Below are positions 1 through 64,000 of a DNA stretch of 64,000 nt, in pieces. The stretch is from Abditibacterium sp. (lineage in GTDB: Bacteria > Armatimonadota > Abditibacteriia > Abditibacteriales > Abditibacteriaceae): assembly GCA_965199495.1 (NCBI GenBank), contig CBDASK010000003.1:3456001-3520000 (forward strand), written 5' to 3'. Every line of letters starts with the position of its first letter. Position 1 is the stretch's first letter. The notes below the pieces were generated by a model, which was given only the letters and a program-made list of their open reading frames with translations, had not been told where the DNA came from and ran no database searches. The position numbers and the translations under genes are program-made.

Positions 1-5
1 TTTTG

Positions 6-123
6 GGTGACAAGTGACAGGTAGTAAGTTTCAGGTGAAAGCGGGTTGCGAAGTCGAAGTTACGCGTGAGCTTTCGCGTGCGGTAACTCACTTGATACTT
101 GCCACCTGACACTTGTCACCTGA
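6..123. repeat. Imperfect inverted repeat built from heptamer units (GTGACA(A/G)-like)
   Basis: ggtgacaagtgacaggtagtaagtttcaggtga at about 6-38 is mirrored by tcacttgatacttgccacctgacacttgtcacc at about 88-120. Confidence 0.6.
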
Positions 124-132
124 TCCTGCCGT

Positions 133-1935
133 TTATCGTCGTTGGAATTCGGGCGAACCCAGAATCAGCGCGCGGACTTTGGCGCCGTCGCCGGGAGTGG
201 TCTTAATTTCGTCTTGAATTGTCGAAAGCGATTGTGCGCTGAGCGGCGCGCTGAGCAGGTTGTCGGCGACAGTAGCCACGTCGGTGTTGCGGAAGGTATC
301 TTTTTCGATGGCGACATCGCCGATGCGGCCCGTCGTCAGCGACAAAGCGAAGTTGAGGCGCGAAATCAAGGCGCTCGACGAAACCCATTCCTGCGAGTTT
401 TCGGGGTAACCCGTCGGCGCCTGATAGCCCCACAACGGCTGGCCCATCGTCGCGATTTCTGAAGCGAGCGGGCGGCGCGGCAGGTTGCCGCGATTGTTGC
501 TGCGGTCGCGCGAGGAAAGTCCGATTAAAGTCAGCCACTGCCGTTGGCGCGGGTTGTCGGGGTCGGGCAGGGCGAAGGTGCCATCGAGCGCGCGCACCGC
601 AGAAACCGCGAATTCGAGCGGCGACTTGATTTTGGAACGATATGCGCCTTTCGAGTTGAATTCGGGCGTGGCAAAAAGCGCCGCGTAAACCGTTTTCAAA
701 TCGCCGCCCGAATCGGTGAACGACTTGGCGACGGCGTCAACGGCGGATTGGGGCGGCGCGTCGGCGATGAATCGCTGGCACAACTGAAACGCGATATGCT
801 TGGCCGTGGCTGGATTTGAGGCCAGAATATCCAAAACCATTTCGCCATCTTTCTGCCCTCCGCCAGCGGGAATGGTGTGGCCCAACACGGTTTTTGCGCC
901 GTTATCGTGCGCGAAGGGACGGAACATAAAGTTCCCATCTTGACCAACGCTCCAACCGGTGAAACAGCGCGCCACTTCGGTCACGTCCTGCTGCGTGTAA
1001 CCGCCATCAACGCCCAGCGTGTGCAACTCCATGATCTCGCGGCCATAATTTTCGTTGAGGCCGCCCGCTTTCTTTTTGACTTGCTGTTTGCCTTGCAAAC
1101 CGCGCTGGCCGCGTCTGGCGTTGACCCGCGTCGCGTTATCGGCGGTCGAGGTGGCGTTATCCAAATAAACCATCATCGCCGGGCTGTGGGCCGAGGCGCC
1201 CAGCAGTTCGCGAAACGAGGTGAAAACGTGCGGGCGAATCGTAGCGCGGTCATCGAGCAATTTGAGCGCGCTGACCTGCTTTTTGTTCACGTCGAGATTG
1301 AAGTGATTGCTCCAAAAGTCCACCAAAACTTCCTGCAACTGCCGCTTGGAATCGGTGGCGCGCGCCAGTTTGGCGGCGCTGAGTTCGCCTATCGCCTGAT
1401 ACAAAGTGCCGGGGTCTATACCGGCGGCCTGCATATCTTTGATCGTCTGCTCTTCGCGCTCGTTGAGAACCGTGGGCTTTTGCTGGCCCGGCGTGGCTGC
1501 TTGCCCGCCAGCGACGCGTTGCTGCTCCTGAATCGCGCGCCGGATTTTGCCGTTGTAGCCTCGATAGGCCAACAACAAATAATCGGGCGTCTGGCTCAAC
1601 AATTTGAGCGTGCCAAGTTCCGCGTCCAGCGCGCTATCGTCAATCGAACCGGCGTTGATTTGCCCGTTAATCCAACGATCCAATCCCATTTGCTTAACAG
1701 CAGCCACGTCGCCGGGACGCGGCCCAAACGTCAGACGATTGATCGCGTTGAGAATTTTCTCGTCGCCCATCAACGGCGCTTGCCACTTCGCGTCGGTGGA
1801 AAGGTTCGCCGCGTTCATCGCCGGAGCTTTTTGACCGGACGCTTTGGCGACAGGCTTGGGCGCGGCCCAGACCAGAGCGGGCGCAAAGGCCGCGCTCAGC
1901 AAAGCGGCTCGGAGCAAAAAAGAAGGACGTTTCAT
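133..1935 (-). CDS. DUF1800 family exported protein
   Basis: Signal peptide plus motifs NRLTFGPRPG, FWSNHFN, SPAMMVYLDN, NENYGREIMELHTLG and LILGSPEFQRR. Start placed at MKRPS. Confidence 0.88.
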   Translation of the reverse strand: MKRPSFLLRAALLSAAFAPALVWAAPKPVAKASGQKAPAMNAANLSTDAKWQAPLMGDEKILNAINRLTFGPRPGDVAAVKQMGLDRWINGQINAGSIDDSALDAELGTLKLLSQTPDYLLLAYRGYNGKIRRAIQEQQRVAGGQAATPGQQKPTVLNEREEQTIKDMQAAGIDPGTLYQAIGELSAAKLARATDSKRQLQEVLVDFWSNHFNLDVNKKQVSALKLLDDRATIRPHVFTSFRELLGASAHSPAMMVYLDNATSTADNATRVNARRGQRGLQGKQQVKKKAGGLNENYGREIMELHTLGVDGGYTQQDVTEVARCFTGWSVGQDGNFMFRPFAHDNGAKTVLGHTIPAGGGQKDGEMVLDILASNPATAKHIAFQLCQRFIADAPPQSAVDAVAKSFTDSGGDLKTVYAALFATPEFNSKGAYRSKIKSPLEFAVSAVRALDGTFALPDPDNPRQRQWLTLIGLSSRDRSNNRGNLPRRPLASEIATMGQPLWGYQAPTGYPENSQEWVSSSALISRLNFALSLTTGRIGDVAIEKDTFRNTDVATVADNLLSAPLSAQSLSTIQDEIKTTPGDGAKVRALILGSPEFQRR

Positions 1936-2160
1936 GGGCATCTCGCGGAAATTACCGCTTGCGCCTCGTCGTCCGACCAAAAAAGAAAGCGTTGCCCGGT
2001 GAGGAGAGATCACCGGACAACGCCAGCACCCTAAGACTATCTTTCAGTCCGATAGGTTGCGCATTGTCAAGTAATCTTGGCAAAAATCCTTTAATAGGTG
2101 AGACGAGAAATTGAGGCGTTTTAAAATGGGCTATTTATAGTATCAGCCCGCCGCTATTTT

Positions 2161-2607
2161 CTACTGCGCGCCATTGGCCATCGGTTGGGCGTTGCCCGTG
2201 GCTGGTGTCGCCGGAGCTGCGGGCGTCATTTTGTTTTTGCCGCCGGGCTTATCTATGGCTTTGGCCTGATCTTGCGTCAGTCCAGTCGCCTGCGCCATCG
2301 CCGCATAAAAAGTTTCGTTGGCCGCTTTGACGGCGGCTTCGCGGGCGCGCAGAGCGGTCGTCAATTGGTCTTTGACTTCGGGCGTTAGCGGTTTGCCGGT
2401 TTGAGCTTCAATGGCTTTGGCCATGCGGGGCGTCAGTTTTTTGCCCTGCTTTTTGCCCGCGCCCGCGCGCTTGCCAGCTTTTCCAGCTTTGCCAACATTG
2501 GGCGCGGGCGCTTCGGGTTGGGCATACGAGGTTTGGGCGAAACCCAACGCGCCAAGCGCGATGGTGGCGACCAACAGACGGGGCGCGAAATTGCGTGTAT
2601 TTTTCAT
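2161..2607 (-). CDS. Secreted helical protein, possibly Spy/CpxP-like
   Basis: Signal peptide ending SYA-Q; LTPEVKDQ and LTQDQ resemble LTxxQ motifs. Confidence 0.6.
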   Translation of the reverse strand: MKNTRNFAPRLLVATIALGALGFAQTSYAQPEAPAPNVGKAGKAGKRAGAGKKQGKKLTPRMAKAIEAQTGKPLTPEVKDQLTTALRAREAAVKAANETFYAAMAQATGLTQDQAKAIDKPGGKNKMTPAAPATPATGNAQPMANGAQ

Positions 2608-2644
2608 GCTAATTTGGAAAGAGAAACTAACGACTCACCTGCTC

Positions 2645-2672
2645 TTTGATGATTGCAATAAGTGATGGTTCC
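2645..2672 (-). promoter_or_regulatory. Putative ECF (RpoE-type) promoter GGAAC-N18-TCAAA
   Basis: Minus strand reads GGAAC catcacttattgcaatca TCAAA, about 40 nt upstream of the 2607 start. Confidence 0.45.
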
Positions 2673-2757
2673 GGCCCGAAAGGCCCGCGTAATAAAAGTT
2701 CAGATTAAGCGCGCTGGCAAAGTTTAAGAAGTTCCTTTTTTAGTTCAATTTCTCTGT

Positions 2758-2775
2758 TTGTGAAATTTTTCCCAA
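2758..2775. promoter_or_regulatory. Rex operator, probably autoregulatory
   Basis: TTGTGAA-ATTT-TTCCCAA has one mismatch to the consensus TTGTGAA-N4-TTCACAA and lies about 80 nt upstream of rex. Confidence 0.75.
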
Positions 2776-2857
2776 AGTCTGGCGCAAGGATTGTAAAATA
2801 AAGAGGGCGCGCTCTTTTGCAGCTGTGGGCGCGCCGTTGTTTTTGCAGGGAACACCA

Positions 2858-3502
2858 ATGGAAACCAGACCGCCCGACGGATTGACGCGCATTCCCGAAC
2901 CGACCATCGAGCGGCTGAGCGCCTATTTGCAATGCGTGCGCGTCTTGCGCGCCGAATCGCACGCCTCGGCTTCGAGCGCCGAAATCGCGCGGCGCACCGG
3001 CATTCACGCGGCGCAGTTGCGCAAGGATTTATCGTATTTCGGCGAGTTCGGCAAACCGGGTTTGGGCTACGATTTGGCGGCGCTCGAAGCGCATCTGGCG
3101 CGCATCATGGGTTTGGACAAAGAGCGCGATGTGCTGTTGGTCGGCGCGGGCAACCTGGGGCGCGCGCTTTCGAGTTATACCGGATTCGGGCGGCGTGGCT
3201 TTCGCATTGTGGCGGCGTTCGATGTGGACGCGCACAAAGTCGGCGCCAAATTGGGCGAGTGTCCGGTTTACGATTTGGGCGAATTAAAACGCGTCAACGC
3301 GAAGTTGGGCGCCGAAGTCGGTATCGTAGCGGTTCCGACGGCGGCGGCGCAAGCAGCCACCGACGCCTTGGTGGAAGCGGGCGTGCGGGCGATTTTGAAT
3401 TTCGCGCCCACAACGGTCGAAGTGAGCGAGAAAATTACTGTGCGTAACGTTGATTTGACATCGCAGATGGAGATTCTTTCGTATTACTTACGGGTGGAAT
3501 AA
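2858..3502 (+). CDS. rex: Redox-sensing transcriptional repressor Rex
   Basis: IPEPTIERLSAY, QLRKDLSYFGEFGKPGLGY, VGAGNLGRAL and AILNFAP motifs. Confidence 0.96.
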   Translation: METRPPDGLTRIPEPTIERLSAYLQCVRVLRAESHASASSAEIARRTGIHAAQLRKDLSYFGEFGKPGLGYDLAALEAHLARIMGLDKERDVLLVGAGNLGRALSSYTGFGRRGFRIVAAFDVDAHKVGAKLGECPVYDLGELKRVNAKLGAEVGIVAVPTAAAQAATDALVEAGVRAILNFAPTTVEVSEKITVRNVDLTSQMEILSYYLRVE

Positions 3503-3585
3503 GGCGAGCGCGCCAATAACGAAGAGATGGGGCGCGGGCTTTGCGGCGAAACGCGCATAATTGGGATTAAATCCAAGAGTTGACA

Positions 3586-4920
3586 ATGAATCATTACACC
3601 AACGGAAACGGCGGGGCCGCTGGCGCAACCAACGGCGCGCAGGGCGAAACGGCAATCGAGCCGGGCGAAATCACGGCTCTTCTGGAGCCGCGTCCCGATT
3701 TGCATCGCGCGCTGGAAGAGGCCATCGAAATTTCGGCGCGTCGCGGCACCGCGCTCGCCGACGTTGTCAAAGCCAACACCATTAAACCCAACGGCATTAA
3801 GCCCGGCGTGGCTGCTTCCGACGGCCAAAAGAATAGCGCGAAGAACGGCGCGAAAAATACTGGCAAAGAAGCCGAATTCGCCACGCCCGTCCCGCATCGC
3901 GACAATCTGCCGCCCGAAGCGCTCGAAGGCATTCGCTCGGTGGACATCATGCAATCGCTGGCGCCCCTCGCGCCGCGCATGAAATCGGTCGAACGCGAAA
4001 TCGAGCGCATGATCACCACGCCGGTCAAACTCGTCGCCGACATCGCCGGGCACGTTCTGGGCGCGGGCGGCAAACGTTTACGCCCGGCGCTGGCTCTTTT
4101 GGCCGCGCAAATCTGCGGCGACGACGGCGATAATCCGGCGCCACGCGCCGTGACCTGCGCGTGTTTGGTCGAATTGACGCACACCACGACGTTGCTGCAC
4201 GACGACGTGGTTGATGGAGCGACAACGCGGCGCGGCAAGCCCGCCGCCAATTTGGTTTGGGGCAACGAAACCAGCGTTTTGGTCGGCGATTATCTATTCG
4301 CGCAGGTTTTCGTGACGGCCTCGCGGCGCGGCATCGCCGAATTGATGCACCCTTTGGCGCACGCGACGGCGCAAATGTGCGCGGGCGAATTGCTGGAAAC
4401 GCAAATGCGCGGCTTCTGGGAGATGAGCGACACGCAATATCTCGAAATCGTGGCTTTGAAAACCGGCTCGCTGACCGAATGCGCCACGCGCATGGGCGCT
4501 CTGGCGGTCGAAGCGAGCGAAGAGCAGGTCGAGGCGCTGGGCAATTTCGGGCGCTTCATTGGCGTCGCGTTTCAAATCGTGGATGACGTGTTCGACGTGA
4601 CTTCGACTTCGGACGAAATCGGCAAACCCGTCGGCAACGATTTACGCGAAGGCGCGATTACGCTGCCGATGTTGTGGACGCTCAAACATTCGCCCGACGC
4701 CGACGAACTGCGCGATATTTTAGCGAGCGAAGAAAAAGAAGACGCGCAGGTTGTGCGCGCGCTGGAAATCATGCGCGCGGGCGACGCCGTCACGCGCTCG
4801 CTGAAACTGGCGCGCGATTACACTGACAAAGCCAAAGCGCAATTAGATATTTTCCCCGACAGCGAAGCGAAAGTCATGTTCAACGACATCGCCGATTACG
4901 TGTTGTCGCGGGAGAAATAA
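3586..4920 (+). CDS. Long-chain polyprenyl diphosphate synthase (IspB/HepT-like) with N-terminal extension
   Basis: GGKRLRP, first aspartate-rich motif LLHDDVVD..RRG, KTG, second motif FQIVDD and GKPVGNDLREG. Confidence 0.92.
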   Translation: MNHYTNGNGGAAGATNGAQGETAIEPGEITALLEPRPDLHRALEEAIEISARRGTALADVVKANTIKPNGIKPGVAASDGQKNSAKNGAKNTGKEAEFATPVPHRDNLPPEALEGIRSVDIMQSLAPLAPRMKSVEREIERMITTPVKLVADIAGHVLGAGGKRLRPALALLAAQICGDDGDNPAPRAVTCACLVELTHTTTLLHDDVVDGATTRRGKPAANLVWGNETSVLVGDYLFAQVFVTASRRGIAELMHPLAHATAQMCAGELLETQMRGFWEMSDTQYLEIVALKTGSLTECATRMGALAVEASEEQVEALGNFGRFIGVAFQIVDDVFDVTSTSDEIGKPVGNDLREGAITLPMLWTLKHSPDADELRDILASEEKEDAQVVRALEIMRAGDAVTRSLKLARDYTDKAKAQLDIFPDSEAKVMFNDIADYVLSREK

Positions 4921-4924
4921 TTTA

Positions 4925-5022
4925 GGGGACAGGAGAAAAGGGAGACAGAAAACAGGGATAAGCGACATATCAAATGAAATTCGCCTCACCTGTCTCCCTT
5001 GTCTCTTGTCTTCCGTCTCCTT
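4925..5022. repeat. Heptamer-unit imperfect inverted repeat (GGAGACA-like)
   Basis: ggggacaggagaaaagggagacagaaaacagg is mirrored by cctgtctcccttgtctcttgtcttccgtctcc. Confidence 0.55.
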
Positions 5023-5027
5023 GTAAA

Positions 5028-5603
5028 ATGCTCACGGCCCATCGCGTTTTTAAACGCTATGAATCGCGTTTGGTTTTGCGCGATCTCAGCTTTGAAATCG
5101 CGCCCGGCAGTTGCGTGGCCGTGCTGGGGCCAAACGGCGCGGGCAAATCCACTTTATTGCGATTGGTCGCCGGATTATTAACGCCGTCGCGCGGCGAAAT
5201 CTTGTGGCGAGGTGCAGCCACGCGCGGCCAGTGCGCGCTTAGTGCGCCCGATGCGCCGGTTTATCGTGAGCTAAGTTGTCTGGAAAACCTCAAATTTTTT
5301 AGTGGCGGCGCCGACAACGAAGCGTTGAGAACTCATTTGTCGAATTGGAACTTGGGCCAGCGCGCCAACGATTTGGCGGGCGAACTGTCGTCGGGACTTC
5401 GCGCGCGCCTGGGTTTGGCCGTGGCTGCCTGGTTCGAGTCGCCGATTTTGTTATTAGACGAACCTTCGGCGAACTTGGACGAAGCCGGACGCGAACTCGT
5501 CCAAACGTTAATCGCGGCGCAACGCGCGCGCGGCGTGACGCTGTTGGCCACCAACGATGCGCGCGATTTGAGTTGGTGCGATGGCGAAGTGCGCGTGAGT
5601 TAG
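5028..5603 (+). CDS. ccmA: Heme exporter ATP-binding protein CcmA
   Basis: Walker A GPNGAGKST, LSSG signature, LLLDEP; lies upstream of ccmB and ccmC. Confidence 0.85.
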   Translation: MLTAHRVFKRYESRLVLRDLSFEIAPGSCVAVLGPNGAGKSTLLRLVAGLLTPSRGEILWRGAATRGQCALSAPDAPVYRELSCLENLKFFSGGADNEALRTHLSNWNLGQRANDLAGELSSGLRARLGLAVAAWFESPILLLDEPSANLDEAGRELVQTLIAAQRARGVTLLATNDARDLSWCDGEVRVS

Positions 5604-5620
5604 CGCGTTAAACTCGAATT

Positions 5621-6319
5621 GTGACTTCGACTTCCCCCAACGCTACGCTTCGCGCTTCGCCGGTTTGGTGGCGCGGCGCGTGGGCCGTCGCCGTCAAAGA
5701 TTTCCGCTCCGAATGGCGTTCGCGCGCCGCGTTTAATGCCATCGCGTTGTTCTCGCTCGCCGCGCCAGTCGCGCTGGGCTACGCTTTAACTAATCTCAAA
5801 CTCGAACCCGAAGTTTTGGGCGGATTGTTGTGGACGACCTTATTTTTCGCCGCGATGGTCGGTCTGCCGCGCGCGTTCGTCAAAGAAGAAGAGAGCGGCA
5901 CATCGGCGCTCTTACGTTTGCATTACAGCGCGCAATCGGTCTTGTGGGGCAAAGTGTTGGGACAATTGATTCTATTATTGTCCACGCAAATCGCGGCGGT
6001 GCCGTTGTTTTTGCTGTTGTTTAATGCCAAAGTCGCGCAGCCGTTTTCTTTGTTGGCGATTCTGATCGGCGGCGATATTGGTCTGGCGATTTCGTCGTGC
6101 ATCGTCGGCGCGATGGCGGCGCAGGCGCGCGCGCGCGGCGCATTGTTTCCGGCTTTGGCGGCGCCGCTTTTGTTGCCGCTTTTGGCGACGCTTTCGGTCG
6201 CGACGGGCTTTGCTTTTGGCGCGCGGGGCGATATTTGGCCCGCCATGAAAGTGATCTTGGCCTTCGACGTGGCTCTACTCGCGGCATCGTGGATTTTGTT
6301 CGATTTTGTCTGGGACTAA
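5621..6319 (+). CDS. ccmB: Heme exporter permease CcmB
   Basis: KDFRSEWRS, F.KEEESGT, LAAPLLLP; multiple transmembrane helices. Confidence 0.88.
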   Translation: MTSTSPNATLRASPVWWRGAWAVAVKDFRSEWRSRAAFNAIALFSLAAPVALGYALTNLKLEPEVLGGLLWTTLFFAAMVGLPRAFVKEEESGTSALLRLHYSAQSVLWGKVLGQLILLLSTQIAAVPLFLLLFNAKVAQPFSLLAILIGGDIGLAISSCIVGAMAAQARARGALFPALAAPLLLPLLATLSVATGFAFGARGDIWPAMKVILAFDVALLAASWILFDFVWD

Positions 6320-6429
6320 GCACCCGTAGAGACACCGACTTGTCGTGTCTAAAACGTTTTAATATCCACCTATTTACGTTTTAGACATCCGCCCAGGGGG
6401 CACCCGGTCGGTGTCTCTACGGGTGCTTA
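6317..6429. repeat. GTAG-type REPIN, family A, with insertion in the right arm
   Basis: CGTAGAGACACCGACTTGTCGTGTCTAAAACG ... CGTTTTAGACA[tccgcccagggggcacccg]GTCGGTGTCTCTACG. Confidence 0.8.
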
Positions 6430-6489
6430 CTTCCATATGCAAAAGCTGACAGCCAAAGCTCACCTAATTCGTCCAAACTATCAATTCTC

Positions 6490-7134
6490 ATGAATATCTT
6501 GATTGGAATCTGGATTACGATTTCCATCGTCGCGGCGTTTCTGGTGCCCGAAGTGCGCGAACTCAACGCGACGCCCATCGCGTTTTTTCATGTGCCGATG
6601 GCCATCACCATGTTCGGTTGCTTTTTCGCGGCGGCGTTTTGCGGCCTCTGTTGGCTTTCTTATCGCGATGAACGCTGGGACGCGTGGTCGCTGGCGTGGG
6701 GCGAAGTCGGTTTTGCCGCCGGTTGCATTACGTTTCTGACGGGACTTGTTTTCGCGGGCGCCAACTGGGGCGCCTATTGGACGGGGGATCCGCAGCAGGT
6801 CGGCGTTCTGGGCACTTTGATGCTTTATGCCGCGATGCTTTCGCTGCGCTCGGCGATTGACGACGACGGCAAAAAACGCAATTTCTGGGCGGTTTACTCG
6901 CTGTTTGGTCTGTTAGTCGCGTGCTTTGGCGGCTATATTTATAGTCGCATCGTGCCGCCCAACGCGAGTTTGCATCCCAACGGCACGCTCAAAAATTCGT
7001 CGGCGATTTATAAGTTCGTGTTTACTTTCAATATTCTCGGCTTTTTTCTGTTGATGAGCCGCATCACGTTCTTGCGTGCTAAGCTGGAACGCGTCAGCAA
7101 CCGTTTGCGCGAGTTGAGTTGGGAGGCGATTTAA
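6490..7134 (+). CDS. ccmC: Heme chaperone/exporter CcmC
   Basis: FFHVPMA, tryptophan-rich NWGAYWTGDP, SLHP second His; follows ccmB. Confidence 0.85.
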   Translation: MNILIGIWITISIVAAFLVPEVRELNATPIAFFHVPMAITMFGCFFAAAFCGLCWLSYRDERWDAWSLAWGEVGFAAGCITFLTGLVFAGANWGAYWTGDPQQVGVLGTLMLYAAMLSLRSAIDDDGKKRNFWAVYSLFGLLVACFGGYIYSRIVPPNASLHPNGTLKNSSAIYKFVFTFNILGFFLLMSRITFLRAKLERVSNRLRELSWEAI

Positions 7135-7136
7135 AA

Positions 7137-7298
7137 ATGGGAAACAAAGAAATGTTCGTTTTGGCCGTCACGCTGATAACGTGGGCGGGCGTGTTTGTAT
7201 ATTTGGTTCGTTTGGACGGCATCGCCAAAAAACTGGAGCGCGAATTAAAATATCGCGAGGAAGAAAAATCGCCCGTCGAATGGGGTGAGCGTCCTTAA
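7137..7298 (+). CDS. ccmD: CcmD family small membrane protein (53 aa, absent from the ORF track)
   Basis: Manual translation MGNKEMFVLAVTLITWAGVFVYLVRLDGIAKKLERELKYREEEKSPVEWGERP: one TM helix then a charged tail, starting 2 nt after ccmC. Confidence 0.75.
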   Translation: MGNKEMFVLAVTLITWAGVFVYLVRLDGIAKKLERELKYREEEKSPVEWGERP

Positions 7299-7334
7299 AA
7301 AGGATGCGCGATTTTATAGCGTAACTGAAAAATT

Positions 7335-7928
7335 ATGCTCCCCGTCGCCTTAAATCTTGCCAATCGCCGCGTGTTAATCGTCGGCGGCGGCGCCGTGGCT
7401 GCTCGCAAGGCGGCGGCGTGTTTAGATGCGGGCGCGCAGGTTTCGATTGTCGCGCCTGCTTTAATCGAAAATTTTCCAGCGCCCGTTGAACATCTCGCGC
7501 GCTCTTATCAACGCGGCGATTGCGCAAATTACGATTTGGTTTTCGCTGCCACCAACAGCAGCCACGTCAACCGACAAATCGGTGAAGAGGCGCGCAGTAA
7601 CAAGATTTGGTGCAACATCGCCGACGATCCCGAAGCGTCCGATTTTCATACGCAAAGCGTGGTGCGGCGCGGTCAAATCGAAATCGGCGTTTCGACCGGA
7701 CGTTTGAGTCCGGTTTTGGCGCGCCATCTGCGCGAGCGCATCGAAGCGGTCGTCGGGCCGGGATATGACGCGTTACAAACTCTGGCGAGCGAAATTGAAG
7801 TGCCGCTTGCCAAACGTGGCGAGTTCTGGCGCGCTGTTTTGAACAGCGAAGTTTTAGATTTACTGCGCGCCGGAAAAGACGAAACGGCGCGTGCGCGGCT
7901 TGGCGAACTGCTGGAAAAGGTAAAATAG
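7335..7928 (+). CDS. Precorrin-2 dehydrogenase/sirohydrochlorin ferrochelatase (SirC/CysG-N)
   Basis: LIVGGGAVAARK, VFAATN, CNIADDP..SDF, VSTGRLSP.LAR. Confidence 0.9.
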   Translation: MLPVALNLANRRVLIVGGGAVAARKAAACLDAGAQVSIVAPALIENFPAPVEHLARSYQRGDCANYDLVFAATNSSHVNRQIGEEARSNKIWCNIADDPEASDFHTQSVVRRGQIEIGVSTGRLSPVLARHLRERIEAVVGPGYDALQTLASEIEVPLAKRGEFWRAVLNSEVLDLLRAGKDETARARLGELLEKVK

Positions 7929-7943
7929 AACGCGCCCCCATTT

Positions 7944-9227
7944 ATGTTGCATCTGCTTGGACTGAACCACAAAACCGCGCCCGTCGAAGTGCGCGAGCGG
8001 TTCGCGTTGTCGGCGCCCCGGCAAATCGGGCACGCGCTGAGTTACGTGCGCGGCGTGGCTGGCATTCGCGAGGCGGCGATTTTATCCACTTGCAATCGCG
8101 TCGAGATTTACGCGTGGGGCGATGCCAACGCGGGCGCGCAGTTGCGCGCTTCGATGCACGATTATCACGAATTTGGACAAGGCGCGAGCGACGATATTTT
8201 TTATGCGCGCGCGGGCGATGACGCCGCCAATCATCTGTTTCGCGTCGCATCAGGTTTGGATTCGCTCGTTCTGGGCGAGGCCGAAATTTTGGGACAAGTC
8301 AAAGTCGCGCTGGAAAATTCGCGCTTCAACGGAAGCGGTGGCCCAGCTTTGGATGAACTGTTTCGGCGCGCCATCGGTTGCGGCAAACGCGCGCGCAGCG
8401 AAACCGCGATTTCGCGCGGCGGTTTGAGCGTGGGCGCGGCGGCGGTCGAACTGGCGCGTCAGATTTTCGGCGATTTGCGCGGGCGCACGGTTTTGATTTT
8501 GGGCGCCGGAAAAATGTCGGCGCGCGTGGCGCAGTGTCTGGTTTCGAGCGGCGCCCATCGCGTTTTGGTCGCCAATCGCACCTTCGAGCGCGCGCAGGAA
8601 TTGGCCCGCGAATTCAGCGACGCCAACGCGCCGTCGCACGCCGTGATGTGGGACGAATTTCCCGAAAAATTGGTCGAGGCTGATATTGTTATCGCCTCGA
8701 CGCGCGCGCCGCATTATGTCGTCACGCGCGAACAGATTGCGGCGGTCGCGCGCCGTCGCCGCCGCTCGTTGCTCTTAATTGACATCGCCGTGCCGCGCGA
8801 TATTGACCCTAAATGCAACGAGTTAGACGATGTGTTTTGTTTCGATATTGACGATTTGCAAGATGTCGTCGAGAACAATCGCGGCGGGCGCTCAGGCGAA
8901 GTGGCGGCTGTCGAGGCGATTATCGCGCAGGAAATCGAAAGTTGGAACGGTTGGACGCGCGCCCACGACGCGCGCCCGGTGATGGCGGCGCTGGCACGTA
9001 AAGCCGCTCAGGTGCGCGAAAACGAATTGGAAACGACGCTGGCCAAATTGTCTCATCTCAGCGACAAAGACCGCGCGGCTATCGAAGCGATGGCGCGCGC
9101 GATTTCGCAGAAAATCGTTCACGCGCCATTATCGCATTTGCGCAATGGCGGCGAGGCCGACGCCGAAATACTCGCGCGCGCCTTCGATTTAGGTGACGGA
9201 GCATCCGCGAGCGGAGGTGACGCGTAA
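7944..9227 (+). CDS. hemA: Glutamyl-tRNA reductase
   Basis: GLNHKTAPV, LSTCNRVE, GLDSLVLGEAEILGQ, GAGKM, DIAVPRD. Confidence 0.97.
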   Translation: MLHLLGLNHKTAPVEVRERFALSAPRQIGHALSYVRGVAGIREAAILSTCNRVEIYAWGDANAGAQLRASMHDYHEFGQGASDDIFYARAGDDAANHLFRVASGLDSLVLGEAEILGQVKVALENSRFNGSGGPALDELFRRAIGCGKRARSETAISRGGLSVGAAAVELARQIFGDLRGRTVLILGAGKMSARVAQCLVSSGAHRVLVANRTFERAQELAREFSDANAPSHAVMWDEFPEKLVEADIVIASTRAPHYVVTREQIAAVARRRRRSLLLIDIAVPRDIDPKCNELDDVFCFDIDDLQDVVENNRGGRSGEVAAVEAIIAQEIESWNGWTRAHDARPVMAALARKAAQVRENELETTLAKLSHLSDKDRAAIEAMARAISQKIVHAPLSHLRNGGEADAEILARAFDLGDGASASGGDA

Positions 9228-9228
9228 A

Positions 9229-10065
9229 ATGGAGTTTCTCGCGCGCGCCGAAGCGCCGTTATTAATGCTGTCGTGCGTAGCAGCCACGGCGGCGATGCTG
9301 TTGTTCTGGATTCAACTGTTATTGTGGCCCGCCGCTCAAAACGAAAGTCCGCGTTACAATCCTGCGCAAATCGGGCGCGTTTTGCTGTGGAGCGGTGCGG
9401 TTTTTCAATTGCTTTCCTTAGCCGGACAAGGCCCGGAATTGTTTATGCAACGCGCGGGCGTCGTCGGGTTGTTTGGCTGGATTTTGATCGTTTCCTATCT
9501 CGTCGGCGGCAAGCGATTGGGCGTGGGCAGTGGCGCTTTGGTCGCGTCGGTCGCGCTGTGCGCGTTGCTCTATTCGCTGGCGGCGCCGGTTCACCAGACG
9601 TGGGCGCCCGACGGCAATCTCGAAAGTTTTTGGCTGGCCACGCACGTTTTCCTCATCGTTGCCGCTTATGTCGCGCTCGCGTTCGCGTTCGTGGCGTCGT
9701 TGCTCTATTTAGTGCAGGAAGGTTTGCTCAAGCGCAAGAAATTGACGGGACTATGGCAAAAATTGCCATCGCTGGGCGCCGCCGACGAATGGATTTTTCG
9801 CGCGACCGCTTTTGGTGTGGCGCTACTGACTTTGGGTTTAATCACAGGCGTGGCGTTTTCGAGCGTGCAAATCGCGGGATACGCGCCCTTAGCGGATCCG
9901 AAAGTTTTGTTTTCGGGCGCGACTTGGGCGATCTTCGCGGCTTATCTCGTCACGCGTTGGCAATGGGGCTGGCACGGACGGCGCTCTAATCTGGTCGTGA
10001 TTTATGGTTTCGTCGTGCTGGCCGTTTCGTTTTTCGGCGTGCCACACTTGGTGCCGGGCGGCTAA
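9229..10065 (+). CDS. HemX/CcsA-like cytochrome c assembly family membrane protein
   Basis: WLATH, YLVQE..LK.K, LPSL, DPK, WHGRR; position between hemA and hemC matches the hemAXCD order. Confidence 0.8.
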   Translation: MEFLARAEAPLLMLSCVAATAAMLLFWIQLLLWPAAQNESPRYNPAQIGRVLLWSGAVFQLLSLAGQGPELFMQRAGVVGLFGWILIVSYLVGGKRLGVGSGALVASVALCALLYSLAAPVHQTWAPDGNLESFWLATHVFLIVAAYVALAFAFVASLLYLVQEGLLKRKKLTGLWQKLPSLGAADEWIFRATAFGVALLTLGLITGVAFSSVQIAGYAPLADPKVLFSGATWAIFAAYLVTRWQWGWHGRRSNLVVIYGFVVLAVSFFGVPHLVPGG

Positions 10066-10090
10066 TTGAAAGCGTCGTTGCTTTGCGTTC

Positions 10091-10188
10091 CGTAGAGACA
10101 CCGACTTGTCGTGTCTAAAATGTTGTGATTGCAGCCAACAATCTCGGTTTCATTAACGTTTTAGACACGACAAGTCGGTGTCTCTACG
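10091..10188. repeat. GTAG-type REPIN, family A
   Basis: CGTAGAGACACCGACTTGTCGTGTCTAAAA ... TTTTAGACACGACAAGTCGGTGTCTCTACG, a perfect 30-bp inverted repeat. Confidence 0.85.
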
Positions 10189-10209
10189 AGAAAGAAATCT
10201 AATTTAGAT

Positions 10210-11139
10210 ATGAAAACTTTAACGATGGGCACGCGCGGCAGCGCTTTAGCTTTGGCGCAGGCGCGCGGGTTCGCGCGCGATTTGGAAGCGTTGCATCCCG
10301 ACCTCAAAGTCGAGGAGCGCATTATTCGCACGACGGGCGACAAGCAGCAAGGCCAACCGTTGCCCGAAATCGGTGGCAAAGGCGTGTTCACGCTTGAAAT
10401 CGAGGACGCATTGCTCAACGGTTCGATTGACTTCGCGGTTCACTCGCTCAAAGATTTGCCGCCGACGATGCCCGAAGGTTTGGTTTTGGCGTGCGTGCCT
10501 CTGCGCGAAAGTCCCGCCGATGCGCTGATTTTGCGCTCGGACTCTGAAACTTGGGAAAGCGCCAATGCCGAATTGCCCGAACTGCCGATGGGCGCGCGCG
10601 TCGGCACATCGAGTCTGCGCCGCGCCGCAATGTTGCGGCATATTCGGCCCGATTTGGTCATTGAAAGTGTGCGCGGCAACGTCGAAACGCGTTTGATGAA
10701 ACTCGAAACGCAGGGCTTTCACGCGATTGTTCTGGCGCGCGCCGGTTTGCGGCGCTTGGAAGTTGAAGGCGCGGACGCGCGCAATTTGCCGGAAAGTTGG
10801 TTTATTCCCGCGCCCGGTCAAGGCGCTTTAGCGATTCAAAGTCGCATTGATGATGTGAATACGCGCGCGATTTTGCTGGGCCTCGAAGACGCAGCCACGC
10901 GCGCCGCCATCGAAGCCGAACGCGCGATTGTCAGCGAATTGAACGCCGGATGTTCGACGCCTTTGGGCGCTCTGGCGCGCGCTTATGGCGATGCGCTTTC
11001 GATTAACGCCGCCGTTTTGTCGCCCGACGGAACGCGCCGCATTTCGGTCAACGTGCAGGGTAGCGGCGCGCCCGAAATCATCGGCAAACGCGCGGCGCAA
11101 TCGTTGATGGATAAGGGCGCGCTCGAATTGTTGGTTTGA
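10210..11139 (+). CDS. hemC: Hydroxymethylbilane synthase
   Basis: GTRGSALALAQ, GGKGVF, AVHSLKD, GTSSLRR, RGNV.TRL, AGCSTP. Confidence 0.97.
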   Translation: MKTLTMGTRGSALALAQARGFARDLEALHPDLKVEERIIRTTGDKQQGQPLPEIGGKGVFTLEIEDALLNGSIDFAVHSLKDLPPTMPEGLVLACVPLRESPADALILRSDSETWESANAELPELPMGARVGTSSLRRAAMLRHIRPDLVIESVRGNVETRLMKLETQGFHAIVLARAGLRRLEVEGADARNLPESWFIPAPGQGALAIQSRIDDVNTRAILLGLEDAATRAAIEAERAIVSELNAGCSTPLGALARAYGDALSINAAVLSPDGTRRISVNVQGSGAPEIIGKRAAQSLMDKGALELLV

Positions 11140-11163
11140 AATAATCGGGAAAATCCCTGTTTT

Positions 11164-11292
11164 CAAGCGAATAAATTCGCGGCAACATAGAGCAAAGTCC
11201 GCCTGCGCGGACTAAAATTCTTACCTTGAAAGATTCGCCCGCAGTCCGCGCAGGCGGACTTTGCTCTATGTTGCCGCGAATTTATTCGCTTG
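11164..11292. repeat. Long intergenic palindrome, family C
   Basis: CAAGCGAATAAATTCGCGGCAACATAGAGCAAAGTCCGCCTGCGCGGACT and its reverse complement, about 50-bp arms. Confidence 0.8.
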
Positions 11293-11311
11293 GACGTGCA
11301 ACCTATCCCTT

Positions 11312-12799
11312 ATGTCTTCTCTCGTTTCTCTCGTCGGCGCTGGCCCCGGCGATCCCGGACTTCTCACCCGTCGCGGTTTGCAACGCCTGCAAACCTGCGA
11401 TGTTTTAATCTACGACGCCCTCGTCGGCGCCGAATTGCCGACATTGGCGCGCGCCGATGCCGAATTGATTTACGTCGGCAAACGCGCCGGGCATCATTCG
11501 ATGACGCAGGAAGAAATCAACGAAGTCATTGTTAAACACGCGCGCGACGGCAAAACCGTGTGCCGCCTTAAAGGCGGCGATCCGTTCGTCTTCGGGCGCG
11601 GCGGCGAAGAAGCCTTGTTTTGTCGCGAAAACGATGTTCCGTTCGAGATCGTGCCCGGCGTGACTTCTTCGATTGCCGCGCCCGCTTACGCTGGAATTCC
11701 CGTCACGCACCGCGACGTGGCGGCCTCGTTCGCCGTGGTGACTGGACACACCGCCAGTGACGACGCGCCGCCCGAAAAATTCCCCGTCGCCGATACGCTC
11801 GTGTTTTTGATGGGCGTGCGCGCCCTACCAAAAATCGTGGAGCGACTCAAAGAGCGCGGCGAAAGCGACGACAAACCGGTCGCGCTCGTGCGCTGGGGCA
11901 CGACGACCGAGCAGCAAACCGTCGTCGGAACTTTGGCGACAATCGAAAGCGAGGTCGAAAAAGCGGGACTCAAATCGCCCGCGCTCATCGTCGTCGGCGA
12001 TGTCGTGAATCTGCGCGACAAATTAAAATGGTTTGACCAGCGTCCGTTGTGGGGCCAAACCGTCGTCGTGACTCGCTCGCGCGAGCAGGCGTCGAGTTTG
12101 GTCGAAAATCTGGAACAGATGGGCGCGCGCGTGTTGCAGTGCCCGACAATTCACGTCGAACCGTTGCCGTTGACGCCCGAATTAGATATTCAAATCGCGG
12201 GGTTGGCGCGCTACAATTGGATCGTCTTTACTTCGACCAACGGCGTCGAAATGTTGTGGCGCCACTTGGACGAACGCCGCCTGGACGCGCGCATTTTCGG
12301 CTCGGCGCAAATCGCGGCGATTGGCCCGGCGACGGTCGCGGCGCTGAATACGCGCGGCATTAAACCCGATTTCGTGCCGGAAAGTTCGGTTTCGGAAAGC
12401 GTGGCGCAAGGCTTAATCGAACGCGGCGCCGATGCGGGCAAAACGCTCATCGTGCGCGCGCTCGAAACGCGCGAAGTCATCGAAACCGGGTTGCGCGAGG
12501 CGGGCGGCGATGTCGAAGCCGCGCCGGTTTATCGCACGTTGCCCGATTTATCGAACGTCGAAGCGACGCGCGCCGCTATCGAAAATGGCGAAGTCAATTG
12601 GGTTTCGTTTACTTCGAGTTCGACGGTGAAAAACTTCGTCGAAGCGTTGGGCGCCGATTTCGTCAAAGCCAATCGCGATAAATTTCGTGTCGCGGTCATT
12701 GGGCCGATTACGGCAAACAGCGCGCGCGAATATGGATTAACGCCCGATGTCGAAGCGGGGGCGGCGAGCGTCGAAGCGTTGGCGAGCGCATTGGTTTAA
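11312..12799 (+). CDS. cobA: Fused uroporphyrinogen-III C-methyltransferase / uroporphyrinogen-III synthase (CobA-HemD)
   Basis: LVGAGPGDPGLLT, RLKGGDPFVFGRGGEE; C-terminal half with VVTRS, FTS.NGV, AIGP.T and FTSSSTV. Confidence 0.93.
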   Translation: MSSLVSLVGAGPGDPGLLTRRGLQRLQTCDVLIYDALVGAELPTLARADAELIYVGKRAGHHSMTQEEINEVIVKHARDGKTVCRLKGGDPFVFGRGGEEALFCRENDVPFEIVPGVTSSIAAPAYAGIPVTHRDVAASFAVVTGHTASDDAPPEKFPVADTLVFLMGVRALPKIVERLKERGESDDKPVALVRWGTTTEQQTVVGTLATIESEVEKAGLKSPALIVVGDVVNLRDKLKWFDQRPLWGQTVVVTRSREQASSLVENLEQMGARVLQCPTIHVEPLPLTPELDIQIAGLARYNWIVFTSTNGVEMLWRHLDERRLDARIFGSAQIAAIGPATVAALNTRGIKPDFVPESSVSESVAQGLIERGADAGKTLIVRALETREVIETGLREAGGDVEAAPVYRTLPDLSNVEATRAAIENGEVNWVSFTSSSTVKNFVEALGADFVKANRDKFRVAVIGPITANSAREYGLTPDVEAGAASVEALASALV

Positions 12800-12807
12800 T
12801 CCGCAAT

Positions 12808-13422
12808 TCAACCCGGCAACGATTCATCGCGGTCAAACGGCAACGCTTCGTGCGGCGGCATTTCGTCGTCGGGAAACTGCTCGGCCCAATCGGCGCGCTC
12901 GGCTTCGTCGGCGTAATAGCGATTGTAGATAATCATTTCTTTCTCGCCGTAGCTGCCGATGGGCGAGGCGTGCCAGACCATGCCGGGCGTGTAATTCTCG
13001 CGTTGATGGAAATAATCGTCGCGCAGCCAGACATATAATTCGCGGTCGCTGAGGTGGTCGGTGTTTTCGTAGACCGCGCCGTTTTCGGCGCTCCAACGAA
13101 TGATTTCCCACAACTTCTCGTGCAATTGCGCATCGTCCAATTCGCTATCGTCGGGCATCGTGAGTGCGGCCACGGCGAGCTTGTCGTGCAATGTGGTGAG
13201 CGGCGCGCGCTCGAAAGCGACGACGTTTTCCCAGAACTCTTCCAAAATTTCACTGGGCGCATCGCTCGATTCGGATAGTGACATTTGGCCGCCCGTTAAT
13301 TCGTTCGCCTCGTTTTGGAGGCGATTAATGTTCATGCGACGTTCGGTTTCTTCGTGATTGAGTTCATCGGCGAACGGGTCGGTGTCGTCGAAATCGTCGG
13401 CGGGCAGGGGACTTTTGGGCAT
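12808..13422 (-). CDS. Hypothetical acidic protein
   Basis: 204-aa ORF with host-like codons, TDHLSDRELY and FDRD..LP segments. Confidence 0.7.
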   Translation of the reverse strand: MPKSPLPADDFDDTDPFADELNHEETERRMNINRLQNEANELTGGQMSLSESSDAPSEILEEFWENVVAFERAPLTTLHDKLAVAALTMPDDSELDDAQLHEKLWEIIRWSAENGAVYENTDHLSDRELYVWLRDDYFHQRENYTPGMVWHASPIGSYGEKEMIIYNRYYADEAERADWAEQFPDDEMPPHEALPFDRDESLPG

Positions 13423-13483
13423 CGTCGCAGTTTATATTCTGTCGAAGCCGACGGCGATTACGGGTGGTTTGCAAATTCAAAAG

Positions 13484-13520
13484 AAAAAGGCCCGTGCTTT
13501 ATAATCAGACGGGCCTTTTT
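13484..13520. terminator. Intrinsic terminator, bidirectional form
   Basis: AAAAAGGCCCGT...ACGGGCCTTTTT just past the dienelactone hydrolase stop. Confidence 0.65.
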
Positions 13521-13537
13521 CTCTTTTGGGGATCACC

Positions 13538-14320
13538 TTAAAATATCTCGCCAAAAAACGATTTCATGCGCGCCCACGAGCGCGCGTCGGCTTGCGCGTT
13601 GTAGGCGGCGCCGGTCGAATTGTCGTTGCCCGCGTCTTTCTCGGTGAACGAGTGAACTGTATCGCCATACAAATCGACTTCGTAATTGACTTTGGCGGCC
13701 TTCATTTCGGCCATCAACGCCAAAACATCTTTCATCGGCGAAAACGGATCGTCGGCGCCGTGCAACACCAAAACTTTGCCCTTGATGTTTTTGGCATCGG
13801 CGGGCGTTGGCGTGTCGAGGGAACCGTGAAATGTGACGAAACCCTTTAAATCGGCGCCGCTCCGTGCCAGTTCGAGCGCCGTGCCGCCGCCGAAACAATA
13901 ACCAATTATCGCCAATTTATGCACGTCAACATTGGGCTGTTTGCGCAGTTCGATGACCGCCGCCCGCGCGCGATTGCGCAAAAGCGGGCGATTCGCTTTG
14001 TATTGGCCCGCCAATTTACCAGCTTCCGTTGTGTTCTTCGGACGCACGCCTTTGCCATAAATATCGAGGGCAAACGCGACATAACCCATTTTGGCGAGCA
14101 TGCGGGCGCGTTCTTTTTCGTAGTCGGTCAGGCCGAGCCATTGGTGCGCGACCAAAACGCCGGGACGCTTACCCTGAAAGGAATCGTCGTAAGCCAGATA
14201 ACCTTCGAGCGTTTTGCCGCCCTGTTTGTAATCCACATTTTTCGTGATCATTTTGGCGTGAGCCGTCGCCGTGGCTGCCGTGAAGACAACAGCGAGAGCG
14301 AGTAGGGGTTTCAATTTCAT
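13538..14320 (-). CDS. Dienelactone hydrolase family protein, exported
   Basis: GYCFGG nucleophile elbow, HGADDP, HSFT, signal peptide. Confidence 0.92.
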   Translation of the reverse strand: MKLKPLLALAVVFTAATATAHAKMITKNVDYKQGGKTLEGYLAYDDSFQGKRPGVLVAHQWLGLTDYEKERARMLAKMGYVAFALDIYGKGVRPKNTTEAGKLAGQYKANRPLLRNRARAAVIELRKQPNVDVHKLAIIGYCFGGGTALELARSGADLKGFVTFHGSLDTPTPADAKNIKGKVLVLHGADDPFSPMKDVLALMAEMKAAKVNYEVDLYGDTVHSFTEKDAGNDNSTGAAYNAQADARSWARMKSFFGEIF

Positions 14321-14426
14321 CGCGCGGATGTGGGGCAATTTAAACGCCGTTGTATTCGCTATTTCTGGCGCACCAAAATCAAGTGCGCGTGCGCGAGAGG
14401 GGCGATTTATCTCAAACTAAGCTGCG

Positions 14427-15629
14427 ATGCTCTATCCACTCAAGTTTGCGCCCGCGCTGAAGTTTTATCCCTATGGCGGACGCCGTTTTGTTGAAGTCCT
14501 CGAACTCGATTTGCCGCGCGACCGCGACATCGCCGAATCGTGGGAAATCGCCGACCGAGGCGAAGACCAATCCACCGTCGTCAACGGCCCCTTGGCCGGA
14601 CAATCGGTGCGCGATCTGATGAACAGCCACGGCGCCGAACTGGTCGGCGGCGAAGTTCACGCGCGCTATGGCGATTATTTCCCGCTTTTGATTAAATTTC
14701 TCGATTGCGACAAGCGTTTGCCCGCGCATATGCACCCGTCCGACACGACGGCGCTGGCGCTGGGCATGAAAGATTGCGGCAAATCCGAGGCATGGTATAT
14801 GGTGCGCAGCGACGCCGGAGCGTTCGCTTATTGCGGTGCCAAACCCGGTTTGACGCCCGAAAAATTCGCGCAAGCCATTACCGATGGCGATACCTACGAT
14901 GCGGTAATGAAGAAAATTCCGACGCGCACCGGCGATTGTTATTTCGTGCCGCCCCAACGTTTGCACGGTTTGGACGGCGGCAATTTGGCTTTTGAAGTTC
15001 AGCAAAACTCCGACGCTGGTTTCGGCTGGGATTGGGCCGGGTTTGTCGAAGCTGGCGTTGTTACAGCCGAAGACGCCGAGCGCCATAAAAAATTGGCTGT
15101 CGAATACGCCTTATACGAAGACGGCATTCAGGAACAGACGCGCCAAGTCACGCTCGAAGACGGCGGCAACGAGCGCACGTTTTGTTGCGCTTGTCGCTAT
15201 TTTGTGCTGGAAAACATGAAAATTCGCGGCAACACGCAATTCACCGACGCGCAAAATCGCTTCAACACTTTCACGCTGATTAACGGCGCGGCCACGATTA
15301 GCGGCGGCGGCGAAACCGTGTTCGCCAAACGCGGCGAAAGTTTGATTATCCCGGCGAACGTCGAAATCGAAATCGCGCCGAACTCGTTGACCAACGCGGG
15401 CGAAGTCGAAATTTTGCGCTGTTACGTGCCCGATTTGCAACGCGATGTCGTGGATTTCCTGCGCCACTCGAACGTGTCGGACAAAGAAATCGCGTGGCTG
15501 GGTTCGTATGGCGTGGGCAACGATTTGTTGCCTCTGCTCGATTTGCCGCAGGATTTGTTCAACACCGATATGGCGGAGCGTCACGAAGCCGCGCTCGAAC
15601 ACAAAGCCTCGCGCGACGAGACTTCGTAA
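14427..15629 (+). CDS. Class I mannose-6-phosphate isomerase family protein
   Basis: AESWE, FPLLIKFLD, HMHP, GKSEAWY, LHG and EVQQNSD cupin motifs. Confidence 0.85.
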   Translation: MLYPLKFAPALKFYPYGGRRFVEVLELDLPRDRDIAESWEIADRGEDQSTVVNGPLAGQSVRDLMNSHGAELVGGEVHARYGDYFPLLIKFLDCDKRLPAHMHPSDTTALALGMKDCGKSEAWYMVRSDAGAFAYCGAKPGLTPEKFAQAITDGDTYDAVMKKIPTRTGDCYFVPPQRLHGLDGGNLAFEVQQNSDAGFGWDWAGFVEAGVVTAEDAERHKKLAVEYALYEDGIQEQTRQVTLEDGGNERTFCCACRYFVLENMKIRGNTQFTDAQNRFNTFTLINGAATISGGGETVFAKRGESLIIPANVEIEIAPNSLTNAGEVEILRCYVPDLQRDVVDFLRHSNVSDKEIAWLGSYGVGNDLLPLLDLPQDLFNTDMAERHEAALEHKASRDETS

Positions 15630-15634
15630 ATTAA

Positions 15635-15733
15635 CCGTAGAGACGCCGATTTATCGCGTCTAAAACCTAAGAGTTGCCACTATAATGAAAGCAGCTTCAA
15701 CGTTTTAGACGCGATAAATCGGCGTCTCTACGG
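15635..15733. repeat. GTAG-type REPIN, family A variant
   Basis: CCGTAGAGACGCCGATTTATCGCGTCTAAAAC ... GTTTTAGACGCGATAAATCGGCGTCTCTACGG. Confidence 0.85.
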
Positions 15734-15745
15734 GAGTTGAAAACA

Positions 15746-16573
15746 ATGAACTCCATTCACTTTGCCCTCGCCCTAATGGCAGCCACGGCGCCACTGGTTA
15801 CGCCCGCCGTGGCTGCACCTTCGACCGATACCATCGCCGCCAAAGGCGCGCCGATTGTTGTGACCGCGCTCGTTCACGCCTCGACGCTGCTGCAATACGG
15901 CCCGCTCACGATTTACGTTGATCCGGTCGCTGGCCCAACTTACACACGCAAAGCCGACGCGATTCTCATTACGCATTCGCATCCCGACCATCTCGATTTG
16001 GCGACGATTCGTAAAGTTCTCAAACCCGGCGGCGTTTTGATCGGTTCGCGCGGAACCGCCGATCAATTGGGACAAGTCACGGGCGCCGACCGGCGGATTC
16101 TGGGTTATTATCAGGGCACAAATTTTAGCTACGCAGGGCGTCTGGCCGGTTTCAATCCGGGCCAAGTCAAAGTGCGCGCCGTGCCCGCTTACAACATCGT
16201 GCGCGGACCGAAGCAGGGCCAGAAGTATCATCCGAAATATATTTTCGATGGCTACGTTTTAACGATGGGCGGCAAGCACATTTACTTCGCGGGCGATACC
16301 GAAAACACGCCCGAAATGCGCGATTTAAAGGATATTGACGCCGCGTTTTTGCCGATGAATTTGCCTTACACCATGACGCCCGACGAAGCAGCCACGGCGG
16401 CTAAGGCGTTTCGGCCAAAAGTGGTTTATCCCTATCATTTTCGCTATCCGTTCGATAAGCCAAGCGGCAACGCCGAGAAATTCGCCGCCGATATGAAAGG
16501 TTCGGGGGTTCAAGTCAAGATTTTGGATTGGTATCCGCGCGCCGCCGTCGCGAAGATGATGAATAAAAAATGA
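15746..16573 (+). CDS. MBL-fold metallo-hydrolase, exported
   Basis: THSHPDH, YFAGDT, LPMNLPYTM, YPYH, signal peptide. Confidence 0.88.
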   Translation: MNSIHFALALMAATAPLVTPAVAAPSTDTIAAKGAPIVVTALVHASTLLQYGPLTIYVDPVAGPTYTRKADAILITHSHPDHLDLATIRKVLKPGGVLIGSRGTADQLGQVTGADRRILGYYQGTNFSYAGRLAGFNPGQVKVRAVPAYNIVRGPKQGQKYHPKYIFDGYVLTMGGKHIYFAGDTENTPEMRDLKDIDAAFLPMNLPYTMTPDEAATAAKAFRPKVVYPYHFRYPFDKPSGNAEKFAADMKGSGVQVKILDWYPRAAVAKMMNKK

Positions 16574-16577
16574 GAAT

Positions 16578-16913
16578 TTATTTCTCGTTTTTCAATTCGA
16601 TGACGATGTTGCGATAGAAATTATCGCCGACGTTGACCAGACGATTATGTACGATACCTTCGCCCGCTTCGTGAAAAACGACTAAACCATCGTCGTATTG
16701 CACGGCGCGGTCGTGTTCGGGCTGACCCGGCACAATGTGTTTGAGCGAGCCGCCATCGGTGACGACAAAGAGAAAATCGTCGCGGTGAATATGCTTTTCC
16801 AAGAATTCGCCCGGTTGCAGCGCCAAATCCCACACGCGCACGCGGTCGTTCTCGAAGAGTAGGCGCGTGCCCACGTTTTGGGTGGGAGCGATGTCAGGGT
16901 TTGGCGATTCCAT
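16578..16913 (-). CDS. Cupin domain protein
   Basis: GTRLLFENDRVRVW, HIH, H.LVNVG..IVIELK. Confidence 0.8.
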   Translation of the reverse strand: MESPNPDIAPTQNVGTRLLFENDRVRVWDLALQPGEFLEKHIHRDDFLFVVTDGGSLKHIVPGQPEHDRAVQYDDGLVVFHEAGEGIVHNRLVNVGDNFYRNIVIELKNEK

Positions 16914-17050
16914 TGGTTGTAAAATTAGCTGCTCCGAGACAATCGTTTGTTCAATTGGCCGGAATGATGAAAGTGAAAAGAAGTCGCAACACGAACGGGG
17001 GAAATGCGAGTGGCCGGTGAACTTTTGGGTTCACCGGCCAACTGGAAAAT

Positions 17051-17124
17051 TGCCTGCGAGAGGACTCGAACCTCCAACATCCTGATCCTAAATCAGACGC
17101 CTCTGCCAATTGGGCCACACAGGC
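17051..17124 (-). tRNA. tRNA-Leu (anticodon UAG), 74 nt, short variable loop, CCA not encoded
   Basis: GCCTGTG TG GCC CAATTGGCAGA GGC G TCTGA TTTAGGA TCAGG ATGTT GGAGG TTCGAGT CCTCT CGCAGGC A folds as a cloverleaf with discriminator A. Confidence 0.9.
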
Positions 17125-17206
17125 AAACGTTTTGAAAAACGCTTGAAACCGTAGTATAGAAAATTTGTTTGCCCTCGGTTTGGGCGCATCTGCCACACTA
17201 AAAAAT

Positions 17207-18367
17207 ATGGAAGCCTCCGAACTTATTCCCGCTTTGCGCCCGTTGCTGCATCCCGGAGCGCGCATTTTATTGATGGGCGCGCCCGCCGAAGAACGGTCGG
17301 GTCTCAAGTGGGGCAAGGCCGTGCGTCCGCTCGCCCGCTTGGGCGAAATCGCGCGCGAATGCGGTTTTGTCGTCGAGGAATCGGTGCAATATACCGACAT
17401 CGCCGGAGAAATTCCCGAAGTCATCGTGTTCGATGGCGCCGCGCTTTTGGCTTCCGCCAGAGAAGACAAAGCGGGCCAAAACGGACATTCGACGCCCTTT
17501 GCGATTGTTGATCTGGATAGCGTGCGCGAACTGCACGCCATGCCGCTACTCAACGAAGTCACCTTTGTCGCGACGATTTCCGAGCGCATGACGAGCCACG
17601 AAACGGCGCAATTGGAAGGCGCGGGCGTGGGCGCGTTTTTGAGCGCCGAGGCTTCAACTGTTGAAGTGGCGAGTTGTCTGCAAAGCGTGACGCAACTCAG
17701 CCGCGCGCGCGCCGAAATCGCCGACTTGCGCGCACAAATCGCGCGTTCGTTGCGCGTTGACGACATCACCGGCGTCATGACACGGCGTTTCTTTTTTCAG
17801 CAAGCCTATCGCGAGTGCGCCCGCGCGCGGCGCTACGGTCATCCGCTTTCGTGTTTGATGGTCGAAGTGGATCATTATCGTATGTTGTGCGCGCGCTTTG
17901 CCGACTCGACGGGCGAAAGCGTTTTGCGCAGTGTCGCCACCGTTATCGGCCAGTGGACGCGCGATTCCGACATTATCGCGCGCTTTGCCGAATCGAAATT
18001 TATCGTGCTTTTGCCCGAAACCGACATCGCGGGCGCCACTTCGGCGCGCGAGAAAGTGTTGAGCGCGCTCGCCAACTACCCGTGGAACAAGGGCGACGAA
18101 GAATTGCCGGTTTCGGTTTCGGTGGGCGAAGCGCAGTTGGAACGCATCGCGCCTTCGCGCCCCAATGACGAAGATGCGTCCGAAAGCGACGACATGGGCG
18201 AAACCGCGCTTTCGACGCGCGAAGCGATGGCCGGACTTTTGGAAGACGCCGATGCCGCGCTCTTTATCGCGCGCAAAGGCGCGCGCGTGCCCGACGTTTT
18301 GGTGCCGCAAATGATCGTCGAAAACCAGACGCTTCCCTTGAATAATGCGAACTCATTGGGCGCTTGA
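17207..18367 (+). CDS. GGDEF-domain protein with degenerate active site
   Basis: DDITG..TRR, LMVEVDHYR, RDSD (I-site), ARFAESKF in place of GGDEF, ADAALF.A. Confidence 0.8.
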   Translation: MEASELIPALRPLLHPGARILLMGAPAEERSGLKWGKAVRPLARLGEIARECGFVVEESVQYTDIAGEIPEVIVFDGAALLASAREDKAGQNGHSTPFAIVDLDSVRELHAMPLLNEVTFVATISERMTSHETAQLEGAGVGAFLSAEASTVEVASCLQSVTQLSRARAEIADLRAQIARSLRVDDITGVMTRRFFFQQAYRECARARRYGHPLSCLMVEVDHYRMLCARFADSTGESVLRSVATVIGQWTRDSDIIARFAESKFIVLLPETDIAGATSAREKVLSALANYPWNKGDEELPVSVSVGEAQLERIAPSRPNDEDASESDDMGETALSTREAMAGLLEDADAALFIARKGARVPDVLVPQMIVENQTLPLNNANSLGA

Positions 18368-18378
18368 AATCCAACGCT

Positions 18379-20547
18379 TTATAATTCTTCGATGCGCGCC
18401 AACGCCGTCGTCGCGAGTGCATCGAACCAGCGGCCATTGGGCGAAACCATTGGCAACCACCATGCGGTCGGGCGCACGTTGTTCTGGCGCAAACTTTCCG
18501 ATGCGCGCATCGCGTTGCGCACCAACAATAAGCGCGCCAATTCCGCCTGCGATTCCAACGCCTCAATGCGCGCGCGCAAGAGAACGGCGGCTTCGCTTTT
18601 CTCCAGTTCGAGTTGTGCTTGAAGTTTCTTATCCGCCTGCGCCCGTGCCGACCGCGCGCCGTTTTGCGCGGCCTTGATGCGCCCGTCAAATTCGCGCCAC
18701 TGTGTTTCCCGCTCGGCGATTTGCGCGCGTAATTCGCTTTCGCGCGTCGCTTCGCGCGCTTCCAGTTCGGCGACGTGGCTGCGTTCGAGCTTGGATAATT
18801 TGCGCGGTTTGCCGTTTTCGCCGAGCGGATTGAGGCGTTGCGCGGCGGCCTCTTTGATGTCGCGGATTTGTTCTTTCCGTGGCCAAATCTGCGCGCGAAA
18901 GAAATCGCCTTTTTCGCGCTCCAAAGTCTGCGCTTTCTGAGTCGCCAGATGCGCTTGCTTCTGCAATTCGTCGCGTTGATTTTTTAATGGTTCGACTTGC
19001 TCGCGTAACGCGCGTAAATCTTCGCGCACGGCTTCGTATTCCGCTTTTTTTGCAAGCCATTTTTCGCCATCCAAATCGGCGAGAGCGTCCATCAAATCTT
19101 CGGTTTTGTGACACGCTTTCAAGCGCGCGCGCACCGCGTCGCATTGCGCGCATTTGTCGCGCCATGTCGCGGCGAACTCGGAAGCCGAAACTTTTCCATC
19201 GTCCCACAAATGCGCTAAGTGCGGCGGCAATTGAAAATGAGCCTCCACGCCCGCAAGCGCGTCCCACGTCTCGTATTTGAGGCGCAACATCGGATGTAAA
19301 TTTAGCTCGATGCCGTGCGAACGCAGTGCGTCATTCATCTTCTGGGTGCGCGAAGTGTAGCCCGACGCTTTTTCGTGGAACACGAAAATAAACTCGGCGC
19401 TGAGCATCGAAATCAAACTCACGGCTTTGCCAACGAGGGCGATGTCCGGCCCAAAATGTCCTTCCAGCAACGCGGCCAAGCGGCCAATCGAATGCGGATC
19501 GCAGTTTTGGCAAATTTCGATGGGCGTTTCGGTTTCGACGATGACGTTGCCTTCGTGCAAGCGCAAGGTGCCGCGCCCGTGACCGGGCACGACAACATCA
19601 AAGGGCAGGGCGCCCGGCCCAAACTGATCCAAAGCGTAAATGCCCGATCCGCGCAGAGCTTCGTTATAACATCGTTTGGCCAGTTCGCGCGTCGCCGGAT
19701 TGAGAAAAATATCAACGAAATTAAATCTTGGCAAATTGGCGGTTTGCGCGTTGAAACGAAACAAATCGAGCGAAGTCGTGGTTTCGAGTTCGCAGGTCGC
19801 GCCGCCGCGCACCAAACGCCAAATCTTCGGAATTAAATCTTGGTATAAATCCGACAAACTCGCGTCGGCGTGTAACATCGCGAACTCTTCGACCCAGCCC
19901 AAAATCGCGCGCGCCACGTCGCGCGCCGCGCACGGTTCGTCGTCCTCAAAATCGGGCGGACAACCGTTAATTGTCAAACTTTGCCGAAATCCCCAGCGCA
20001 ATTGCTCACGCAAAGCGGGCAAAATATCGCTCAATTTTACATCGGCGGAAATCAACGGATGCGGCTCGGTATGGACAATCGCGCGCCATAAGGGCGCGTC
20101 GGTTTCCTGATTGAGTAACGCTTCGGCGTCGCCAAAATAGGCTTTGGCGGCTTTGGCGAACGCGATGTTTTCGCGCGTAAAATCGCCGCGCGAAGGCACG
20201 ATTTCGGCGCCGAACAATGCCGACAATTCGCCCGCCGCGCTCCACAAACCGCGCGTATCGCCGTCGTTGTGACGCAACACGGCGAACGGTTCGCTTTGGA
20301 TCGCCAAACCTTCGAGTTTGGCGAAATAGTCGGTGTCATGAACACCAGCCACGACGCGCGCGCCCGGTGGCACTTGCCCGCCAAATTCGAGCGATTCGCA
20401 CAAACGGCAAAACGCGGCTTTGACCGGTTCGTCCCACAAAACGGTCTGCCCAAGCGTAAGAAATGGTGTATCGGGATAGCGAGTGCGAAGCTCGCGCAAA
20501 GCCGCGACTGTCGCGGCGGGAATAGTGGAAGACTGCGGGGAGGCCAT
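18379..20547 (-). CDS. Hypothetical protein with long C-terminal coiled coil
   Basis: ORF of more than 700 aa with host-like codons; globular N-terminus and helical E/K/R/Q-rich C-terminus. Confidence 0.8.
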   Translation of the reverse strand: MASPQSSTIPAATVAALRELRTRYPDTPFLTLGQTVLWDEPVKAAFCRLCESLEFGGQVPPGARVVAGVHDTDYFAKLEGLAIQSEPFAVLRHNDGDTRGLWSAAGELSALFGAEIVPSRGDFTRENIAFAKAAKAYFGDAEALLNQETDAPLWRAIVHTEPHPLISADVKLSDILPALREQLRWGFRQSLTINGCPPDFEDDEPCAARDVARAILGWVEEFAMLHADASLSDLYQDLIPKIWRLVRGGATCELETTTSLDLFRFNAQTANLPRFNFVDIFLNPATRELAKRCYNEALRGSGIYALDQFGPGALPFDVVVPGHGRGTLRLHEGNVIVETETPIEICQNCDPHSIGRLAALLEGHFGPDIALVGKAVSLISMLSAEFIFVFHEKASGYTSRTQKMNDALRSHGIELNLHPMLRLKYETWDALAGVEAHFQLPPHLAHLWDDGKVSASEFAATWRDKCAQCDAVRARLKACHKTEDLMDALADLDGEKWLAKKAEYEAVREDLRALREQVEPLKNQRDELQKQAHLATQKAQTLEREKGDFFRAQIWPRKEQIRDIKEAAAQRLNPLGENGKPRKLSKLERSHVAELEAREATRESELRAQIAERETQWREFDGRIKAAQNGARSARAQADKKLQAQLELEKSEAAVLLRARIEALESQAELARLLLVRNAMRASESLRQNNVRPTAWWLPMVSPNGRWFDALATTALARIEEL

Positions 20548-20598
20548 AAAAACAAAAAAGGGACGCTTGAAGCAGGGCAAGAGGCGCGCCGATTTTTT

Positions 20599-20726
20599 CG
20601 GATAGCGGATTTCAGAGGGCCGATTTCAGATCGGGTTGAAGAGATTGTAATGTCTGATTTAGTTCGTCACATTTCGCCCGATTTGACCGTATCCGAAATC
20701 GGCTCTCTGAAATCCGACATCCGATA
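20599..20726. repeat. Heptamer-unit imperfect inverted repeat (CGGATTT/AAATCCG-like)
   Basis: cggatagcggatttcagagggccgatttc is mirrored by gaaatcggctctctgaaatccgacatccg. Confidence 0.6.
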
Positions 20727-20821
20727 TAGTAAAATCTTCTTTACAAACGCGCCACGTTGCGCGCGGTGTCAAATTTGCCGCGTAAACTTTGACGCACCAA
20801 GGATTCCAATTTTAGGAAATT

Positions 20822-21568
20822 ATGAATATGCCACGCGCCCTTTTGATTGATGACGACATTGAACTCGCCGAACTGGCCAACGAGTTTCTGACGCTCGAAG
20901 GCTTCGACGTTGAAGTCGCTCCACGCGGCGATACCGGTCTCGAACGCGCTCTGGCCGGTGGCTTCGATGTCATCGTATTGGACGTAATGCTGCCCGGTCT
21001 GGGCGGCTTTGAAGTTTTGCGTCGTTTGCGCGCCCAATCGAGCGTGCCCGTCGTGATGTTGACCGCGCGCGGCGATGAAGGCGACCGCATTTTGGGCCTC
21101 GAAAGTGGCGCCGACGATTATCTGCCCAAACCATTTAACCCGCGCGAATTAGCCGCTCGTCTGCGCGCGGTTTTGCGCCGTTCGAGTGGTGAAGGCGCGA
21201 GTGCGCCGCATCGCGAAAAAATGGAAGTGGGCGATTTGGAAATTAATTCGGCCTCTCGCGTGATGCGCAAAAACGGCGAGAAAATAGAACTCACGGGTTT
21301 GGAATTCGATTTGATGGTCGCGTTTCTGCGCGAGGCGGGCAAAGTCGTGGCGCGCGAACAGATTTTTCGCGAAGTTTTCGGTCGTAAACTGTTGCCCGGC
21401 GACCGCTCGATTGATACGCACGTTTCCAATTTGCGCCGCAAACTCGGTTCGCATCCCGACGGCAGCGACCGCTTCAAGAATTTGCGCGGCGTCGGCTACG
21501 GTTACACGCTGCCAGAAAATTTCGTGCCCGCCGTGGCGGTTGAGGACGATGAGGAAAATGAAGAGTAG
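20822..21568 (+). CDS. OmpR/CpxR-family response regulator, no adjacent kinase
   Basis: LIDDD, LDVMLP, MLTARG, GADDYLPKPF, DRSIDTHVSNLRRKL, RGVGY. Confidence 0.95.
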   Translation: MNMPRALLIDDDIELAELANEFLTLEGFDVEVAPRGDTGLERALAGGFDVIVLDVMLPGLGGFEVLRRLRAQSSVPVVMLTARGDEGDRILGLESGADDYLPKPFNPRELAARLRAVLRRSSGEGASAPHREKMEVGDLEINSASRVMRKNGEKIELTGLEFDLMVAFLREAGKVVAREQIFREVFGRKLLPGDRSIDTHVSNLRRKLGSHPDGSDRFKNLRGVGYGYTLPENFVPAVAVEDDEENEE

Positions 21569-21577
21569 AAATTAAAT

Positions 21578-21956
21578 TCAAAAAAGCCCGCCGATTAACT
21601 TCGACGGGCTTTTTAAATTAAAAGAGGTTGCACTCAATCTTCGGAAATTCAGTTTTAACGGAAAACCCGTCAGAGCAAAGTGAATGAAATCCTGACTTAC
21701 GGTTTGGCTGGTGCCGGTTTGAAAACGCACCCACGCCGGGATGATGTGCAACTCGTCGGGCCGCAAATCAATGCGTTCTTGCCGAAAAATAAGATGCGCA
21801 CCGGGACGGTCATTGACATAAATGTGCCAGAATGGACTGAGTAAGTCGAGTTGCCATGTTTGCGGGTTAATTTCGAGATTCCATGAGGTAACGACCTTGC
21901 AATTGCGCGTGCCGCAGTAAGTTAGCCCAGATCGTGGGTGAAAATTGGATTGGCAT
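21578..21956 (-). pseudogene. Frameshifted, truncated AraC-family regulator (N-terminal cupin part only)
   Basis: MPIQFSPTIWANLLRHAQLQ joins, after removing one base near 21895, VVTSWNLEINPQTWQLDLLSPFWHIYVNDRPGAHLIFRQERIDLRPDELHIIPAWVRF. No HTH follows. Confidence 0.6.
21580..21614 (+). terminator. Intrinsic terminator
   Basis: AAAAAGCCCG...CGGGCTTTTT directly after the regulator stop. Confidence 0.7.
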
Positions 21957-22107
21957 AAGCGAAGTTCGTGTGCGGTAATTTACATAAGTTGGGCTAATTC
22001 TGCCATAGAATTTGAAGAACCTTTGTCCTAAGCTAAAAATCTGTGCATAAAGAGGCTCTGTCCGAGCGCTGTCGCTGCAATGGGCAGAATTTTTGTCCTG
22101 TTTTACG

Positions 22108-23913
22108 ATGAAACCAATCAACTATTTTTTGCTGACTTTGTTTGGCCTTGCGGCATTTGTCGTAAATTCGCGCGCGCCAACCGCGTGGGCGCAAGTTGCG
22201 ACGTCGCAAAGCGCGCCGTCGCCCGATCCGCGCGCGAACGAAACTAAAGCGCAACGCGATGCGCGCATGAAATGGTGGCGCGAGGCCCGTTTTGGTATGT
22301 TCATTCACTGGGGACTTTACGCGGTGCCCGCCGGACGCTGGAACGGCGGCGAAGTGCCCGGAGCGGGCATCAACGTTCAGGGTTACGGAGAATGGCTGAT
22401 GCACAACGCTCAAATTCCTGTCGCGCAGTATGCGGCGCTGGCGCCTCAATTCGATCCGACGCAATTCAATGCCGAGCGCTGGGTCGGCTATGCTAAAGCC
22501 GCAGGCATGAAATATATCATCGTCACCGCCAAGCATCACGACGGTTTCGCGATGTATCCGAGTAAGGCGAGCCGTTACAACATCAGAGACGCCACGCCTT
22601 TTGAGCGCGACCCGTTGGCGGAACTTAAAGCGGCGTGCGAGAAACAAGGAATTAAATTCGGCATTTACTACTCGCAAAATCTCGATTGGTCGTATCCCGG
22701 TGGCGGAATGTCGGGCGAAGCGTGGGATCCGGCGGCGCAAAATGGCAGCTTCCACGATTATGTAAAAAACCTCGCTGCGCCGCAGGTTGACGAACTTTTG
22801 ACGAACTATAAACCCGCCGTTTTGTGGTGGGATATTCCCGGCGATTTGACGCCCGATGAGGCGCGTGCGCTCACGGCTTCGTTTAATAAAGCGCCCGGTC
22901 TAATCGCCAACGACCGCATGGGCGGTGGGGTGCCCGGCGATACCAGCACGCCCGAACAATACATTCCCGCGACCGGTTTGCCCCATCGCGATTGGGAAGT
23001 GTGCATGACGATGAACGACACCTGGGGCTACAAAGTGGACGATCACAACTTCAAGTCGAGCGCGTCATTGATTCGCAATTTGATTGATATCGCGTCCAAA
23101 GGCGGCAATTATCTGCTCAACGTCGGCCCCGATGCGAACGGCGTCATTCCCTCACCAGAAGTCGAGCGCCTCGCCGCGATAGGCGCGTGGATGGACAAAA
23201 ATGGGGAAAGCATTTACGCGACGACTCCCAGTCCGTTCAAGCGCTTGAGTTGGGGCCGCGCCACCACCAAGCGCGAGGGCGACCTAACCACGCTCTATCT
23301 GCACGTCTGGGATTGGCCCGCCAATGGAAAATTGCTCGTGCCCGGTCTGCAAAACGCGCCGCGCCGCGCCTATTTACTGAACTCGAAAAAAGGTTTGACC
23401 GCCATCAAAACCGCTGATGGCGTCACCATTTCGCTGCCCCCTACCGCGCCCGATGCGGTCAGTTCGACCATCGCGTTGGAGTTCGCGGGCGCGCCCATCG
23501 TTGTGGCGCCTCCAATCGTGCAAAACGCTGATGGCACATTGCAACTTGCGCCGATTGACGCCACTACGCACGGCGCCATCAGCGTTGAGCAGAAAACCGA
23601 TGGCAAAGATAATTTCGGTTTCTGGCTTAACCCGACCGATTTCGTCGAATGGGATTTTCGCGCGGTGCGCGCGGGCCAATACGAAGTGACCGCAGAAGTC
23701 GCCGCGCCCGTAGCCACGTCGCTAAATTTGATGGTGAACGCTCAAAGCAACACTGTCGCTGTGCCCGCGACGGGCGATTACGGCAAATTTCAACGGATTT
23801 CGCTGGGTAAAATTGTCTTCGATGCGCCCGGCCCGATGACACTAAAACTCAAACCCGGCATCAATTGGAACGCCATCAATTTGCGCGCGGTAAATCTGCG
23901 CCCAATGAAATAG
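22108..23913 (+). CDS. Alpha-L-fucosidase (GH29) with C-terminal beta-sandwich/CBM-like domain
   Basis: WWREARFGMFIHWG, AGMKY..TAKHHDGF, LWWD, WE.CMTMNDTWGY, GGNYLLNVGP. Confidence 0.93.
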   Translation: MKPINYFLLTLFGLAAFVVNSRAPTAWAQVATSQSAPSPDPRANETKAQRDARMKWWREARFGMFIHWGLYAVPAGRWNGGEVPGAGINVQGYGEWLMHNAQIPVAQYAALAPQFDPTQFNAERWVGYAKAAGMKYIIVTAKHHDGFAMYPSKASRYNIRDATPFERDPLAELKAACEKQGIKFGIYYSQNLDWSYPGGGMSGEAWDPAAQNGSFHDYVKNLAAPQVDELLTNYKPAVLWWDIPGDLTPDEARALTASFNKAPGLIANDRMGGGVPGDTSTPEQYIPATGLPHRDWEVCMTMNDTWGYKVDDHNFKSSASLIRNLIDIASKGGNYLLNVGPDANGVIPSPEVERLAAIGAWMDKNGESIYATTPSPFKRLSWGRATTKREGDLTTLYLHVWDWPANGKLLVPGLQNAPRRAYLLNSKKGLTAIKTADGVTISLPPTAPDAVSSTIALEFAGAPIVVAPPIVQNADGTLQLAPIDATTHGAISVEQKTDGKDNFGFWLNPTDFVEWDFRAVRAGQYEVTAEVAAPVATSLNLMVNAQSNTVAVPATGDYGKFQRISLGKIVFDAPGPMTLKLKPGINWNAINLRAVNLRPMK

Positions 23914-23980
23914 TGCGCGAGTTTTGTGCGCGAAACTGGCCTCAACAATTTCTGGCACCGCGTTATTTTGAAGGAGTAAT

Positions 23981-24053
23981 TTCGCACAAAGGAGACAAAG
24001 ATATTCGGATGATTCTTTGTTTCCTTTGTGCGATCTCTGTGTCTTTGTGCGAA
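23981..24053. repeat. Gene-less copy of the CACAAAG-unit repeat that flanks the GxxExxY gene
   Basis: TTCGCACAAAGGAGACAAAGAT...TCTTTGTTTCCTTTGTGCGATCTCTGTGTCTTTGTGCGAA resembles 55036-55077 and 55542-55583. Confidence 0.7.
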
Positions 24054-24054
24054 C

Positions 24055-24357
24055 CTAATTTAAAGTCTTTTTCGGCTCGCGATATTTTAGATAAGCCCAA
24101 ACGCCCAGAACGCCAGCTGGCAAATTCGCCACGCCGACGGCGATCATTGGCCATTCGCCCAGCGCCAAACCGTAGTTGAGCCAGGTGATTTCGTTGACCA
24201 GAGAAAGCCAGATCAAACTCGCCGAAATATCGCCCACACTTTTGGTGCGCCACATTTTCCAGACCTGATCATAAAAACCGTAAGTAACGACGGCGCTGCT
24301 CGCCAACGCGAGGAGGCGGGCGGCCTCGACATATTGAGGCGCGAAAGTGAAGAACAT
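24055..24357 (-). CDS. SemiSWEET/PQ-loop family transporter
   Basis: 100 aa with three TM helices; Q.WK.WRTKS.GDIS, WLNYG, WPMI...AN. Confidence 0.8.
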   Translation of the reverse strand: MFFTFAPQYVEAARLLALASSAVVTYGFYDQVWKMWRTKSVGDISASLIWLSLVNEITWLNYGLALGEWPMIAVGVANLPAGVLGVWAYLKYREPKKTLN

Positions 24358-24411
24358 AATTTAAGGTGCGCCGGGCATCAGCTACGGCGCGCGGTGCGCT
24401 CTGTAAACCGC

Positions 24412-25326
24412 GTGACGAAATTATCGGCCCAACCGCGCGTTCTGGATTTAGACGGCAGTTTAACCGCGCAACCCGCGCTCTCAGAACGAGCGACGATAGC
24501 AGCCACGTCGCAAGAATTGGGGCCATATCTGCGCTATCTTTGCACGCGCGCCGCGTTAAATCGTTTCGCCGCGTCTCTCGATCCGTCGCAAAGCCACCAA
24601 CTGACGTTTTATGGTTCGGGCGATTTTCATCATCTGACGGCGGTTTTGCTGGCTCAGTTTCGCGCGCAGCTCAGCGTTGTGGTTTTCGATCAGCATCCCG
24701 ATTGGGACATCACGGCGCCGGTGGCTTGTTGCGGCAGTTGGGTCAACACCGCTTTAAAATTGCCGCACATCAAGAAAATCGTCGTCATCGGCGCGGGCGA
24801 CGAAGATTTGGGCGGACAGCATCTATTGCGCGGCAACACGACGGCATTGCGCAACGGACGCCTCGAAATTTATCCGGCGACTTTCGCGCGTTCCCAAACG
24901 CTGTCGCGGCGCACGCGCCGTTTGCGTTGCGCCCGGCAAAGCGGTGGTTTTATCCATTGGAAAACCGTCGAACAATTGGGCTGGAACGATTTGATGAGCC
25001 ACGTCATCGCCGGTTTGCCGACGCGCCAGATTTACGTTTCGCTCGATAAAGATTGTCTGGTCGAACAAAACGCGATTTCTAATTGGGACGCGGGCGAATT
25101 GAAATTGGAAGACGTATGCGCCGCGATTGAAAGATTGAATCGCGAATGTGAAATCGTCGGCGCCGATGTGACCGGCGAATGGAGCGCGGGACAACCGGCT
25201 TCGCCCATATTTCGCGCGGTTTCGCGCGCCGATCATCCGCAGTTGCCAATACCTACGGCGGCGGAATTAACGCGCAATCAAGACACTAATTTACGCTTAC
25301 TCGACACGTTTTTGTCGTTGTGCTGA
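24412..25326 (+). CDS. Arginase/ureohydrolase-fold protein
   Basis: GSGDFHHL, FDQHPD, CGSWV, YVSLDKD, NWD.G, GADVTGE. Start codon uncertain. Confidence 0.75.
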   Translation: MTKLSAQPRVLDLDGSLTAQPALSERATIAATSQELGPYLRYLCTRAALNRFAASLDPSQSHQLTFYGSGDFHHLTAVLLAQFRAQLSVVVFDQHPDWDITAPVACCGSWVNTALKLPHIKKIVVIGAGDEDLGGQHLLRGNTTALRNGRLEIYPATFARSQTLSRRTRRLRCARQSGGFIHWKTVEQLGWNDLMSHVIAGLPTRQIYVSLDKDCLVEQNAISNWDAGELKLEDVCAAIERLNRECEIVGADVTGEWSAGQPASPIFRAVSRADHPQLPIPTAAELTRNQDTNLRLLDTFLSLC

Positions 25327-25432
25327 GAATGCTCTCACTCGTTGGTTCCGGCGCAACTCGCGAGCGTTCAATGCAAGGTCAAAGTGAGCGTTGATAATTT
25401 CGCATCAACAACGCTCACTTTTAAGGTTTCGC

Positions 25433-26692
25433 ATGAACTTCGCTCCCACTCGTCATCATTCGGGTTTATCTCCTCTGGCTCCCGAAGAAACTCTGTTGAA
25501 CGCGCCGCTTGAATTTGTCGTGCCGCGCGCGCTTCAGGTCGCCGTTGCCGATTCGATTTCGCAATTCGCCGTCGCGCAGTGGAACGGCTTAATTCCACGC
25601 GACGAGCCGCAATTGCGCCACGATGTTTTGTGCGCCGCCGAAAAATCGGGCATGGTCAACAATCCGCGTTACGTTACCGTCGAGCGGAGCGGCGAACTCG
25701 TCGCCGTGGCTGTCACTGATGACCTGCCGATTGACCTATTGACGTTGGCTGCGCCCAATTTGAAATCGCTGGCCACCAAGATTCGCCGTGGCCCGTTTCG
25801 CAATTTCTTAATGCTCAAATCGGTCGCGTGCGGCCCGGTCATTACCAATTGCCGCCCGAATTTATACATCGCGCCCAACTTGACTGGCCCAGCGCGCGCC
25901 GAAGTTTGCGCCGCTCTCATCGAAGCGATTGACGCGTTGCCCGGCGGCGGTCTGCGCGTTTTCTTCGAGCATACGACAGAGAGCGCCGACGATTTGCAAA
26001 ACGCCTTCGACCAAAACGGTTATGTGCGCGCCTTATCTTTGCCGGGCACACGCTTGGAAATTCGCTGGCCCGACTTTAAGAGTTATACGGATGGAATGCG
26101 CAAATTTTACCGTCGCACGATCCGCCACGATCAAAAAGCGGGCACCAATTTAGAGTTCAACATCGAACGCGATTTCGGTCATCTGGCGCCCGAAGTTCAT
26201 CGTCTGTATTTGAATGTTCTGGCGCGCGCCAATACGGGTTTCGAGGCACTGAGCGAAAAGTTTTTTCGCGAAATCGGCGGTTGCGAGGACGCGCGTTTGG
26301 TGACGGCGCGCCTGAAAACGACGGGCGAATTGGTCGGCGTCGAACTGTTGTTGCTGGGCGAAACCGGCATGCAAGACCTCTATACCGGCGTCAACTACGA
26401 TTACAACGACGAATGCCATCTCTATTTTAACTTGATTTATCCGGGTATCGCGATGGCGTGCGAAAACGGCTATCAGCGTTTAACAACCGGCCAAACTTCA
26501 TATAAATTCAAGAGCCGTCTGGGCGTCGAAACCTTCGATTTGTTCCTGTTTCTCAAGCATCGCAACCCAATTGTCAACGCGATTTTGCACCGCTTCCACG
26601 CGGTATTTTGCCCGCCGACCGAAACGTTTCGCCATCACGTTTTCCGCGATGAGAAAGTGCCGGACGAAAGCGAGTTATGCTCAATCGTCTAA
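25433..26692 (+). CDS. GNAT/FemAB-like acyltransferase
   Basis: F..Y...M.K.YR..IR, LY.NV, F..L...FF, LYFNL.Y, GQTSY.FK.RLG. Confidence 0.75.
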   Translation: MNFAPTRHHSGLSPLAPEETLLNAPLEFVVPRALQVAVADSISQFAVAQWNGLIPRDEPQLRHDVLCAAEKSGMVNNPRYVTVERSGELVAVAVTDDLPIDLLTLAAPNLKSLATKIRRGPFRNFLMLKSVACGPVITNCRPNLYIAPNLTGPARAEVCAALIEAIDALPGGGLRVFFEHTTESADDLQNAFDQNGYVRALSLPGTRLEIRWPDFKSYTDGMRKFYRRTIRHDQKAGTNLEFNIERDFGHLAPEVHRLYLNVLARANTGFEALSEKFFREIGGCEDARLVTARLKTTGELVGVELLLLGETGMQDLYTGVNYDYNDECHLYFNLIYPGIAMACENGYQRLTTGQTSYKFKSRLGVETFDLFLFLKHRNPIVNAILHRFHAVFCPPTETFRHHVFRDEKVPDESELCSIV

Positions 26693-26705
26693 ACTTCAAT
26701 TTCCC

Positions 26706-27011
26706 ATGACGATGATTTTGGAACTGCCCGCCGAACTGGAAGCGCGCCTCCAAGCCGATGCGCGCGCGCGTGGAGTTGCGCCCGAAATCGTCGTTGTAGA
26801 GGCGGTCAGCGCGCGTTACTCAGAGCAAACAAACGCCGACGAGCAAAGGCGCCAGGCGGCGTTGGCAGGATTGGGAATGTTCGCGGGCCGAGGCCGCAGC
26901 GTGGATGAGTTTTTGGCCGAACGCCATGCTGAAGGTCAGGCCGAATACGAGAAATGGAGCGCGCAGCGTTTGGGCGACGAAGTTGACAACGCCGCCGGAG
27001 ATGTTTCGTGA
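26706..27011 (+). CDS. Putative antitoxin
   Basis: MILELPAELEARL RHH-like start, SVDEFLAER; overlaps the PIN gene by 4 nt (GTGA). Confidence 0.65.
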   Translation: MTMILELPAELEARLQADARARGVAPEIVVVEAVSARYSEQTNADEQRRQAALAGLGMFAGRGRSVDEFLAERHAEGQAEYEKWSAQRLGDEVDNAAGDVS

Positions 27012-27496
27012 GAATCGTCGCCCCGGTGAGCGTCGCGCCCGGTGGAACTTACGTTTTAGATTCGTCGGGAATGTTGGCCTACCTGAAGAACGAGGCGGGC
27101 GGCGCTTTGGTCGCCAGCATTCTGAGCGATGTCACTTCGACGGTTTACGCTCACAGCGTCAACCTGGTCGAGGTGCGTTACGATTTTGGCGCACCATCCG
27201 TAGAAGCGAATCGTAGCGCGGCAAAGCGGGCCTTGGCTCAACTTTTCGCGGCGGGCGTGCAAGAAAGACGCGATAACGATTCCGAATTTTTTGAAGATGT
27301 GGCGCTTTTAATCGCCGAGCGGCGCGCGCAATTGCCCGATCCAAATAATCCAAGACAGAAACCGCGCTTGGCTCTGGGCGATGCGTTTGGTCTGGCGTTA
27401 TCGAGACGGTTAGGCGTTGGGTTCGTCACCGCCGACCAAAGCGAAATCGTGCCGATGCAAACCGCCGGATTTTGCCGCGCGCTGTTTATTCGGTGA
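27008..27496 (+). CDS. PIN-domain (VapC-like) toxin
   Basis: YVLDSS..LAYL..E.G, VNLVEV, LALGD, VTAD. Confidence 0.8.
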   Translation: MRIVAPVSVAPGGTYVLDSSGMLAYLKNEAGGALVASILSDVTSTVYAHSVNLVEVRYDFGAPSVEANRSAAKRALAQLFAAGVQERRDNDSEFFEDVALLIAERRAQLPDPNNPRQKPRLALGDAFGLALSRRLGVGFVTADQSEIVPMQTAGFCRALFIR

Positions 27497-27514
27497 CTAA
27501 TCGAGTAACTCACT

Positions 27515-30094
27515 CTAACTCACGCGCACCAAATTCAATTTGTCGCCCCAGAATCGCTGTAATCCGCGCTCCAACGCCTGATGCTCCGGCCATTCGAGCG
27601 TCGGATCGGCTTGCACGACATCTTGCGCCGCCTCGCGCGCGAGGGCAATTACGTCAATATCTTCAATTAAATTCGCCAAGCGAAAATCGGGCATTCCGCT
27701 TTGGCGCGTGCCGTAAAACTCGCCCGGCCCGCGCAGTTGCAAATCGTGTTCGGCGATCTCGAAACCGTTTTGCGTTTTGACCATCACGTTTAAACGGGCT
27801 TTGCCGTCGTCGCCTTTGGGGTCGGCGAGCAAAATACATTTGCTGGCGCCCGGCCCGCGCCCGACGCGCCCGCGCAACTGGTGCAATTGCGAAAGTCCAA
27901 AGCGGTCGGCGTCTTCGATGAGCATTACCGTCGCGTTGGGCACGTCAACGCCGACTTCGATGACGGTTGTCGAAACCAACACGTCGTGCATTCCCTGCCG
28001 GAACAGTTCCATCTGTTCGTCGCGCTCGTAAATGTCCATTTGGCCGTGAACCAGACCGACGCGAAGCCCGTTCAACTCGTTTTCGCGCAACGATTCGGCG
28101 ACCGCCGTGGCTGCCTTGAGGTTGGCGAGTTTTTCCGATTCTTCGACGAGCGGGCAAACCACATACGCCTGATGGCCTTTGCCAACTTCGGCGCGCACAT
28201 AATTGTAAGCGCGCTCGCGGGCCGATGGCTTGATTTTCATCGTCTTAATCGGCTGGCGACCGGGCGGCAGTTCGTCCAAAACCGAGACGTCCAAATCGCC
28301 GTAAACCGTCAAAGCTAAAGTGCGCGGAATCGGCGTTGCTGTCATTACCACGACATCGGGGCGCACGCCGCCCGCGCCTTTTTCGGCGAGCGCCGCGCGC
28401 TGCATCACGCCGAAACGATGTTGCTCGTCCACCACGCAAACGCCCAACTTATGAAACTCGACGCCTTCCTGAATCAAGGCGTGCGTGCCGACGACGACGT
28501 GCGTGCGGCCCTCGGCCAAATCCGCCAAAATCGCGCGCTTGTTTTTGGCTTTTAAGCTGCCTTCCAACAAACCGACTTCGACGCCCAATGGCTTGAGCAA
28601 CCGATCTAAAACATAGAAATGTTGCTCGCTCAAAATCTCGGTCGGCGCCAAAAGCGCGCCCTGATAACCGGCCTTGAACGCCGACCACAACGCATAAGCC
28701 GCGACAATGGTTTTGCCGCTTCCCACGTCGCCGTGCAAAAGCCGGTTTGTGGGGCGCGGCGAGCGCAAGTCGAGGCGAATTTCGTTCATCACACGCTTTT
28801 GCGCGCCGGTGAGTTTAAACGGTAGCGCCGCGATGAACTTTTTGATTTCGTCGTTTTCGACGATGACGCGATTGCCCGCTTCCTCGAAATGCGCGCTGCG
28901 TTTTTTCTGGGCCAGCGCGACTTGCAACAGAAATAATTCCTCGAAAACCAGACGATAACGCGCGCGTTCTTTGGTGTCTTCGTCATCGGGAAAATGAATC
29001 GCGCGGAGAGCCGGTTCCATTTCCATCAAATCGAATTTTTCGCGAATATCGGGCGGAATCATCTCTTCCAAAGTTGGCCCGTATCTATCCAGAGCGTCGG
29101 CGATTGCGCGGCGCATATTCGACTGGAACAAGCCGTCGGAAAGCGGATAGACCGGCACGATGCGTCCGATTTGCGAGCCGTCGCCTTCGCTGACAATTTC
29201 AAATTCGGGACTGTCCACCTGCAAGACGCCGTTAAATTCCGAGATTTTGCCGAACGCGAAAACCTGCGTGCCAACCGGAAACTGTTTGGCGCGCCATGCC
29301 TGATTCCACCATTGCAAATCCACGAAGCCGGTTCCGTCGCCCACGCGCACGCGCGTGATTTTGCGATGGCCCATGTCGCGCGTTTGCGCTTCGTATTGCA
29401 CCGTCGCCAGAAACGAATCTTTGTCGCCCGGCAATAACTCGGCGATAGATTTCACGATGCGCCGGTCTTCGTAGCGCGCCGGAAAATGATGCAGCAGATC
29501 GTCAATGGTGCGAATGCCTAATTTCGCCAACGTCTTGGCGCGCCCGGTGCCGATACCTTTTAAATAAAGCACGCCTTCGTCAATCGAAATCGGTTCGGGT
29601 TCGGGCTTTTCGGCACGTTCTGTTTTCGCGATGGGCGCCACTTCTTCGATTTCATCGGCTGTTCGCGGCAACGATTCGATTGGCGCCGCCGATGCAGCCA
29701 CGGCGGGCGCCTGCGCTTCGCGGCGTTGCTGCGCTTGCGCGCGCGAAACCGTAATTGCCGGACGCGGCGGCGTGGCTGCATTGCGTTCGGCGATGGGCGC
29801 GCTATCCAATGTATCTTCGAGTTTGTCCACCAATTCGCCGGTCACGCGCACGATATGGCGGCGCGTGTCTTCGTCTTCATAAGGATAACGCTTCCAAATA
29901 TCGTGCAATCGTTGCAGCGTAAATTCGCATGTCACTGGCACGGCGTCGTCGCCTGAGGCAATCGCGTCCAGAGCGCGTTGGGTTATCGTCATATAAAAGC
30001 GGCTGGTGCCGCCGTCCATCGCCGAATTGTTCCACTCTTTGGCGGTTTCGAGCGGGAGCGGCGCGCGTAATTTGTCGAGGTTTTCGCGAAGCAT
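27515..30094 (-). CDS. recG: ATP-dependent DNA helicase RecG
   Basis: RLLHGDVGSGKT, APTEIL, DEQHRFGV, MTATPIPRTL, QLRGRVGRG, DLQLRGPGE. Confidence 0.97.
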   Translation of the reverse strand: MLRENLDKLRAPLPLETAKEWNNSAMDGGTSRFYMTITQRALDAIASGDDAVPVTCEFTLQRLHDIWKRYPYEDEDTRRHIVRVTGELVDKLEDTLDSAPIAERNAATPPRPAITVSRAQAQQRREAQAPAVAASAAPIESLPRTADEIEEVAPIAKTERAEKPEPEPISIDEGVLYLKGIGTGRAKTLAKLGIRTIDDLLHHFPARYEDRRIVKSIAELLPGDKDSFLATVQYEAQTRDMGHRKITRVRVGDGTGFVDLQWWNQAWRAKQFPVGTQVFAFGKISEFNGVLQVDSPEFEIVSEGDGSQIGRIVPVYPLSDGLFQSNMRRAIADALDRYGPTLEEMIPPDIREKFDLMEMEPALRAIHFPDDEDTKERARYRLVFEELFLLQVALAQKKRSAHFEEAGNRVIVENDEIKKFIAALPFKLTGAQKRVMNEIRLDLRSPRPTNRLLHGDVGSGKTIVAAYALWSAFKAGYQGALLAPTEILSEQHFYVLDRLLKPLGVEVGLLEGSLKAKNKRAILADLAEGRTHVVVGTHALIQEGVEFHKLGVCVVDEQHRFGVMQRAALAEKGAGGVRPDVVVMTATPIPRTLALTVYGDLDVSVLDELPPGRQPIKTMKIKPSARERAYNYVRAEVGKGHQAYVVCPLVEESEKLANLKAATAVAESLRENELNGLRVGLVHGQMDIYERDEQMELFRQGMHDVLVSTTVIEVGVDVPNATVMLIEDADRFGLSQLHQLRGRVGRGPGASKCILLADPKGDDGKARLNVMVKTQNGFEIAEHDLQLRGPGEFYGTRQSGMPDFRLANLIEDIDVIALAREAAQDVVQADPTLEWPEHQALERGLQRFWGDKLNLVRVS

Positions 30095-30312
30095 ATATTG
30101 ATAAATCTTAGTTTAGTCGAGTGCGGTTCAATGGATTGGATGAAATCGTTTGGCGACGAATTATAGCCGTTTATCATCCGTGAATAGACTGCTCCGAAAA
30201 TTTATTTTTTGAGCAGGGAACAACAACAAACCACTCGACTTTAGAGAACAAGGAAGCGAATGTTGCCGTAGGGCAAAACAAAAACATTCGCAAAGTAGAT
30301 CAAGCTAATATA

Positions 30313-30843
30313 ATGAAAATCCACAAATTCTCCCGCTACGGCCTCTTGGCCCTGACCCTCGCCACCAGCGCCATCGCCACACCGAACTTCGCTCACGCTC
30401 AGGACAAAATGTCTGACAGCAAAATGTCGGGCGACAAAATGCACGACAGCAAAATGTCCGGTGACAAAATGTCGGGCGACAAAATGCACGACAACAAAAT
30501 GGGCGCTGCGATGACATCGGCTCACTTGAGCGGCGGCTTCAAGCAGGTCACGCACGCCACGTCGGGCACCGCTACTCTCGTCGGCGATAAGCTGACGCTG
30601 ACGAACTTCAAAACGGGCGCTGGCCCCAAATTGCACGTTTACCTCGTGCAGGGCGACGTTTCGAGCAACGCGGCCATCAAAAAGGCCGTTGCCGCCAAAA
30701 AGTTCACCGATCTGGGCTTGCTCAAAAGCACTTCGGGCAACCAGAACTACGCTTTGCCCAAGGGAGCGCACGCCCAAGGCGCCAGCGTCGTGGTGTGGTG
30801 CGCTAAGTTCAATGTCGCCTTTGGTTCGGCGAAATTGGGTTAA
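30313..30843 (+). CDS. Exported DM13-domain protein with Met-rich pentapeptide (MXKDX-like) repeats
   Basis: Signal peptide; DKMSDSKMSGDKMHDSKMSGDKMSGDKMHDNKM; DM13 motifs H.TSG, GPKLHVYL, DLG.LK, GNQNY and VWC..F.V.FG.A. Confidence 0.88.
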   Translation: MKIHKFSRYGLLALTLATSAIATPNFAHAQDKMSDSKMSGDKMHDSKMSGDKMSGDKMHDNKMGAAMTSAHLSGGFKQVTHATSGTATLVGDKLTLTNFKTGAGPKLHVYLVQGDVSSNAAIKKAVAAKKFTDLGLLKSTSGNQNYALPKGAHAQGASVVVWCAKFNVAFGSAKLG

Positions 30844-30855
30844 TTCAGCACGCAG

Positions 30856-30892
30856 AAAAAACGGGCAACGATTCATCGTTGCCCGTTTTTTT
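30856..30892 (+). terminator. Intrinsic terminator
   Basis: AACGGGCAACGAT-TC-ATCGTTGCCCGTT followed by a T tract. Confidence 0.8.
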
Positions 30893-30917
30893 GTGCCCGA
30901 TGCGACGCTGATCGGGC

Positions 30918-30945
30918 GGGAACAAAGCTCCGATGATCAACATTG
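30918..30945 (+). promoter_or_regulatory. Putative ECF promoter GGGAAC-N18-ATTG
   Basis: GGGAAC aaagctccgatgatcaac ATTG upstream of a ZAS gene; same spacing at 33919 and 36975. Confidence 0.6.
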
Positions 30946-30982
30946 AACCCAATAGAACGTTCTTTTGAGCGCGGACATTCTC

Positions 30983-31303
30983 ATGTTTTTGACACTTCTC
31001 CTTTGCAAACGAGCTTTACAGCAAATGGACGATTACCTTGATGGCGAACTTGTGCTGAGCGATATGTTGGCCGTTAGTCGGCATTTGCGGCTCTGTCACG
31101 CTTGCCAGAAAAAGTTTGCTTTCGAGGCCCAGTTGTCCCAAGAAATGAGAGACCAATTGCAAAAGATGACCGCTCTCGAAGAGCGCGCGTTGACAGATAT
31201 GTCGGCGCGCGTGTTGTGTTCTTTGAGCGAGCTTGACGAGTTCGATATTTCACCGCCCACTGGCGACGCGCCATTAACGCAAGAAAATAGAAACTTCATC
31301 TGA
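30983..31303 (+). CDS. Orphan zinc-binding anti-sigma-like protein (zf-HC2, RsrA-like)
   Basis: C...L..MDDYLDGEL...HLRLCHAC..KF.FE containing HxxxCxxC. Confidence 0.8.
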   Translation: MFLTLLLCKRALQQMDDYLDGELVLSDMLAVSRHLRLCHACQKKFAFEAQLSQEMRDQLQKMTALEERALTDMSARVLCSLSELDEFDISPPTGDAPLTQENRNFI

Positions 31304-31314
31304 AAGGTTTCACT

Positions 31315-32250
31315 TTACTCGCTCGATCCAGCTTTTAGCAACTGCGACAAAGCTGCTTCGATACGTTGGGTTTCGCCGGTTTCGCCTCCGAAATCGCGCC
31401 AGAGTAGAGCGGCTTCGAGGCGTTCGTGTTGAGTTGACAATTTCGCTTTATAAGCCGGTTTTTGTTTGTCCCTTTTCTTTCCGCGCACGCCGATGGCGCG
31501 CCACAAATTCTTTTGATATTCGAGCGGATAATGGTTTTGAAGCACTTCGACCAATTCGAGAATTGGCGCTACCGAAGGGCGCGCCGTCCACTGATAAAGA
31601 GGATAAATCGACACGCCGTTGATGCGACTCCCATAAAGATACCATGTCCTCGAATTTTCGTCGGTTTCGTGATAACTGAGCTTTTGCAGCGCGGGCACGA
31701 GCGCATCCCACTTTTCCGGGGTTTCCAAATCGCGTGTCAAATCCGTCCATTTTCGCTCATCGTCGTTCAACCTTGCGAACGCGCGCGCCGCCTGTAAATC
31801 GCCATCGGCGTTTTCGCTCAGCCAATTCTCGAACCATTCGAGCGGTTGGCTCATCCACGCGATTTGTCCCTGCGGCGCCGGAAAATTCGCCTTCCAATGC
31901 CAAATTGCGCCCTTGCGCTGCACCGCCGATTTCACGAGGGCGCGTTTGGGCCGTACCAGCGCCCAATCGTCGCCATCGCTAAATGGCACGACGCGAAAGA
32001 ATGTGCGGCCCGCGTAAGCCGCCGAAATATATTTGTTCAGCGTCGCCAACCGTTGTTGAGAGAGCGGGCGTTTGGCGGGCGCGCCGCGTCCCAAAATGCA
32101 CCACACGATTTGCGGATCGGCGCCTTGGATGCGAAAGAATAAATCACCGAATCCGCTCGTCCATTCGATTAAAGGCGGATTGGATAGACGCGGCGTGGCT
32201 GCAAGGTGTAGCGTGTCGGGGAAGGGCGCGAATAAATCGGTGATTTTCAT
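31315..32250 (-). CDS. Hypothetical protein, Trp-rich
   Basis: 311-aa ORF co-oriented with, and 3 nt from, the upstream ORF. Confidence 0.7.
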   Translation of the reverse strand: MKITDLFAPFPDTLHLAATPRLSNPPLIEWTSGFGDLFFRIQGADPQIVWCILGRGAPAKRPLSQQRLATLNKYISAAYAGRTFFRVVPFSDGDDWALVRPKRALVKSAVQRKGAIWHWKANFPAPQGQIAWMSQPLEWFENWLSENADGDLQAARAFARLNDDERKWTDLTRDLETPEKWDALVPALQKLSYHETDENSRTWYLYGSRINGVSIYPLYQWTARPSVAPILELVEVLQNHYPLEYQKNLWRAIGVRGKKRDKQKPAYKAKLSTQHERLEAALLWRDFGGETGETQRIEAALSQLLKAGSSE

Positions 32251-32253
32251 GCG

Positions 32254-32784
32254 TTATTCTTCGTCGCCGACCGGAACGAAAACTTCGGCTTCTAATTCCG
32301 GCAACGCCGTTTGCAACGCGCTGTCTTCGTCGTAAACCTCGACGTTGCCACCGGCTCCGGTGCCCAGCGCCAAAACTGCCGGTTGACCGTCGTGATGTAG
32401 CAACAGCCAGCTCGCTTCGTCCGATCCCCACAAATCGGCGCCCATGTTGGCCTGGCCATCAATCAGCGATAATCCGCCGCCTTCGGGCCGCGCCGTGATG
32501 ACCGCGCGTGGCACGCCGTCGCGCCCGTTGATCGCCAGTGTCGCGCCCTCTTCGGTCGTGACGAGCGCCGCCAGATGGCCGCTTTCGGGCGCGTTGGCGT
32601 CGGCGAAATGCAGCGTCGGGCCGTCGTCTTTAATGGCGATTTGCACGCTATAACGTTCGCCGTGGCTGATGCGCAGCGACGCGCAATGCAAGTCGAGGCC
32701 GCCATCGGACAAAGCGATTTTGAGTTCGTGAAGTTGAGCGCGCAACTCGGCGATTTCGGCGCGCAGCGATTCGATTTCGGTCAT
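32254..32784 (-). CDS. Hypothetical protein with N-terminal coiled coil and beta-rich repeats
   Basis: EIESLRAEIAELRAQL followed by repeated G..L.l.d..G units. Confidence 0.65.
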   Translation of the reverse strand: MTEIESLRAEIAELRAQLHELKIALSDGGLDLHCASLRISHGERYSVQIAIKDDGPTLHFADANAPESGHLAALVTTEEGATLAINGRDGVPRAVITARPEGGGLSLIDGQANMGADLWGSDEASWLLLHHDGQPAVLALGTGAGGNVEVYDEDSALQTALPELEAEVFVPVGDEE

Positions 32785-32890
32785 AATTGGGGGTGAAAGT
32801 TGGAAGCAGGCGCAGCCGACTTCTGCTTTACATTTTGGCATAAATTGCGGCGTGCGTGACCGCGCGTGTTACAATTTATTGCGGTGATTT

Positions 32891-33550
32891 ATGGATTATT
32901 CTCCCGATTGCTCCGAGTTTGAGAACTTATTGGAAGAGATTTTACCTTCGGCGCTCAAGACCGCGCTTTATCTATGCCGCGACGCCGACGACGCGCAGGA
33001 TTTGGTGCAGGACACCGCGATTCAGGCCTTTCGGCAGTTCGATAAATGGGAGAGTGGCACCAATTTCAAGGCATGGTTTTTGAAGGTGCAACACAACTGT
33101 TTTCTGGGCCGCTTGCGCCACGACGCGCGGCGCCCGCAAACCGTGCAGGTCGAGGACGAAGAAACCGTCGAGAGTTTGTTTTTGTGGGAGCAGACGCGCG
33201 GCGCCAAAGCGTGGGGCGGCGACCCGGCGGCGCGCTTGCTGGCGCAAATCGAGGGCGAGCAAGTCACCGACGCATTGCGCGGTTTGGCGCCCGAATTTCG
33301 CGCGGTCTGCACGCTGTTTTTCGTTCACGAAATGAGCTACGAACAGATCGCCGAAGTGACCGGCACGCCAATTGGAACGGTGCGTTCGCGATTGCATCGC
33401 GGGCGACGGCACCTGCAAAAATCGCTGTGGAAATTGGCGCAGGAACGCGGTTTGGTGGGCGACGAAATGGGCCACACTTTAGACAAAAGTCGCGCGCTGG
33501 CGGCGCTGGCTTTGCTGTTGGCGATTGGATCGGGAGGCTTTCATGTTTAG
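32891..33550 (+). CDS. ECF sigma factor, SigR/SigH-like, copy 1
   Basis: DAQDLVQDT..AF..F..GTNFKAW, MSYEQIAE..GTPIGTVRSRLHRGR; hydrophobic C-terminal tail. Confidence 0.92.
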   Translation: MDYSPDCSEFENLLEEILPSALKTALYLCRDADDAQDLVQDTAIQAFRQFDKWESGTNFKAWFLKVQHNCFLGRLRHDARRPQTVQVEDEETVESLFLWEQTRGAKAWGGDPAARLLAQIEGEQVTDALRGLAPEFRAVCTLFFVHEMSYEQIAEVTGTPIGTVRSRLHRGRRHLQKSLWKLAQERGLVGDEMGHTLDKSRALAALALLLAIGSGGFHV

Positions 33551-33830
33551 AATCAAAGTTTTGGGATTGGATATTTACGGTTGTCGTGAGGCGCTACAAC
33601 GCTTGGACGATTTCACCGACCGCGAACTGGCGCCCGACGAAAATGGCAAAATCGAGCAACATTTGAAATTGTGCCACGAATGCGCGCGCAAGTTCAAGTT
33701 CGAGCGCGATTTGGTCGAAGGTCTGCGCGCCAAAGTCGAGCAGACCACGACAACCGACACACCGGAAATTAGCGCACTCAAAGGGCGTATCGCGGTATTA
33801 TTGGCGGCGGAAAGAGACGCGGAGAAATAA
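33543..33830 (+). CDS. RsrA/RshA-like ZAS anti-sigma factor, copy 1
   Basis: GCREAL..LDDFTDREL...HLKLCHEC; start overlaps the sigma stop (ATGTTTAG). Confidence 0.88.
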   Translation: MFRIKVLGLDIYGCREALQRLDDFTDRELAPDENGKIEQHLKLCHECARKFKFERDLVEGLRAKVEQTTTTDTPEISALKGRIAVLLAAERDAEK

Positions 33831-33839
33831 ACTTTTTGG

Positions 33840-33869
33840 ACGGGAAGCGAACTTTCGCTTCCCGTTTTT
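33840..33869 (+). terminator. Intrinsic terminator
   Basis: ACGGGAAGCGAA-CT-TTCGCTTCCCGT followed by TTTT. Confidence 0.75.
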
Positions 33870-33918
33870 CGCCGTCTCTACGCGGCGTTACATCGTGAAA
33901 CGTTGAATTTAACGCGCG

Positions 33919-33946
33919 GGGAACAACAGCCACGGCGTCGCCATTG
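33919..33946 (+). promoter_or_regulatory. Putative ECF promoter GGGAAC-N18-ATTG
   Basis: GGGAAC aacagccacggcgtcgcc ATTG, 22 nt upstream of the ZAS/NDH-2 unit. Confidence 0.6.
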
Positions 33947-33968
33947 GAAGGGTTGAGCCAGTCCCGCT

Positions 33969-34250
33969 ATGTCCCTCACGTTTTTCAGTTGCGCCCGCAC
34001 GCTCGCGCGCCTCGACGATTATCTCGACCGCGAACTCTCGCCGCGCGAAACCACAATGGTGCGCGGCCATTTGCGCCTGTGCCACCAGTGCGAAGAAAAA
34101 TTCGCCTTCGAGCAACGTTTTGCCGACGTTCTGCGCGAAAACATCGCGGCAATTACGCGGCTGGAAACTGAGGCGTTCAAAGGGTTGCCGACGCGAATGT
34201 TGGCAGCGCTCGACGAACTGGAAAACACGGCGGCTCCTTCCCATGTCTGA
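33969..34250 (+). CDS. Orphan ZAS (zf-HC2) protein coupled to NDH-2
   Basis: SCARTLARLDDYLDREL...HLRLCHQC; stop overlaps the NDH-2 ATG (ATGTCTGA). Confidence 0.85.
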   Translation: MSLTFFSCARTLARLDDYLDRELSPRETTMVRGHLRLCHQCEEKFAFEQRFADVLRENIAAITRLETEAFKGLPTRMLAALDELENTAAPSHV

Positions 34251-35585
34251 TCTGCAATACGGGCGCGACGATGCCCGCGAAATCGTCATCGTTGGCGGCG
34301 GATTCGGCGGGCTTTATGCCGCGCTCGAACTCGAACGGTTGCTGCAACGCGAACTGAAAGCTGGTCTCGTCAAAATCACGCTGATCGCGCGCGACAATTT
34401 CTTTTTGTTCACGCCGATGCTGCACGAAGTCGCGGCGGGCGATCTCAATCCGGCGCACATCGTCAACCCGATTCATTGTCTGCTGAAACAGACCGATTTT
34501 TTTTGTGGCGAAGTCGAAAGCTTTGATCTGGCGCACAAACGCGTGTGCGTGCGACACGGCGGCGCGCTCAGATCGCACGAACACACGCACACTTTGACCT
34601 ACGACAGTCTAGTTTTGGCGCCCGGCAGCGCCGCCAGTTTCGGTGACGTGCCCGGCGTATCTGCTGTCGCGCTGACGATGCGCACGCTGGGCGACGCCAT
34701 CGCGCTGCGCGGTCGTTTGATTGACGCGCTCGAAGTCGCCGACGCCGATTGTTTCGCGCAAATGCGTGCGCCGCTTCTCACGGTCGCCATCGCGGGCGGT
34801 GGGTTTTCGGGTGTCGAAACGGCGGGCGCCGTCAACGATTTTCTGCGCGACGCCGTGCGTCAATATCATCATCTCAAAGCGCAAAGCGTGCGCGTGGTTT
34901 TGATTCATAGCGGCCCGCGCGTTTTGCCCGAATTGGGCGAAAAGTTGGGCGATTACGCGACGGCGGAACTGCGCAAAACGGCGTCGAAATTCATCTGGGC
35001 GCGCGTGTCGCGGCCTACGAAGAAGGCGTCGTCGTGCTGGATAACGGCGAGCGAATTCCGACGGAAACGTTGGTTTGGACGGTCGGCAACGCGGCGCATC
35101 CGTTGCTTTCGCGGCTACCGACGCGCAGCGAACGCGGGCGCCTAATCGTCAACGAAAACTTGGAAATTCCCGAATGGCCCGACGTTTACGCGTTGGGCGA
35201 CGCCGCGCACGCTTTGGACGAAAACGGCAAACCGTATCCGCCGACGGCGCAACACGCGCTCCGTCAGGGCAAAGTCGTGGCGCACAACATCGCGGCGGGC
35301 TTGCGCGGCACGCCCAAAGAAGCGTTTCGCTTCAAAACGCTGGGCCAAATGGCGACTATCGGCAAACGCGCGGGCGTGGCCAACGTAATGGGCGTGCAGT
35401 TTTCGGGCATTTTGGCGTGGGCGATGTGGCGCACGATTTATCTGTCGAAACTGCCGCGCTTCGAGAAGAAACTGCGCGTCGCGCTCGATTGGACGCTCGA
35501 CTTGTTCTTCGCGCGCGATGTCGTGCGCTTGTCGTCGCCCGTCGCGCAGATGACGGAAGTAAAAATCGAGCCGGTGAAAGCGTAG
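34243..35585 (+). pseudogene. ndh: Type II NADH dehydrogenase (NDH-2) family, split by a 1-nt frameshift
   Basis: VIVGGGFGG, FTPML.EVA.G and GGGFSGVE.AG in the first frame; ALGDAA, PPTAQHA.RQG and G.LAW.MWR in the second. Adding one A at 34975-34978 restores ELRKNGVEIHLG. Confidence 0.85.
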
Positions 35586-35598
35586 GAAAATGAACGTT

Positions 35599-35634
35599 AA
35601 ACAACCGCGTTGCCTTTTGGCAACGCGGTTGTTT
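35599..35634 (+). terminator. Hairpin/terminator after ndh
   Basis: AAACAACCGCGTTGCC-TTTT-GGCAACGCGGTTGTTT. Confidence 0.7.
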
Positions 35635-35635
35635 C

Positions 35636-35729
35636 GTAGAGACACCGACTTGTCGTGTCTAAAACGTCGGAGTTGCCATTACGTTGAAGCATTTTTGACG
35701 TTTTAGACACGACAAGTCGGTGTCTCTAC
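35636..35729. repeat. GTAG-type REPIN, family A
   Basis: GTAGAGACACCGACTTGTCGTGTCTAAAACGTC ... GACGTTTTAGACACGACAAGTCGGTGTCTCTAC. Confidence 0.85.
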
Positions 35730-35832
35730 AGAATGGTAAATTCCTCTTAAATTTTCCATCGGGGAACAACAGCGTGCGGCCTTGCCATTTGGAAAAGTGT
35801 AAGCGAGAACCGCTCGTCTTCCCTTTATCGCC

Positions 35833-36834
35833 ATGAAAAACTCCAACTCTTCCTCCTCGAATACCAAAAACCGATTCAACCCGCGCCACTGGAGCCGCGC
35901 CAAACAATTCGGTATCGGTGCGCTCGGCCTCGTCATTTTGACCGGGGGCTGGGCCGCGTTTCGTCCCGAAAAATTGTTCGTCAACGAGCGCGTCAACGAA
36001 AGTTTCCCCGCCCAAACCGTTGGCATGAGTGCGCCCGCTCTCGTCAGTGACGGCACCTTTACCAGCGAGGCGCATCACACGATGGGCGCCGCGCAAATTT
36101 ACCAGACCGGCGACAATTACACGTTGCGTCTTTCCAATTTCGTGACTTCCAACGGCCCCGATGTCCACGTTTATCTGACCAAAGGCCAAAGCACCGACAA
36201 CGCTTCGATCAAGAACGGCCAGTTCCTCGATTTAGGCGTGATTAAAGGCAACGTCGGCGACCAAAATTACAAACTGCCCGCCGGTTTCAAAATTGCGAAC
36301 TACGAGGGCGTTTCGATCTGGTGCAAACGCTTTGGCGTCGGCTTTGGCGGCGCCAACTTCAACGCCGAAACTAATGCTCACGCAGACGCCATGAAGCCCG
36401 CCATCGTGCAGGCTTCGATGCCCGTGGCTGCGATGGACGAACACAAAATGGCGCCTTCGCCCGCAGCAGCCACGCCGAGCGTGGTGACGACGGGCGCGTT
36501 TCAAAAAATCACTCACGCGACCAAAGGCACCGCGACCATCACCGAGAACGAACAAGGCCAGCGCGTGCTGACGCTGAAGGATTTCGAGACCGGCAAAGGC
36601 CCGAAACTGCATCTTTATCTGTATAAAGCCGAACAGGTCAAGAATAACGACGCCGCGAAAAAGCTCGTCGCCGCGAAGAAGTTCATTGATCTGGGCGCGC
36701 TGAAAAGCACGAGCGGCCCGCAAACTTATACGGTGCCCGCCGACATCGATTTGTGGGAATTTCTCAACGTCGGCGTGTGGTGCGACCAGTTCAAAGTCAG
36801 CTTCGCGACGGCTCCGTTGGCCTCGCCACAATAA
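35833..36834 (+). CDS. Membrane-anchored protein with two DM13 domains
   Basis: N-terminal TM helix, FRPEKLFVN..VNE; two domains with GPDVHVYL..IWCKRF and GPKLHLYL..VWCDQF. Confidence 0.88.
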   Translation: MKNSNSSSSNTKNRFNPRHWSRAKQFGIGALGLVILTGGWAAFRPEKLFVNERVNESFPAQTVGMSAPALVSDGTFTSEAHHTMGAAQIYQTGDNYTLRLSNFVTSNGPDVHVYLTKGQSTDNASIKNGQFLDLGVIKGNVGDQNYKLPAGFKIANYEGVSIWCKRFGVGFGGANFNAETNAHADAMKPAIVQASMPVAAMDEHKMAPSPAAATPSVVTTGAFQKITHATKGTATITENEQGQRVLTLKDFETGKGPKLHLYLYKAEQVKNNDAAKKLVAAKKFIDLGALKSTSGPQTYTVPADIDLWEFLNVGVWCDQFKVSFATAPLASPQ

Positions 36835-36846
36835 TTAACGCAAACC

Positions 36847-36882
36847 AAAAGCGCGCCGCTCTTTTCGAGCGGCGCGCTTTTT
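36847..36882 (+). terminator. Intrinsic terminator
   Basis: AAAAGCGCGCCGCTC-TTTTC-GAGCGGCGCGCTTTTT. Confidence 0.8.
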
Positions 36883-36974
36883 CGTGGAGCTAATGGAATA
36901 ATGCCAAATCCAGTCGTCATTTGGGTGTGATTTGTCCGAGGAATCGCTTCGTTGGAAATAAAATTTCGCGAATC

Positions 36975-37002
36975 GGGAACATTATCTTTGAAGGTTCTAT
37001 TG
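36975..37002 (+). promoter_or_regulatory. Putative autoregulatory ECF promoter GGGAAC-N18-ATTG
   Basis: GGGAAC attatctttgaaggttct ATTG, 32 nt upstream of the second sigma ATG. Confidence 0.65.
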
Positions 37003-37034
37003 AACCTGTTGATTGCGAGAATAAACGAGATTCC

Positions 37035-37703
37035 ATGAACCATTCCCAAGAATACGAGGCGTTGCTCGGCGAGATTTTGCCCCATGCCTTCAAGACGGCG
37101 CTTTACCTGTGCCGCGACCGCGACGACGCCGAAGATTTGGTGCAGGATGCCGCGATTCAGGCGTTTCGGCAGTTCGATAAATTCGAGCGCGGCACCAACT
37201 TCAAGGCGTGGTTTTTGAAGGTGCAGCACAACTGTTTTCTGGGCCGCTTGCGTAGCGAAACGCGGCGCCCGCAAACCGTGCAAGTCGAGGACGAAGAGGA
37301 AGTCGGCGCGCTCTATTTGTTCGAGCAGACGCGCGGCGGCAAAGCGTGGGGCGGCGACCCGGCGGCGAATTTCGTGGCGCAACTCGACAACGAAATTATC
37401 GCCCAAGCGTTGCGTGGATTGGCGCCCGAATTTCGCGCGGTTTGCACGCTCTTTTTCGTGCAGCAGATGGGCTATGAACAAATCGCCGAAATCACGCAAA
37501 CACCGATGGGAACCGTGCGCTCGCGCTTGCATCGCGGGCGCCGACATCTGCAAAAAGCGTTGTGGGAACTGGGCCAGGAACGCGGACTGACGGAGAAATC
37601 AGCGCACGGGCGCACCGTCAACAAAAGCCGCGCGTCGCTGGTTTTGGCGTTGCTGTTGCCGCTCGTTCAATTGACCGCACTTTTGGGAGGACTTCATGTT
37701 TAG
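37035..37703 (+). CDS. ECF sigma factor, SigR/SigH-like, copy 2
   Basis: Close paralog of 32891-33550, sharing GTNFKAWFLKVQHNCFLGRLR; hydrophobic C-terminal tail. Confidence 0.92.
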   Translation: MNHSQEYEALLGEILPHAFKTALYLCRDRDDAEDLVQDAAIQAFRQFDKFERGTNFKAWFLKVQHNCFLGRLRSETRRPQTVQVEDEEEVGALYLFEQTRGGKAWGGDPAANFVAQLDNEIIAQALRGLAPEFRAVCTLFFVQQMGYEQIAEITQTPMGTVRSRLHRGRRHLQKALWELGQERGLTEKSAHGRTVNKSRASLVLALLLPLVQLTALLGGLHV

Positions 37704-37986
37704 AATCAAAATTCTCGGTTTGGATATTTATGGTTGCCGCGAGGCCAAAGAACGTTTGGACGCCTACGTTGACCGCGAACTCGCGCCCGACGAAACTAAA
37801 AAAGTCGCGCAACATCTCAAAATTTGCCACGAGTGCGCGCGCAAATTCAAGTTCGAGCAGGAGTTAGTGGATGGTCTGCGCGAAAAAGTCGAACACGTTG
37901 ACGCTTCTGGCGCCGCAGAATTGGGCGCGCTCAAAGAGCGCATCGGTTCCTTGTTAGATCTGGAAAGCGCCAGCAACGAAATTTGA
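37696..37986 (+). CDS. RsrA/RshA-like ZAS anti-sigma factor, copy 2
   Basis: MFRIKILGLDIYGCRE...HLKICHEC; same ATGTTTAG overlap with its sigma gene. Confidence 0.88.
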   Translation: MFRIKILGLDIYGCREAKERLDAYVDRELAPDETKKVAQHLKICHECARKFKFEQELVDGLREKVEHVDASGAAELGALKERIGSLLDLESASNEI

Positions 37987-37995
37987 GTTTTGAAT

Positions 37996-38033
37996 GAAAA
38001 ACGCGCCTCACGAACATCGTGAGGCGCGTTTTC
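37996..38033. terminator. Bidirectional terminator between convergent genes
   Basis: GAAAAACGCGCCTCACGA..TCGTGAGGCGCGTTTTC. Confidence 0.75.
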
Positions 38034-38049
38034 GTTGTGTTGCTCTGTT

Positions 38050-38385
38050 TTAGCTTTGGCCCATCGCGCCGCAGCTTTGCGCGCATTTGCGGCAGGCGTC
38101 AACGCAATCTTGCATATCGCCGACGGCTTCGCACGAATCGGCGCACGCATTACAAATTTCGGCGCACTCAGCGCAAATATGATGATGATGCGCGGATTGG
38201 CGCAGCATGAAATCGGCGCTGACCTGACAGATTTGCGCGCAATCCATCATCAACTTAAAGTGCGTCGGCTCGACGTGTTTGCCGCCCGCTTCGAGGCAAT
38301 GATTGGCTTGCATATAAAGGCACGTCGCGTGGCAATCGAGACAGTTTTGGATGCACTGCTGCATCTCAGGAGATAAATTGTTCAT
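38050..38385 (-). CDS. DUF326 / four-helix-bundle Cys-rich copper storage-like protein
   Basis: Repeated CxxxC and CxxC: CIQNCLDCHATC, DCAQIC, CAECAEICNACADSC, CVDACRKCAQSC. Confidence 0.88.
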   Translation of the reverse strand: MNNLSPEMQQCIQNCLDCHATCLYMQANHCLEAGGKHVEPTHFKLMMDCAQICQVSADFMLRQSAHHHHICAECAEICNACADSCEAVGDMQDCVDACRKCAQSCGAMGQS

Positions 38386-38440
38386 GACACATTTTTAGCT
38401 CGCAAATAGGGTGCCGGGGTATAATAAGAATGAGGCGATT

Positions 38441-39073
38441 TTACAAAAGCGCGGTTTTTTGTGTGACGAAATCGGCGAGCCAACTGACGATTTGCGACAA
38501 CGGCAACGCGCTCGTATCCACGCACAATTGATAATTTTCCGGTGCCATCGAATTTTGTCCGGTCATCTGGACGATGGATTTGGCGCGCATCGAATCGGAG
38601 CGTTCGATTTTGGCCAGCGCTAAATCGGAATCGTTTGAATCGAGATATTCCATCACGCGCGCGACGCGGAAATCGAGCGGCGCATGAAGCAGGATCGAGA
38701 TTTTTTGCGGCGACGGCGGCAAAATATGCGTCGCGGCGCGCCCGACGATGACGCAATTATCGCGCGCCGCAATGCTTTTTAAAACTTCGGTTTCGGCATG
38801 AAAAACTTCATAATCTGAGGGCATTTGCGATGGCGCGGGCACGTAAGCCGCTTCGGGCGCGGCGACGACAAAGCCGGTGAGCATGCGCTCCCAAAACGGC
38901 AAAACGCGTTCTTCGCGCAATTCGATTTCCTGTTCTCGCAAATTGAATTGGCGGGCCGTTTCGCTAATAATTTCGCGGTCTATGCAGCGAATTCCCAGCG
39001 CCGTTGCCAGACTGTGCCCGATTTCTGAACCGCCGCAACCTAATTGGCGCGCTATCGTGACGACAAATTTCAT
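38441..39073 (-). CDS. Cytidylate kinase-like family protein
   Basis: VTIARQLGCGGSEIG, CVIVGRAA, APLDFRV, D..RA, YQLCVDTS. Confidence 0.85.
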   Translation of the reverse strand: MKFVVTIARQLGCGGSEIGHSLATALGIRCIDREIISETARQFNLREQEIELREERVLPFWERMLTGFVVAAPEAAYVPAPSQMPSDYEVFHAETEVLKSIAARDNCVIVGRAATHILPPSPQKISILLHAPLDFRVARVMEYLDSNDSDLALAKIERSDSMRAKSIVQMTGQNSMAPENYQLCVDTSALPLSQIVSWLADFVTQKTALL

Positions 39074-39131
39074 TTTGATTTTCCTCCGCGCTGGCTAAAA
39101 TTATCAAATCTGCGGCCCGCCAACGTTAAAT

Positions 39132-41654
39132 TTATTGCGCCCGATAACGCAACAATCGCAGCGCGTTCAAAACGACGACCAAAGTCGAGCCTTCATGAAA
39201 CACAACAGCCACGCCCAAATGCGCCAATCCAAACAACGTCGAAGGCACCAGCAGCGCGATAACGCCGAGCGAAATCCACAGATTTTGGCGAATGATATTT
39301 TTGGCCTGACGCGACAAACCCACGGCAAATGGCAGCTTGGACAGGTCGTCGGCCATGAGAGCCACGTCGGCGGTTTCGAGCGCGACATCGGTTCCGCCCG
39401 CGCCCATCGCGATGCCAACATCGGCGTTGGCCAAAGCGGGCGCATCATTCACGCCGTCGCCGATCATCGCCACGCCGCCGAACCGTTTTTGTAGTTCTTG
39501 AATTGCCGAAACTTTGTGTTCGGGCAACAAATCGGCGCGCACATCGGTCACGCCGACGAGCGGCGCCATGTGCGCCGCGACTTTGGCGTTGTCGCCAGTC
39601 AACATCACCAAATGTTCGATGCCCAATGCACGCAACTGTTCGAGCGTCGCTTTGGCTTCGGGCCGAATCGGATCGGCCAACGCCAACACTCCCAAAACCT
39701 GCGAATCGCGCGCGACGATCATCGTCGGTTTGCCGCTTGCGCCCAGCGTTTGCAATTGCGTTTTGAGTTCGGCGGACAACGAAATTTGGCTTTCCTCCAT
39801 CAAACGCGCGTTGCCGATGCGAACGGTTTGACCGTTCAATTCGGCCATCACACCGCGCCCTTTGAGCGTTTGCAAATCGCCGGTTGCGCTTAATTGCAGA
39901 CTATCTTTTTGCGCGCGTCGCACAACAGCTTGTGCGAGCGGGTGTGACGAACGCGCCTCGACCGACGCGGCGATACACAACAATTCGCGCGCGTCCACGT
40001 TTGGCGCCGGAACGATGTCAGCGACTTCGGGATGGCCGACTGTCAGCGTGCCAGTTTTATCGAAAGCAATGGCGCGCAGATTCCCCAAATTTTCCAGATA
40101 AACGCCGCCTTTAATCAAGACGCCGTTTTGCGCCGCGCGCGCGATTCCCGCCAACACCGCCGACGGCGTGGCTAAGGCCAGAGCGCAGGGCGAAGCGGCG
40201 ACCAAAGTCGAAATCGCGCGCAAAAATGCGACGGGCCAAGGGAGCCAGCCCAATAGCGGCGGCACAATCGCCGCCAACACTACGACGCCCAAAATCGTCG
40301 GGACGAAGATTTTCTCGAATTTATCGGCGAAGGTTTGCGAAGGCGCCTTTTGCGCTTGCGCTTCTTCGACCATTTTTTGCACGCGCGCAATCGTCGAATC
40401 GCTCGAAAGTTTGGTGACTTCGATTTCCAAAACGCCGTCGCCATTAATTGTTCCGGCGAACACGTTTTCGCCGGTTTCTTTTTCGACCGGCACGCTTTCA
40501 CCGGTAATCGGGCTTTGATCTACGCTCGAATTACCGCTCACGACGCGGCCATCAACCGGCACGCGGTCGCCCGCGCGCGCGACGACGATTTCGCCGACGC
40601 GCAATGTTTCAATCGGCACTTCGATTTCGCGTCCGTCGCGTTGGACGCGCGCGACCTTGGGCGTCAAATCGCCCAGCGCGCGAATCGCGTTGCGCGCGCG
40701 GCTCATCGCGTAATGTTCGAGCGCGTGGCCCAGCGAAAACAGAAATAGTAAAAACGCGCCTTCGGCCCATTGACCCAAGATGCCCGCGCCGACCGCGCCC
40801 AGAAGCATCAGAAATTCGACATCAAAACGCCCGCTCAGCACAGTTGGAATCGTGTGACGCGCCAGATTAATTCCGCCCGCGACGTAAGCCGCCAAGTAAA
40901 ATCCGAGTGCGACGATGAACGGCAACCCGAAGAATCGCTCGCCGAAAAAGCCAATCGTCAGCAACACGCCCGACGCCAACGACAGCGCCAACTCGCGATT
41001 GCGCACCAGCCACGGCGCGTTCGGATCGGCGTCGTGCCCATGATCGTGGCCGTCATTTTCATCGTGTTCGTCGTGCGCGCCTTCGCCGTGGCTGCTATGT
41101 TCGTCTTCGTCGTGATCGTGATGATGGCCGTCGCAATGCGCGTGATCGTGAACCGGCGGCGTCGCGCGCACTTTTTGGGTCGTGCCCGGCACGCGATAGC
41201 CCAATTTGCCGACGGCGCGCACGATAGCATCGCGCGAGGTCAAATCCGAATCGTATTCGACTTTTAACTTTTCGGTTGGATAATTGACGCGAACGTGCGT
41301 CACTCCGTTAATTTTGGCGACGACGTGTTCGATGGAAGCGGCGCAACTCGCGCAGTCCATGCCTTTGACGCCCAAGTTTTCGTGGCGAAAACGATTGGTA
41401 ATGGCGGTACCGGTATCGCGCGCCATGCGCTCTAATTTTTCGAGCGGAACTAAATTCGGATCGTAGTGCAAACACAAAACGCTCTGGCCGCTTTCGTTTT
41501 TGTCGAAATGTACGCTGGCAATGCCGGTCTGTTCGCGCAAGCGCGTTTCGAGGCGCCCGATGCAACCGTCGTCTTCGGTTTCGACGCCCGGCAAAACCAC
41601 CGGCAAATCGAGTTGGTGCGCCGCTTCGCCCGGCGCCAGTTGATGTTCAGCCAT
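39132..41654 (-). CDS. Heavy-metal P-type ATPase with P1B-4 signature, N-terminal HMA domain and His-rich linker
   Basis: TGES, AASPCAL, DKTGT, HP, GDGVNDAP, HEGST; GMDCASC; HDHAHCDGHHHDHD. Confidence 0.93.
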   Translation of the reverse strand: MAEHQLAPGEAAHQLDLPVVLPGVETEDDGCIGRLETRLREQTGIASVHFDKNESGQSVLCLHYDPNLVPLEKLERMARDTGTAITNRFRHENLGVKGMDCASCAASIEHVVAKINGVTHVRVNYPTEKLKVEYDSDLTSRDAIVRAVGKLGYRVPGTTQKVRATPPVHDHAHCDGHHHDHDEDEHSSHGEGAHDEHDENDGHDHGHDADPNAPWLVRNRELALSLASGVLLTIGFFGERFFGLPFIVALGFYLAAYVAGGINLARHTIPTVLSGRFDVEFLMLLGAVGAGILGQWAEGAFLLFLFSLGHALEHYAMSRARNAIRALGDLTPKVARVQRDGREIEVPIETLRVGEIVVARAGDRVPVDGRVVSGNSSVDQSPITGESVPVEKETGENVFAGTINGDGVLEIEVTKLSSDSTIARVQKMVEEAQAQKAPSQTFADKFEKIFVPTILGVVVLAAIVPPLLGWLPWPVAFLRAISTLVAASPCALALATPSAVLAGIARAAQNGVLIKGGVYLENLGNLRAIAFDKTGTLTVGHPEVADIVPAPNVDARELLCIAASVEARSSHPLAQAVVRRAQKDSLQLSATGDLQTLKGRGVMAELNGQTVRIGNARLMEESQISLSAELKTQLQTLGASGKPTMIVARDSQVLGVLALADPIRPEAKATLEQLRALGIEHLVMLTGDNAKVAAHMAPLVGVTDVRADLLPEHKVSAIQELQKRFGGVAMIGDGVNDAPALANADVGIAMGAGGTDVALETADVALMADDLSKLPFAVGLSRQAKNIIRQNLWISLGVIALLVPSTLFGLAHLGVAVVFHEGSTLVVVLNALRLLRYRAQ

Positions 41655-41720
41655 ATTTTCAGAATAACACGCGCGCCGAAAAGATAAGGCGTTCGCATTA
41701 TTTCCCAACTTTCAAACGGT

Positions 41721-41755
41721 AAAATGCCCCGCGTAACCGAGGTTGCGCGGGGCAT
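41721..41755 (-). terminator. Intrinsic terminator about 67 nt upstream of the ATPase start
   Basis: Minus strand ATGCCCCGCGCAACC-TC-GGTTACGCGGGGCAT followed by TTT. Confidence 0.6.
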
Positions 41756-41884
41756 CAAAAAGAAGGTGGCGACCGAGTCAGAGCGCTGGAAACACTCCGG
41801 GGTGTAAGGAGGGGGTGCGACGGGGAAATTGCGGAACGCCGCGTTCCAGTGGCGGCGGGGGCGAGGGGTTCGACTCGGTGTCGT
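41721..41884 (-). ncRNA. Candidate structured sRNA or leader RNA, unknown family
   Basis: Closing stem ACCGAGTC/GACTCGGT, inner stem CTGGAAC/GTT(T)CCAG, two small hairpins, C-rich linkers, AT-rich sequence upstream and a terminator downstream. Confidence 0.45.
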
Positions 41885-42070
41885 TTATATTTAGTTGTCT
41901 TGATTTGCAATTAACAAATCGTGTTTTAAGGTGCAGACGGCTGATAAACGGGTTACAAAACCCTGCTTTCGCCCTCATGGTTCAAAGAATAAGCGGCCCG
42001 CGTTTCGCCGATGTTTCGCGCCCGTAAAACTTCGTTTAACTCGCGATTCTTAGTTCAATCTTTTGAACGC

Positions 42071-42096
42071 GACTTTGTGAAAAATTGCACAAAGTC
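42071..42096. promoter_or_regulatory. Palindromic operator, Rex-like, upstream of pncA
   Basis: GACTTTGTG-AAAAATTG-CACAAAGTC; the core TTGTGAA-AAAT-TGCACAA (42075-42092) has one mismatch to the Rex consensus. Confidence 0.65.
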
Positions 42097-42164
42097 GGCG
42101 AATCAGGGAAAATAATTCTCATTGGCGCGATTGCAGACATCATTGCGGCCAGAGGAGAATTTTC

Positions 42165-42785
42165 ATGAATAGCTTAATAGTAGTTGATTTGCAGCACGAT
42201 TTCTGTCCCGGTGGCTCGTTGGCGGTGGCGCAGGGCGACGCGATAATTCCCGTCATTGACCGAATTTTACCTGCGTTCGATTGCGTGGTGGCGACGCAGG
42301 ATTGGCATCCGGCCAATCACCAGAGTTTCGCGGTCAACCATGCGGGCGCCCAAGTCGGCGACGTTATCGAATTGGGTGGAATGCCGCAGGTTTTGTGGCC
42401 GGTTCACTGCGTGCAAAATACCAATGGCGCGGCGTTTCATCGCGGGTTCGATATTTCGGGTTTGGACGCGGTTTTCCAAAAGGGCGTTGACCCGGAAATT
42501 GATTCGTATTCGGGATTTTTCGATAACGGCCACAAACGTTCGACTGGTCTGGGCGATTATCTTAATCAGCGCGGCGTCGGCACGGTTTATATTTGTGGCT
42601 TGGCGACCGACTATTGCGTCAAAGCCACGGCGCTCGATGCGATTGCCTTGGGTTTCGAGACATTCGTTATCAGCGACGCCTGTCGCGGCGTCAATTTGCA
42701 AGCGGGCGACGACGAGAAAGCGTTGGCTGAAATCGCCGAAGCGGGCGGAAAAATCGTTTCGAGCGCGGAAATTCTGGCGCGGTAA
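42165..42785 (+). CDS. pncA: Nicotinamidase/pyrazinamidase
   Basis: VDLQHDFCPGG.L, TQDWHP..H.SF, WPVHCVQ, DSYSGF, GLATDYCV. Confidence 0.95.
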   Translation: MNSLIVVDLQHDFCPGGSLAVAQGDAIIPVIDRILPAFDCVVATQDWHPANHQSFAVNHAGAQVGDVIELGGMPQVLWPVHCVQNTNGAAFHRGFDISGLDAVFQKGVDPEIDSYSGFFDNGHKRSTGLGDYLNQRGVGTVYICGLATDYCVKATALDAIALGFETFVISDACRGVNLQAGDDEKALAEIAEAGGKIVSSAEILAR

Positions 42786-42814
42786 ATCGCGAAAAACAAA
42801 ACAGGATAGAAATA

Positions 42815-42994
42815 CCGCAGAAGGGCTGGCCTGTCATTTCGAGTGAGGCACGAACCGAGAAATCTGTCGCCCGCGCGGCAGCGCAGATTAAAGAAACTTC
42901 GACGTTCAAGATAAACCCTGACATCCGCTGGCGCGGGGCCGTAAGATTTCTCGGTTCGTGCCTCACTCGAAATGACAGGCCAGCCCTTCTGCGG
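42815..42994. repeat. Long palindrome of the GTCATT.CGAG type, family D
   Basis: CCGCAGAAGGGCTGGCCTGTCATTTCGAGTGAGGCACGAACCGAGAAATCT and its reverse complement, between pncA and pncB. Confidence 0.8.
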
Positions 42995-43018
42995 CACACA
43001 TACAAACCAAAAAACATC

Positions 43019-44587
43019 ATGCGCAACATTTATTTCGACGGCTCGACCGCACTGCTCACCGATTTGTATCAACTGACGATGGCCTACGGCTATTGGAAAT
43101 CGGGGCGCGCCCAGCAACAGGCGAATTTTCAGTTGTTCTTTCGCAAACAACCATTTGACGGCGGATTCTCGGTCGCCTGCGGCATCGAACCAGCGCTCGA
43201 ATGGATCGAGAACTTTGGTTTCGACCATTCGGATTTGGAATATCTCGGCACCTTGAATGGCGCCGACGACAAACCGTTGTTTGAGCCAGCATTTTTGGAT
43301 TATCTGGGCGATCTGAAACTTGGCGTGAACATTGACGCGATGCGCGAGGGCACGGTTTGTTTCGCGCAGGAGCCGTTGATGCGCGTGCAGGGCAGCGTTT
43401 TGGAGTGTCAATTACTGGAGACGGCGTTGTTGAACATCGTCAATTTCCAGACTTTAATCGCGACAAAATCGGCGCGCATTTGTCTGGCGGCGGGCGAAGA
43501 CGGCGTGTTGGAATTCGGCGCGCGGCGGGCGCAGGGCATTGACGGCGCGCTGTCGGCTTCGCGTGCGGCGTTCGTCGGCGGATGCGCAGCCACGTCGAAC
43601 GTGTTGGCGGGCAAATGCTTCGGCATCCCGACGCGCGGCACGCACGCCCATTCGTGGGTCATGCTGTTCGATTCGGAACTGGAAGCCTTCGAGACTTACG
43701 CCCAAACTTTGCCCAACAACGTGGTATTTCTGGTGGATACCTACGACACGCTGGAAGGCACGCGGCACGCGGTCGAGGTCGGCAAAATGCTGCGCCAGCA
43801 CGGGCACGATTTGCTGGGCATCCGTTTGGATTCGGGCGATTTGGCGTATTTGAGCATCGAGGCGCGCAAGATTCTGGACGCGGGCGGTTTTCCCGACGCC
43901 AAGATTTACGCGTCGAACGATTTGGACGAAGAGACGATTGTCAGTCTGAAGCAGCAGGGCGCGCGCATCGGCGTGTGGGGCGTCGGCACGCGCTTGGTGA
44001 CGGGCCACGATCAACCGGCGCTGGGCGGCGTTTATAAATTGACGGCGACACGCGAGACGGAAAACGACGAATGGCAACCGCGCATTAAATTGTCGGAGCA
44101 GACGATCAAAATTTCCAATCCCGGCGTTTTGTGCGTGCGACGCTATTTCAGCGAAGAAAACGGCGCGCGCCAGAATGTGGCCGACGCGATTTACGAAGAA
44201 GGTCAGGCGCCCGAACGCGGCGCGATTATCGTTGATCCGCTCGATGCGATTCGGCGGCGACGCGTGAGTTCCAAGTTGCAATACGAAGAACTTTTGGTGC
44301 CCGCCGTGCGAAACGGCAAACGGTTGGACGCCAACGCGCCTTTGGCTCAGGCGCAGGGACGCGCGCGCGCCGGGTTGGCGGGTTTTGACGCGGGCATCAA
44401 GCGTTTTACCAATCCGCATCGTTATCCGGCGGGCTTGGAAGTGCAGTTGCACGAAAAGAAAATGGCGATGGTCGAGCGCGCGGCCACTCAGCGTTTAGGG
44501 CGCGACGAAGCGCCCGGTGAAGCGTTTGGAAGTTTAGACGGCGAAAGTGTTGCCACTTCGCCACAAGAAAGCGACCGTCAAAATTAA
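43019..44587 (+). CDS. pncB: Nicotinate phosphoribosyltransferase
   Basis: LLTDLYQLTM, EFGARRAQG, GTHAHSW, LVDTYDT, GIRLDSGDL, ASNDLDE, LGGVYKL. Confidence 0.96.
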   Translation: MRNIYFDGSTALLTDLYQLTMAYGYWKSGRAQQQANFQLFFRKQPFDGGFSVACGIEPALEWIENFGFDHSDLEYLGTLNGADDKPLFEPAFLDYLGDLKLGVNIDAMREGTVCFAQEPLMRVQGSVLECQLLETALLNIVNFQTLIATKSARICLAAGEDGVLEFGARRAQGIDGALSASRAAFVGGCAATSNVLAGKCFGIPTRGTHAHSWVMLFDSELEAFETYAQTLPNNVVFLVDTYDTLEGTRHAVEVGKMLRQHGHDLLGIRLDSGDLAYLSIEARKILDAGGFPDAKIYASNDLDEETIVSLKQQGARIGVWGVGTRLVTGHDQPALGGVYKLTATRETENDEWQPRIKLSEQTIKISNPGVLCVRRYFSEENGARQNVADAIYEEGQAPERGAIIVDPLDAIRRRRVSSKLQYEELLVPAVRNGKRLDANAPLAQAQGRARAGLAGFDAGIKRFTNPHRYPAGLEVQLHEKKMAMVERAATQRLGRDEAPGEAFGSLDGESVATSPQESDRQN

Positions 44588-44712
44588 ACGTTTCCGAAAA
44601 GAAAATGAAAAAAATGACGGGTCGCCGTGAGCTTTATGGTTTAAAATTAATCTACTGCTCCCATTTCGATTGTTTTACGAGCGCACCCATCGAAATCCTG
44701 CGGTTTGTCATC

Positions 44713-47700
44713 ATGTCACTATTTTCACGCCTCGAAGAGCGCATGCGTGCGCGAGATTCGCAAGACGATTCCAAAGAAAAGCCCGCCAAATCCGAGCCGG
44801 AAAAAGGCGGACTTTTCGGCTCCATTGAACTCGGCCCCGCCGAAGAAGAAACGAGCGTGCCGCCGCCTTCGACTGCGGACGAAAGCGCCCCCGCCACAAA
44901 TGCGCCGCGCGAAGTGCCGTCTATCGTGGACGCGCGCGCCGAATTCGACCGCGCGCGCGCCGAGTTGGGAACGGGATGGTTCCGGCGCAATGCCGAAGCG
45001 ACTTCCGACCAGACCGACGAGGTGCCGCTCGACGAAACCGCGCACGCCAGTTTCGGCGCGGTGTCTCTGCCGCCCGTCGCGAATGACAATGCCGAGGCGC
45101 CTGATGTTGATGCGTCCACGGAAATGCCGATGCCCCAGCCCCTCGTCAGTTCGCCTGTCGCCGAGCAATCGTTGATTTCGACGCCGGAAATTGACGCGGA
45201 AATCGCGCCGCCGCCGATGCAGCCACCGGCCACAGAAAGCGGGATCGCGCCCGACGAAACCGTCATTTATGCGCCCACCGCCCCAGCAGAATCGCAGGGA
45301 GAAGAAGCGCGTGATTTCGTGCCCGCGATGGAACAGTCGCGAACTGCCGAAATCATTGAGGCGCCCGTAGAAACTCTCGAAATGTCGGTCGCTGAAACGC
45401 CAAAAATTGAAGACAAATCCACGCCCGTCGTGCGGCCCGGCGGCAACTCGAACTTGACGCCTTTTCAACGCTTAATGGCCGCGCGCGCCGCGCAGGGTGG
45501 CCCGCCCGTTTCGCGCCCGCGCATCGAACGTCCCGCTCCCGTCGTTCACGCGCCGGTCACCCAAACGCCCGTTATTGAACCACCCGTTATTGAACCACCC
45601 GTTATTGAACCACCCGTTATTGAACCACCCGTTGTGGAAACGCCCGTTGCGGAACTGCCCGTTGCGGAACTGCCCGAAGTTGAAACACTGGTCGCTGAAA
45701 CGCTGGCCGTTGAAGCGCCTATTGCGGAAACACCGGAAGTTGAAACGCTGGCCGTTGAAGCGCCCATTGCGGAAACACCGGTCGTCGAAACACCGGAAGT
45801 TGAAGCACCGGTGAATTCCACGACTAACGTTGAAGTGCCTGAAGCTCAAGTGCCTGAAGCTGAAACTTCGGAAGTTGACACGCTCGAAACTCAAGCGCCC
45901 GAAGTCGAAACGCCGGTTGTTGAAGAGAGTGCAAATCACTTCGAGGAAGTCGAGTTGCCAGCACAGGAAGCGATTCCGCAAATCGAAGTTCCAACCGAGG
46001 AAGTTTCAACCGAGGAAGTTCCCGCTGAGGAAATCGAGCAATCGGAACACGTTGTCGCGTCCGAATCGAGCAGCGAAGAATCCCGCGATGGAACGATGGA
46101 TGAGCTGATTGGCGAGCCGCAAGCGCAGGAAACTTATCCCATCGCTGAGGCGCCCAGTGTTGCCGAGGCTTTGGCCGATGCAGTTGCGCAATACCGCGAA
46201 TCCAGTACGACGGAATCCGATGCGACGGAATCTGAGCCAGTGGCCGAAACGGTGATAGAAGAGTCAATCGACGACGCATTGCCGGAGCAATCGCCGCGCG
46301 TTGAGTCCGAATTGGTGCAGGTGCCCGACGCCGTGGCTGATGCCGCGCCAGAGGAAAGCGAACCCGAACCTGTGGCGGAGACAATGCCCGCCGAACCTTC
46401 GCGGACGGCGGCGCCGGTTTCGTTCGCCGAGCGCTTGGCGGCACGCAAACGCCTTCAGGAAGCCCCCGCCGAAGTCGCGTCCAAGGGTGCGCCCGCCGCC
46501 GATGCGCCCGCCGTTGACGAAGTTGAAGCGCCCCCAACTCCCATGAATCTCGCGCCTCCGCCCGCTCCCAACGAAACGCCGCAACGTTCGGCGCCGCGCA
46601 GCTTTTCCGAGCGTTTGGCGTCGCGCACTGGTCTCGACCGCAATCTGCAAGCGCCCGTCGAAGAAGCAGCCACGCCGCAGGACTTGGCCAAACAGAGCGC
46701 CGAATTGGCGCGCATTGACCAGAGCGTGGAACTGTCGGAACGCGAAATGAAAAATCGCGTTTTGTTTCGTCAAAAAAACCTGATGTTCGATGCGGTCGTC
46801 GGCTCGCTCGATCAGCGCGCGTTGCAAAATCCGACGCGCGAAATCGTCAAACCACAAATCGAGCGCGCCGTTGATAATTCGCTACGCGAATTTGAGATGG
46901 CGCTCGAACCCGTTGACCGCAACTGGTTGGTAGACGAGTTCGTGCGCGAAACCACTGATCTGGGCGCGCTCGTGCCGATGCTCGAAGACCCCAGCGTTAG
47001 CAAAATCGTGGTGACCGGCGCCAACGACGTTTCGGTCGAGCGTCTGGGCCGCGTCGAGCGCACTGGCATTTCGTTTCGCGACGACGATCATCTGCTTTCG
47101 ATTGTGCGCCGCATGGCCGAAATGAGCGGCGGGCGCGTGGATGCTAAAGTGCCTTTGCTGGATCGGCCTCTGCCCGACGGCGGGCGCATTCGCGCCAAAG
47201 TGCCGCCGCTCGCGCCGCTTCCCACGCTGACCATCGAAAAATCCACCGGCAATCCGTTTGTCGCGCTCAAGCGCCAAATGGACGATAAATCGCGCAACGA
47301 AGCGTTGCCCTACGCGCAACTGCGCGAACGGATTCAGCAGCGTTTGCTGCGCGAATTCGAGGGCGACGCCGCCGCTTTGGGCGGCGACCAGGAGAAACTG
47401 CGCGAACAGGTCGAAGAGATGATCGGCTCGGTCATCGCCGAAGAACGCGTCGCCGTGACGCGCGCTGAACGCGCCAGTCTCGTGATGGATTTGCTCAACG
47501 AAATCGTTGGATTGGGGCCAATCGAACCGCTCCTCAACGATCCCGATATTGACGAAGTGATGGTCAACGGGCCATATCAGATTTACGTTGAGCGCAGGGG
47601 CAAACTCGAACTTTCCAATCAGCGTTTTCGCGACAACGCTCACGTCATGCAGGTCATTGACCGCATCGTGGCGCCTTTGGGCCGTCGCGTGGACGAAAAA

Positions 47701-48606
47701 TCACCGATGGTGGACGGACGACTGCGTGACGGCTCGCGGTTTAACGCGGTTATCCCGCCGCTCGCGCTGAGCGGCCCGACGATGACGATTCGCAAATTCG
47801 CGCGCGATCCGTTTACGATGAGCGATCTCATCAACTTCGGCACCCTGACGCGCGAGGCCGCGCAGTTCTTGCAGGCCGCCGTCGAAGGACGTTTGAATAT
47901 CATCGTTTCGGGCGGCACCGGTTCGGGTAAAACCACAACGCTCAACGTGTTGTCGAGCTTTATTCCATCAACCGAGCGCATCGTGACCATTGAAGACGCC
48001 GCCGAATTGCAGATGCGTCAGGAACACGTCATTCGCATGGAGACGCGCCCGCCCAACATCGAGGGCGTCGGCGAAGTCGGCATTCGCGATTTGGTGCGCA
48101 ACAGCTTGCGTATGCGCCCCGACCGCATCGTTGTCGGCGAATGTCGCGGCGGCGAGGCGTTGGATATGTTGCAGGCGATGAATACCGGGCACGACGGCAG
48201 TTTGACGACGGCGCACTCCAACGGGCCGCGCGACACCTGCAAACGTTTGGAAACGATGGTGATGATGGCCGGGTTTGACCTGCCGGTGCGCGCCATTCGC
48301 GAGCAGATTTCGATGGCGGTTCAGCTCATCGTTCACCAGGAGCGCATGCGAGATGGCAAACGCCGTGTTACAGCAATCACTGAGATCGTCGGCATGGAAA
48401 GCGACGTGCTGACGTTGCAGGACATTTTTCGCTTTGTGCAAGAGGGCATTGACGAAGAAGGCCGCATCATAGGCGGTCTGCAAGCCACCGGCATGCGCCC
48501 GAAATACTACGAAACCATCGTGGATAACGGAGTGCAACTTTCGATGGATTTGTTCGCGCCCAAGCCGTACGAAGCGTCCCCGCGTCCCCGCCTGGGATCT
48601 CGATAA
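44713..48606 (+). CDS. cpaF: CpaF/TadA pilus assembly ATPase with very long acidic N-terminus and duplicated N-domain
   Basis: C-terminus has GLGPIEPLL.D, GGTGSGKTT, TIEDAAEL, RMRPDRIVVGE.RG.EA and MNTGHDG. Confidence 0.9.
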   Translation: MSLFSRLEERMRARDSQDDSKEKPAKSEPEKGGLFGSIELGPAEEETSVPPPSTADESAPATNAPREVPSIVDARAEFDRARAELGTGWFRRNAEATSDQTDEVPLDETAHASFGAVSLPPVANDNAEAPDVDASTEMPMPQPLVSSPVAEQSLISTPEIDAEIAPPPMQPPATESGIAPDETVIYAPTAPAESQGEEARDFVPAMEQSRTAEIIEAPVETLEMSVAETPKIEDKSTPVVRPGGNSNLTPFQRLMAARAAQGGPPVSRPRIERPAPVVHAPVTQTPVIEPPVIEPPVIEPPVIEPPVVETPVAELPVAELPEVETLVAETLAVEAPIAETPEVETLAVEAPIAETPVVETPEVEAPVNSTTNVEVPEAQVPEAETSEVDTLETQAPEVETPVVEESANHFEEVELPAQEAIPQIEVPTEEVSTEEVPAEEIEQSEHVVASESSSEESRDGTMDELIGEPQAQETYPIAEAPSVAEALADAVAQYRESSTTESDATESEPVAETVIEESIDDALPEQSPRVESELVQVPDAVADAAPEESEPEPVAETMPAEPSRTAAPVSFAERLAARKRLQEAPAEVASKGAPAADAPAVDEVEAPPTPMNLAPPPAPNETPQRSAPRSFSERLASRTGLDRNLQAPVEEAATPQDLAKQSAELARIDQSVELSEREMKNRVLFRQKNLMFDAVVGSLDQRALQNPTREIVKPQIERAVDNSLREFEMALEPVDRNWLVDEFVRETTDLGALVPMLEDPSVSKIVVTGANDVSVERLGRVERTGISFRDDDHLLSIVRRMAEMSGGRVDAKVPLLDRPLPDGGRIRAKVPPLAPLPTLTIEKSTGNPFVALKRQMDDKSRNEALPYAQLRERIQQRLLREFEGDAAALGGDQEKLREQVEEMIGSVIAEERVAVTRAERASLVMDLLNEIVGLGPIEPLLNDPDIDEVMVNGPYQIYVERRGKLELSNQRFRDNAHVMQVIDRIVAPLGRRVDEKSPMVDGRLRDGSRFNAVIPPLALSGPTMTIRKFARDPFTMSDLINFGTLTREAAQFLQAAVEGRLNIIVSGGTGSGKTTTLNVLSSFIPSTERIVTIEDAAELQMRQEHVIRMETRPPNIEGVGEVGIRDLVRNSLRMRPDRIVVGECRGGEALDMLQAMNTGHDGSLTTAHSNGPRDTCKRLETMVMMAGFDLPVRAIREQISMAVQLIVHQERMRDGKRRVTAITEIVGMESDVLTLQDIFRFVQEGIDEEGRIIGGLQATGMRPKYYETIVDNGVQLSMDLFAPKPYEASPRPRLGSR
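45571..45630 (+). repeat. 15-bp coding tandem repeat (GTTATTGAACCACCC)x4 encoding VIEPP
   Basis: Four exact units followed by degenerate VETP/VAELP units. Confidence 0.9.
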
Positions 48607-48617
48607 ATTAAAGTTCT

Positions 48618-49652
48618 ATGCCGTCACTGCTCTTTTTCTTCATCGCCGCTCTGGTCTTGAGCGGCGTGGCTCTTATCGCGCTGGGCCTGTTCGACCGTCA
48701 ACAAGAGGCGTCCGAATACAACATGGCCCAGCGTTTGGAGCGGGTTTCGACGGCGCGCAACAAACGCGTTTCGGTCGAAGATATGGACGCCGACCGCGAC
48801 TTCGCCAAGTTCGAGGAAGAGCGGATGCGCAAATCGCAGCGCCGCACGACCTATTTGCCCACGGTTTCGGAATACGCCGCCAAAAACAACTGGGTCATGC
48901 GCCTGGAAGAAGAGCTGATTCAGGTGCGTTCGCAGTGGCGCGCGACCGAACTTTTGGCGGGTTCGATCTTTTTAGCCGTTCTGGTTTTGACGATTGCGAT
49001 GGTCGTGGGCTTGGGGTTCTGGTCGTTTCTCATCGCCGCGCCGTTTCTGCTGTTGCCGCGCATTTACGTGCGCATTAAGCGCGCGGCCTATTATCGCAAA
49101 TTCGACGACCAATTGTCCGACGCGCTGATGTTGATGTCGAATTCGCTACGCGCGGGTTTTTCGTTTTTGCAGGCGATGGAAATGGTGGCGCGCGAGGCGC
49201 CCTCGCCCATCGGGGATGAGTTCGCGCGCGTCACGCAGGAAATCGGGCTGGGCGTGCCGATCGGCGAGGCGCTCAATGCGCTGAGCGCGCGCATCAAAAG
49301 CATGGATTTGGCTTTGGTCGTGACGGCAGTTGTGATTCAGCGCGAAGTCGGCGGCGCCCTGGCGCAACTGCTCGAACTCATCGCTGCCGTGATTCGCGAG
49401 CGCCAGACCATCAAAGGCGAAATTCGCACGCTCACTTCGCAGGGCCGCTTGACCGGCTACATTCTGGGCATGATGCCGATTTCGGTCGGTCTGGCGATTT
49501 TGCTGGTGGGCCGCGCCGTGGCTCCCAACGACCCGTCGTTCATTGACCCGCTAATTCACACATTTTTTGGCAATCTAATGTTAATTGGCGCCTTCATCTG
49601 GCAAATGATCGGCTTTTGGCTAATTATGCGCATAGTCTCGATTAAGGTCTAA
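48618..49652 (+). CDS. tadB: Tad pilus inner-membrane protein TadB
   Basis: QL.DAL.L..SLRAGFS, P..EF, IQREVGG.L, IRER, LTSQGR; follows cpaF. Confidence 0.9.
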   Translation: MPSLLFFFIAALVLSGVALIALGLFDRQQEASEYNMAQRLERVSTARNKRVSVEDMDADRDFAKFEEERMRKSQRRTTYLPTVSEYAAKNNWVMRLEEELIQVRSQWRATELLAGSIFLAVLVLTIAMVVGLGFWSFLIAAPFLLLPRIYVRIKRAAYYRKFDDQLSDALMLMSNSLRAGFSFLQAMEMVAREAPSPIGDEFARVTQEIGLGVPIGEALNALSARIKSMDLALVVTAVVIQREVGGALAQLLELIAAVIRERQTIKGEIRTLTSQGRLTGYILGMMPISVGLAILLVGRAVAPNDPSFIDPLIHTFFGNLMLIGAFIWQMIGFWLIMRIVSIKV

Positions 49653-49659
49653 ATTTTTA

Positions 49660-49757
49660 GAGGAACAAGGGGCAGGGAACAGGGAACAAGAATTGGCGAA
49701 TCCACTTAGATTTTCAATTTCTTCACCTTGTTCCCTGCTCCCTGATCCTTGTCCCTT
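49660..49757. repeat. Heptamer-unit imperfect inverted repeat (GGGAACA-like)
   Basis: gaggaacaaggggcagggaacagggaacaag is mirrored by ccttgttccctgctccctgatccttgtccc. Confidence 0.6.
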
Positions 49758-49763
49758 ACCCAA

Positions 49764-50669
49764 ATGCAAGAAGCTCCTAATCTTCCGTCCTCAACGCCGC
49801 GCCCGGTCGCGACATCGAGCAAAGGTCGCGTCACCGACCGTATTTTGCCGCCGCAAGAACGGTCGGTGCGCCAGAGCTTTCTCAAGCGCGCGATTTTCCC
49901 TTATTTCGAGCGGGCTACGGAGGCGCCGCGTTCGCTCAGTCGCCTCTTCAACGAAAACGAAATTCGCGTGCGTCTGCTACGCGCCGGTTTTCCGATGGGA
50001 CTGCGCGCCTCGACGTTTCGCGTTATCAAAATGCTCGGCGTTTTTCTGGGCGCGTTTCTGTTTCTGATTTATTTTCCCGTGCTGAACAAAATTTTCGGCC
50101 CGGCGTTTCACTTTGTGTTGCCCTTGTGGTTTCTGCCGTTCTGGGTCGGCATCGGCGCGTTTTACGGCTTTCGCATGCCCGATATTTGGCTGGGCATCCA
50201 AATCTCCAAACGCCAGAAAGAGATTCAATTGATTCTGCCCGACATGATTGACCTGATTTCGATTTCGGTCGAAGCCGGGCTGGGATTGATGATGGCGATC
50301 AAGCGCATTTCGGAGCGTTTTCCTAACGCTTTATCGGAAGAATTTTTGCGCACTTTGCAGGAAGTTCAACTGGGCGTTGACCAACCTTCGGCGCTGCGCG
50401 ATATGGCCCGTCGCGTCGGCTCCGACGATTTAAGCACGCTTCTCACCGCCATCGTGCAAGCCGAACTTTTGGGCTTGGCCGTCAGCAATGTGTTGCGCGT
50501 GCAGAGCGAGCGTTTGCGCGAACGGCGCAGCCAGCGCGCCCGCGAAGCCGCGCAAAAAGCGCCGATTAAAATGACATTTCCCCTCGTTTTGTTCATTTTT
50601 CCCGCGCTCTTCATCGTGATTTTAGGCCCGGCGATGATCAAGATATTTCTGGGACAAGGCGCATTTTAA
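49764..50669 (+). CDS. tadC: Tad pilus inner-membrane protein TadC
   Basis: LPDMIDL..ISVEAGLG, L.EEF, QAE.LG, A.E.AQKAPIKM.FPLV.FIFPA. Confidence 0.9.
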   Translation: MQEAPNLPSSTPRPVATSSKGRVTDRILPPQERSVRQSFLKRAIFPYFERATEAPRSLSRLFNENEIRVRLLRAGFPMGLRASTFRVIKMLGVFLGAFLFLIYFPVLNKIFGPAFHFVLPLWFLPFWVGIGAFYGFRMPDIWLGIQISKRQKEIQLILPDMIDLISISVEAGLGLMMAIKRISERFPNALSEEFLRTLQEVQLGVDQPSALRDMARRVGSDDLSTLLTAIVQAELLGLAVSNVLRVQSERLRERRSQRAREAAQKAPIKMTFPLVLFIFPALFIVILGPAMIKIFLGQGAF

Positions 50670-50718
50670 TAAGTGCGAGTGAGCGAAAACGGCGCGCAAC
50701 TCGCACCTGACTCGCGCG

Positions 50719-51528
50719 ATGAAATTTGGAATTTGTTGCGCGCCCGACGCGCTGGGCGATCCCGCCCATTCACTCGAACTGCTCGCCGATGCGGGCGCCG
50801 ATTATGTCGAATGGGGCGTTGGTTCGACCATGAAAAGCGAGGGCGAGTGGGAAAAACTGCGCGCCGTTGTTGCCAACTCGTCGCTCAAACCCGAAGCGTT
50901 CAACGGGTTTATTCCGGCCTCGCACCGCATCACCGGCCCCGATGTCGAACTCGATGAAGTCCTCGATTATGCCAGCGAAGCGATGCGCCGTTGCCGCGCC
51001 TTGGGCGCCGAAATTATCGTTCTGGGGAGCGGCGGCGCGCGCCAATTGAAGGAAGGTTGGGAGCCGACTCGTGGTTTAGACCAGTTCGAGACCTTTTGTC
51101 GCGAACTCGGCCCGCGCGCCGCGCAGCACGATATTATCGTCGCCATCGAGCCGCTCAACCGCAGCGAAGATAATCTGATCAACAGCGTCGCGGCGGGCGC
51201 GGCGATTGTGGATGCGGTTGAGCATCCCAATATCAAACTGTTGGCCGATTTCTATCACATGTTCCACGACGATGAAGCCACGGCGGACGTGGCCAAAGTC
51301 GGCTCGCGTTTGGTTCACACGCATCTGGCCGACTTGGGCCGCGTCGCGCCCGGTTGCGCCACCGAAGGCGAGGCCGATTTCGTCGGGTTTTTCCGCGCGC
51401 TGCACGCGGCAAATTACGACGCCCGTTGCAGTTTCGAGGGCAAAACGCACGATTTGGCGGCGCAGGCCGCAGCAATTATCGCGCACATGAAAAAGCGCCA
51501 TAGCCAAGCGATTGAATCGTCGTTTTGA
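50719..51528 (+). CDS. Sugar phosphate isomerase/epimerase (xylose isomerase-like TIM barrel)
   Basis: GADYVE, VLGSGGAR, IEPLN..E, ADFYHM, H.H.AD, SFEG. Confidence 0.85.
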   Translation: MKFGICCAPDALGDPAHSLELLADAGADYVEWGVGSTMKSEGEWEKLRAVVANSSLKPEAFNGFIPASHRITGPDVELDEVLDYASEAMRRCRALGAEIIVLGSGGARQLKEGWEPTRGLDQFETFCRELGPRAAQHDIIVAIEPLNRSEDNLINSVAAGAAIVDAVEHPNIKLLADFYHMFHDDEATADVAKVGSRLVHTHLADLGRVAPGCATEGEADFVGFFRALHAANYDARCSFEGKTHDLAAQAAAIIAHMKKRHSQAIESSF

Positions 51529-51561
51529 GCGGGCAACTTTCGGAATTATCCGGCTTCTAAC

Positions 51562-51775
51562 TAACCCCGTGTGCAAGTTGTTTTTAGCTCCTCGCCTTGT
51601 CATTCTGAGCGGAGAGAGGAACGAACGAAGTCGAAGAATCCATGACGTATCACTCGCGATGAACGTCAAACTCCGTCGCAACCTGTGGATTCTTCGACTT
51701 CGTTCGTTCCTCACTCCACTCAGAATGACAAAGGAGGGAGAGATTGAACGTGAATAGAACTTGCACACGGGGTTA
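51562..51775. mobile_element. Nested palindromic element: MITE-like outer TIR enclosing a GTCATTCTGAG-type palindrome
   Basis: Perfect 18-bp terminal inverted repeats TAACCCCGTGTGCAAGTT/AACTTGCACACGGGGTTA; inner arms at about 51597-51641 and 51687-51731. Confidence 0.6.
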
Positions 51776-51780
51776 ACTAT

Positions 51781-51816
51781 CGAGCATTGACATTATGCTC
51801 GCTTGAAAAATAAAAT
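51781..51816 (+). promoter_or_regulatory. Sigma70-type promoter with overlapping palindrome
   Basis: TTGACA (51787)-N18-TAAAAT (51811); CGAGCAT-N7-ATGCTCG straddles the -35 element. Confidence 0.55.
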
Positions 51817-51909
51817 TAAAGCGAAGGCGACGCGGCTGATGAAAATTAGGCCGCGCCGCTTTCGCGTTATATCTGGGGCGTTTTAATCGCTAATTCAAAC
51901 TCTATTCAG

Positions 51910-53760
51910 ATGAAATTTAAACTTCTCGTTCCCGTTTTGGCGCTGGCCGTATCCGGGTGTGCGAGCCAAATGGCGCACGCCGAGACCAAAGCCTACTGGC
52001 GTTTTGAAGACGGCACGCCCGGCGATTATGCCGCCGTCGGCAAAAACGTCGGCGCCGATTCCACCGGGCAAAACTCGCTCGCCGTGGCTGCTCGCGAGAC
52101 CCGCCCGCTTTATACCGGCGATGTGCCCTTTGGCACCGTTGCACAAACTGGCGCGCCCAACAAAACCGCGATTCAACTGGACTACGCGGGCGATTTTTTC
52201 ACGCCCGATGTGCCGATTGATGGGTTCGATTTCGGCCCCAAAGGTTCCAATGCGTGGACGGTTGAGCTTTCGTTCAAGATGACGAGCGTGGATGGCGTGA
52301 GCCGTTTGTTTGGCCGCGACGGCGTGACGCCGGGTGTGGATAAACGCGGGCCGCTGCAAATTCTCGTGGTTGGCAACAACAAAAAATTCGACGTGCGCGC
52401 CGAAATTCTCGATGGTAGCAACACCTTTCGCGATGTCGTCAGCCCGGCGAATTTGCAAATCGGGCGTTGGTATAATCTGGCAGCCACGGCGAGCGCCAAC
52501 TCGCTCCAATTGTATCTCGATGCGCTCGATGGCAAAGGTTATCAAATGGTCGCGCAAAAAGAAATTAGAGGCGCGCTCAATGGCACCAAAAATCTGTTTT
52601 CTATCGGGCGTGGCTTCTCCGAACGTCCCACCGATAACATGAGCGGTTTGCTCGACGAAGTGCGCCTGAGCGATAGGACTTTGACGCCCGCGCAGTTCTT
52701 GTTTTCCAACGCCAATGGCATGGGCGTGACGGCGGCGCCCGATTATTATAAAGCGCCCGCGCCGATCAAGATTTTTTCGGGCGCTGATCCCGACACCGAT
52801 TTTTTCGCTGGCAAGTTCTGGATGTATATTACCGCGCAAAACAACATCGGCCCGAAGAACCCGGTGTTTTATGCGTTCTCGTCGCCCGATTTGAAAAGTT
52901 GGACCAAAACCGCGCAACCGATTTTCCAGTTCAAAAGCGCGCCGTGGATCGCCGCCAATGGCCGCGATTATAACGGCGCGTGGGCGCCCTGCGCCATCGA
53001 GAAAAACGGCAAATACTATCTGTATTATTCGGTCGGCCCACAAAATGCGCAAGGCCCGGCGCGCATCGGCGTGGCGGTCGGCAATTCGCCGGGCGGCCCT
53101 TTCGTGGACAGCGGCAAAGCGTTAATTACCGGCGGCAACGGCTTCGAGGCGATTGACCCCGAAGTTTTCCAAGATCCAAAGTCGGGCAAAACCTATTTGT
53201 ATGCGGGCGGCAGCGCCGGAGCCAAACTGCGCATCTGGGAAATGGCGCCCGATTTGGTCAACGTCGCGCGCGAAATTCCCGTCGAGACGCCGCCGCAATT
53301 CACCGAAGGCGTCTTTGTTCACTACGCTAACGGCCAGTATTATCTCTCGTATTCGCACGGTTTTTATGGCGGCGCGAGCTATTCGGTTCACTACGCGACA
53401 TCGAATTCGCCGGTTGGCCCGTGGCACTATCGCGGCCCGATTCTGCGCAGTGACCGCACGCGCAAAGGCCCCGGTCATCACAGTTTCGTCAAAGACCCGC
53501 GTAATGGCCAATGGGTTATCGTCTATCATCGCTGGCAAAGCCCCGACAACGGCAACCCGTTCAAAGCGCCCGGCGGTCGCAGCATAGATATTCAGCCGAT
53601 TTACTACGATGCGACCGGCGCGATTTTGCCCATCGAAATGAACAACGACGTGCCCATTTTGCGCGGCGCGGCGCCCGTGGCTGCATTGCCGCGCAAGCCT
53701 TTGGTCGGGCAAGCCGCCAAAACTTATCAGCGCCCGAAGACAGCCACGGCGACGCGCTAA
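51910..53760 (+). CDS. Exported LamG/ConA-like domain plus GH43 glycoside hydrolase
   Basis: AYWRFE and GLLDEVRLSDR.L (LamG); ADP, WAP, AIDP, FTEG and GPGHHS (GH43). Confidence 0.88.
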   Translation: MKFKLLVPVLALAVSGCASQMAHAETKAYWRFEDGTPGDYAAVGKNVGADSTGQNSLAVAARETRPLYTGDVPFGTVAQTGAPNKTAIQLDYAGDFFTPDVPIDGFDFGPKGSNAWTVELSFKMTSVDGVSRLFGRDGVTPGVDKRGPLQILVVGNNKKFDVRAEILDGSNTFRDVVSPANLQIGRWYNLAATASANSLQLYLDALDGKGYQMVAQKEIRGALNGTKNLFSIGRGFSERPTDNMSGLLDEVRLSDRTLTPAQFLFSNANGMGVTAAPDYYKAPAPIKIFSGADPDTDFFAGKFWMYITAQNNIGPKNPVFYAFSSPDLKSWTKTAQPIFQFKSAPWIAANGRDYNGAWAPCAIEKNGKYYLYYSVGPQNAQGPARIGVAVGNSPGGPFVDSGKALITGGNGFEAIDPEVFQDPKSGKTYLYAGGSAGAKLRIWEMAPDLVNVAREIPVETPPQFTEGVFVHYANGQYYLSYSHGFYGGASYSVHYATSNSPVGPWHYRGPILRSDRTRKGPGHHSFVKDPRNGQWVIVYHRWQSPDNGNPFKAPGGRSIDIQPIYYDATGAILPIEMNNDVPILRGAAPVAALPRKPLVGQAAKTYQRPKTATATR

Positions 53761-53820
53761 AAACAAAACCGTCCGCAAACCACATTGCGGGAGGTTTATT
53801 TTTTGCGGGTTTGCGCGCTC

Positions 53821-54501
53821 ATGTTGAAAACCATCGCACCCAACCAATTGTGGTGCATCGAAGCGCCGATGACGATGCTCGGTCTGCACTTCGGCGCGCG
53901 CGGGTCAATTGCGCGCTTGCACGACGATACATTATGGGTTCACGCACCGTTTGCTATTTCCGATGAAGACGAAGCCGCGATTAAAGATCAGGGCGCCGTG
54001 GCTCATATCGTGGCGCCGAACAATTTTCATTATAAAGAAATCGGCGAATTTACGCGCCACTTTCCCGATGCGCAACTGTGGGTTGTGCCCGCTCTCGCCA
54101 CCAAATTGGGCGAACTGCCGCACTTGCCTTTGCATTCGATACCGCCCGATTGGGCAAGCGATTTCGACGGCGTTTTGTTCGACGCGGCGTTGGGCTACGA
54201 AGAATGGATATTTTGTCATCGCGCCAGCAAAAGTTTAATTCTCACCGATTTAGTTTTGAACGTGCCGCGTCCCAATAATCCCATTGGTCGCGTTATTGGC
54301 GCGATTTTGGACGAAGGACGCGGCTGCAAATCGAGCCGGTTGGTGCGCGCGGCAATTTTAGGCGGGCGAGATTTAGAGACGGCGCGCGCGCAGGTGAATC
54401 AGATATTGCGTTGGGATTTCGAGCGCGTAATTATGGCGCACGGCACAATTATTCCGCGCGATGGCAAGCGCGTGTTGCGACGGGCGTTGCGTTGGATTTA
54501 G
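53821..54501 (+). CDS. DUF4336 family protein
   Basis: LWVHAP, IVAPNNFH, E..F.H.ASKSLI.TD, WDFERVIMAHG. Confidence 0.82.
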   Translation: MLKTIAPNQLWCIEAPMTMLGLHFGARGSIARLHDDTLWVHAPFAISDEDEAAIKDQGAVAHIVAPNNFHYKEIGEFTRHFPDAQLWVVPALATKLGELPHLPLHSIPPDWASDFDGVLFDAALGYEEWIFCHRASKSLILTDLVLNVPRPNNPIGRVIGAILDEGRGCKSSRLVRAAILGGRDLETARAQVNQILRWDFERVIMAHGTIIPRDGKRVLRRALRWI

Positions 54502-55028
54502 TAATTTGGCCCTTTAATAATTTTGGCTTTATCGCGCGCGCCAGCGAGCATTTCGCGGGCCGAAGCCAGATAATTCTCTTGCTGATTGCTAAATTCGCCG
54601 CCGCCTGTAACGACTTTCCCGCCCGGACGAATCCAGCGCCACAATTTGCCATTTTTGAAATACCAACGTTCCTGCCGCCGCGAGGCGATTTTTACAGGCG
54701 TGTCGAAAAAGTCACTCTGTGGATGATTGTAATTTTCGCTCGTGCGCAAGATGAAGAACAGGCGGCCTTGCCAGAAATAAAATTCTTCGGTGGCCTGGCC
54801 GGTTTCGCCGTAGTATTTAGCGACTATCTTGAGCGGTGCGCCTTTGCGAAAGTAAGCCGTGAGTTCGCCGCCTTCGGCAGAGTAACCCTGCAAATCACGT
54901 TTAACGACAGTGGCTTTGGGCACGGCTTTATCAACGGCGGCATAATGCGCGCGCACGAGGGCGGCATCGTCGGCGGCGTGGCTGGTGATGGAGACGAGGA
55001 GAGCGAAGGCGAGAATTGCGAGTTTCAT
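54498..55028 (-). CDS. Hypothetical exported protein
   Basis: Signal peptide; SAEGGEL.AY, YGETG...EEFY, ERWYF.NG. Confidence 0.7.
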   Translation of the reverse strand: MKLAILAFALLVSITSHAADDAALVRAHYAAVDKAVPKATVVKRDLQGYSAEGGELTAYFRKGAPLKIVAKYYGETGQATEEFYFWQGRLFFILRTSENYNHPQSDFFDTPVKIASRRQERWYFKNGKLWRWIRPGGKVVTGGGEFSNQQENYLASAREMLAGARDKAKIIKGPNY

Positions 55029-55035
55029 TGTTTTT

Positions 55036-55077
55036 GTTTCACACAAAGGGACAAAGATCGCACCAAGGGAACAAAGA
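55036..55077. repeat. CACAAAG-unit arm downstream of the GxxExxY gene
   Basis: GTTTCACACAAAGGGACAAAGATCGCACCAAGGGAACAAAG is a diverged direct copy of 55486-55526. Confidence 0.8.
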
Positions 55078-55082
55078 TTGGA

Positions 55083-55478
55083 TTAGCCGTTGACAACTCT
55101 TTTGGTGCCATCGCGCACGGTGGCCTCGTTGAAGTTGATTAAGAGGCCAAGCCAGAGTTCGGTAAGTTTGAGGTAAGTCGTGAGCTGGAGCGTGTGAATA
55201 ACTTGTAGCTTTTCGACCGATTTGATTTCGACAATTACCAAGCCGCCGACCAATATATCCAACCGGTAACCGCATTCTAAAACTAAACCTTTGTAATCGA
55301 GAGCTACGGGGGCCTGACGCTTAAACGGAATGTGAGAGAGTTCTAACTCGCGGCACAAACACGCTTCGTAAGCTGATTCCAGAAGTCCTGGCCCGGTTTG
55401 GCGATGCACTTCGATGGCCGCGCCAATAATCCGGTTCGATAATTCGTTGGAGCGTGCAATTAAATCGTCTCTTTCCAT
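55083..55478 (-). CDS. GxxExxY protein (PD-(D/E)XK nuclease-like)
   Basis: IIGAAIEVH, GPGLLESAY, YRLDILV, VEIKS, QLTTYL, GLLINF. Confidence 0.92.
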   Translation of the reverse strand: MERDDLIARSNELSNRIIGAAIEVHRQTGPGLLESAYEACLCRELELSHIPFKRQAPVALDYKGLVLECGYRLDILVGGLVIVEIKSVEKLQVIHTLQLTTYLKLTELWLGLLINFNEATVRDGTKRVVNG

Positions 55479-55484
55479 TTCAAG

Positions 55485-55583
55485 AGTTTCACACAAAGGC
55501 ACAAAGATCACACGAAGGATACAAAGGAGTTAAAGAAAAATCTTTGTATCCTTCGTGTGATCTTTGTGCCTTTGTGTGAAACT
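55485..55583. repeat. Perfect 42-bp inverted repeat of CACAAAG units between leuS and the GxxExxY gene
   Basis: AGTTTCACACAAAGGCACAAAGATCACACGAAGGATACAAAG and its reverse complement at 55542-55583. Confidence 0.85.
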
Positions 55584-58230
55584 AAACCACGATATTCACC
55601 AAGCGCCCCGGCACTACCACAACCTTCCGCGCCACCTTACCCTCCATCGCAGCAGCCACGTCGGCGTTGCCCAACGCCAGCGCCTCCAAAACATCGTTCG
55701 CCAATCCAACCTCAACCGTCAGTCGCGCCTTCAACTTGCCGTTGACTTGAACCGGAATTACCACCTCATCTTCCTTCGCCACATCCGCATCGGCGCGCGG
55801 CCATTCCATCCGATAGAACGATTGCTCGAAGCCCAACTGCGAACCCAATTCGTCGGCGATGTGCGGCGCGAACGGACTCAGCAACAACAACAGATTCTCG
55901 ACCGCTTCGCCGTAAACCGCCGCGTTGCTGTTTTTGCCGTTGAGCCATTCTTGCAGCGCGTTCACCTCTTCCATCAGCGCCGCGATGGCCGTGTTCATAT
56001 TGAATCGCTCGATGTCCACGCTCACGCGCTCGATGGTTTGATGCGTTTTGCGACGCAATTTCTTATCGGCGCCGCTTTCGCCGCCGAGGTTGTCGCGCCA
56101 ATTAGCGTCGAACGGCTGCGCCAGACACGCGCGCCAGACGCGTTCGAGAAAGCGATAGGTGCCCGCGAAAACCGAATCCGATTCGCCGCGTTTCCATTCC
56201 ACATCTTGGTCGGGCGGCCCCATGAACAGCGTCATCATGCGCGTGGCATCGGCGCCGTATTGGGCAACGGCATCGTCCAAAGCCACGACGTTGCCCTTGC
56301 TTTTGCTCATCTTGACGACTTTATCTTCGCCGTTTTCTCCGGCGCCCGGCGCCAACATCGTCACCATGCCCTGCGTGAAGAGGCGCGGGAACGGTTCGTT
56401 GTGCGCCACCAAACCCAAATCGAACAAGACTTTGGTGAAAAAGCGCGCGTAAATCAGGTGCATCGTGGCGTGTTCGACGCCGCCGACGTATTGGTCAACC
56501 GCCATCCAACGCGCCAAATCGTCGGGATTAAACGGCGCATTGGCGTCGTGCGGCGAGCAAAAGCGCAGGAAATACCAACTCGAATCCACGAACGTATCGA
56601 GCGTATCGGTCTCGCGCCGCGCCGGATTGCCCTCGCTGTCGCGCGCGTCTTGCCACGAAGCCGAAGTTTCGAGCGGGTTGCCGTGTCCGGTAAATTGAAC
56701 GTCTGTGGGCAGCAAAACCGGCAATTGATCGAGCGGCACGGTTTCGAGCGCGCCGTCCTCGCGGTAAACGATGGGGATCGGGCAACCCCAGTAGCGTTGG
56801 CGGCTCATGCACCAGGGCCGCAAACGATAGTTGACCGTCGCCTCCCCAATCCCCTCCGCTTCCATATATTCCGTGATTTTCTGGCGCGCGTCGTCGGGAT
56901 TCCAACCGTTGAAGTCGCCGGAACCTGTCAGCCATCCCTCGTATTTATCGGTGTGGGCTGAGACGATATTTGTGTAAGCCTGACCGCTTGGAAAAATTTC
57001 GTCTAATTCTTCCTGTGTTGGTTCTTCGTCCTCCCCCTTTGAGGCAGCGAGTTCGTGTATTTTCCTTTCTTGATCTTCATCCCACTCGTTGTTTTCAGGG
57101 TCACCAAAGCACGGATTGTCGAATAAGTCCTCCGGCAAAACAACCAATTTAATCGGCAAATCATATTTTTTGGCGAAGTCGAAATCGCGTTCGTCGTGGG
57201 CGGGCACGGCCATCACGGCGCCGCTGCCGTAATCGCTCACCACGTAATTCGCCAGCCAAATCGGAACCGCTTCGCCGTTCATCGGGTTGGTGCAATAGGC
57301 GCCGGTAAACATCCCTTCCTTGGGAAAATCCGTCGAACGGTCGCGCTGCGCGTCCTTCTGACGCGCCACATGATCCCGAAACTCGCGCGCCGGCCCTTCC
57401 CATTCCGTGTCCGCAACCAACGCATCAACCAGAGGCGCATCGGGCGCCATCACCAGGTAAGTCACGCCGAAAACCGTGTCCACGCGCGTGGTAAAAACTT
57501 CGATTTCGCCCTCTCTGTCCCGCAACGGAAAGCGAAACGTTACGCCTTCGCTGCGCCCGATCCAATCGCGTTGGGCTTTGATGACGCGTTCGGGCCAATC
57601 GGTTAAAGTCTCCAAATCGTCCAACAATCGCTGCGCGTAGGCGGGCGTGTTGGCGAACCATTGCGTCAACTCTTTCTGCTCGACGAGGTTGCCGCAACGG
57701 TCACATTTTCCGTCTTTGACCTGTTCGTTGGCCAGCACGGTTTGATCGTTTGGGCACCAGTTGACGAGGGCCGATTTGCGTTCGATGAGACCGGCGTTAT
57801 AAAGCTGAATCCACAGCCATTGCGTCCATTTGTAGTAGTCGGGTTTGCAAGTCGCGATTTCGCGCGACCAATCGAAGGCGATGCCCAATTTATCGAACTG
57901 TTCGTGCATCTGTCCGATACATTTGTCCGTCCACTGCGCCGGATGGACGCCGCGATTGATGGCGGCGTTTTCGGCGGGCAAGCCAAAGGCGTCCCAGCCC
58001 ATCGGGTGCAAAACGTTATAGCCGTTCATCACGCGATAGCGCGCGACGGCATCGCCGATGGCGTAGTTGCGAACGTGCCCGACGTGCAAAGCGCCCGACG
58101 GGTAAGGGAACATATCGAGGTAATAAAACTTCGGTTTATCGGGGTCGAAAGTGGTGTCGAAGAGGTTATTCTGGCGCCAGTTGGTTTGCCATTTGGTTTC
58201 GATTTCGGATGGGTTGTAGCGAGTTTCCAT
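55582..58230 (-). CDS. leuS: Leucine--tRNA ligase
   Basis: MFPYPSG.LHVGH, GWDAFGLPAENAA, FTTR, AVPAHDERD, SRQRYWGCPIP, KMSKS. Confidence 0.98.
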   Translation of the reverse strand: METRYNPSEIETKWQTNWRQNNLFDTTFDPDKPKFYYLDMFPYPSGALHVGHVRNYAIGDAVARYRVMNGYNVLHPMGWDAFGLPAENAAINRGVHPAQWTDKCIGQMHEQFDKLGIAFDWSREIATCKPDYYKWTQWLWIQLYNAGLIERKSALVNWCPNDQTVLANEQVKDGKCDRCGNLVEQKELTQWFANTPAYAQRLLDDLETLTDWPERVIKAQRDWIGRSEGVTFRFPLRDREGEIEVFTTRVDTVFGVTYLVMAPDAPLVDALVADTEWEGPAREFRDHVARQKDAQRDRSTDFPKEGMFTGAYCTNPMNGEAVPIWLANYVVSDYGSGAVMAVPAHDERDFDFAKKYDLPIKLVVLPEDLFDNPCFGDPENNEWDEDQERKIHELAASKGEDEEPTQEELDEIFPSGQAYTNIVSAHTDKYEGWLTGSGDFNGWNPDDARQKITEYMEAEGIGEATVNYRLRPWCMSRQRYWGCPIPIVYREDGALETVPLDQLPVLLPTDVQFTGHGNPLETSASWQDARDSEGNPARRETDTLDTFVDSSWYFLRFCSPHDANAPFNPDDLARWMAVDQYVGGVEHATMHLIYARFFTKVLFDLGLVAHNEPFPRLFTQGMVTMLAPGAGENGEDKVVKMSKSKGNVVALDDAVAQYGADATRMMTLFMGPPDQDVEWKRGESDSVFAGTYRFLERVWRACLAQPFDANWRDNLGGESGADKKLRRKTHQTIERVSVDIERFNMNTAIAALMEEVNALQEWLNGKNSNAAVYGEAVENLLLLLSPFAPHIADELGSQLGFEQSFYRMEWPRADADVAKEDEVVIPVQVNGKLKARLTVEVGLANDVLEALALGNADVAAAMEGKVARKVVVVPGRLVNIVV

Positions 58231-58257
58231 TGGATTAAGTTAGTTTGCGATAAATCT

Positions 58258-58400
58258 CGTAGGGGCGGGGTTCCCCCGCCCGAAACGTCAATGCGACGAT
58301 AACGGTAATGCCAACCCGTGACGTTTCGGGTGGGGGATATGCGGCGAATTCAACAAATGTCGGCGCGTAACGTTTTGGGCGGGGGAACCCCGCCCCTACG
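58258..58400. repeat. GTAG-type REPIN, family B
   Basis: CGTAGGGGCGGGGTTCCCCCGCCCGAAACG ... CGTTTTGGGCGGGGGAACCCCGCCCCTACG. Confidence 0.8.
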
Positions 58401-58409
58401 GGGTGCGAA

Positions 58410-59387
58410 TTATCGTGGCGTCGCCGTGGCTGCTTTGCCCGCCGGTTTCGCATCCAAACCCGCCAGCATATGCTGCAAGCCGAAGTGAATGCCGACTGTC
58501 ATCACCAACACCAAAACTCCAGCCCACAACAGCGCGAATTTCTCGTCGCGCGTGTAGGTAAAATATTTCAGATTCGGCAAAACCGCGCCCGCGCCGATAA
58601 ATAATAATCCCGGCAACGCCGGAATGTTCGGCAGAAACGTGATGCTCAATAACGCGCCCGAAACCAGCAACCACGTCGCGGCGGCGGGCGTGCGCCAGTT
58701 CATGCGATGAATCACGATGATGCCGAGCAGAAACGCTAAAAACAGGAAATCGCCGACGCCAATCGCGGGCATGGGAATCGAGAATCCGCTCCTCGCGGCG
58801 GCGTTGCCAATTTTCGGGCCTGCGGTCATCGCGGCCTGCGTCACCGGTTTGGCGGCTTCGCTCGCCATAATTTTAGAAATCGGGCCGTTAAACAAAACGC
58901 CCCAAATATCAATGATCGCGATAATTGCGCCGATTGGCCCCAACATATTGGCCGAGCGAATCATGCGCGCGAGGGAAAATCCGCCGAAAGTCGCCGCACA
59001 CAACAACGACGCGGCTTGAGCCGCAGTTGCGAAAACTTGCCCCGGCGAATCTTGAACGCCAAATCGGGGTAAACCGCCGACGAGCGGAAACAGAACGAAC
59101 TGCACGCCCAGCCACACCAAAACGCTGGCGACAAAAGCGGCGAGCGTGATCGGCAAACTCCATTCGCGGTGCGCGATACCCAGCGCGAACAACACGACGG
59201 CGCCGATATAGATTAGCGTTAATAAAACGTTGGACGCAATGGCGACGTAGATATTGGAAATCGACAGAAATGGTAGCGCGACGTTGAGCGCGAAGATAAA
59301 AAGGAGCCACCAAAACGGATGGATGCGGAGCAAGCCGTCGAATTTCTGGGGCGTCGTGGGCGCGTGCCATTCGGGTTCGGGATTCAC
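58410..59387 (-). CDS. Polytopic membrane protein with presenilin/SPP-like GxGD and PAL motifs
   Basis: About nine hydrophobic segments; IIDIWGV, IGVGDFLF and IPALP occur in canonical order. Confidence 0.7.
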   Translation of the reverse strand: MNPEPEWHAPTTPQKFDGLLRIHPFWWLLFIFALNVALPFLSISNIYVAIASNVLLTLIYIGAVVLFALGIAHREWSLPITLAAFVASVLVWLGVQFVLFPLVGGLPRFGVQDSPGQVFATAAQAASLLCAATFGGFSLARMIRSANMLGPIGAIIAIIDIWGVLFNGPISKIMASEAAKPVTQAAMTAGPKIGNAAARSGFSIPMPAIGVGDFLFLAFLLGIIVIHRMNWRTPAAATWLLVSGALLSITFLPNIPALPGLLFIGAGAVLPNLKYFTYTRDEKFALLWAGVLVLVMTVGIHFGLQHMLAGLDAKPAGKAATATPR

Positions 59388-59442
59388 CCAAGAGATTTTA
59401 CTTTATGAAGCGGGCGGATAAACTGGATTTAACAAATACATC

Positions 59443-60003
59443 ATGAAAGATCAACTCACTTCGCTCGCCGCACTCGCCTTTGTCGTCGCCGTGGCTGCTC
59501 CATCGCTGGCGCAGAATAAAAATTGGCGTATCAAGAAAACTTACGTTGTGCCGATGAAAAATGACGCCAAAGATTGCTGGAAATTGGGCGAACACGGCGA
59601 CTTGCACATCGTTTATCGCGGCGGGCGCGACGTGAAAATTACCAAAGACGGCAATGCATTAAACGATACGCATATCGCGCCCGATGGTCGCACGGTTGGT
59701 TATACAATCGGCACGCACAAGCCCTGCACCGATTGGAGTATCGGTGGCACGATGTTCGTCAATTCCAAATTAATCTTGATGCGCGACGGCAAGCCATTGC
59801 GGGCGTTTGAAGTGCCGGGCACGTTCATCGAAGGTTGGCGGTTCTGGAACCACGGGAAATATGTCGCCGTCGGTTCGCGCTGGCATCACGGCGTCGGTTA
59901 TGTGCGGCTGTTCGATGTCAAATCGGGCAAATTATTGGAGCGGATGACAACGCCGGAAGCGGAAAATAAAAAGTTGAAGTGGGCGGCGGATTTGACGGTT
60001 TGA
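59443..60003 (+). CDS. Hypothetical exported protein, beta-propeller-like fragment
   Basis: Signal peptide; IAPDGRTVG, W.FW..GK.VA, LFDVKSGKL. Confidence 0.7.
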   Translation: MKDQLTSLAALAFVVAVAAPSLAQNKNWRIKKTYVVPMKNDAKDCWKLGEHGDLHIVYRGGRDVKITKDGNALNDTHIAPDGRTVGYTIGTHKPCTDWSIGGTMFVNSKLILMRDGKPLRAFEVPGTFIEGWRFWNHGKYVAVGSRWHHGVGYVRLFDVKSGKLLERMTTPEAENKKLKWAADLTV

Positions 60004-60024
60004 ACGGCGAGTAAACTACTCTTT

Positions 60025-60354
60025 ATGACCGCACTTCAAGAAGCCGAGAAACTATTGCCCGCGCTGTCGCGCGCCGAGAAAGCGCAGCTTTTGCAATGGG
60101 TCATCAACGATTTGAGCGAATCGTTTCCCGGCATTGAAAGTCGCGCGGGTGTGTGCGGCGGCGAACCTTGCATCGTGCGCACGCGGATTCCGGTTTGGGC
60201 GTTGGAACAGATGCGCAGATTGGGCGTCGCCGAAGCGGATATTTTGCGCAGTTACCCCACACTTCGCGCCGAAGATTTGGCGCACGCTTGGGATTATGTG
60301 CGCGCGTACCGTGGCGAAATCGAGCATCAGATTGACGAAAACGAGGGCGCTTGA
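60025..60354 (+). CDS. DUF433 domain protein, putative antitoxin
   Basis: GVCGGEPCI.RTRIPVW, IL.SYP.L..EDL..A..Y. Confidence 0.9.
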   Translation: MTALQEAEKLLPALSRAEKAQLLQWVINDLSESFPGIESRAGVCGGEPCIVRTRIPVWALEQMRRLGVAEADILRSYPTLRAEDLAHAWDYVRAYRGEIEHQIDENEGA

Positions 60355-60355
60355 T

Positions 60356-60709
60356 ATGGCAAAACTTTATTCCAACGAGAATTTTCCTTTGCCCGCCGTC
60401 CAAGAATTGCGTCGCTTGGGACACAATGTTCTAACCGTCGCCGAAGCTGGGCACGCCGACCAAGCGATTCCCGCTGAAGAAGTTTTGGCTTTCGCCATGA
60501 GTTCGGGCCGCGCGGTTTTAACGATCAATCGTAAGCATTTCATCAAATTGCACCACGCGCAACCCAATCACGCGGGCATCATCGTTTGCACGCTCGACGC
60601 AGATTTCGTCGGGCAAGCGGGGCGCATTGATGAAGCGTTAAACGAGAATGTGGATTTGTCGGGCGCGTTGTTGCGCGTCAATCGGCTTCAACAGGGAGAA
60701 GCAAAATGA
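60356..60709 (+). CDS. DUF5615 PIN-like protein, putative toxin
   Basis: LYSNENFP, LR.LGH.V, RAVLTINRKHF, HAGII; follows DUF433. Confidence 0.85.
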   Translation: MAKLYSNENFPLPAVQELRRLGHNVLTVAEAGHADQAIPAEEVLAFAMSSGRAVLTINRKHFIKLHHAQPNHAGIIVCTLDADFVGQAGRIDEALNENVDLSGALLRVNRLQQGEAK

Positions 60710-60966
60710 ATGAAGTTCAGATTTTAAGAAAACGTGTCGCCGCTTTGGCGCTCGATTATTGCGAGGAAAGGATTACTTACCAACAGTTCCTTGATTCTAT
60801 TCACAGAAAGTCAGTAGACGATGAGGAAGATGGCGGCGCAGAAGAATTGGTTGATATGATTACGCACGGATCACACGTCGGCGGCTTTTTCGGCATCAGC
60901 CGTGCCCAAGGCGAAAAGGATCGCGCCGAAATTTTGGCGCTCATTGCTAAGTTGCAACGAGAATAA
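60706..60966 (+). CDS. Small hypothetical protein
   Basis: 86-aa ORF overlapping the previous stop (ATGA), with lower-GC codons. Confidence 0.55.
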   Translation: MNEVQILRKRVAALALDYCEERITYQQFLDSIHRKSVDDEEDGGAEELVDMITHGSHVGGFFGISRAQGEKDRAEILALIAKLQRE

Positions 60967-60970
60967 ACCG

Positions 60971-62230
60971 TTAGCCCAACCGCTCCATCACTTCACACGC
61001 CGCGCGCGGCCCGTTTTCGGCGCGCACGCGTTTGCCCAATTCGCGCGCATAGCCCGCGCAATCGTCGCGCGCTTCGGCCATAATTTCCAACGCGAAATCG
61101 CCGCGCGAACCGCGCTCATATAAACGCCGCGAAATGCTGCGACCGACGCCTAATTTGCGGATGCGGCGCGCGTTGTCGGGTTGGTCGTGCGCGTAGGGCA
61201 TCACCAATTGCGGGACTCCGGCGCGCAGAGCTTGCGCCGTCGTGCCCGCGCCGCCTTGATGAACGATGAGACTGGCACGCGGAAAAATCTCGGAGTGCGG
61301 CGCGTAACCAACTTCCAAAACGTTGTCGGGCCAATCTATGTTAGTCGGCTCGCCGGTTAGCAAAACGGCGCGTGCGTTTAAGCGCGTGGCGTATTCGGCG
61401 CTGCGATTCCAGAATTCGCCCGCATCATAAACCGCCGAACTGCCCAGCGTGAAGACAATTGGCGCGGCGCCCTGAATTGACCAATAACGCCAATCGTCGT
61501 CTTCGTCGAGTTGGTTTTCGTAGCCGTCGGCGTCGTAGAAGCAGAAGCCGGTGGCTGTTGTGTTCGATGGCCAATCTTTTTGCGGTTTGGCGAAGTTTGG
61601 AGAGAATAACGCGAGATTGCCAAACGGCGAGAATTGGCCCTCGAACATCGGATGTTCGCCTTCCAAACCCATTTCGGCGCGCAATTGTTCGACGGGCGCG
61701 ATCCAACTGCGCGTGCTGGCTTTGCCGATGCCGTAATAAATTTTGGGCCAAAGTGGGGCAAGAACGCGCAGGAAATCCAAAAATGGCGCGGTCGGTGGAG
61801 TCGCCACGTCGAGTTCACTCCACAGCGAAATCGGCGCTAAAACGCTCGAAAGCCATTTTTTATTTAACTTGCGCGCGGCCAACGGCCCGCCCAGCGCGGC
61901 GGGATGCGTCACAATTAAATCGGCGTCGGCGCAGGCTTCCAATAAATCATCGGTTTGCTCGCGGATGAAGGGCGAAAGCATTTCTTGAAATAAATAGCGT
62001 GGGCCGTCTTTGGCGTTCATCACGCGTTGGGCGAGCGGGCCGTATTCGTCGTGCGAGGGCAAATCGGGGCGAACCGGGCGAAACTTTAAGCCCAAACCTT
62101 CGACTTTGGCGCGATATTTGGGCGCCGTTGCGAGTATCGGTTCGTGACCGCGATTTTGCGCTTCGAGGGCAATCGCTAAATACGGGTGAATATCGCCCAG
62201 CGAGCCGAACGTGGAGAAAATAATACGCAT
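60971..62230 (-). CDS. GT1 family glycosyltransferase
   Basis: GSLGDIHP, VFTLGS, APHSEIFP..HQGGAGTT.QALRAGVPQL..P.AHDQPDNA. Confidence 0.92.
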   Translation of the reverse strand: MRIIFSTFGSLGDIHPYLAIALEAQNRGHEPILATAPKYRAKVEGLGLKFRPVRPDLPSHDEYGPLAQRVMNAKDGPRYLFQEMLSPFIREQTDDLLEACADADLIVTHPAALGGPLAARKLNKKWLSSVLAPISLWSELDVATPPTAPFLDFLRVLAPLWPKIYYGIGKASTRSWIAPVEQLRAEMGLEGEHPMFEGQFSPFGNLALFSPNFAKPQKDWPSNTTATGFCFYDADGYENQLDEDDDWRYWSIQGAAPIVFTLGSSAVYDAGEFWNRSAEYATRLNARAVLLTGEPTNIDWPDNVLEVGYAPHSEIFPRASLIVHQGGAGTTAQALRAGVPQLVMPYAHDQPDNARRIRKLGVGRSISRRLYERGSRGDFALEIMAEARDDCAGYARELGKRVRAENGPRAACEVMERLG

Positions 62231-63218
62231 GAACTATGTAAATCTGGGGCGCACCGGCGCCAAAGTGTCGCCGCTCTGTTTGGGCTGCATGAACTTCGGC
62301 TGGGGCACCGAGGGCGACGAAGCCGTCGCGATTATGCACCGCGCGCTCGATGCCGGTCTGAATTTCTGGGATACCGCCGATGTTTATGGCAAAGGCAATT
62401 CCGAAAAAGTCGTCGGCAAAGCGTTGGAAGGCAAACGCGACGAAGTGTTTCTGGCCACCAAAGTTCACGGCAAAATGGGCGACGGGCCAAACGATGAAGG
62501 CAATTCGCGCCTGCACATCATCAAAGGCTGCGAAGACAGTTTGCGCCGTTTGAACATTGACCACATCGATTTGTATCAAATTCACCGCCCGCAAAACGAT
62601 ATTCCCATTGACGAAACGTTGCGCGCATTAGACGATTTGGTCACATCGGGCAAAGTTCGCTACGTCGGCACTTCGACCTTCGCGGCCTATCAAATCGTCG
62701 AAAGTTTGTGGGCCAGCGAAAAGTTCGGCATCAACCGTTTCGTGTGTGAGCAGCCGCCGTATAATCTGCTGGATCGGCGCATCGAACGCGAACTGTTGCC
62801 GGTTTGCCAAACTTACGGTTTGGGTGTGATTCCGTGGAGTCCGCTCGGTGGCGGAATGTTGACGGGCAAATACAAACGCGATGAACCCGCGCCCGCAGGT
62901 TCGCGCTTTGCCGATGGCAAGTTTCGCGGCAAACCGGTTTCGGACGCGACGTGGGATGTCGTCGAAGGTTTGCGCGCTTTGAGCGAAGACAAAGGCGTGA
63001 AGATGGACGCGTTCGCTCTGGCGTGGGTGGGCGCGCAAAAAGGTGTGACGAGTCCGATTATCGGGCCGAGTTCGATGGAGCAGTTGGAAGATAATCTCAA
63101 GGCAATGGATATCGAAATTACCGAAGATGACAACAAGCGCGTTGACGAACTGATCGCGCCGGGCACATCGGTCGCCGAGTTTTATAGCGCCGACTGGAAA
63201 GCGCCGCTTTATCGGTAG
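62229..63218 (+). CDS. Aldo/keto reductase
   Basis: LGRTG.KVS.LCLG, DTADVY, ATK, SLRRL..DHIDLYQIH, GKVRY.G.S, WSPLGGG. Confidence 0.95.
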   Translation: MNYVNLGRTGAKVSPLCLGCMNFGWGTEGDEAVAIMHRALDAGLNFWDTADVYGKGNSEKVVGKALEGKRDEVFLATKVHGKMGDGPNDEGNSRLHIIKGCEDSLRRLNIDHIDLYQIHRPQNDIPIDETLRALDDLVTSGKVRYVGTSTFAAYQIVESLWASEKFGINRFVCEQPPYNLLDRRIERELLPVCQTYGLGVIPWSPLGGGMLTGKYKRDEPAPAGSRFADGKFRGKPVSDATWDVVEGLRALSEDKGVKMDAFALAWVGAQKGVTSPIIGPSSMEQLEDNLKAMDIEITEDDNKRVDELIAPGTSVAEFYSADWKAPLYR

Positions 63219-63255
63219 CGTCTCTACGGGCGTATTGACAGGAATCAAAACCACC

Positions 63256-64000
63256 ATGAAAATCTCAATTCCTTTTCTCGCAATGGCAAGTTGCGCTCTG
63301 CTCTCGCCGATTTCTCAAGCCATGCCCACTGCTCCGCGTCTGGTCGGCAAAGTTTTTCCGTTGGGCGCGACCGATGAAAAATCCGAGATTGCGTTGGGCG
63401 GCGCCTATTTTTCCGGCAAAGGCTGGCGCGACGATGCTCAATCGAAAGGTTCGCTTTTGCCCGGCGTGCGCTGGCAACTGTTCGGCCTGAACGGCGCTGG
63501 GCCGAGCGTGACCAGCGACAAAGGCCAAATTGACGATGTGCCGCAATCTTATTACGCCCATCTGCGCGAAAAAGTGAGGGGCGAGAATGCCATGCTGGCG
63601 ATTTCTAACGCTGGCCCCGGCGCGCAGCCACGTCTGCCGCGCGCGCAGAACCTGAATCAGGAAACCTATCAACGCGCCGTGGCTGCTCTTCTGCGCGCGC
63701 AGGGTTTGAACGTGACTCGCGCCAAATTAACGCAGTTGATGCGCGTAGACCTCAACGGCGACGGCATCGAAGAAGTATTGATGACGGCGCAATCGCGGCC
63801 TGATTACGGGCACACATCCGAAGCAAGAAAGGGTGATTATTCGCTGTTGGCGCTGCGCTATGTGGATCATGGCGTCGTCAAAACGGCGGTTTTAGATTCG
63901 AGCATTTCAACCAAAAACGTGGCGTTTTCGGCGCCCGGCTATTGCGAATTGATGTGCTGCGTGGATGTAGATGGCGACGGCAAAATGGAAATTGTCACGA
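63256..64000 (+). CDS. Hypothetical exported protein, truncated by the window end
   Basis: Manual translation starting MKISIPFLAMASCALLSPISQA is open to the end and contains two DxxGDG motifs (DLNGDGIEE, DVDGDGKME). Confidence 0.75.
   Translation, partial: MKISIPFLAMASCALLSPISQAMPTAPRLVGKVFPLGATDEKSEIALGGAYFSGKGWRDDAQSKGSLLPGVRWQLFGLNGAGPSVTSDKGQIDDVPQSYYAHLREKVRGENAMLAISNAGPGAQPRLPRAQNLNQETYQRAVAALLRAQGLNVTRAKLTQLMRVDLNGDGIEEVLMTAQSRPDYGHTSEARKGDYSLLALRYVDHGVVKTAVLDSSISTKNVAFSAPGYCELMCCVDVDGDGKMEIVT

Follow-up and report, generated by a model that had tools for sequence, protein, structure and literature searches.

A strand-wise evenly spaced, chromosome-wide DNA word in Abditibacterium, predicted to be a self-recognition signal for natural transformation

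Two kinds of DNA word are the closest described systems to the one considered here: the USS (AAGTGCGGT) of the Pasteurellaceae and the DUS (GCCGTCTGAA) of the Neisseriaceae, which comes in dialects. Uptake sequences are described as being known solely from these two families (PMC1626085). In H. influenzae, uptake is reported to need one site, in either orientation, and close USS pairs to add nothing (PMC1939737, PMC7811141). The word that we describe was found in a stretch of 64,000 nt, hereafter the window, from Abditibacterium sp. (GCA_965199495.1, CBDASK010000003.1, positions 3,456,001-3,520,000, forward strand); the genome that carries it is called G000, and contig C3 is its 4.72-Mb chromosome.

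A sequence-only reading of the window had listed 17 exact copies of a 9-mer on the plus strand and 15 on the minus strand, and all 32 are present at the positions that it gave (Table 1). Its estimate of about one copy per window by chance agrees with 100 dinucleotide shuffles (mean 0.98, maximum 4). The peptides that it assigned to copies (VAA, AAT, SH at 7558, 18774 and 41087, and QPR at 63624) and the close inverted pair 15779/15808 were right on re-check, and the copies that it described as lying inside genes do so in 32 of 32 cases. Eight of its nine one-mismatch sites could be located, the best match within 12 bases of the one near 785 having three mismatches, and the GC content of the window is 56.4%, not about 58%. 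The frequent CGC/CGG/CGA flank that it saw beside the 9-mer is real, but the full word is longer: it has 12 letters, CG(C/G/A)CGTGGCTGC(T/A), and is non-palindromic with graded edges. Neighbouring copies in the window lie on the same strand in 7 of 31 pairs.

Table 1. Exact copies of the 9-mer core in the window (positions of the window).
Feature	Coordinates	Strand	Context and encoded peptide
Dispersed word, window share	1492..63686	both	32 exact 9-mer copies of CG(C/G/A)CGTGGCTGC(T/A)
Copy	1492..1500	+	antisense in gene 133-1935(-), AAT
Copy	1700..1708	-	sense, DVAA
Copy	3807..3815	+	prenyl-diphosphate synthase gene, GVAA
Copy	5214..5222	-	ccmA-like gene, AAT
Copy	5420..5428	+	ccmA-like gene, AVAA
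Copy	7394..7402	+	cysG N-terminal gene, AVAA
Copy	7558..7566	-	cysG N-terminal gene, SSHV
Copy	9280..9288	-	ccsB-like gene, AAT
Copy	10891..10899	-	hemC, AAT
Copy	14270..14278	+	antisense, AAT
Copy	15779..15787	-	AAT; intragenic close inverted pair with 15808
Copy	15808..15816	+	AVAA; close inverted pair with 15779
Copy	16388..16396	-	AAT
Copy	18774..18782	+	antisense, RSHV
Copy	24499..24507	-	AAT
Copy	28106..28114	+	recG, AAT
Copy	29694..29702	-	recG, AVAA
Copy	29771..29779	+	recG, AAT
Copy	32194..32202	+	antisense, AAT
Copy	36423..36431	+	PVAA; inverted pair with 36466
Copy	36466..36474	-	AAT; inverted pair with 36423
Copy	41087..41095	+	P-type ATPase gene, SSHG
Copy	43586..43594	-	nicotinate phosphoribosyltransferase gene, AAT
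Copy	46666..46674	-	TadA-family ATPase gene, AAT
Copy	52083..52091	+	AVAA
Copy	52480..52488	-	AAT
Copy	53676..53684	+	PVAA
Copy	55652..55660	-	leuS, DVAA; same-place 9-mer also in G004
Copy	58425..58433	+	antisense, AAT
Copy	59490..59498	+	AVAA
Copy	63624..63632	-	AQPR
Copy	63678..63686	+	AVAA

The 9-mer might have proved confined to the window; it is spread over the whole chromosome, with 1,780 copies (863 plus, 917 minus) at a density of 0.38/kb. The 1,616 genic copies compare with 87-101 under a synonymous null (17x), with enrichment in all six frames, and with 236-268 in three runs of a codon-pair null with fixed proteins (6x). The enrichment thus outlives fixed proteins, as the suspicion of a constraint on DNA had implied, and the word is kept by a force acting on DNA rather than on protein. 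For the 12-mer the enrichment is about 23x. The Ala codons GCT and GCA, suspected to be rare, are indeed so (14,725 and 8,476, against 77,364 GCG and 49,594 GCC). The consensus is sharp, with 1,780 perfect against 3,213 one-off copies, the figures for the reversed word being 140 and 2,700. Corrected for composition, the word is enriched 40-50x in short spacers and 21-22x in genes, although its raw density is lower in spacers; of the 88 close inverted pairs in G000, only 16 lie outside genes.

The leading strand holds 51-54% of copies (1,081 of 2,112, p=0.29; for the 9-mer, 957 of 1,780, p=0.0016), and the strong replichore skew that would have spoken against an uptake signal is absent. KOPS are polar in the same genome (296 of 380, or 78%, leading), and the polarity of GGGNAGGG flips near 2.1 and 4.3 Mb, where the word shows no switch on C3; nor is its placement there related to ori, ter or parS. 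Small contigs are poor in the word (0 against 14.6 and 2 against 38.3 expected), as are islands (21 copies in 138 kb). The word is scarce in foreign or recently acquired DNA and spread over the native chromosome.

The copies are also evenly spaced strand by strand, a new feature that the earlier reading had overlooked. Among pairs 50-500 bp apart on the G000 chromosome, 37 are same-strand and 211 opposite-strand; the avoidance weakens with distance, having faded by 1.5 kb, and the per-strand gap CV, computed with the top 2% of gaps dropped, is 0.72-0.79, more even than random. The pair correlation is matched by a per-strand saturation model with a scale of 0.6-0.9 kb and missed by an orientation-blind one. 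Around strong sites, weak ones showed no 5'/3' asymmetry. In a modest control of 600 kb, USS-rich Pasteurellaceae genomes had a same-strand deficit too, weaker and shorter in range (51 against 80 at 50-500 bp, p=0.014). The word GTACGGTCGA of G017 also has this deficit (1 against 16.7); enterobacterial Chi was without such exclusion (13 against 5.5 expected). Exclusion confined to copies on one strand requires a reading step that is specific for strand or direction; orientation-blind uptake predicts exclusion in both orientations and conflicts with the spacing seen here.

Of 401 genomes of the phylum, three carry the word (G000, G004 and G011). They form one clade, whose family is probably the Abditibacteriaceae. 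Dispersed copies number 1,783 in G000 and 1,411 in G011, and of 151 G000 sites compared with their G011 orthologues, 100 are identical, against a background of 39%; in G004, 15 of 79 are kept against 26%, that is, without conservation. In alignments with outgroups, indels show at most a slight excess, a gap lying near 4-10% of sites against 6%; amino-acid identity is 0.48-0.52 at the sites, against 0.66-0.68. Judging from these alignments, the word arises by substitution at tolerant, poorly conserved codons; an origin by substitution at poorly conserved residues is described for USS and DUS (PMC2817400, PMC2397512). Dialects, which the earlier reading had suggested seeking in relatives, do occur: G004 has ACGTGGCTGGTGT 1,685 times (10 in G000), G017 has GTACGGTCGA 2,981 times, in genes and in terminator-like inverted pairs such as the word of L316 also forms, and other family members and genera have different hyper-abundant words. 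These dialects track phylogeny, G000 and G011 being set apart from G004, and other genera having other words. Several family words are palindromes centred on AGTACT, and other family members strongly avoid GTAC; for those words this is a hint of a connection with restriction-modification.

The survey of competence genes proposed at the outset located intact machinery in all three motif genomes: ComEC, ComEA, DprA and type IV pili, with PilB/PilT and secretins. However, all 27 family genomes have ComEC, and the motif-less G009 has DprA and pili; because motif-less relatives carry the same set, these genes do not discriminate. A fast-evolving ComZ-like gene is tandemly duplicated at C3:872,871-880,963, within a pilB-pilT-pilC-pilD-pilin locus, the duplicated protein having 1,300 residues. 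Within the genus the tandem arrangement is found in exactly G000, G004 and G011, while L312, a close motif-poor relative, has a single gene; this association of tandem pilin and word is one evolutionary event. Elsewhere, tandem pilins occur in G022, together with a palindromic word, and in G041, where no word was seen in 24.6 kb. The fit of the ComZ-like model to ComZ (6QVI) is borderline (Z 8.4, rmsd 4.5, 168 aligned, rank 6), with ice-binding solenoids ranked after it; Foldseek gave no match for the model.

On balance we lean towards predicting, from genome sequence, that the word serves its lineage as a self-recognition signal in natural transformation. It would be a third, independent counterpart of DUS and USS, read strand by strand. 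The uptake reading proposed earlier agrees with most genomic hallmarks examined, but the competence genes of motif-less relatives, the orientation-blindness of known uptake, the low density of the word and the lack of site conservation in G004 weigh against it. A reader in the type IV pilus/ComEA/ComEC/DprA path would favour word-bearing fragments, and their homologous recombination would spread the word. One site per strand would suffice within about 0.6-0.9 kb, a site on the opposite strand being counted separately. The reader could, speculatively, be the tandem ComZ-like tip pilin. Much more tentatively, and as something that we think rather doubtful, the prediction might extend to the whole Abditibacteriaceae: independently evolved self-uptake words in many dialects, asymmetric and palindromic, would be read strand-wise by variable ComZ-like tip pilins, with per-strand tiling as the footprint of reading, also in Pasteurellaceae USS, on which the literature searched is silent in this respect.

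A directional repair or recombination signal acting inside the cell is unlikely, though the likeliest of the rivals. The word would then be a strand-balanced analogue of Chi, and some helicase, nuclease or single-strand processing protein would enter where breaks happen to arise and respond to the first site facing the right way, making same-strand neighbours redundant. The success of the per-strand saturation model and the depletion in foreign DNA agree with this. An AddAB-like operon is present in 10 of 10 motif-less genomes of the genus and absent from the clade, so end processing differs there. But none of 14 genomes from other genera yielded AddB either, and roughly half of these show no word in the DNA examined. 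The clade has no known Chi reader: an AddB query and searches for the RecC and UvrD families did not find RecBCD, AddAB or AdnAB in G000 (95% complete), G004 (92%) or G011 (87%), which have no RecC and a single UvrD-family helicase. The missing leading-strand bias, the symmetry of weak sites and the lack of same-strand exclusion in enterobacterial Chi speak against it as well. We give a small chance to a by-product of REP/HUH transposases, under which near-matches would be converted to resemble an abundant GTAG-headed repeat, and same-strand copies lying close together would be lost through excision of the single-stranded DNA between them. Excision by IS200/IS605 transposases acts on single-stranded DNA, on one strand, and would hit same-strand pairs alone. 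In G004 the core lies inside a GTAG-headed inverted-pair element that, allowing one mismatch, is present about 1,300 times, coding sites converge on the longer element consensus, and Y1 transposase/RAYT genes occur in all three clade genomes. Yet such elements number 11 in G000 and 4 in G011 despite the many dispersed copies there, the GTAG REP of G000 itself is unrelated in sequence, transposase loci in G004 hold at most one GTAG-headed element, G000 sites bear no insertion signature, and the conservation between G000 and G011 is left unexplained.

A slimmer chance still goes to a methylation or nicking site for strand discrimination in mismatch repair, or to methylation-coupled repair with a HIP1-like outcome. 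Being asymmetric, a site would mark one strand, so that each strand would need its own series. Strand signals in mismatch repair act over about 1-2 kb, a scale resembling the one seen here, MutS is present, and the AGTACT palindromes with GTAC avoidance point the same way for those words. The graded edges are unlike a methylase site, however, and the methylation idea attached earlier to an embedded GCWGC is disfavoured, GCWGC having an observed/expected ratio of 0.90, with no over-representation, and the final C being the weakest position of the word. Among C5 methylases, the two of G000 are without an evident shared orthologue in the clade. Slightest of all is the chance that the copies are sites of a chromosome-organising protein, SMC- or translocase-like, that slides or spreads one way and tiles the chromosome: even spacing, uniform distribution and the lack of the word on small replicons would suit it, but the word is unrelated to ori, ter and parS and non-polar where KOPS is polar, a candidate protein was not found, and the word changes fast among close relatives, as parS and matS are not known to do.

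If the self-recognition reading is true, uptake words would have arisen a third time, in a phylum that is distant and mostly uncultured, which would show that self-preferring transformation evolves repeatedly. The several words of the family would be a natural series for pairing words with receptors, and the word may be a key to transforming these bacteria. The strand-specific spacing constrains the mechanism, excluding an orientation-blind reader and setting a length scale near 1 kb; it predicts that a second site would be useful only when on the opposite strand, and the USS control trends alike. If the word is not an uptake signal, it would be a directional DNA signal of a kind not described before, in cells without RecBCD/AddAB.

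Among known systems, Chi, recognised by RecBCD or AddAB, is likewise an asymmetric word with directional logic and depletion in foreign DNA. Identity with Chi or KOPS, whose strand polarity had been pointed out at the start, is disfavoured: for Chi by the missing leading-strand polarity and same-strand exclusion unlike its own, with RecC, RecB and AddA not found in the three genomes, and for KOPS by the lack of a polarity switch at ori and dif. HIP1 (GCGATCGC) of cyanobacteria is similarly hyper-abundant and frame-independent, and the AGTACT palindromes of the family look much like it; the word here is non-palindromic, with no excess of the candidate methylase site GCWGC embedded in it. GTAG REP/BIME elements include the G004 core in their inverted pairs, but 91% of G000 copies are single, intragenic and without GTAG head or hairpin; an exact head occurs in 2 of 1,780, which rules against this identity in G000, while it is partly true of G004. 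The beta-solenoid of Thermus thermophilus ComZ (PDB 6QVI) aligns with the ComZ-like model, as a borderline match. From USS and DUS the word differs in its unrelated sequence, its phylum, about half their density, the small number of terminator pairs between genes in G000, the palindromic nature of some family words, and a stronger exclusion among same-strand copies, extending to 1-1.5 kb and sparing those on the opposite strand; its uptake role is also a prediction and its receptor a candidate. It shares with them a short non-palindromic form, strand balance, occurrence in all frames, a substitution origin at poorly conserved residues, a sharp consensus, evenness above random, some close inverted pairs, scarcity in acquired DNA, a phylogenetic pattern of dialects, and the presence of competence genes.

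All 32 exact copies of the 9-mer CGTGGCTGC listed for the window in the sequence-only reading were confirmed in place (shuffle mean 0.98), and the word, proposed there to be chromosome-wide, does extend beyond the window. The assembly of the source genome G000 consists of a 4.72-Mb contig (C3) and two small contigs; on C3 the 9-mer occurs 863 times on the forward and 917 times on the reverse strand, occupies every 100-kb bin and, with 1,783 copies observed in the genome versus 496 expected under an order-5 Markov model, is the top-ranked 9-mer. Its flanks lengthen it to CG(C/G/A)CGTGGCTGC(T/A), with C at -3 in 79%, G at -2 in 85% and T or A directly past the end in 78%, while substitutions within the 9-mer are fewest at G2, T3 and G5 and most frequent at the last C. 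The perfect-copy count far exceeds the level suggested by the one-off class (1,780 versus 3,213, compared with 140 versus 2,700 for the reversed word). The word is real, and a local repeat or assembly artefact was ruled out, since it is found genome-wide and the contigs of run X1, which may be the source sample, match without differences. No variant fell inside a copy in an uninformative sample of 40 of 3,377 listed rows, and neither the rRNA (no copy in 4.5 kb) nor the CRISPR spacers (one seven-mer in 4.75 kb) offer enough sequence to judge depletion.

When we called genes ourselves (3,755 genes, atypical islands being under-called), 1,616 of the 1,780 copies lay inside them, versus 87-101 in five synonymous shuffles, which upholds the earlier claim that the constraint is on the DNA rather than the protein. 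The excess also outlasts a codon-pair model with proteins fixed, itself contaminated by the word (236-268 copies expected in three runs; 20-33 for the commonest 12-mer, observed 629 times). With both nulls exceeded, a codon or protein artefact was ruled out. All six frames are enriched (observed/shuffled 34/4.8, 125/20.6, 681/28, 561/11, 157/24.8 and 58/3.6), and the word accounts for 741 of 1,809 VAA and 631 of 1,404 AAT tripeptides, where it draws on the rarest Ala codons. Corrected for composition, enrichment is 40-50x in short spacers and 21-22x in genes; a transcription signal was ruled out, sense (840) and antisense (776) copies being about equal. In orthologues of the close relative G011 (86% identity), 100 of 151 sites have an unchanged sequence, versus 39% for random 8-mers; the corresponding figure for G004, the other word-bearing relative, is 15 of 79 against a background of 26%. 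Compared with three motif-less relatives, a gap falls near 4-10% of sites (background 6%), and the sites sit on less conserved residues (0.48-0.52 versus 0.66-0.68). These results show that the word is kept by selection or drive at the DNA level.

The spacing of copies revealed a newly found feature, a per-strand tiling. Below 500 bp, same-strand pairs reach 0.04-0.28 of the expected number; the ratio rises to 0.43 at 500-700 bp, 0.65 at 700-1,000 bp and 0.79 at 1-1.5 kb and is about 1 farther out, while opposite-strand pairs stay at 0.8-1.5, with a 1.9-2.3x excess below 50 bp. Between 50 and 500 bp there are 37 same-strand versus 211 opposite-strand pairs (p=9e-31). Gene boundaries were ruled out as the cause, the counts inside single genes (50-700 bp) being 34 versus 208, and so was a general avoidance of short direct repeats, as nine informative control words (a tenth was too rare to inform) gave same-strand ratios of 0.69-2.9 below 500 bp. 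G011 shows the same pattern in 374 kb. In a toy occupancy model, with parameters set by hand as an illustration and not a fit, additive benefit produced no exclusion and orientation-blind saturation excluded both pair classes; per-strand saturation at 0.6-0.9 kb agreed with the observed pairs. Each strand is tiled separately, with saturation over about 1 kb. The layout of weak versus strong sites showed no asymmetry that would give a direction of reading.

The same measure was applied to known systems. Across 600 kb drawn from six genomes rich in USS, observed/expected pairs were 10/31 (50-200 bp) and 41/63 (200-500 bp) on the same strand and 23/31 and 57/62 on opposite strands, that is 51 versus 80 pairs at 50-500 bp (p=0.014). 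Chi in one enterobacterial genome gave 13 close same-strand pairs versus 5.5 expected (first 100 of 571 forward sites), and none of the 401 genomes searched was DUS-rich enough for a Neisseria control.

Among 401 phylum genomes the 12-mer is in excess only in G000 (1,323), G011 (1,024) and G004 (420), all others having fewer than 50, and these three form one clade (support 100/100) in a 26-row ComEC tree, from which G023 and second fragments were left out as too short. Dialects, which the earlier reading suggested looking for in relatives, do occur: G004 has shifted to GGACGTGGCTGGTGTC, its 13-mer numbering 1,685 there versus 10 in G000 and 5 in G011. Many G004 copies form GTAG-headed inverted pairs, and coding copies also arrive at the GGACGTGGCTGGTGTC consensus through in-register substitution. 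About 1,300 GTAG-headed elements with the word core lie in head-to-head pairs and tandem runs; either a repeat has captured the signal, or these elements are what the optimum of this dialect looks like when unconstrained. A RAYT linkage found no support.

Elsewhere in the family, the palindrome TCGAGTACTCGA (core GAGTACTC) was counted in six genomes of a single genus: three have 2,261-2,770 copies and a fourth has 144. It occurs at up to about one copy per kb (G020, G024, G042, G022; loci L310, L315, L324), is found in coding contexts and avoids itself below 500 bp in G020 (1/22 below 200 bp, 22/36 at 200-500 bp). The asymmetric GTACGGTCGA has 2,981 copies in G017, in terminator-like pairs and in genes, with one close same-strand pair versus 16.7 expected (first 100 forward sites); it (at L330, L097, L213 and L304 of G017) and AAAGTACGCC (L316) form inverted pairs 3' of genes and singles within them, and the G017 and L316 loci carry tandem ComZ-like pilin genes. 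Further family loci bear the unrelated words GCAAGTACTTGC, AAAAGTACTTTT and AAAGTACGCC, the palindromes GCAAGTACTTGC, AAAAGTACTTTT and TCAAAGTACTTTGA being spread across G014, L003 and L321; L319, L320, L322 and L323; and L004. Of 26 other family genomes, seven have more RAGTACK than its reversed control and most of the remainder have far less, with 8-15 copies in several genomes of 4-6 Mb. GTAC is extremely avoided in G000 (observed/expected 0.11; CTAG 0.04) and most word-less family genomes, a mirror image of the AGTAC-centred words. Contigs C98 and C508 of G005 are rich in GAGTACT, which the rest of G005 lacks, and are either mis-binned or recently acquired from a word-bearing lineage. Samples of 100-200 kb from G002, G006, G009, G010 and G012 yielded no conspicuous dispersed word.

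Coordinates of features in the window and on contig C3 of G000
Feature	Sequence	Position	Remark
GTAG-headed REP pair (GTAGAGACAC...)	window	6326-6420	intergenic
GTAG-headed REP pair	window	10092-10187	intergenic
GTAG-headed REP pair	window	15637-15731	intergenic
GTAG-headed REP pair	window	33874	intergenic
GTAG-headed REP pair	window	35636-35729	intergenic
GTAG-headed REP pair	window	63220	intergenic
Second repeat family, GTAGGGGC	window	58259/58392	
Rfam CRISPR-DR28 match	window	11191-11214	37 bits; single copy in short intergenic inverted repeat; probably not a CRISPR repeat
TadA/VirB11-family ATPase and the two genes after it	window	44605-50669	ATPase of 1,333 residues; long N-terminal extension
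CRISPR array	C3	from 2,766,475	131 repeats
KOPS-type GGGNAGGG, strand switches	C3	near 2.1 Mb and near 4.3 Mb	
dnaA-like gene	C3	2.03 Mb	by first KOPS switch
parS	C3	2.16 Mb	by first KOPS switch
sucB-side AddAB-like operon, missing	C3	near 2,587,000	missing elsewhere in G000 too

The strand switches of GGGNAGGG indicate that the chromosome consists of two normal replichores, with 296 of 380 KOPS on the leading strand; a pattern search of C3 gave no match to dif, and GC skew is nearly flat despite the clear KOPS polarity. As the earlier reading required of an uptake-like word, strong replichore skew is absent (1,081 of 2,112 11-mers on the leading strand), the 9-mer having a slight bias (957 of 1,780, p=0.0016). 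The word is not coupled to replication direction, and its strand distribution around C3 rules out a lagging-strand or KOPS role; a function in chromosome organisation is the least probable reading we considered. The depletion in foreign DNA that the earlier reading proposed to test was also found: the small contigs hold no copy versus 14.6 expected and two versus 38.3, and islands hold 21 in 138 kb, which shows that the word is specific to the native chromosome. That it marks DNA for methylation or mismatch repair is scarcely more probable than a function in chromosome organisation, and its origin as a REP/HUH by-product is doubtful. An intracellular directional repair signal is the most probable of these alternatives, yet unlikely. 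The GTAGAGACAC REP pairs, with about 150 copies per genome, are unrelated to the word.

Within the genus, two traits, each a single event, separate word-bearing from word-less genomes. One is an AddAB-like operon, present in ten of ten motif-less genomes (adjoining sucB in G009, L270, and G012, L271) and not found in G000, G004 or G011, where RecC was not found either and each has one UvrD-family helicase; all 14 genomes tested from other genera likewise yielded no such operon. The other is a 1,300-residue gene ending the pilB-pilT-pilC-pilD-pilin locus, a tandem duplicate in the three motif genomes and a single strong copy in nine of the ten others. Its product has 57-58% identity between G000 and G011 (median orthologue 89%), and a neighbouring minor pilin is as variable (49%). 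Pfam, PDB sequence and Foldseek searches gave no match to this large pilin; a structure predicted for residues 107-1306 of the G004 copy (pLDDT 72.7) aligned with Thermus ComZ at rank 6 (Z 8.4, rmsd 4.5, 168 residues), behind small beta-barrels, and ice-binding solenoids also aligned. ComZ has been proposed to act at the tip as a receptor for DNA (PMC6561018). At L312, from a close relative (78-92% identity in housekeeping genes), the gene is single and CGTGGCT occurs six times in 23.6 kb versus 27 in the corresponding G000 stretch; G041 and G022 are exceptions to the pilin-word pattern. Of the competence genes proposed for survey, ComEC was present in 27 of 27 family genomes and ComEA, like DprA, PilB/PilT and secretins, in five of five tested; none of these separates the groups. 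Judging from its genes, the TadA/VirB11 region of the window, with two genes 3' of the ATPase, one of them a weak pilus-membrane-protein match, appears to be a second pilus system.

On balance we lean towards an uptake-biased transformation signal, in which word-driven uptake would include a reading step specific to one strand or direction. The literature cuts both ways: USS and DUS have nearly all genomic traits in common with the word (PMC1626085, PMC2817400, PMC2397512, PMC3630211) and one DUS strand is better at transformation as single-stranded DNA (cited in PMC12061091), but H. influenzae uptake is reported to need one site per fragment irrespective of orientation (PMC1939737, PMC7811141). 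Our search, thin on subscription journals, found no paper on uptake sequences in Abditibacterium or on same-orientation spacing of uptake sequences with molecular drive. Among known systems, the TCGAGTACTCGA palindrome is a HIP1-like word outside cyanobacteria, and CGTGGCTGC, by analogy of genomic behaviour, resembles DUS and USS and would be a candidate member of their class.
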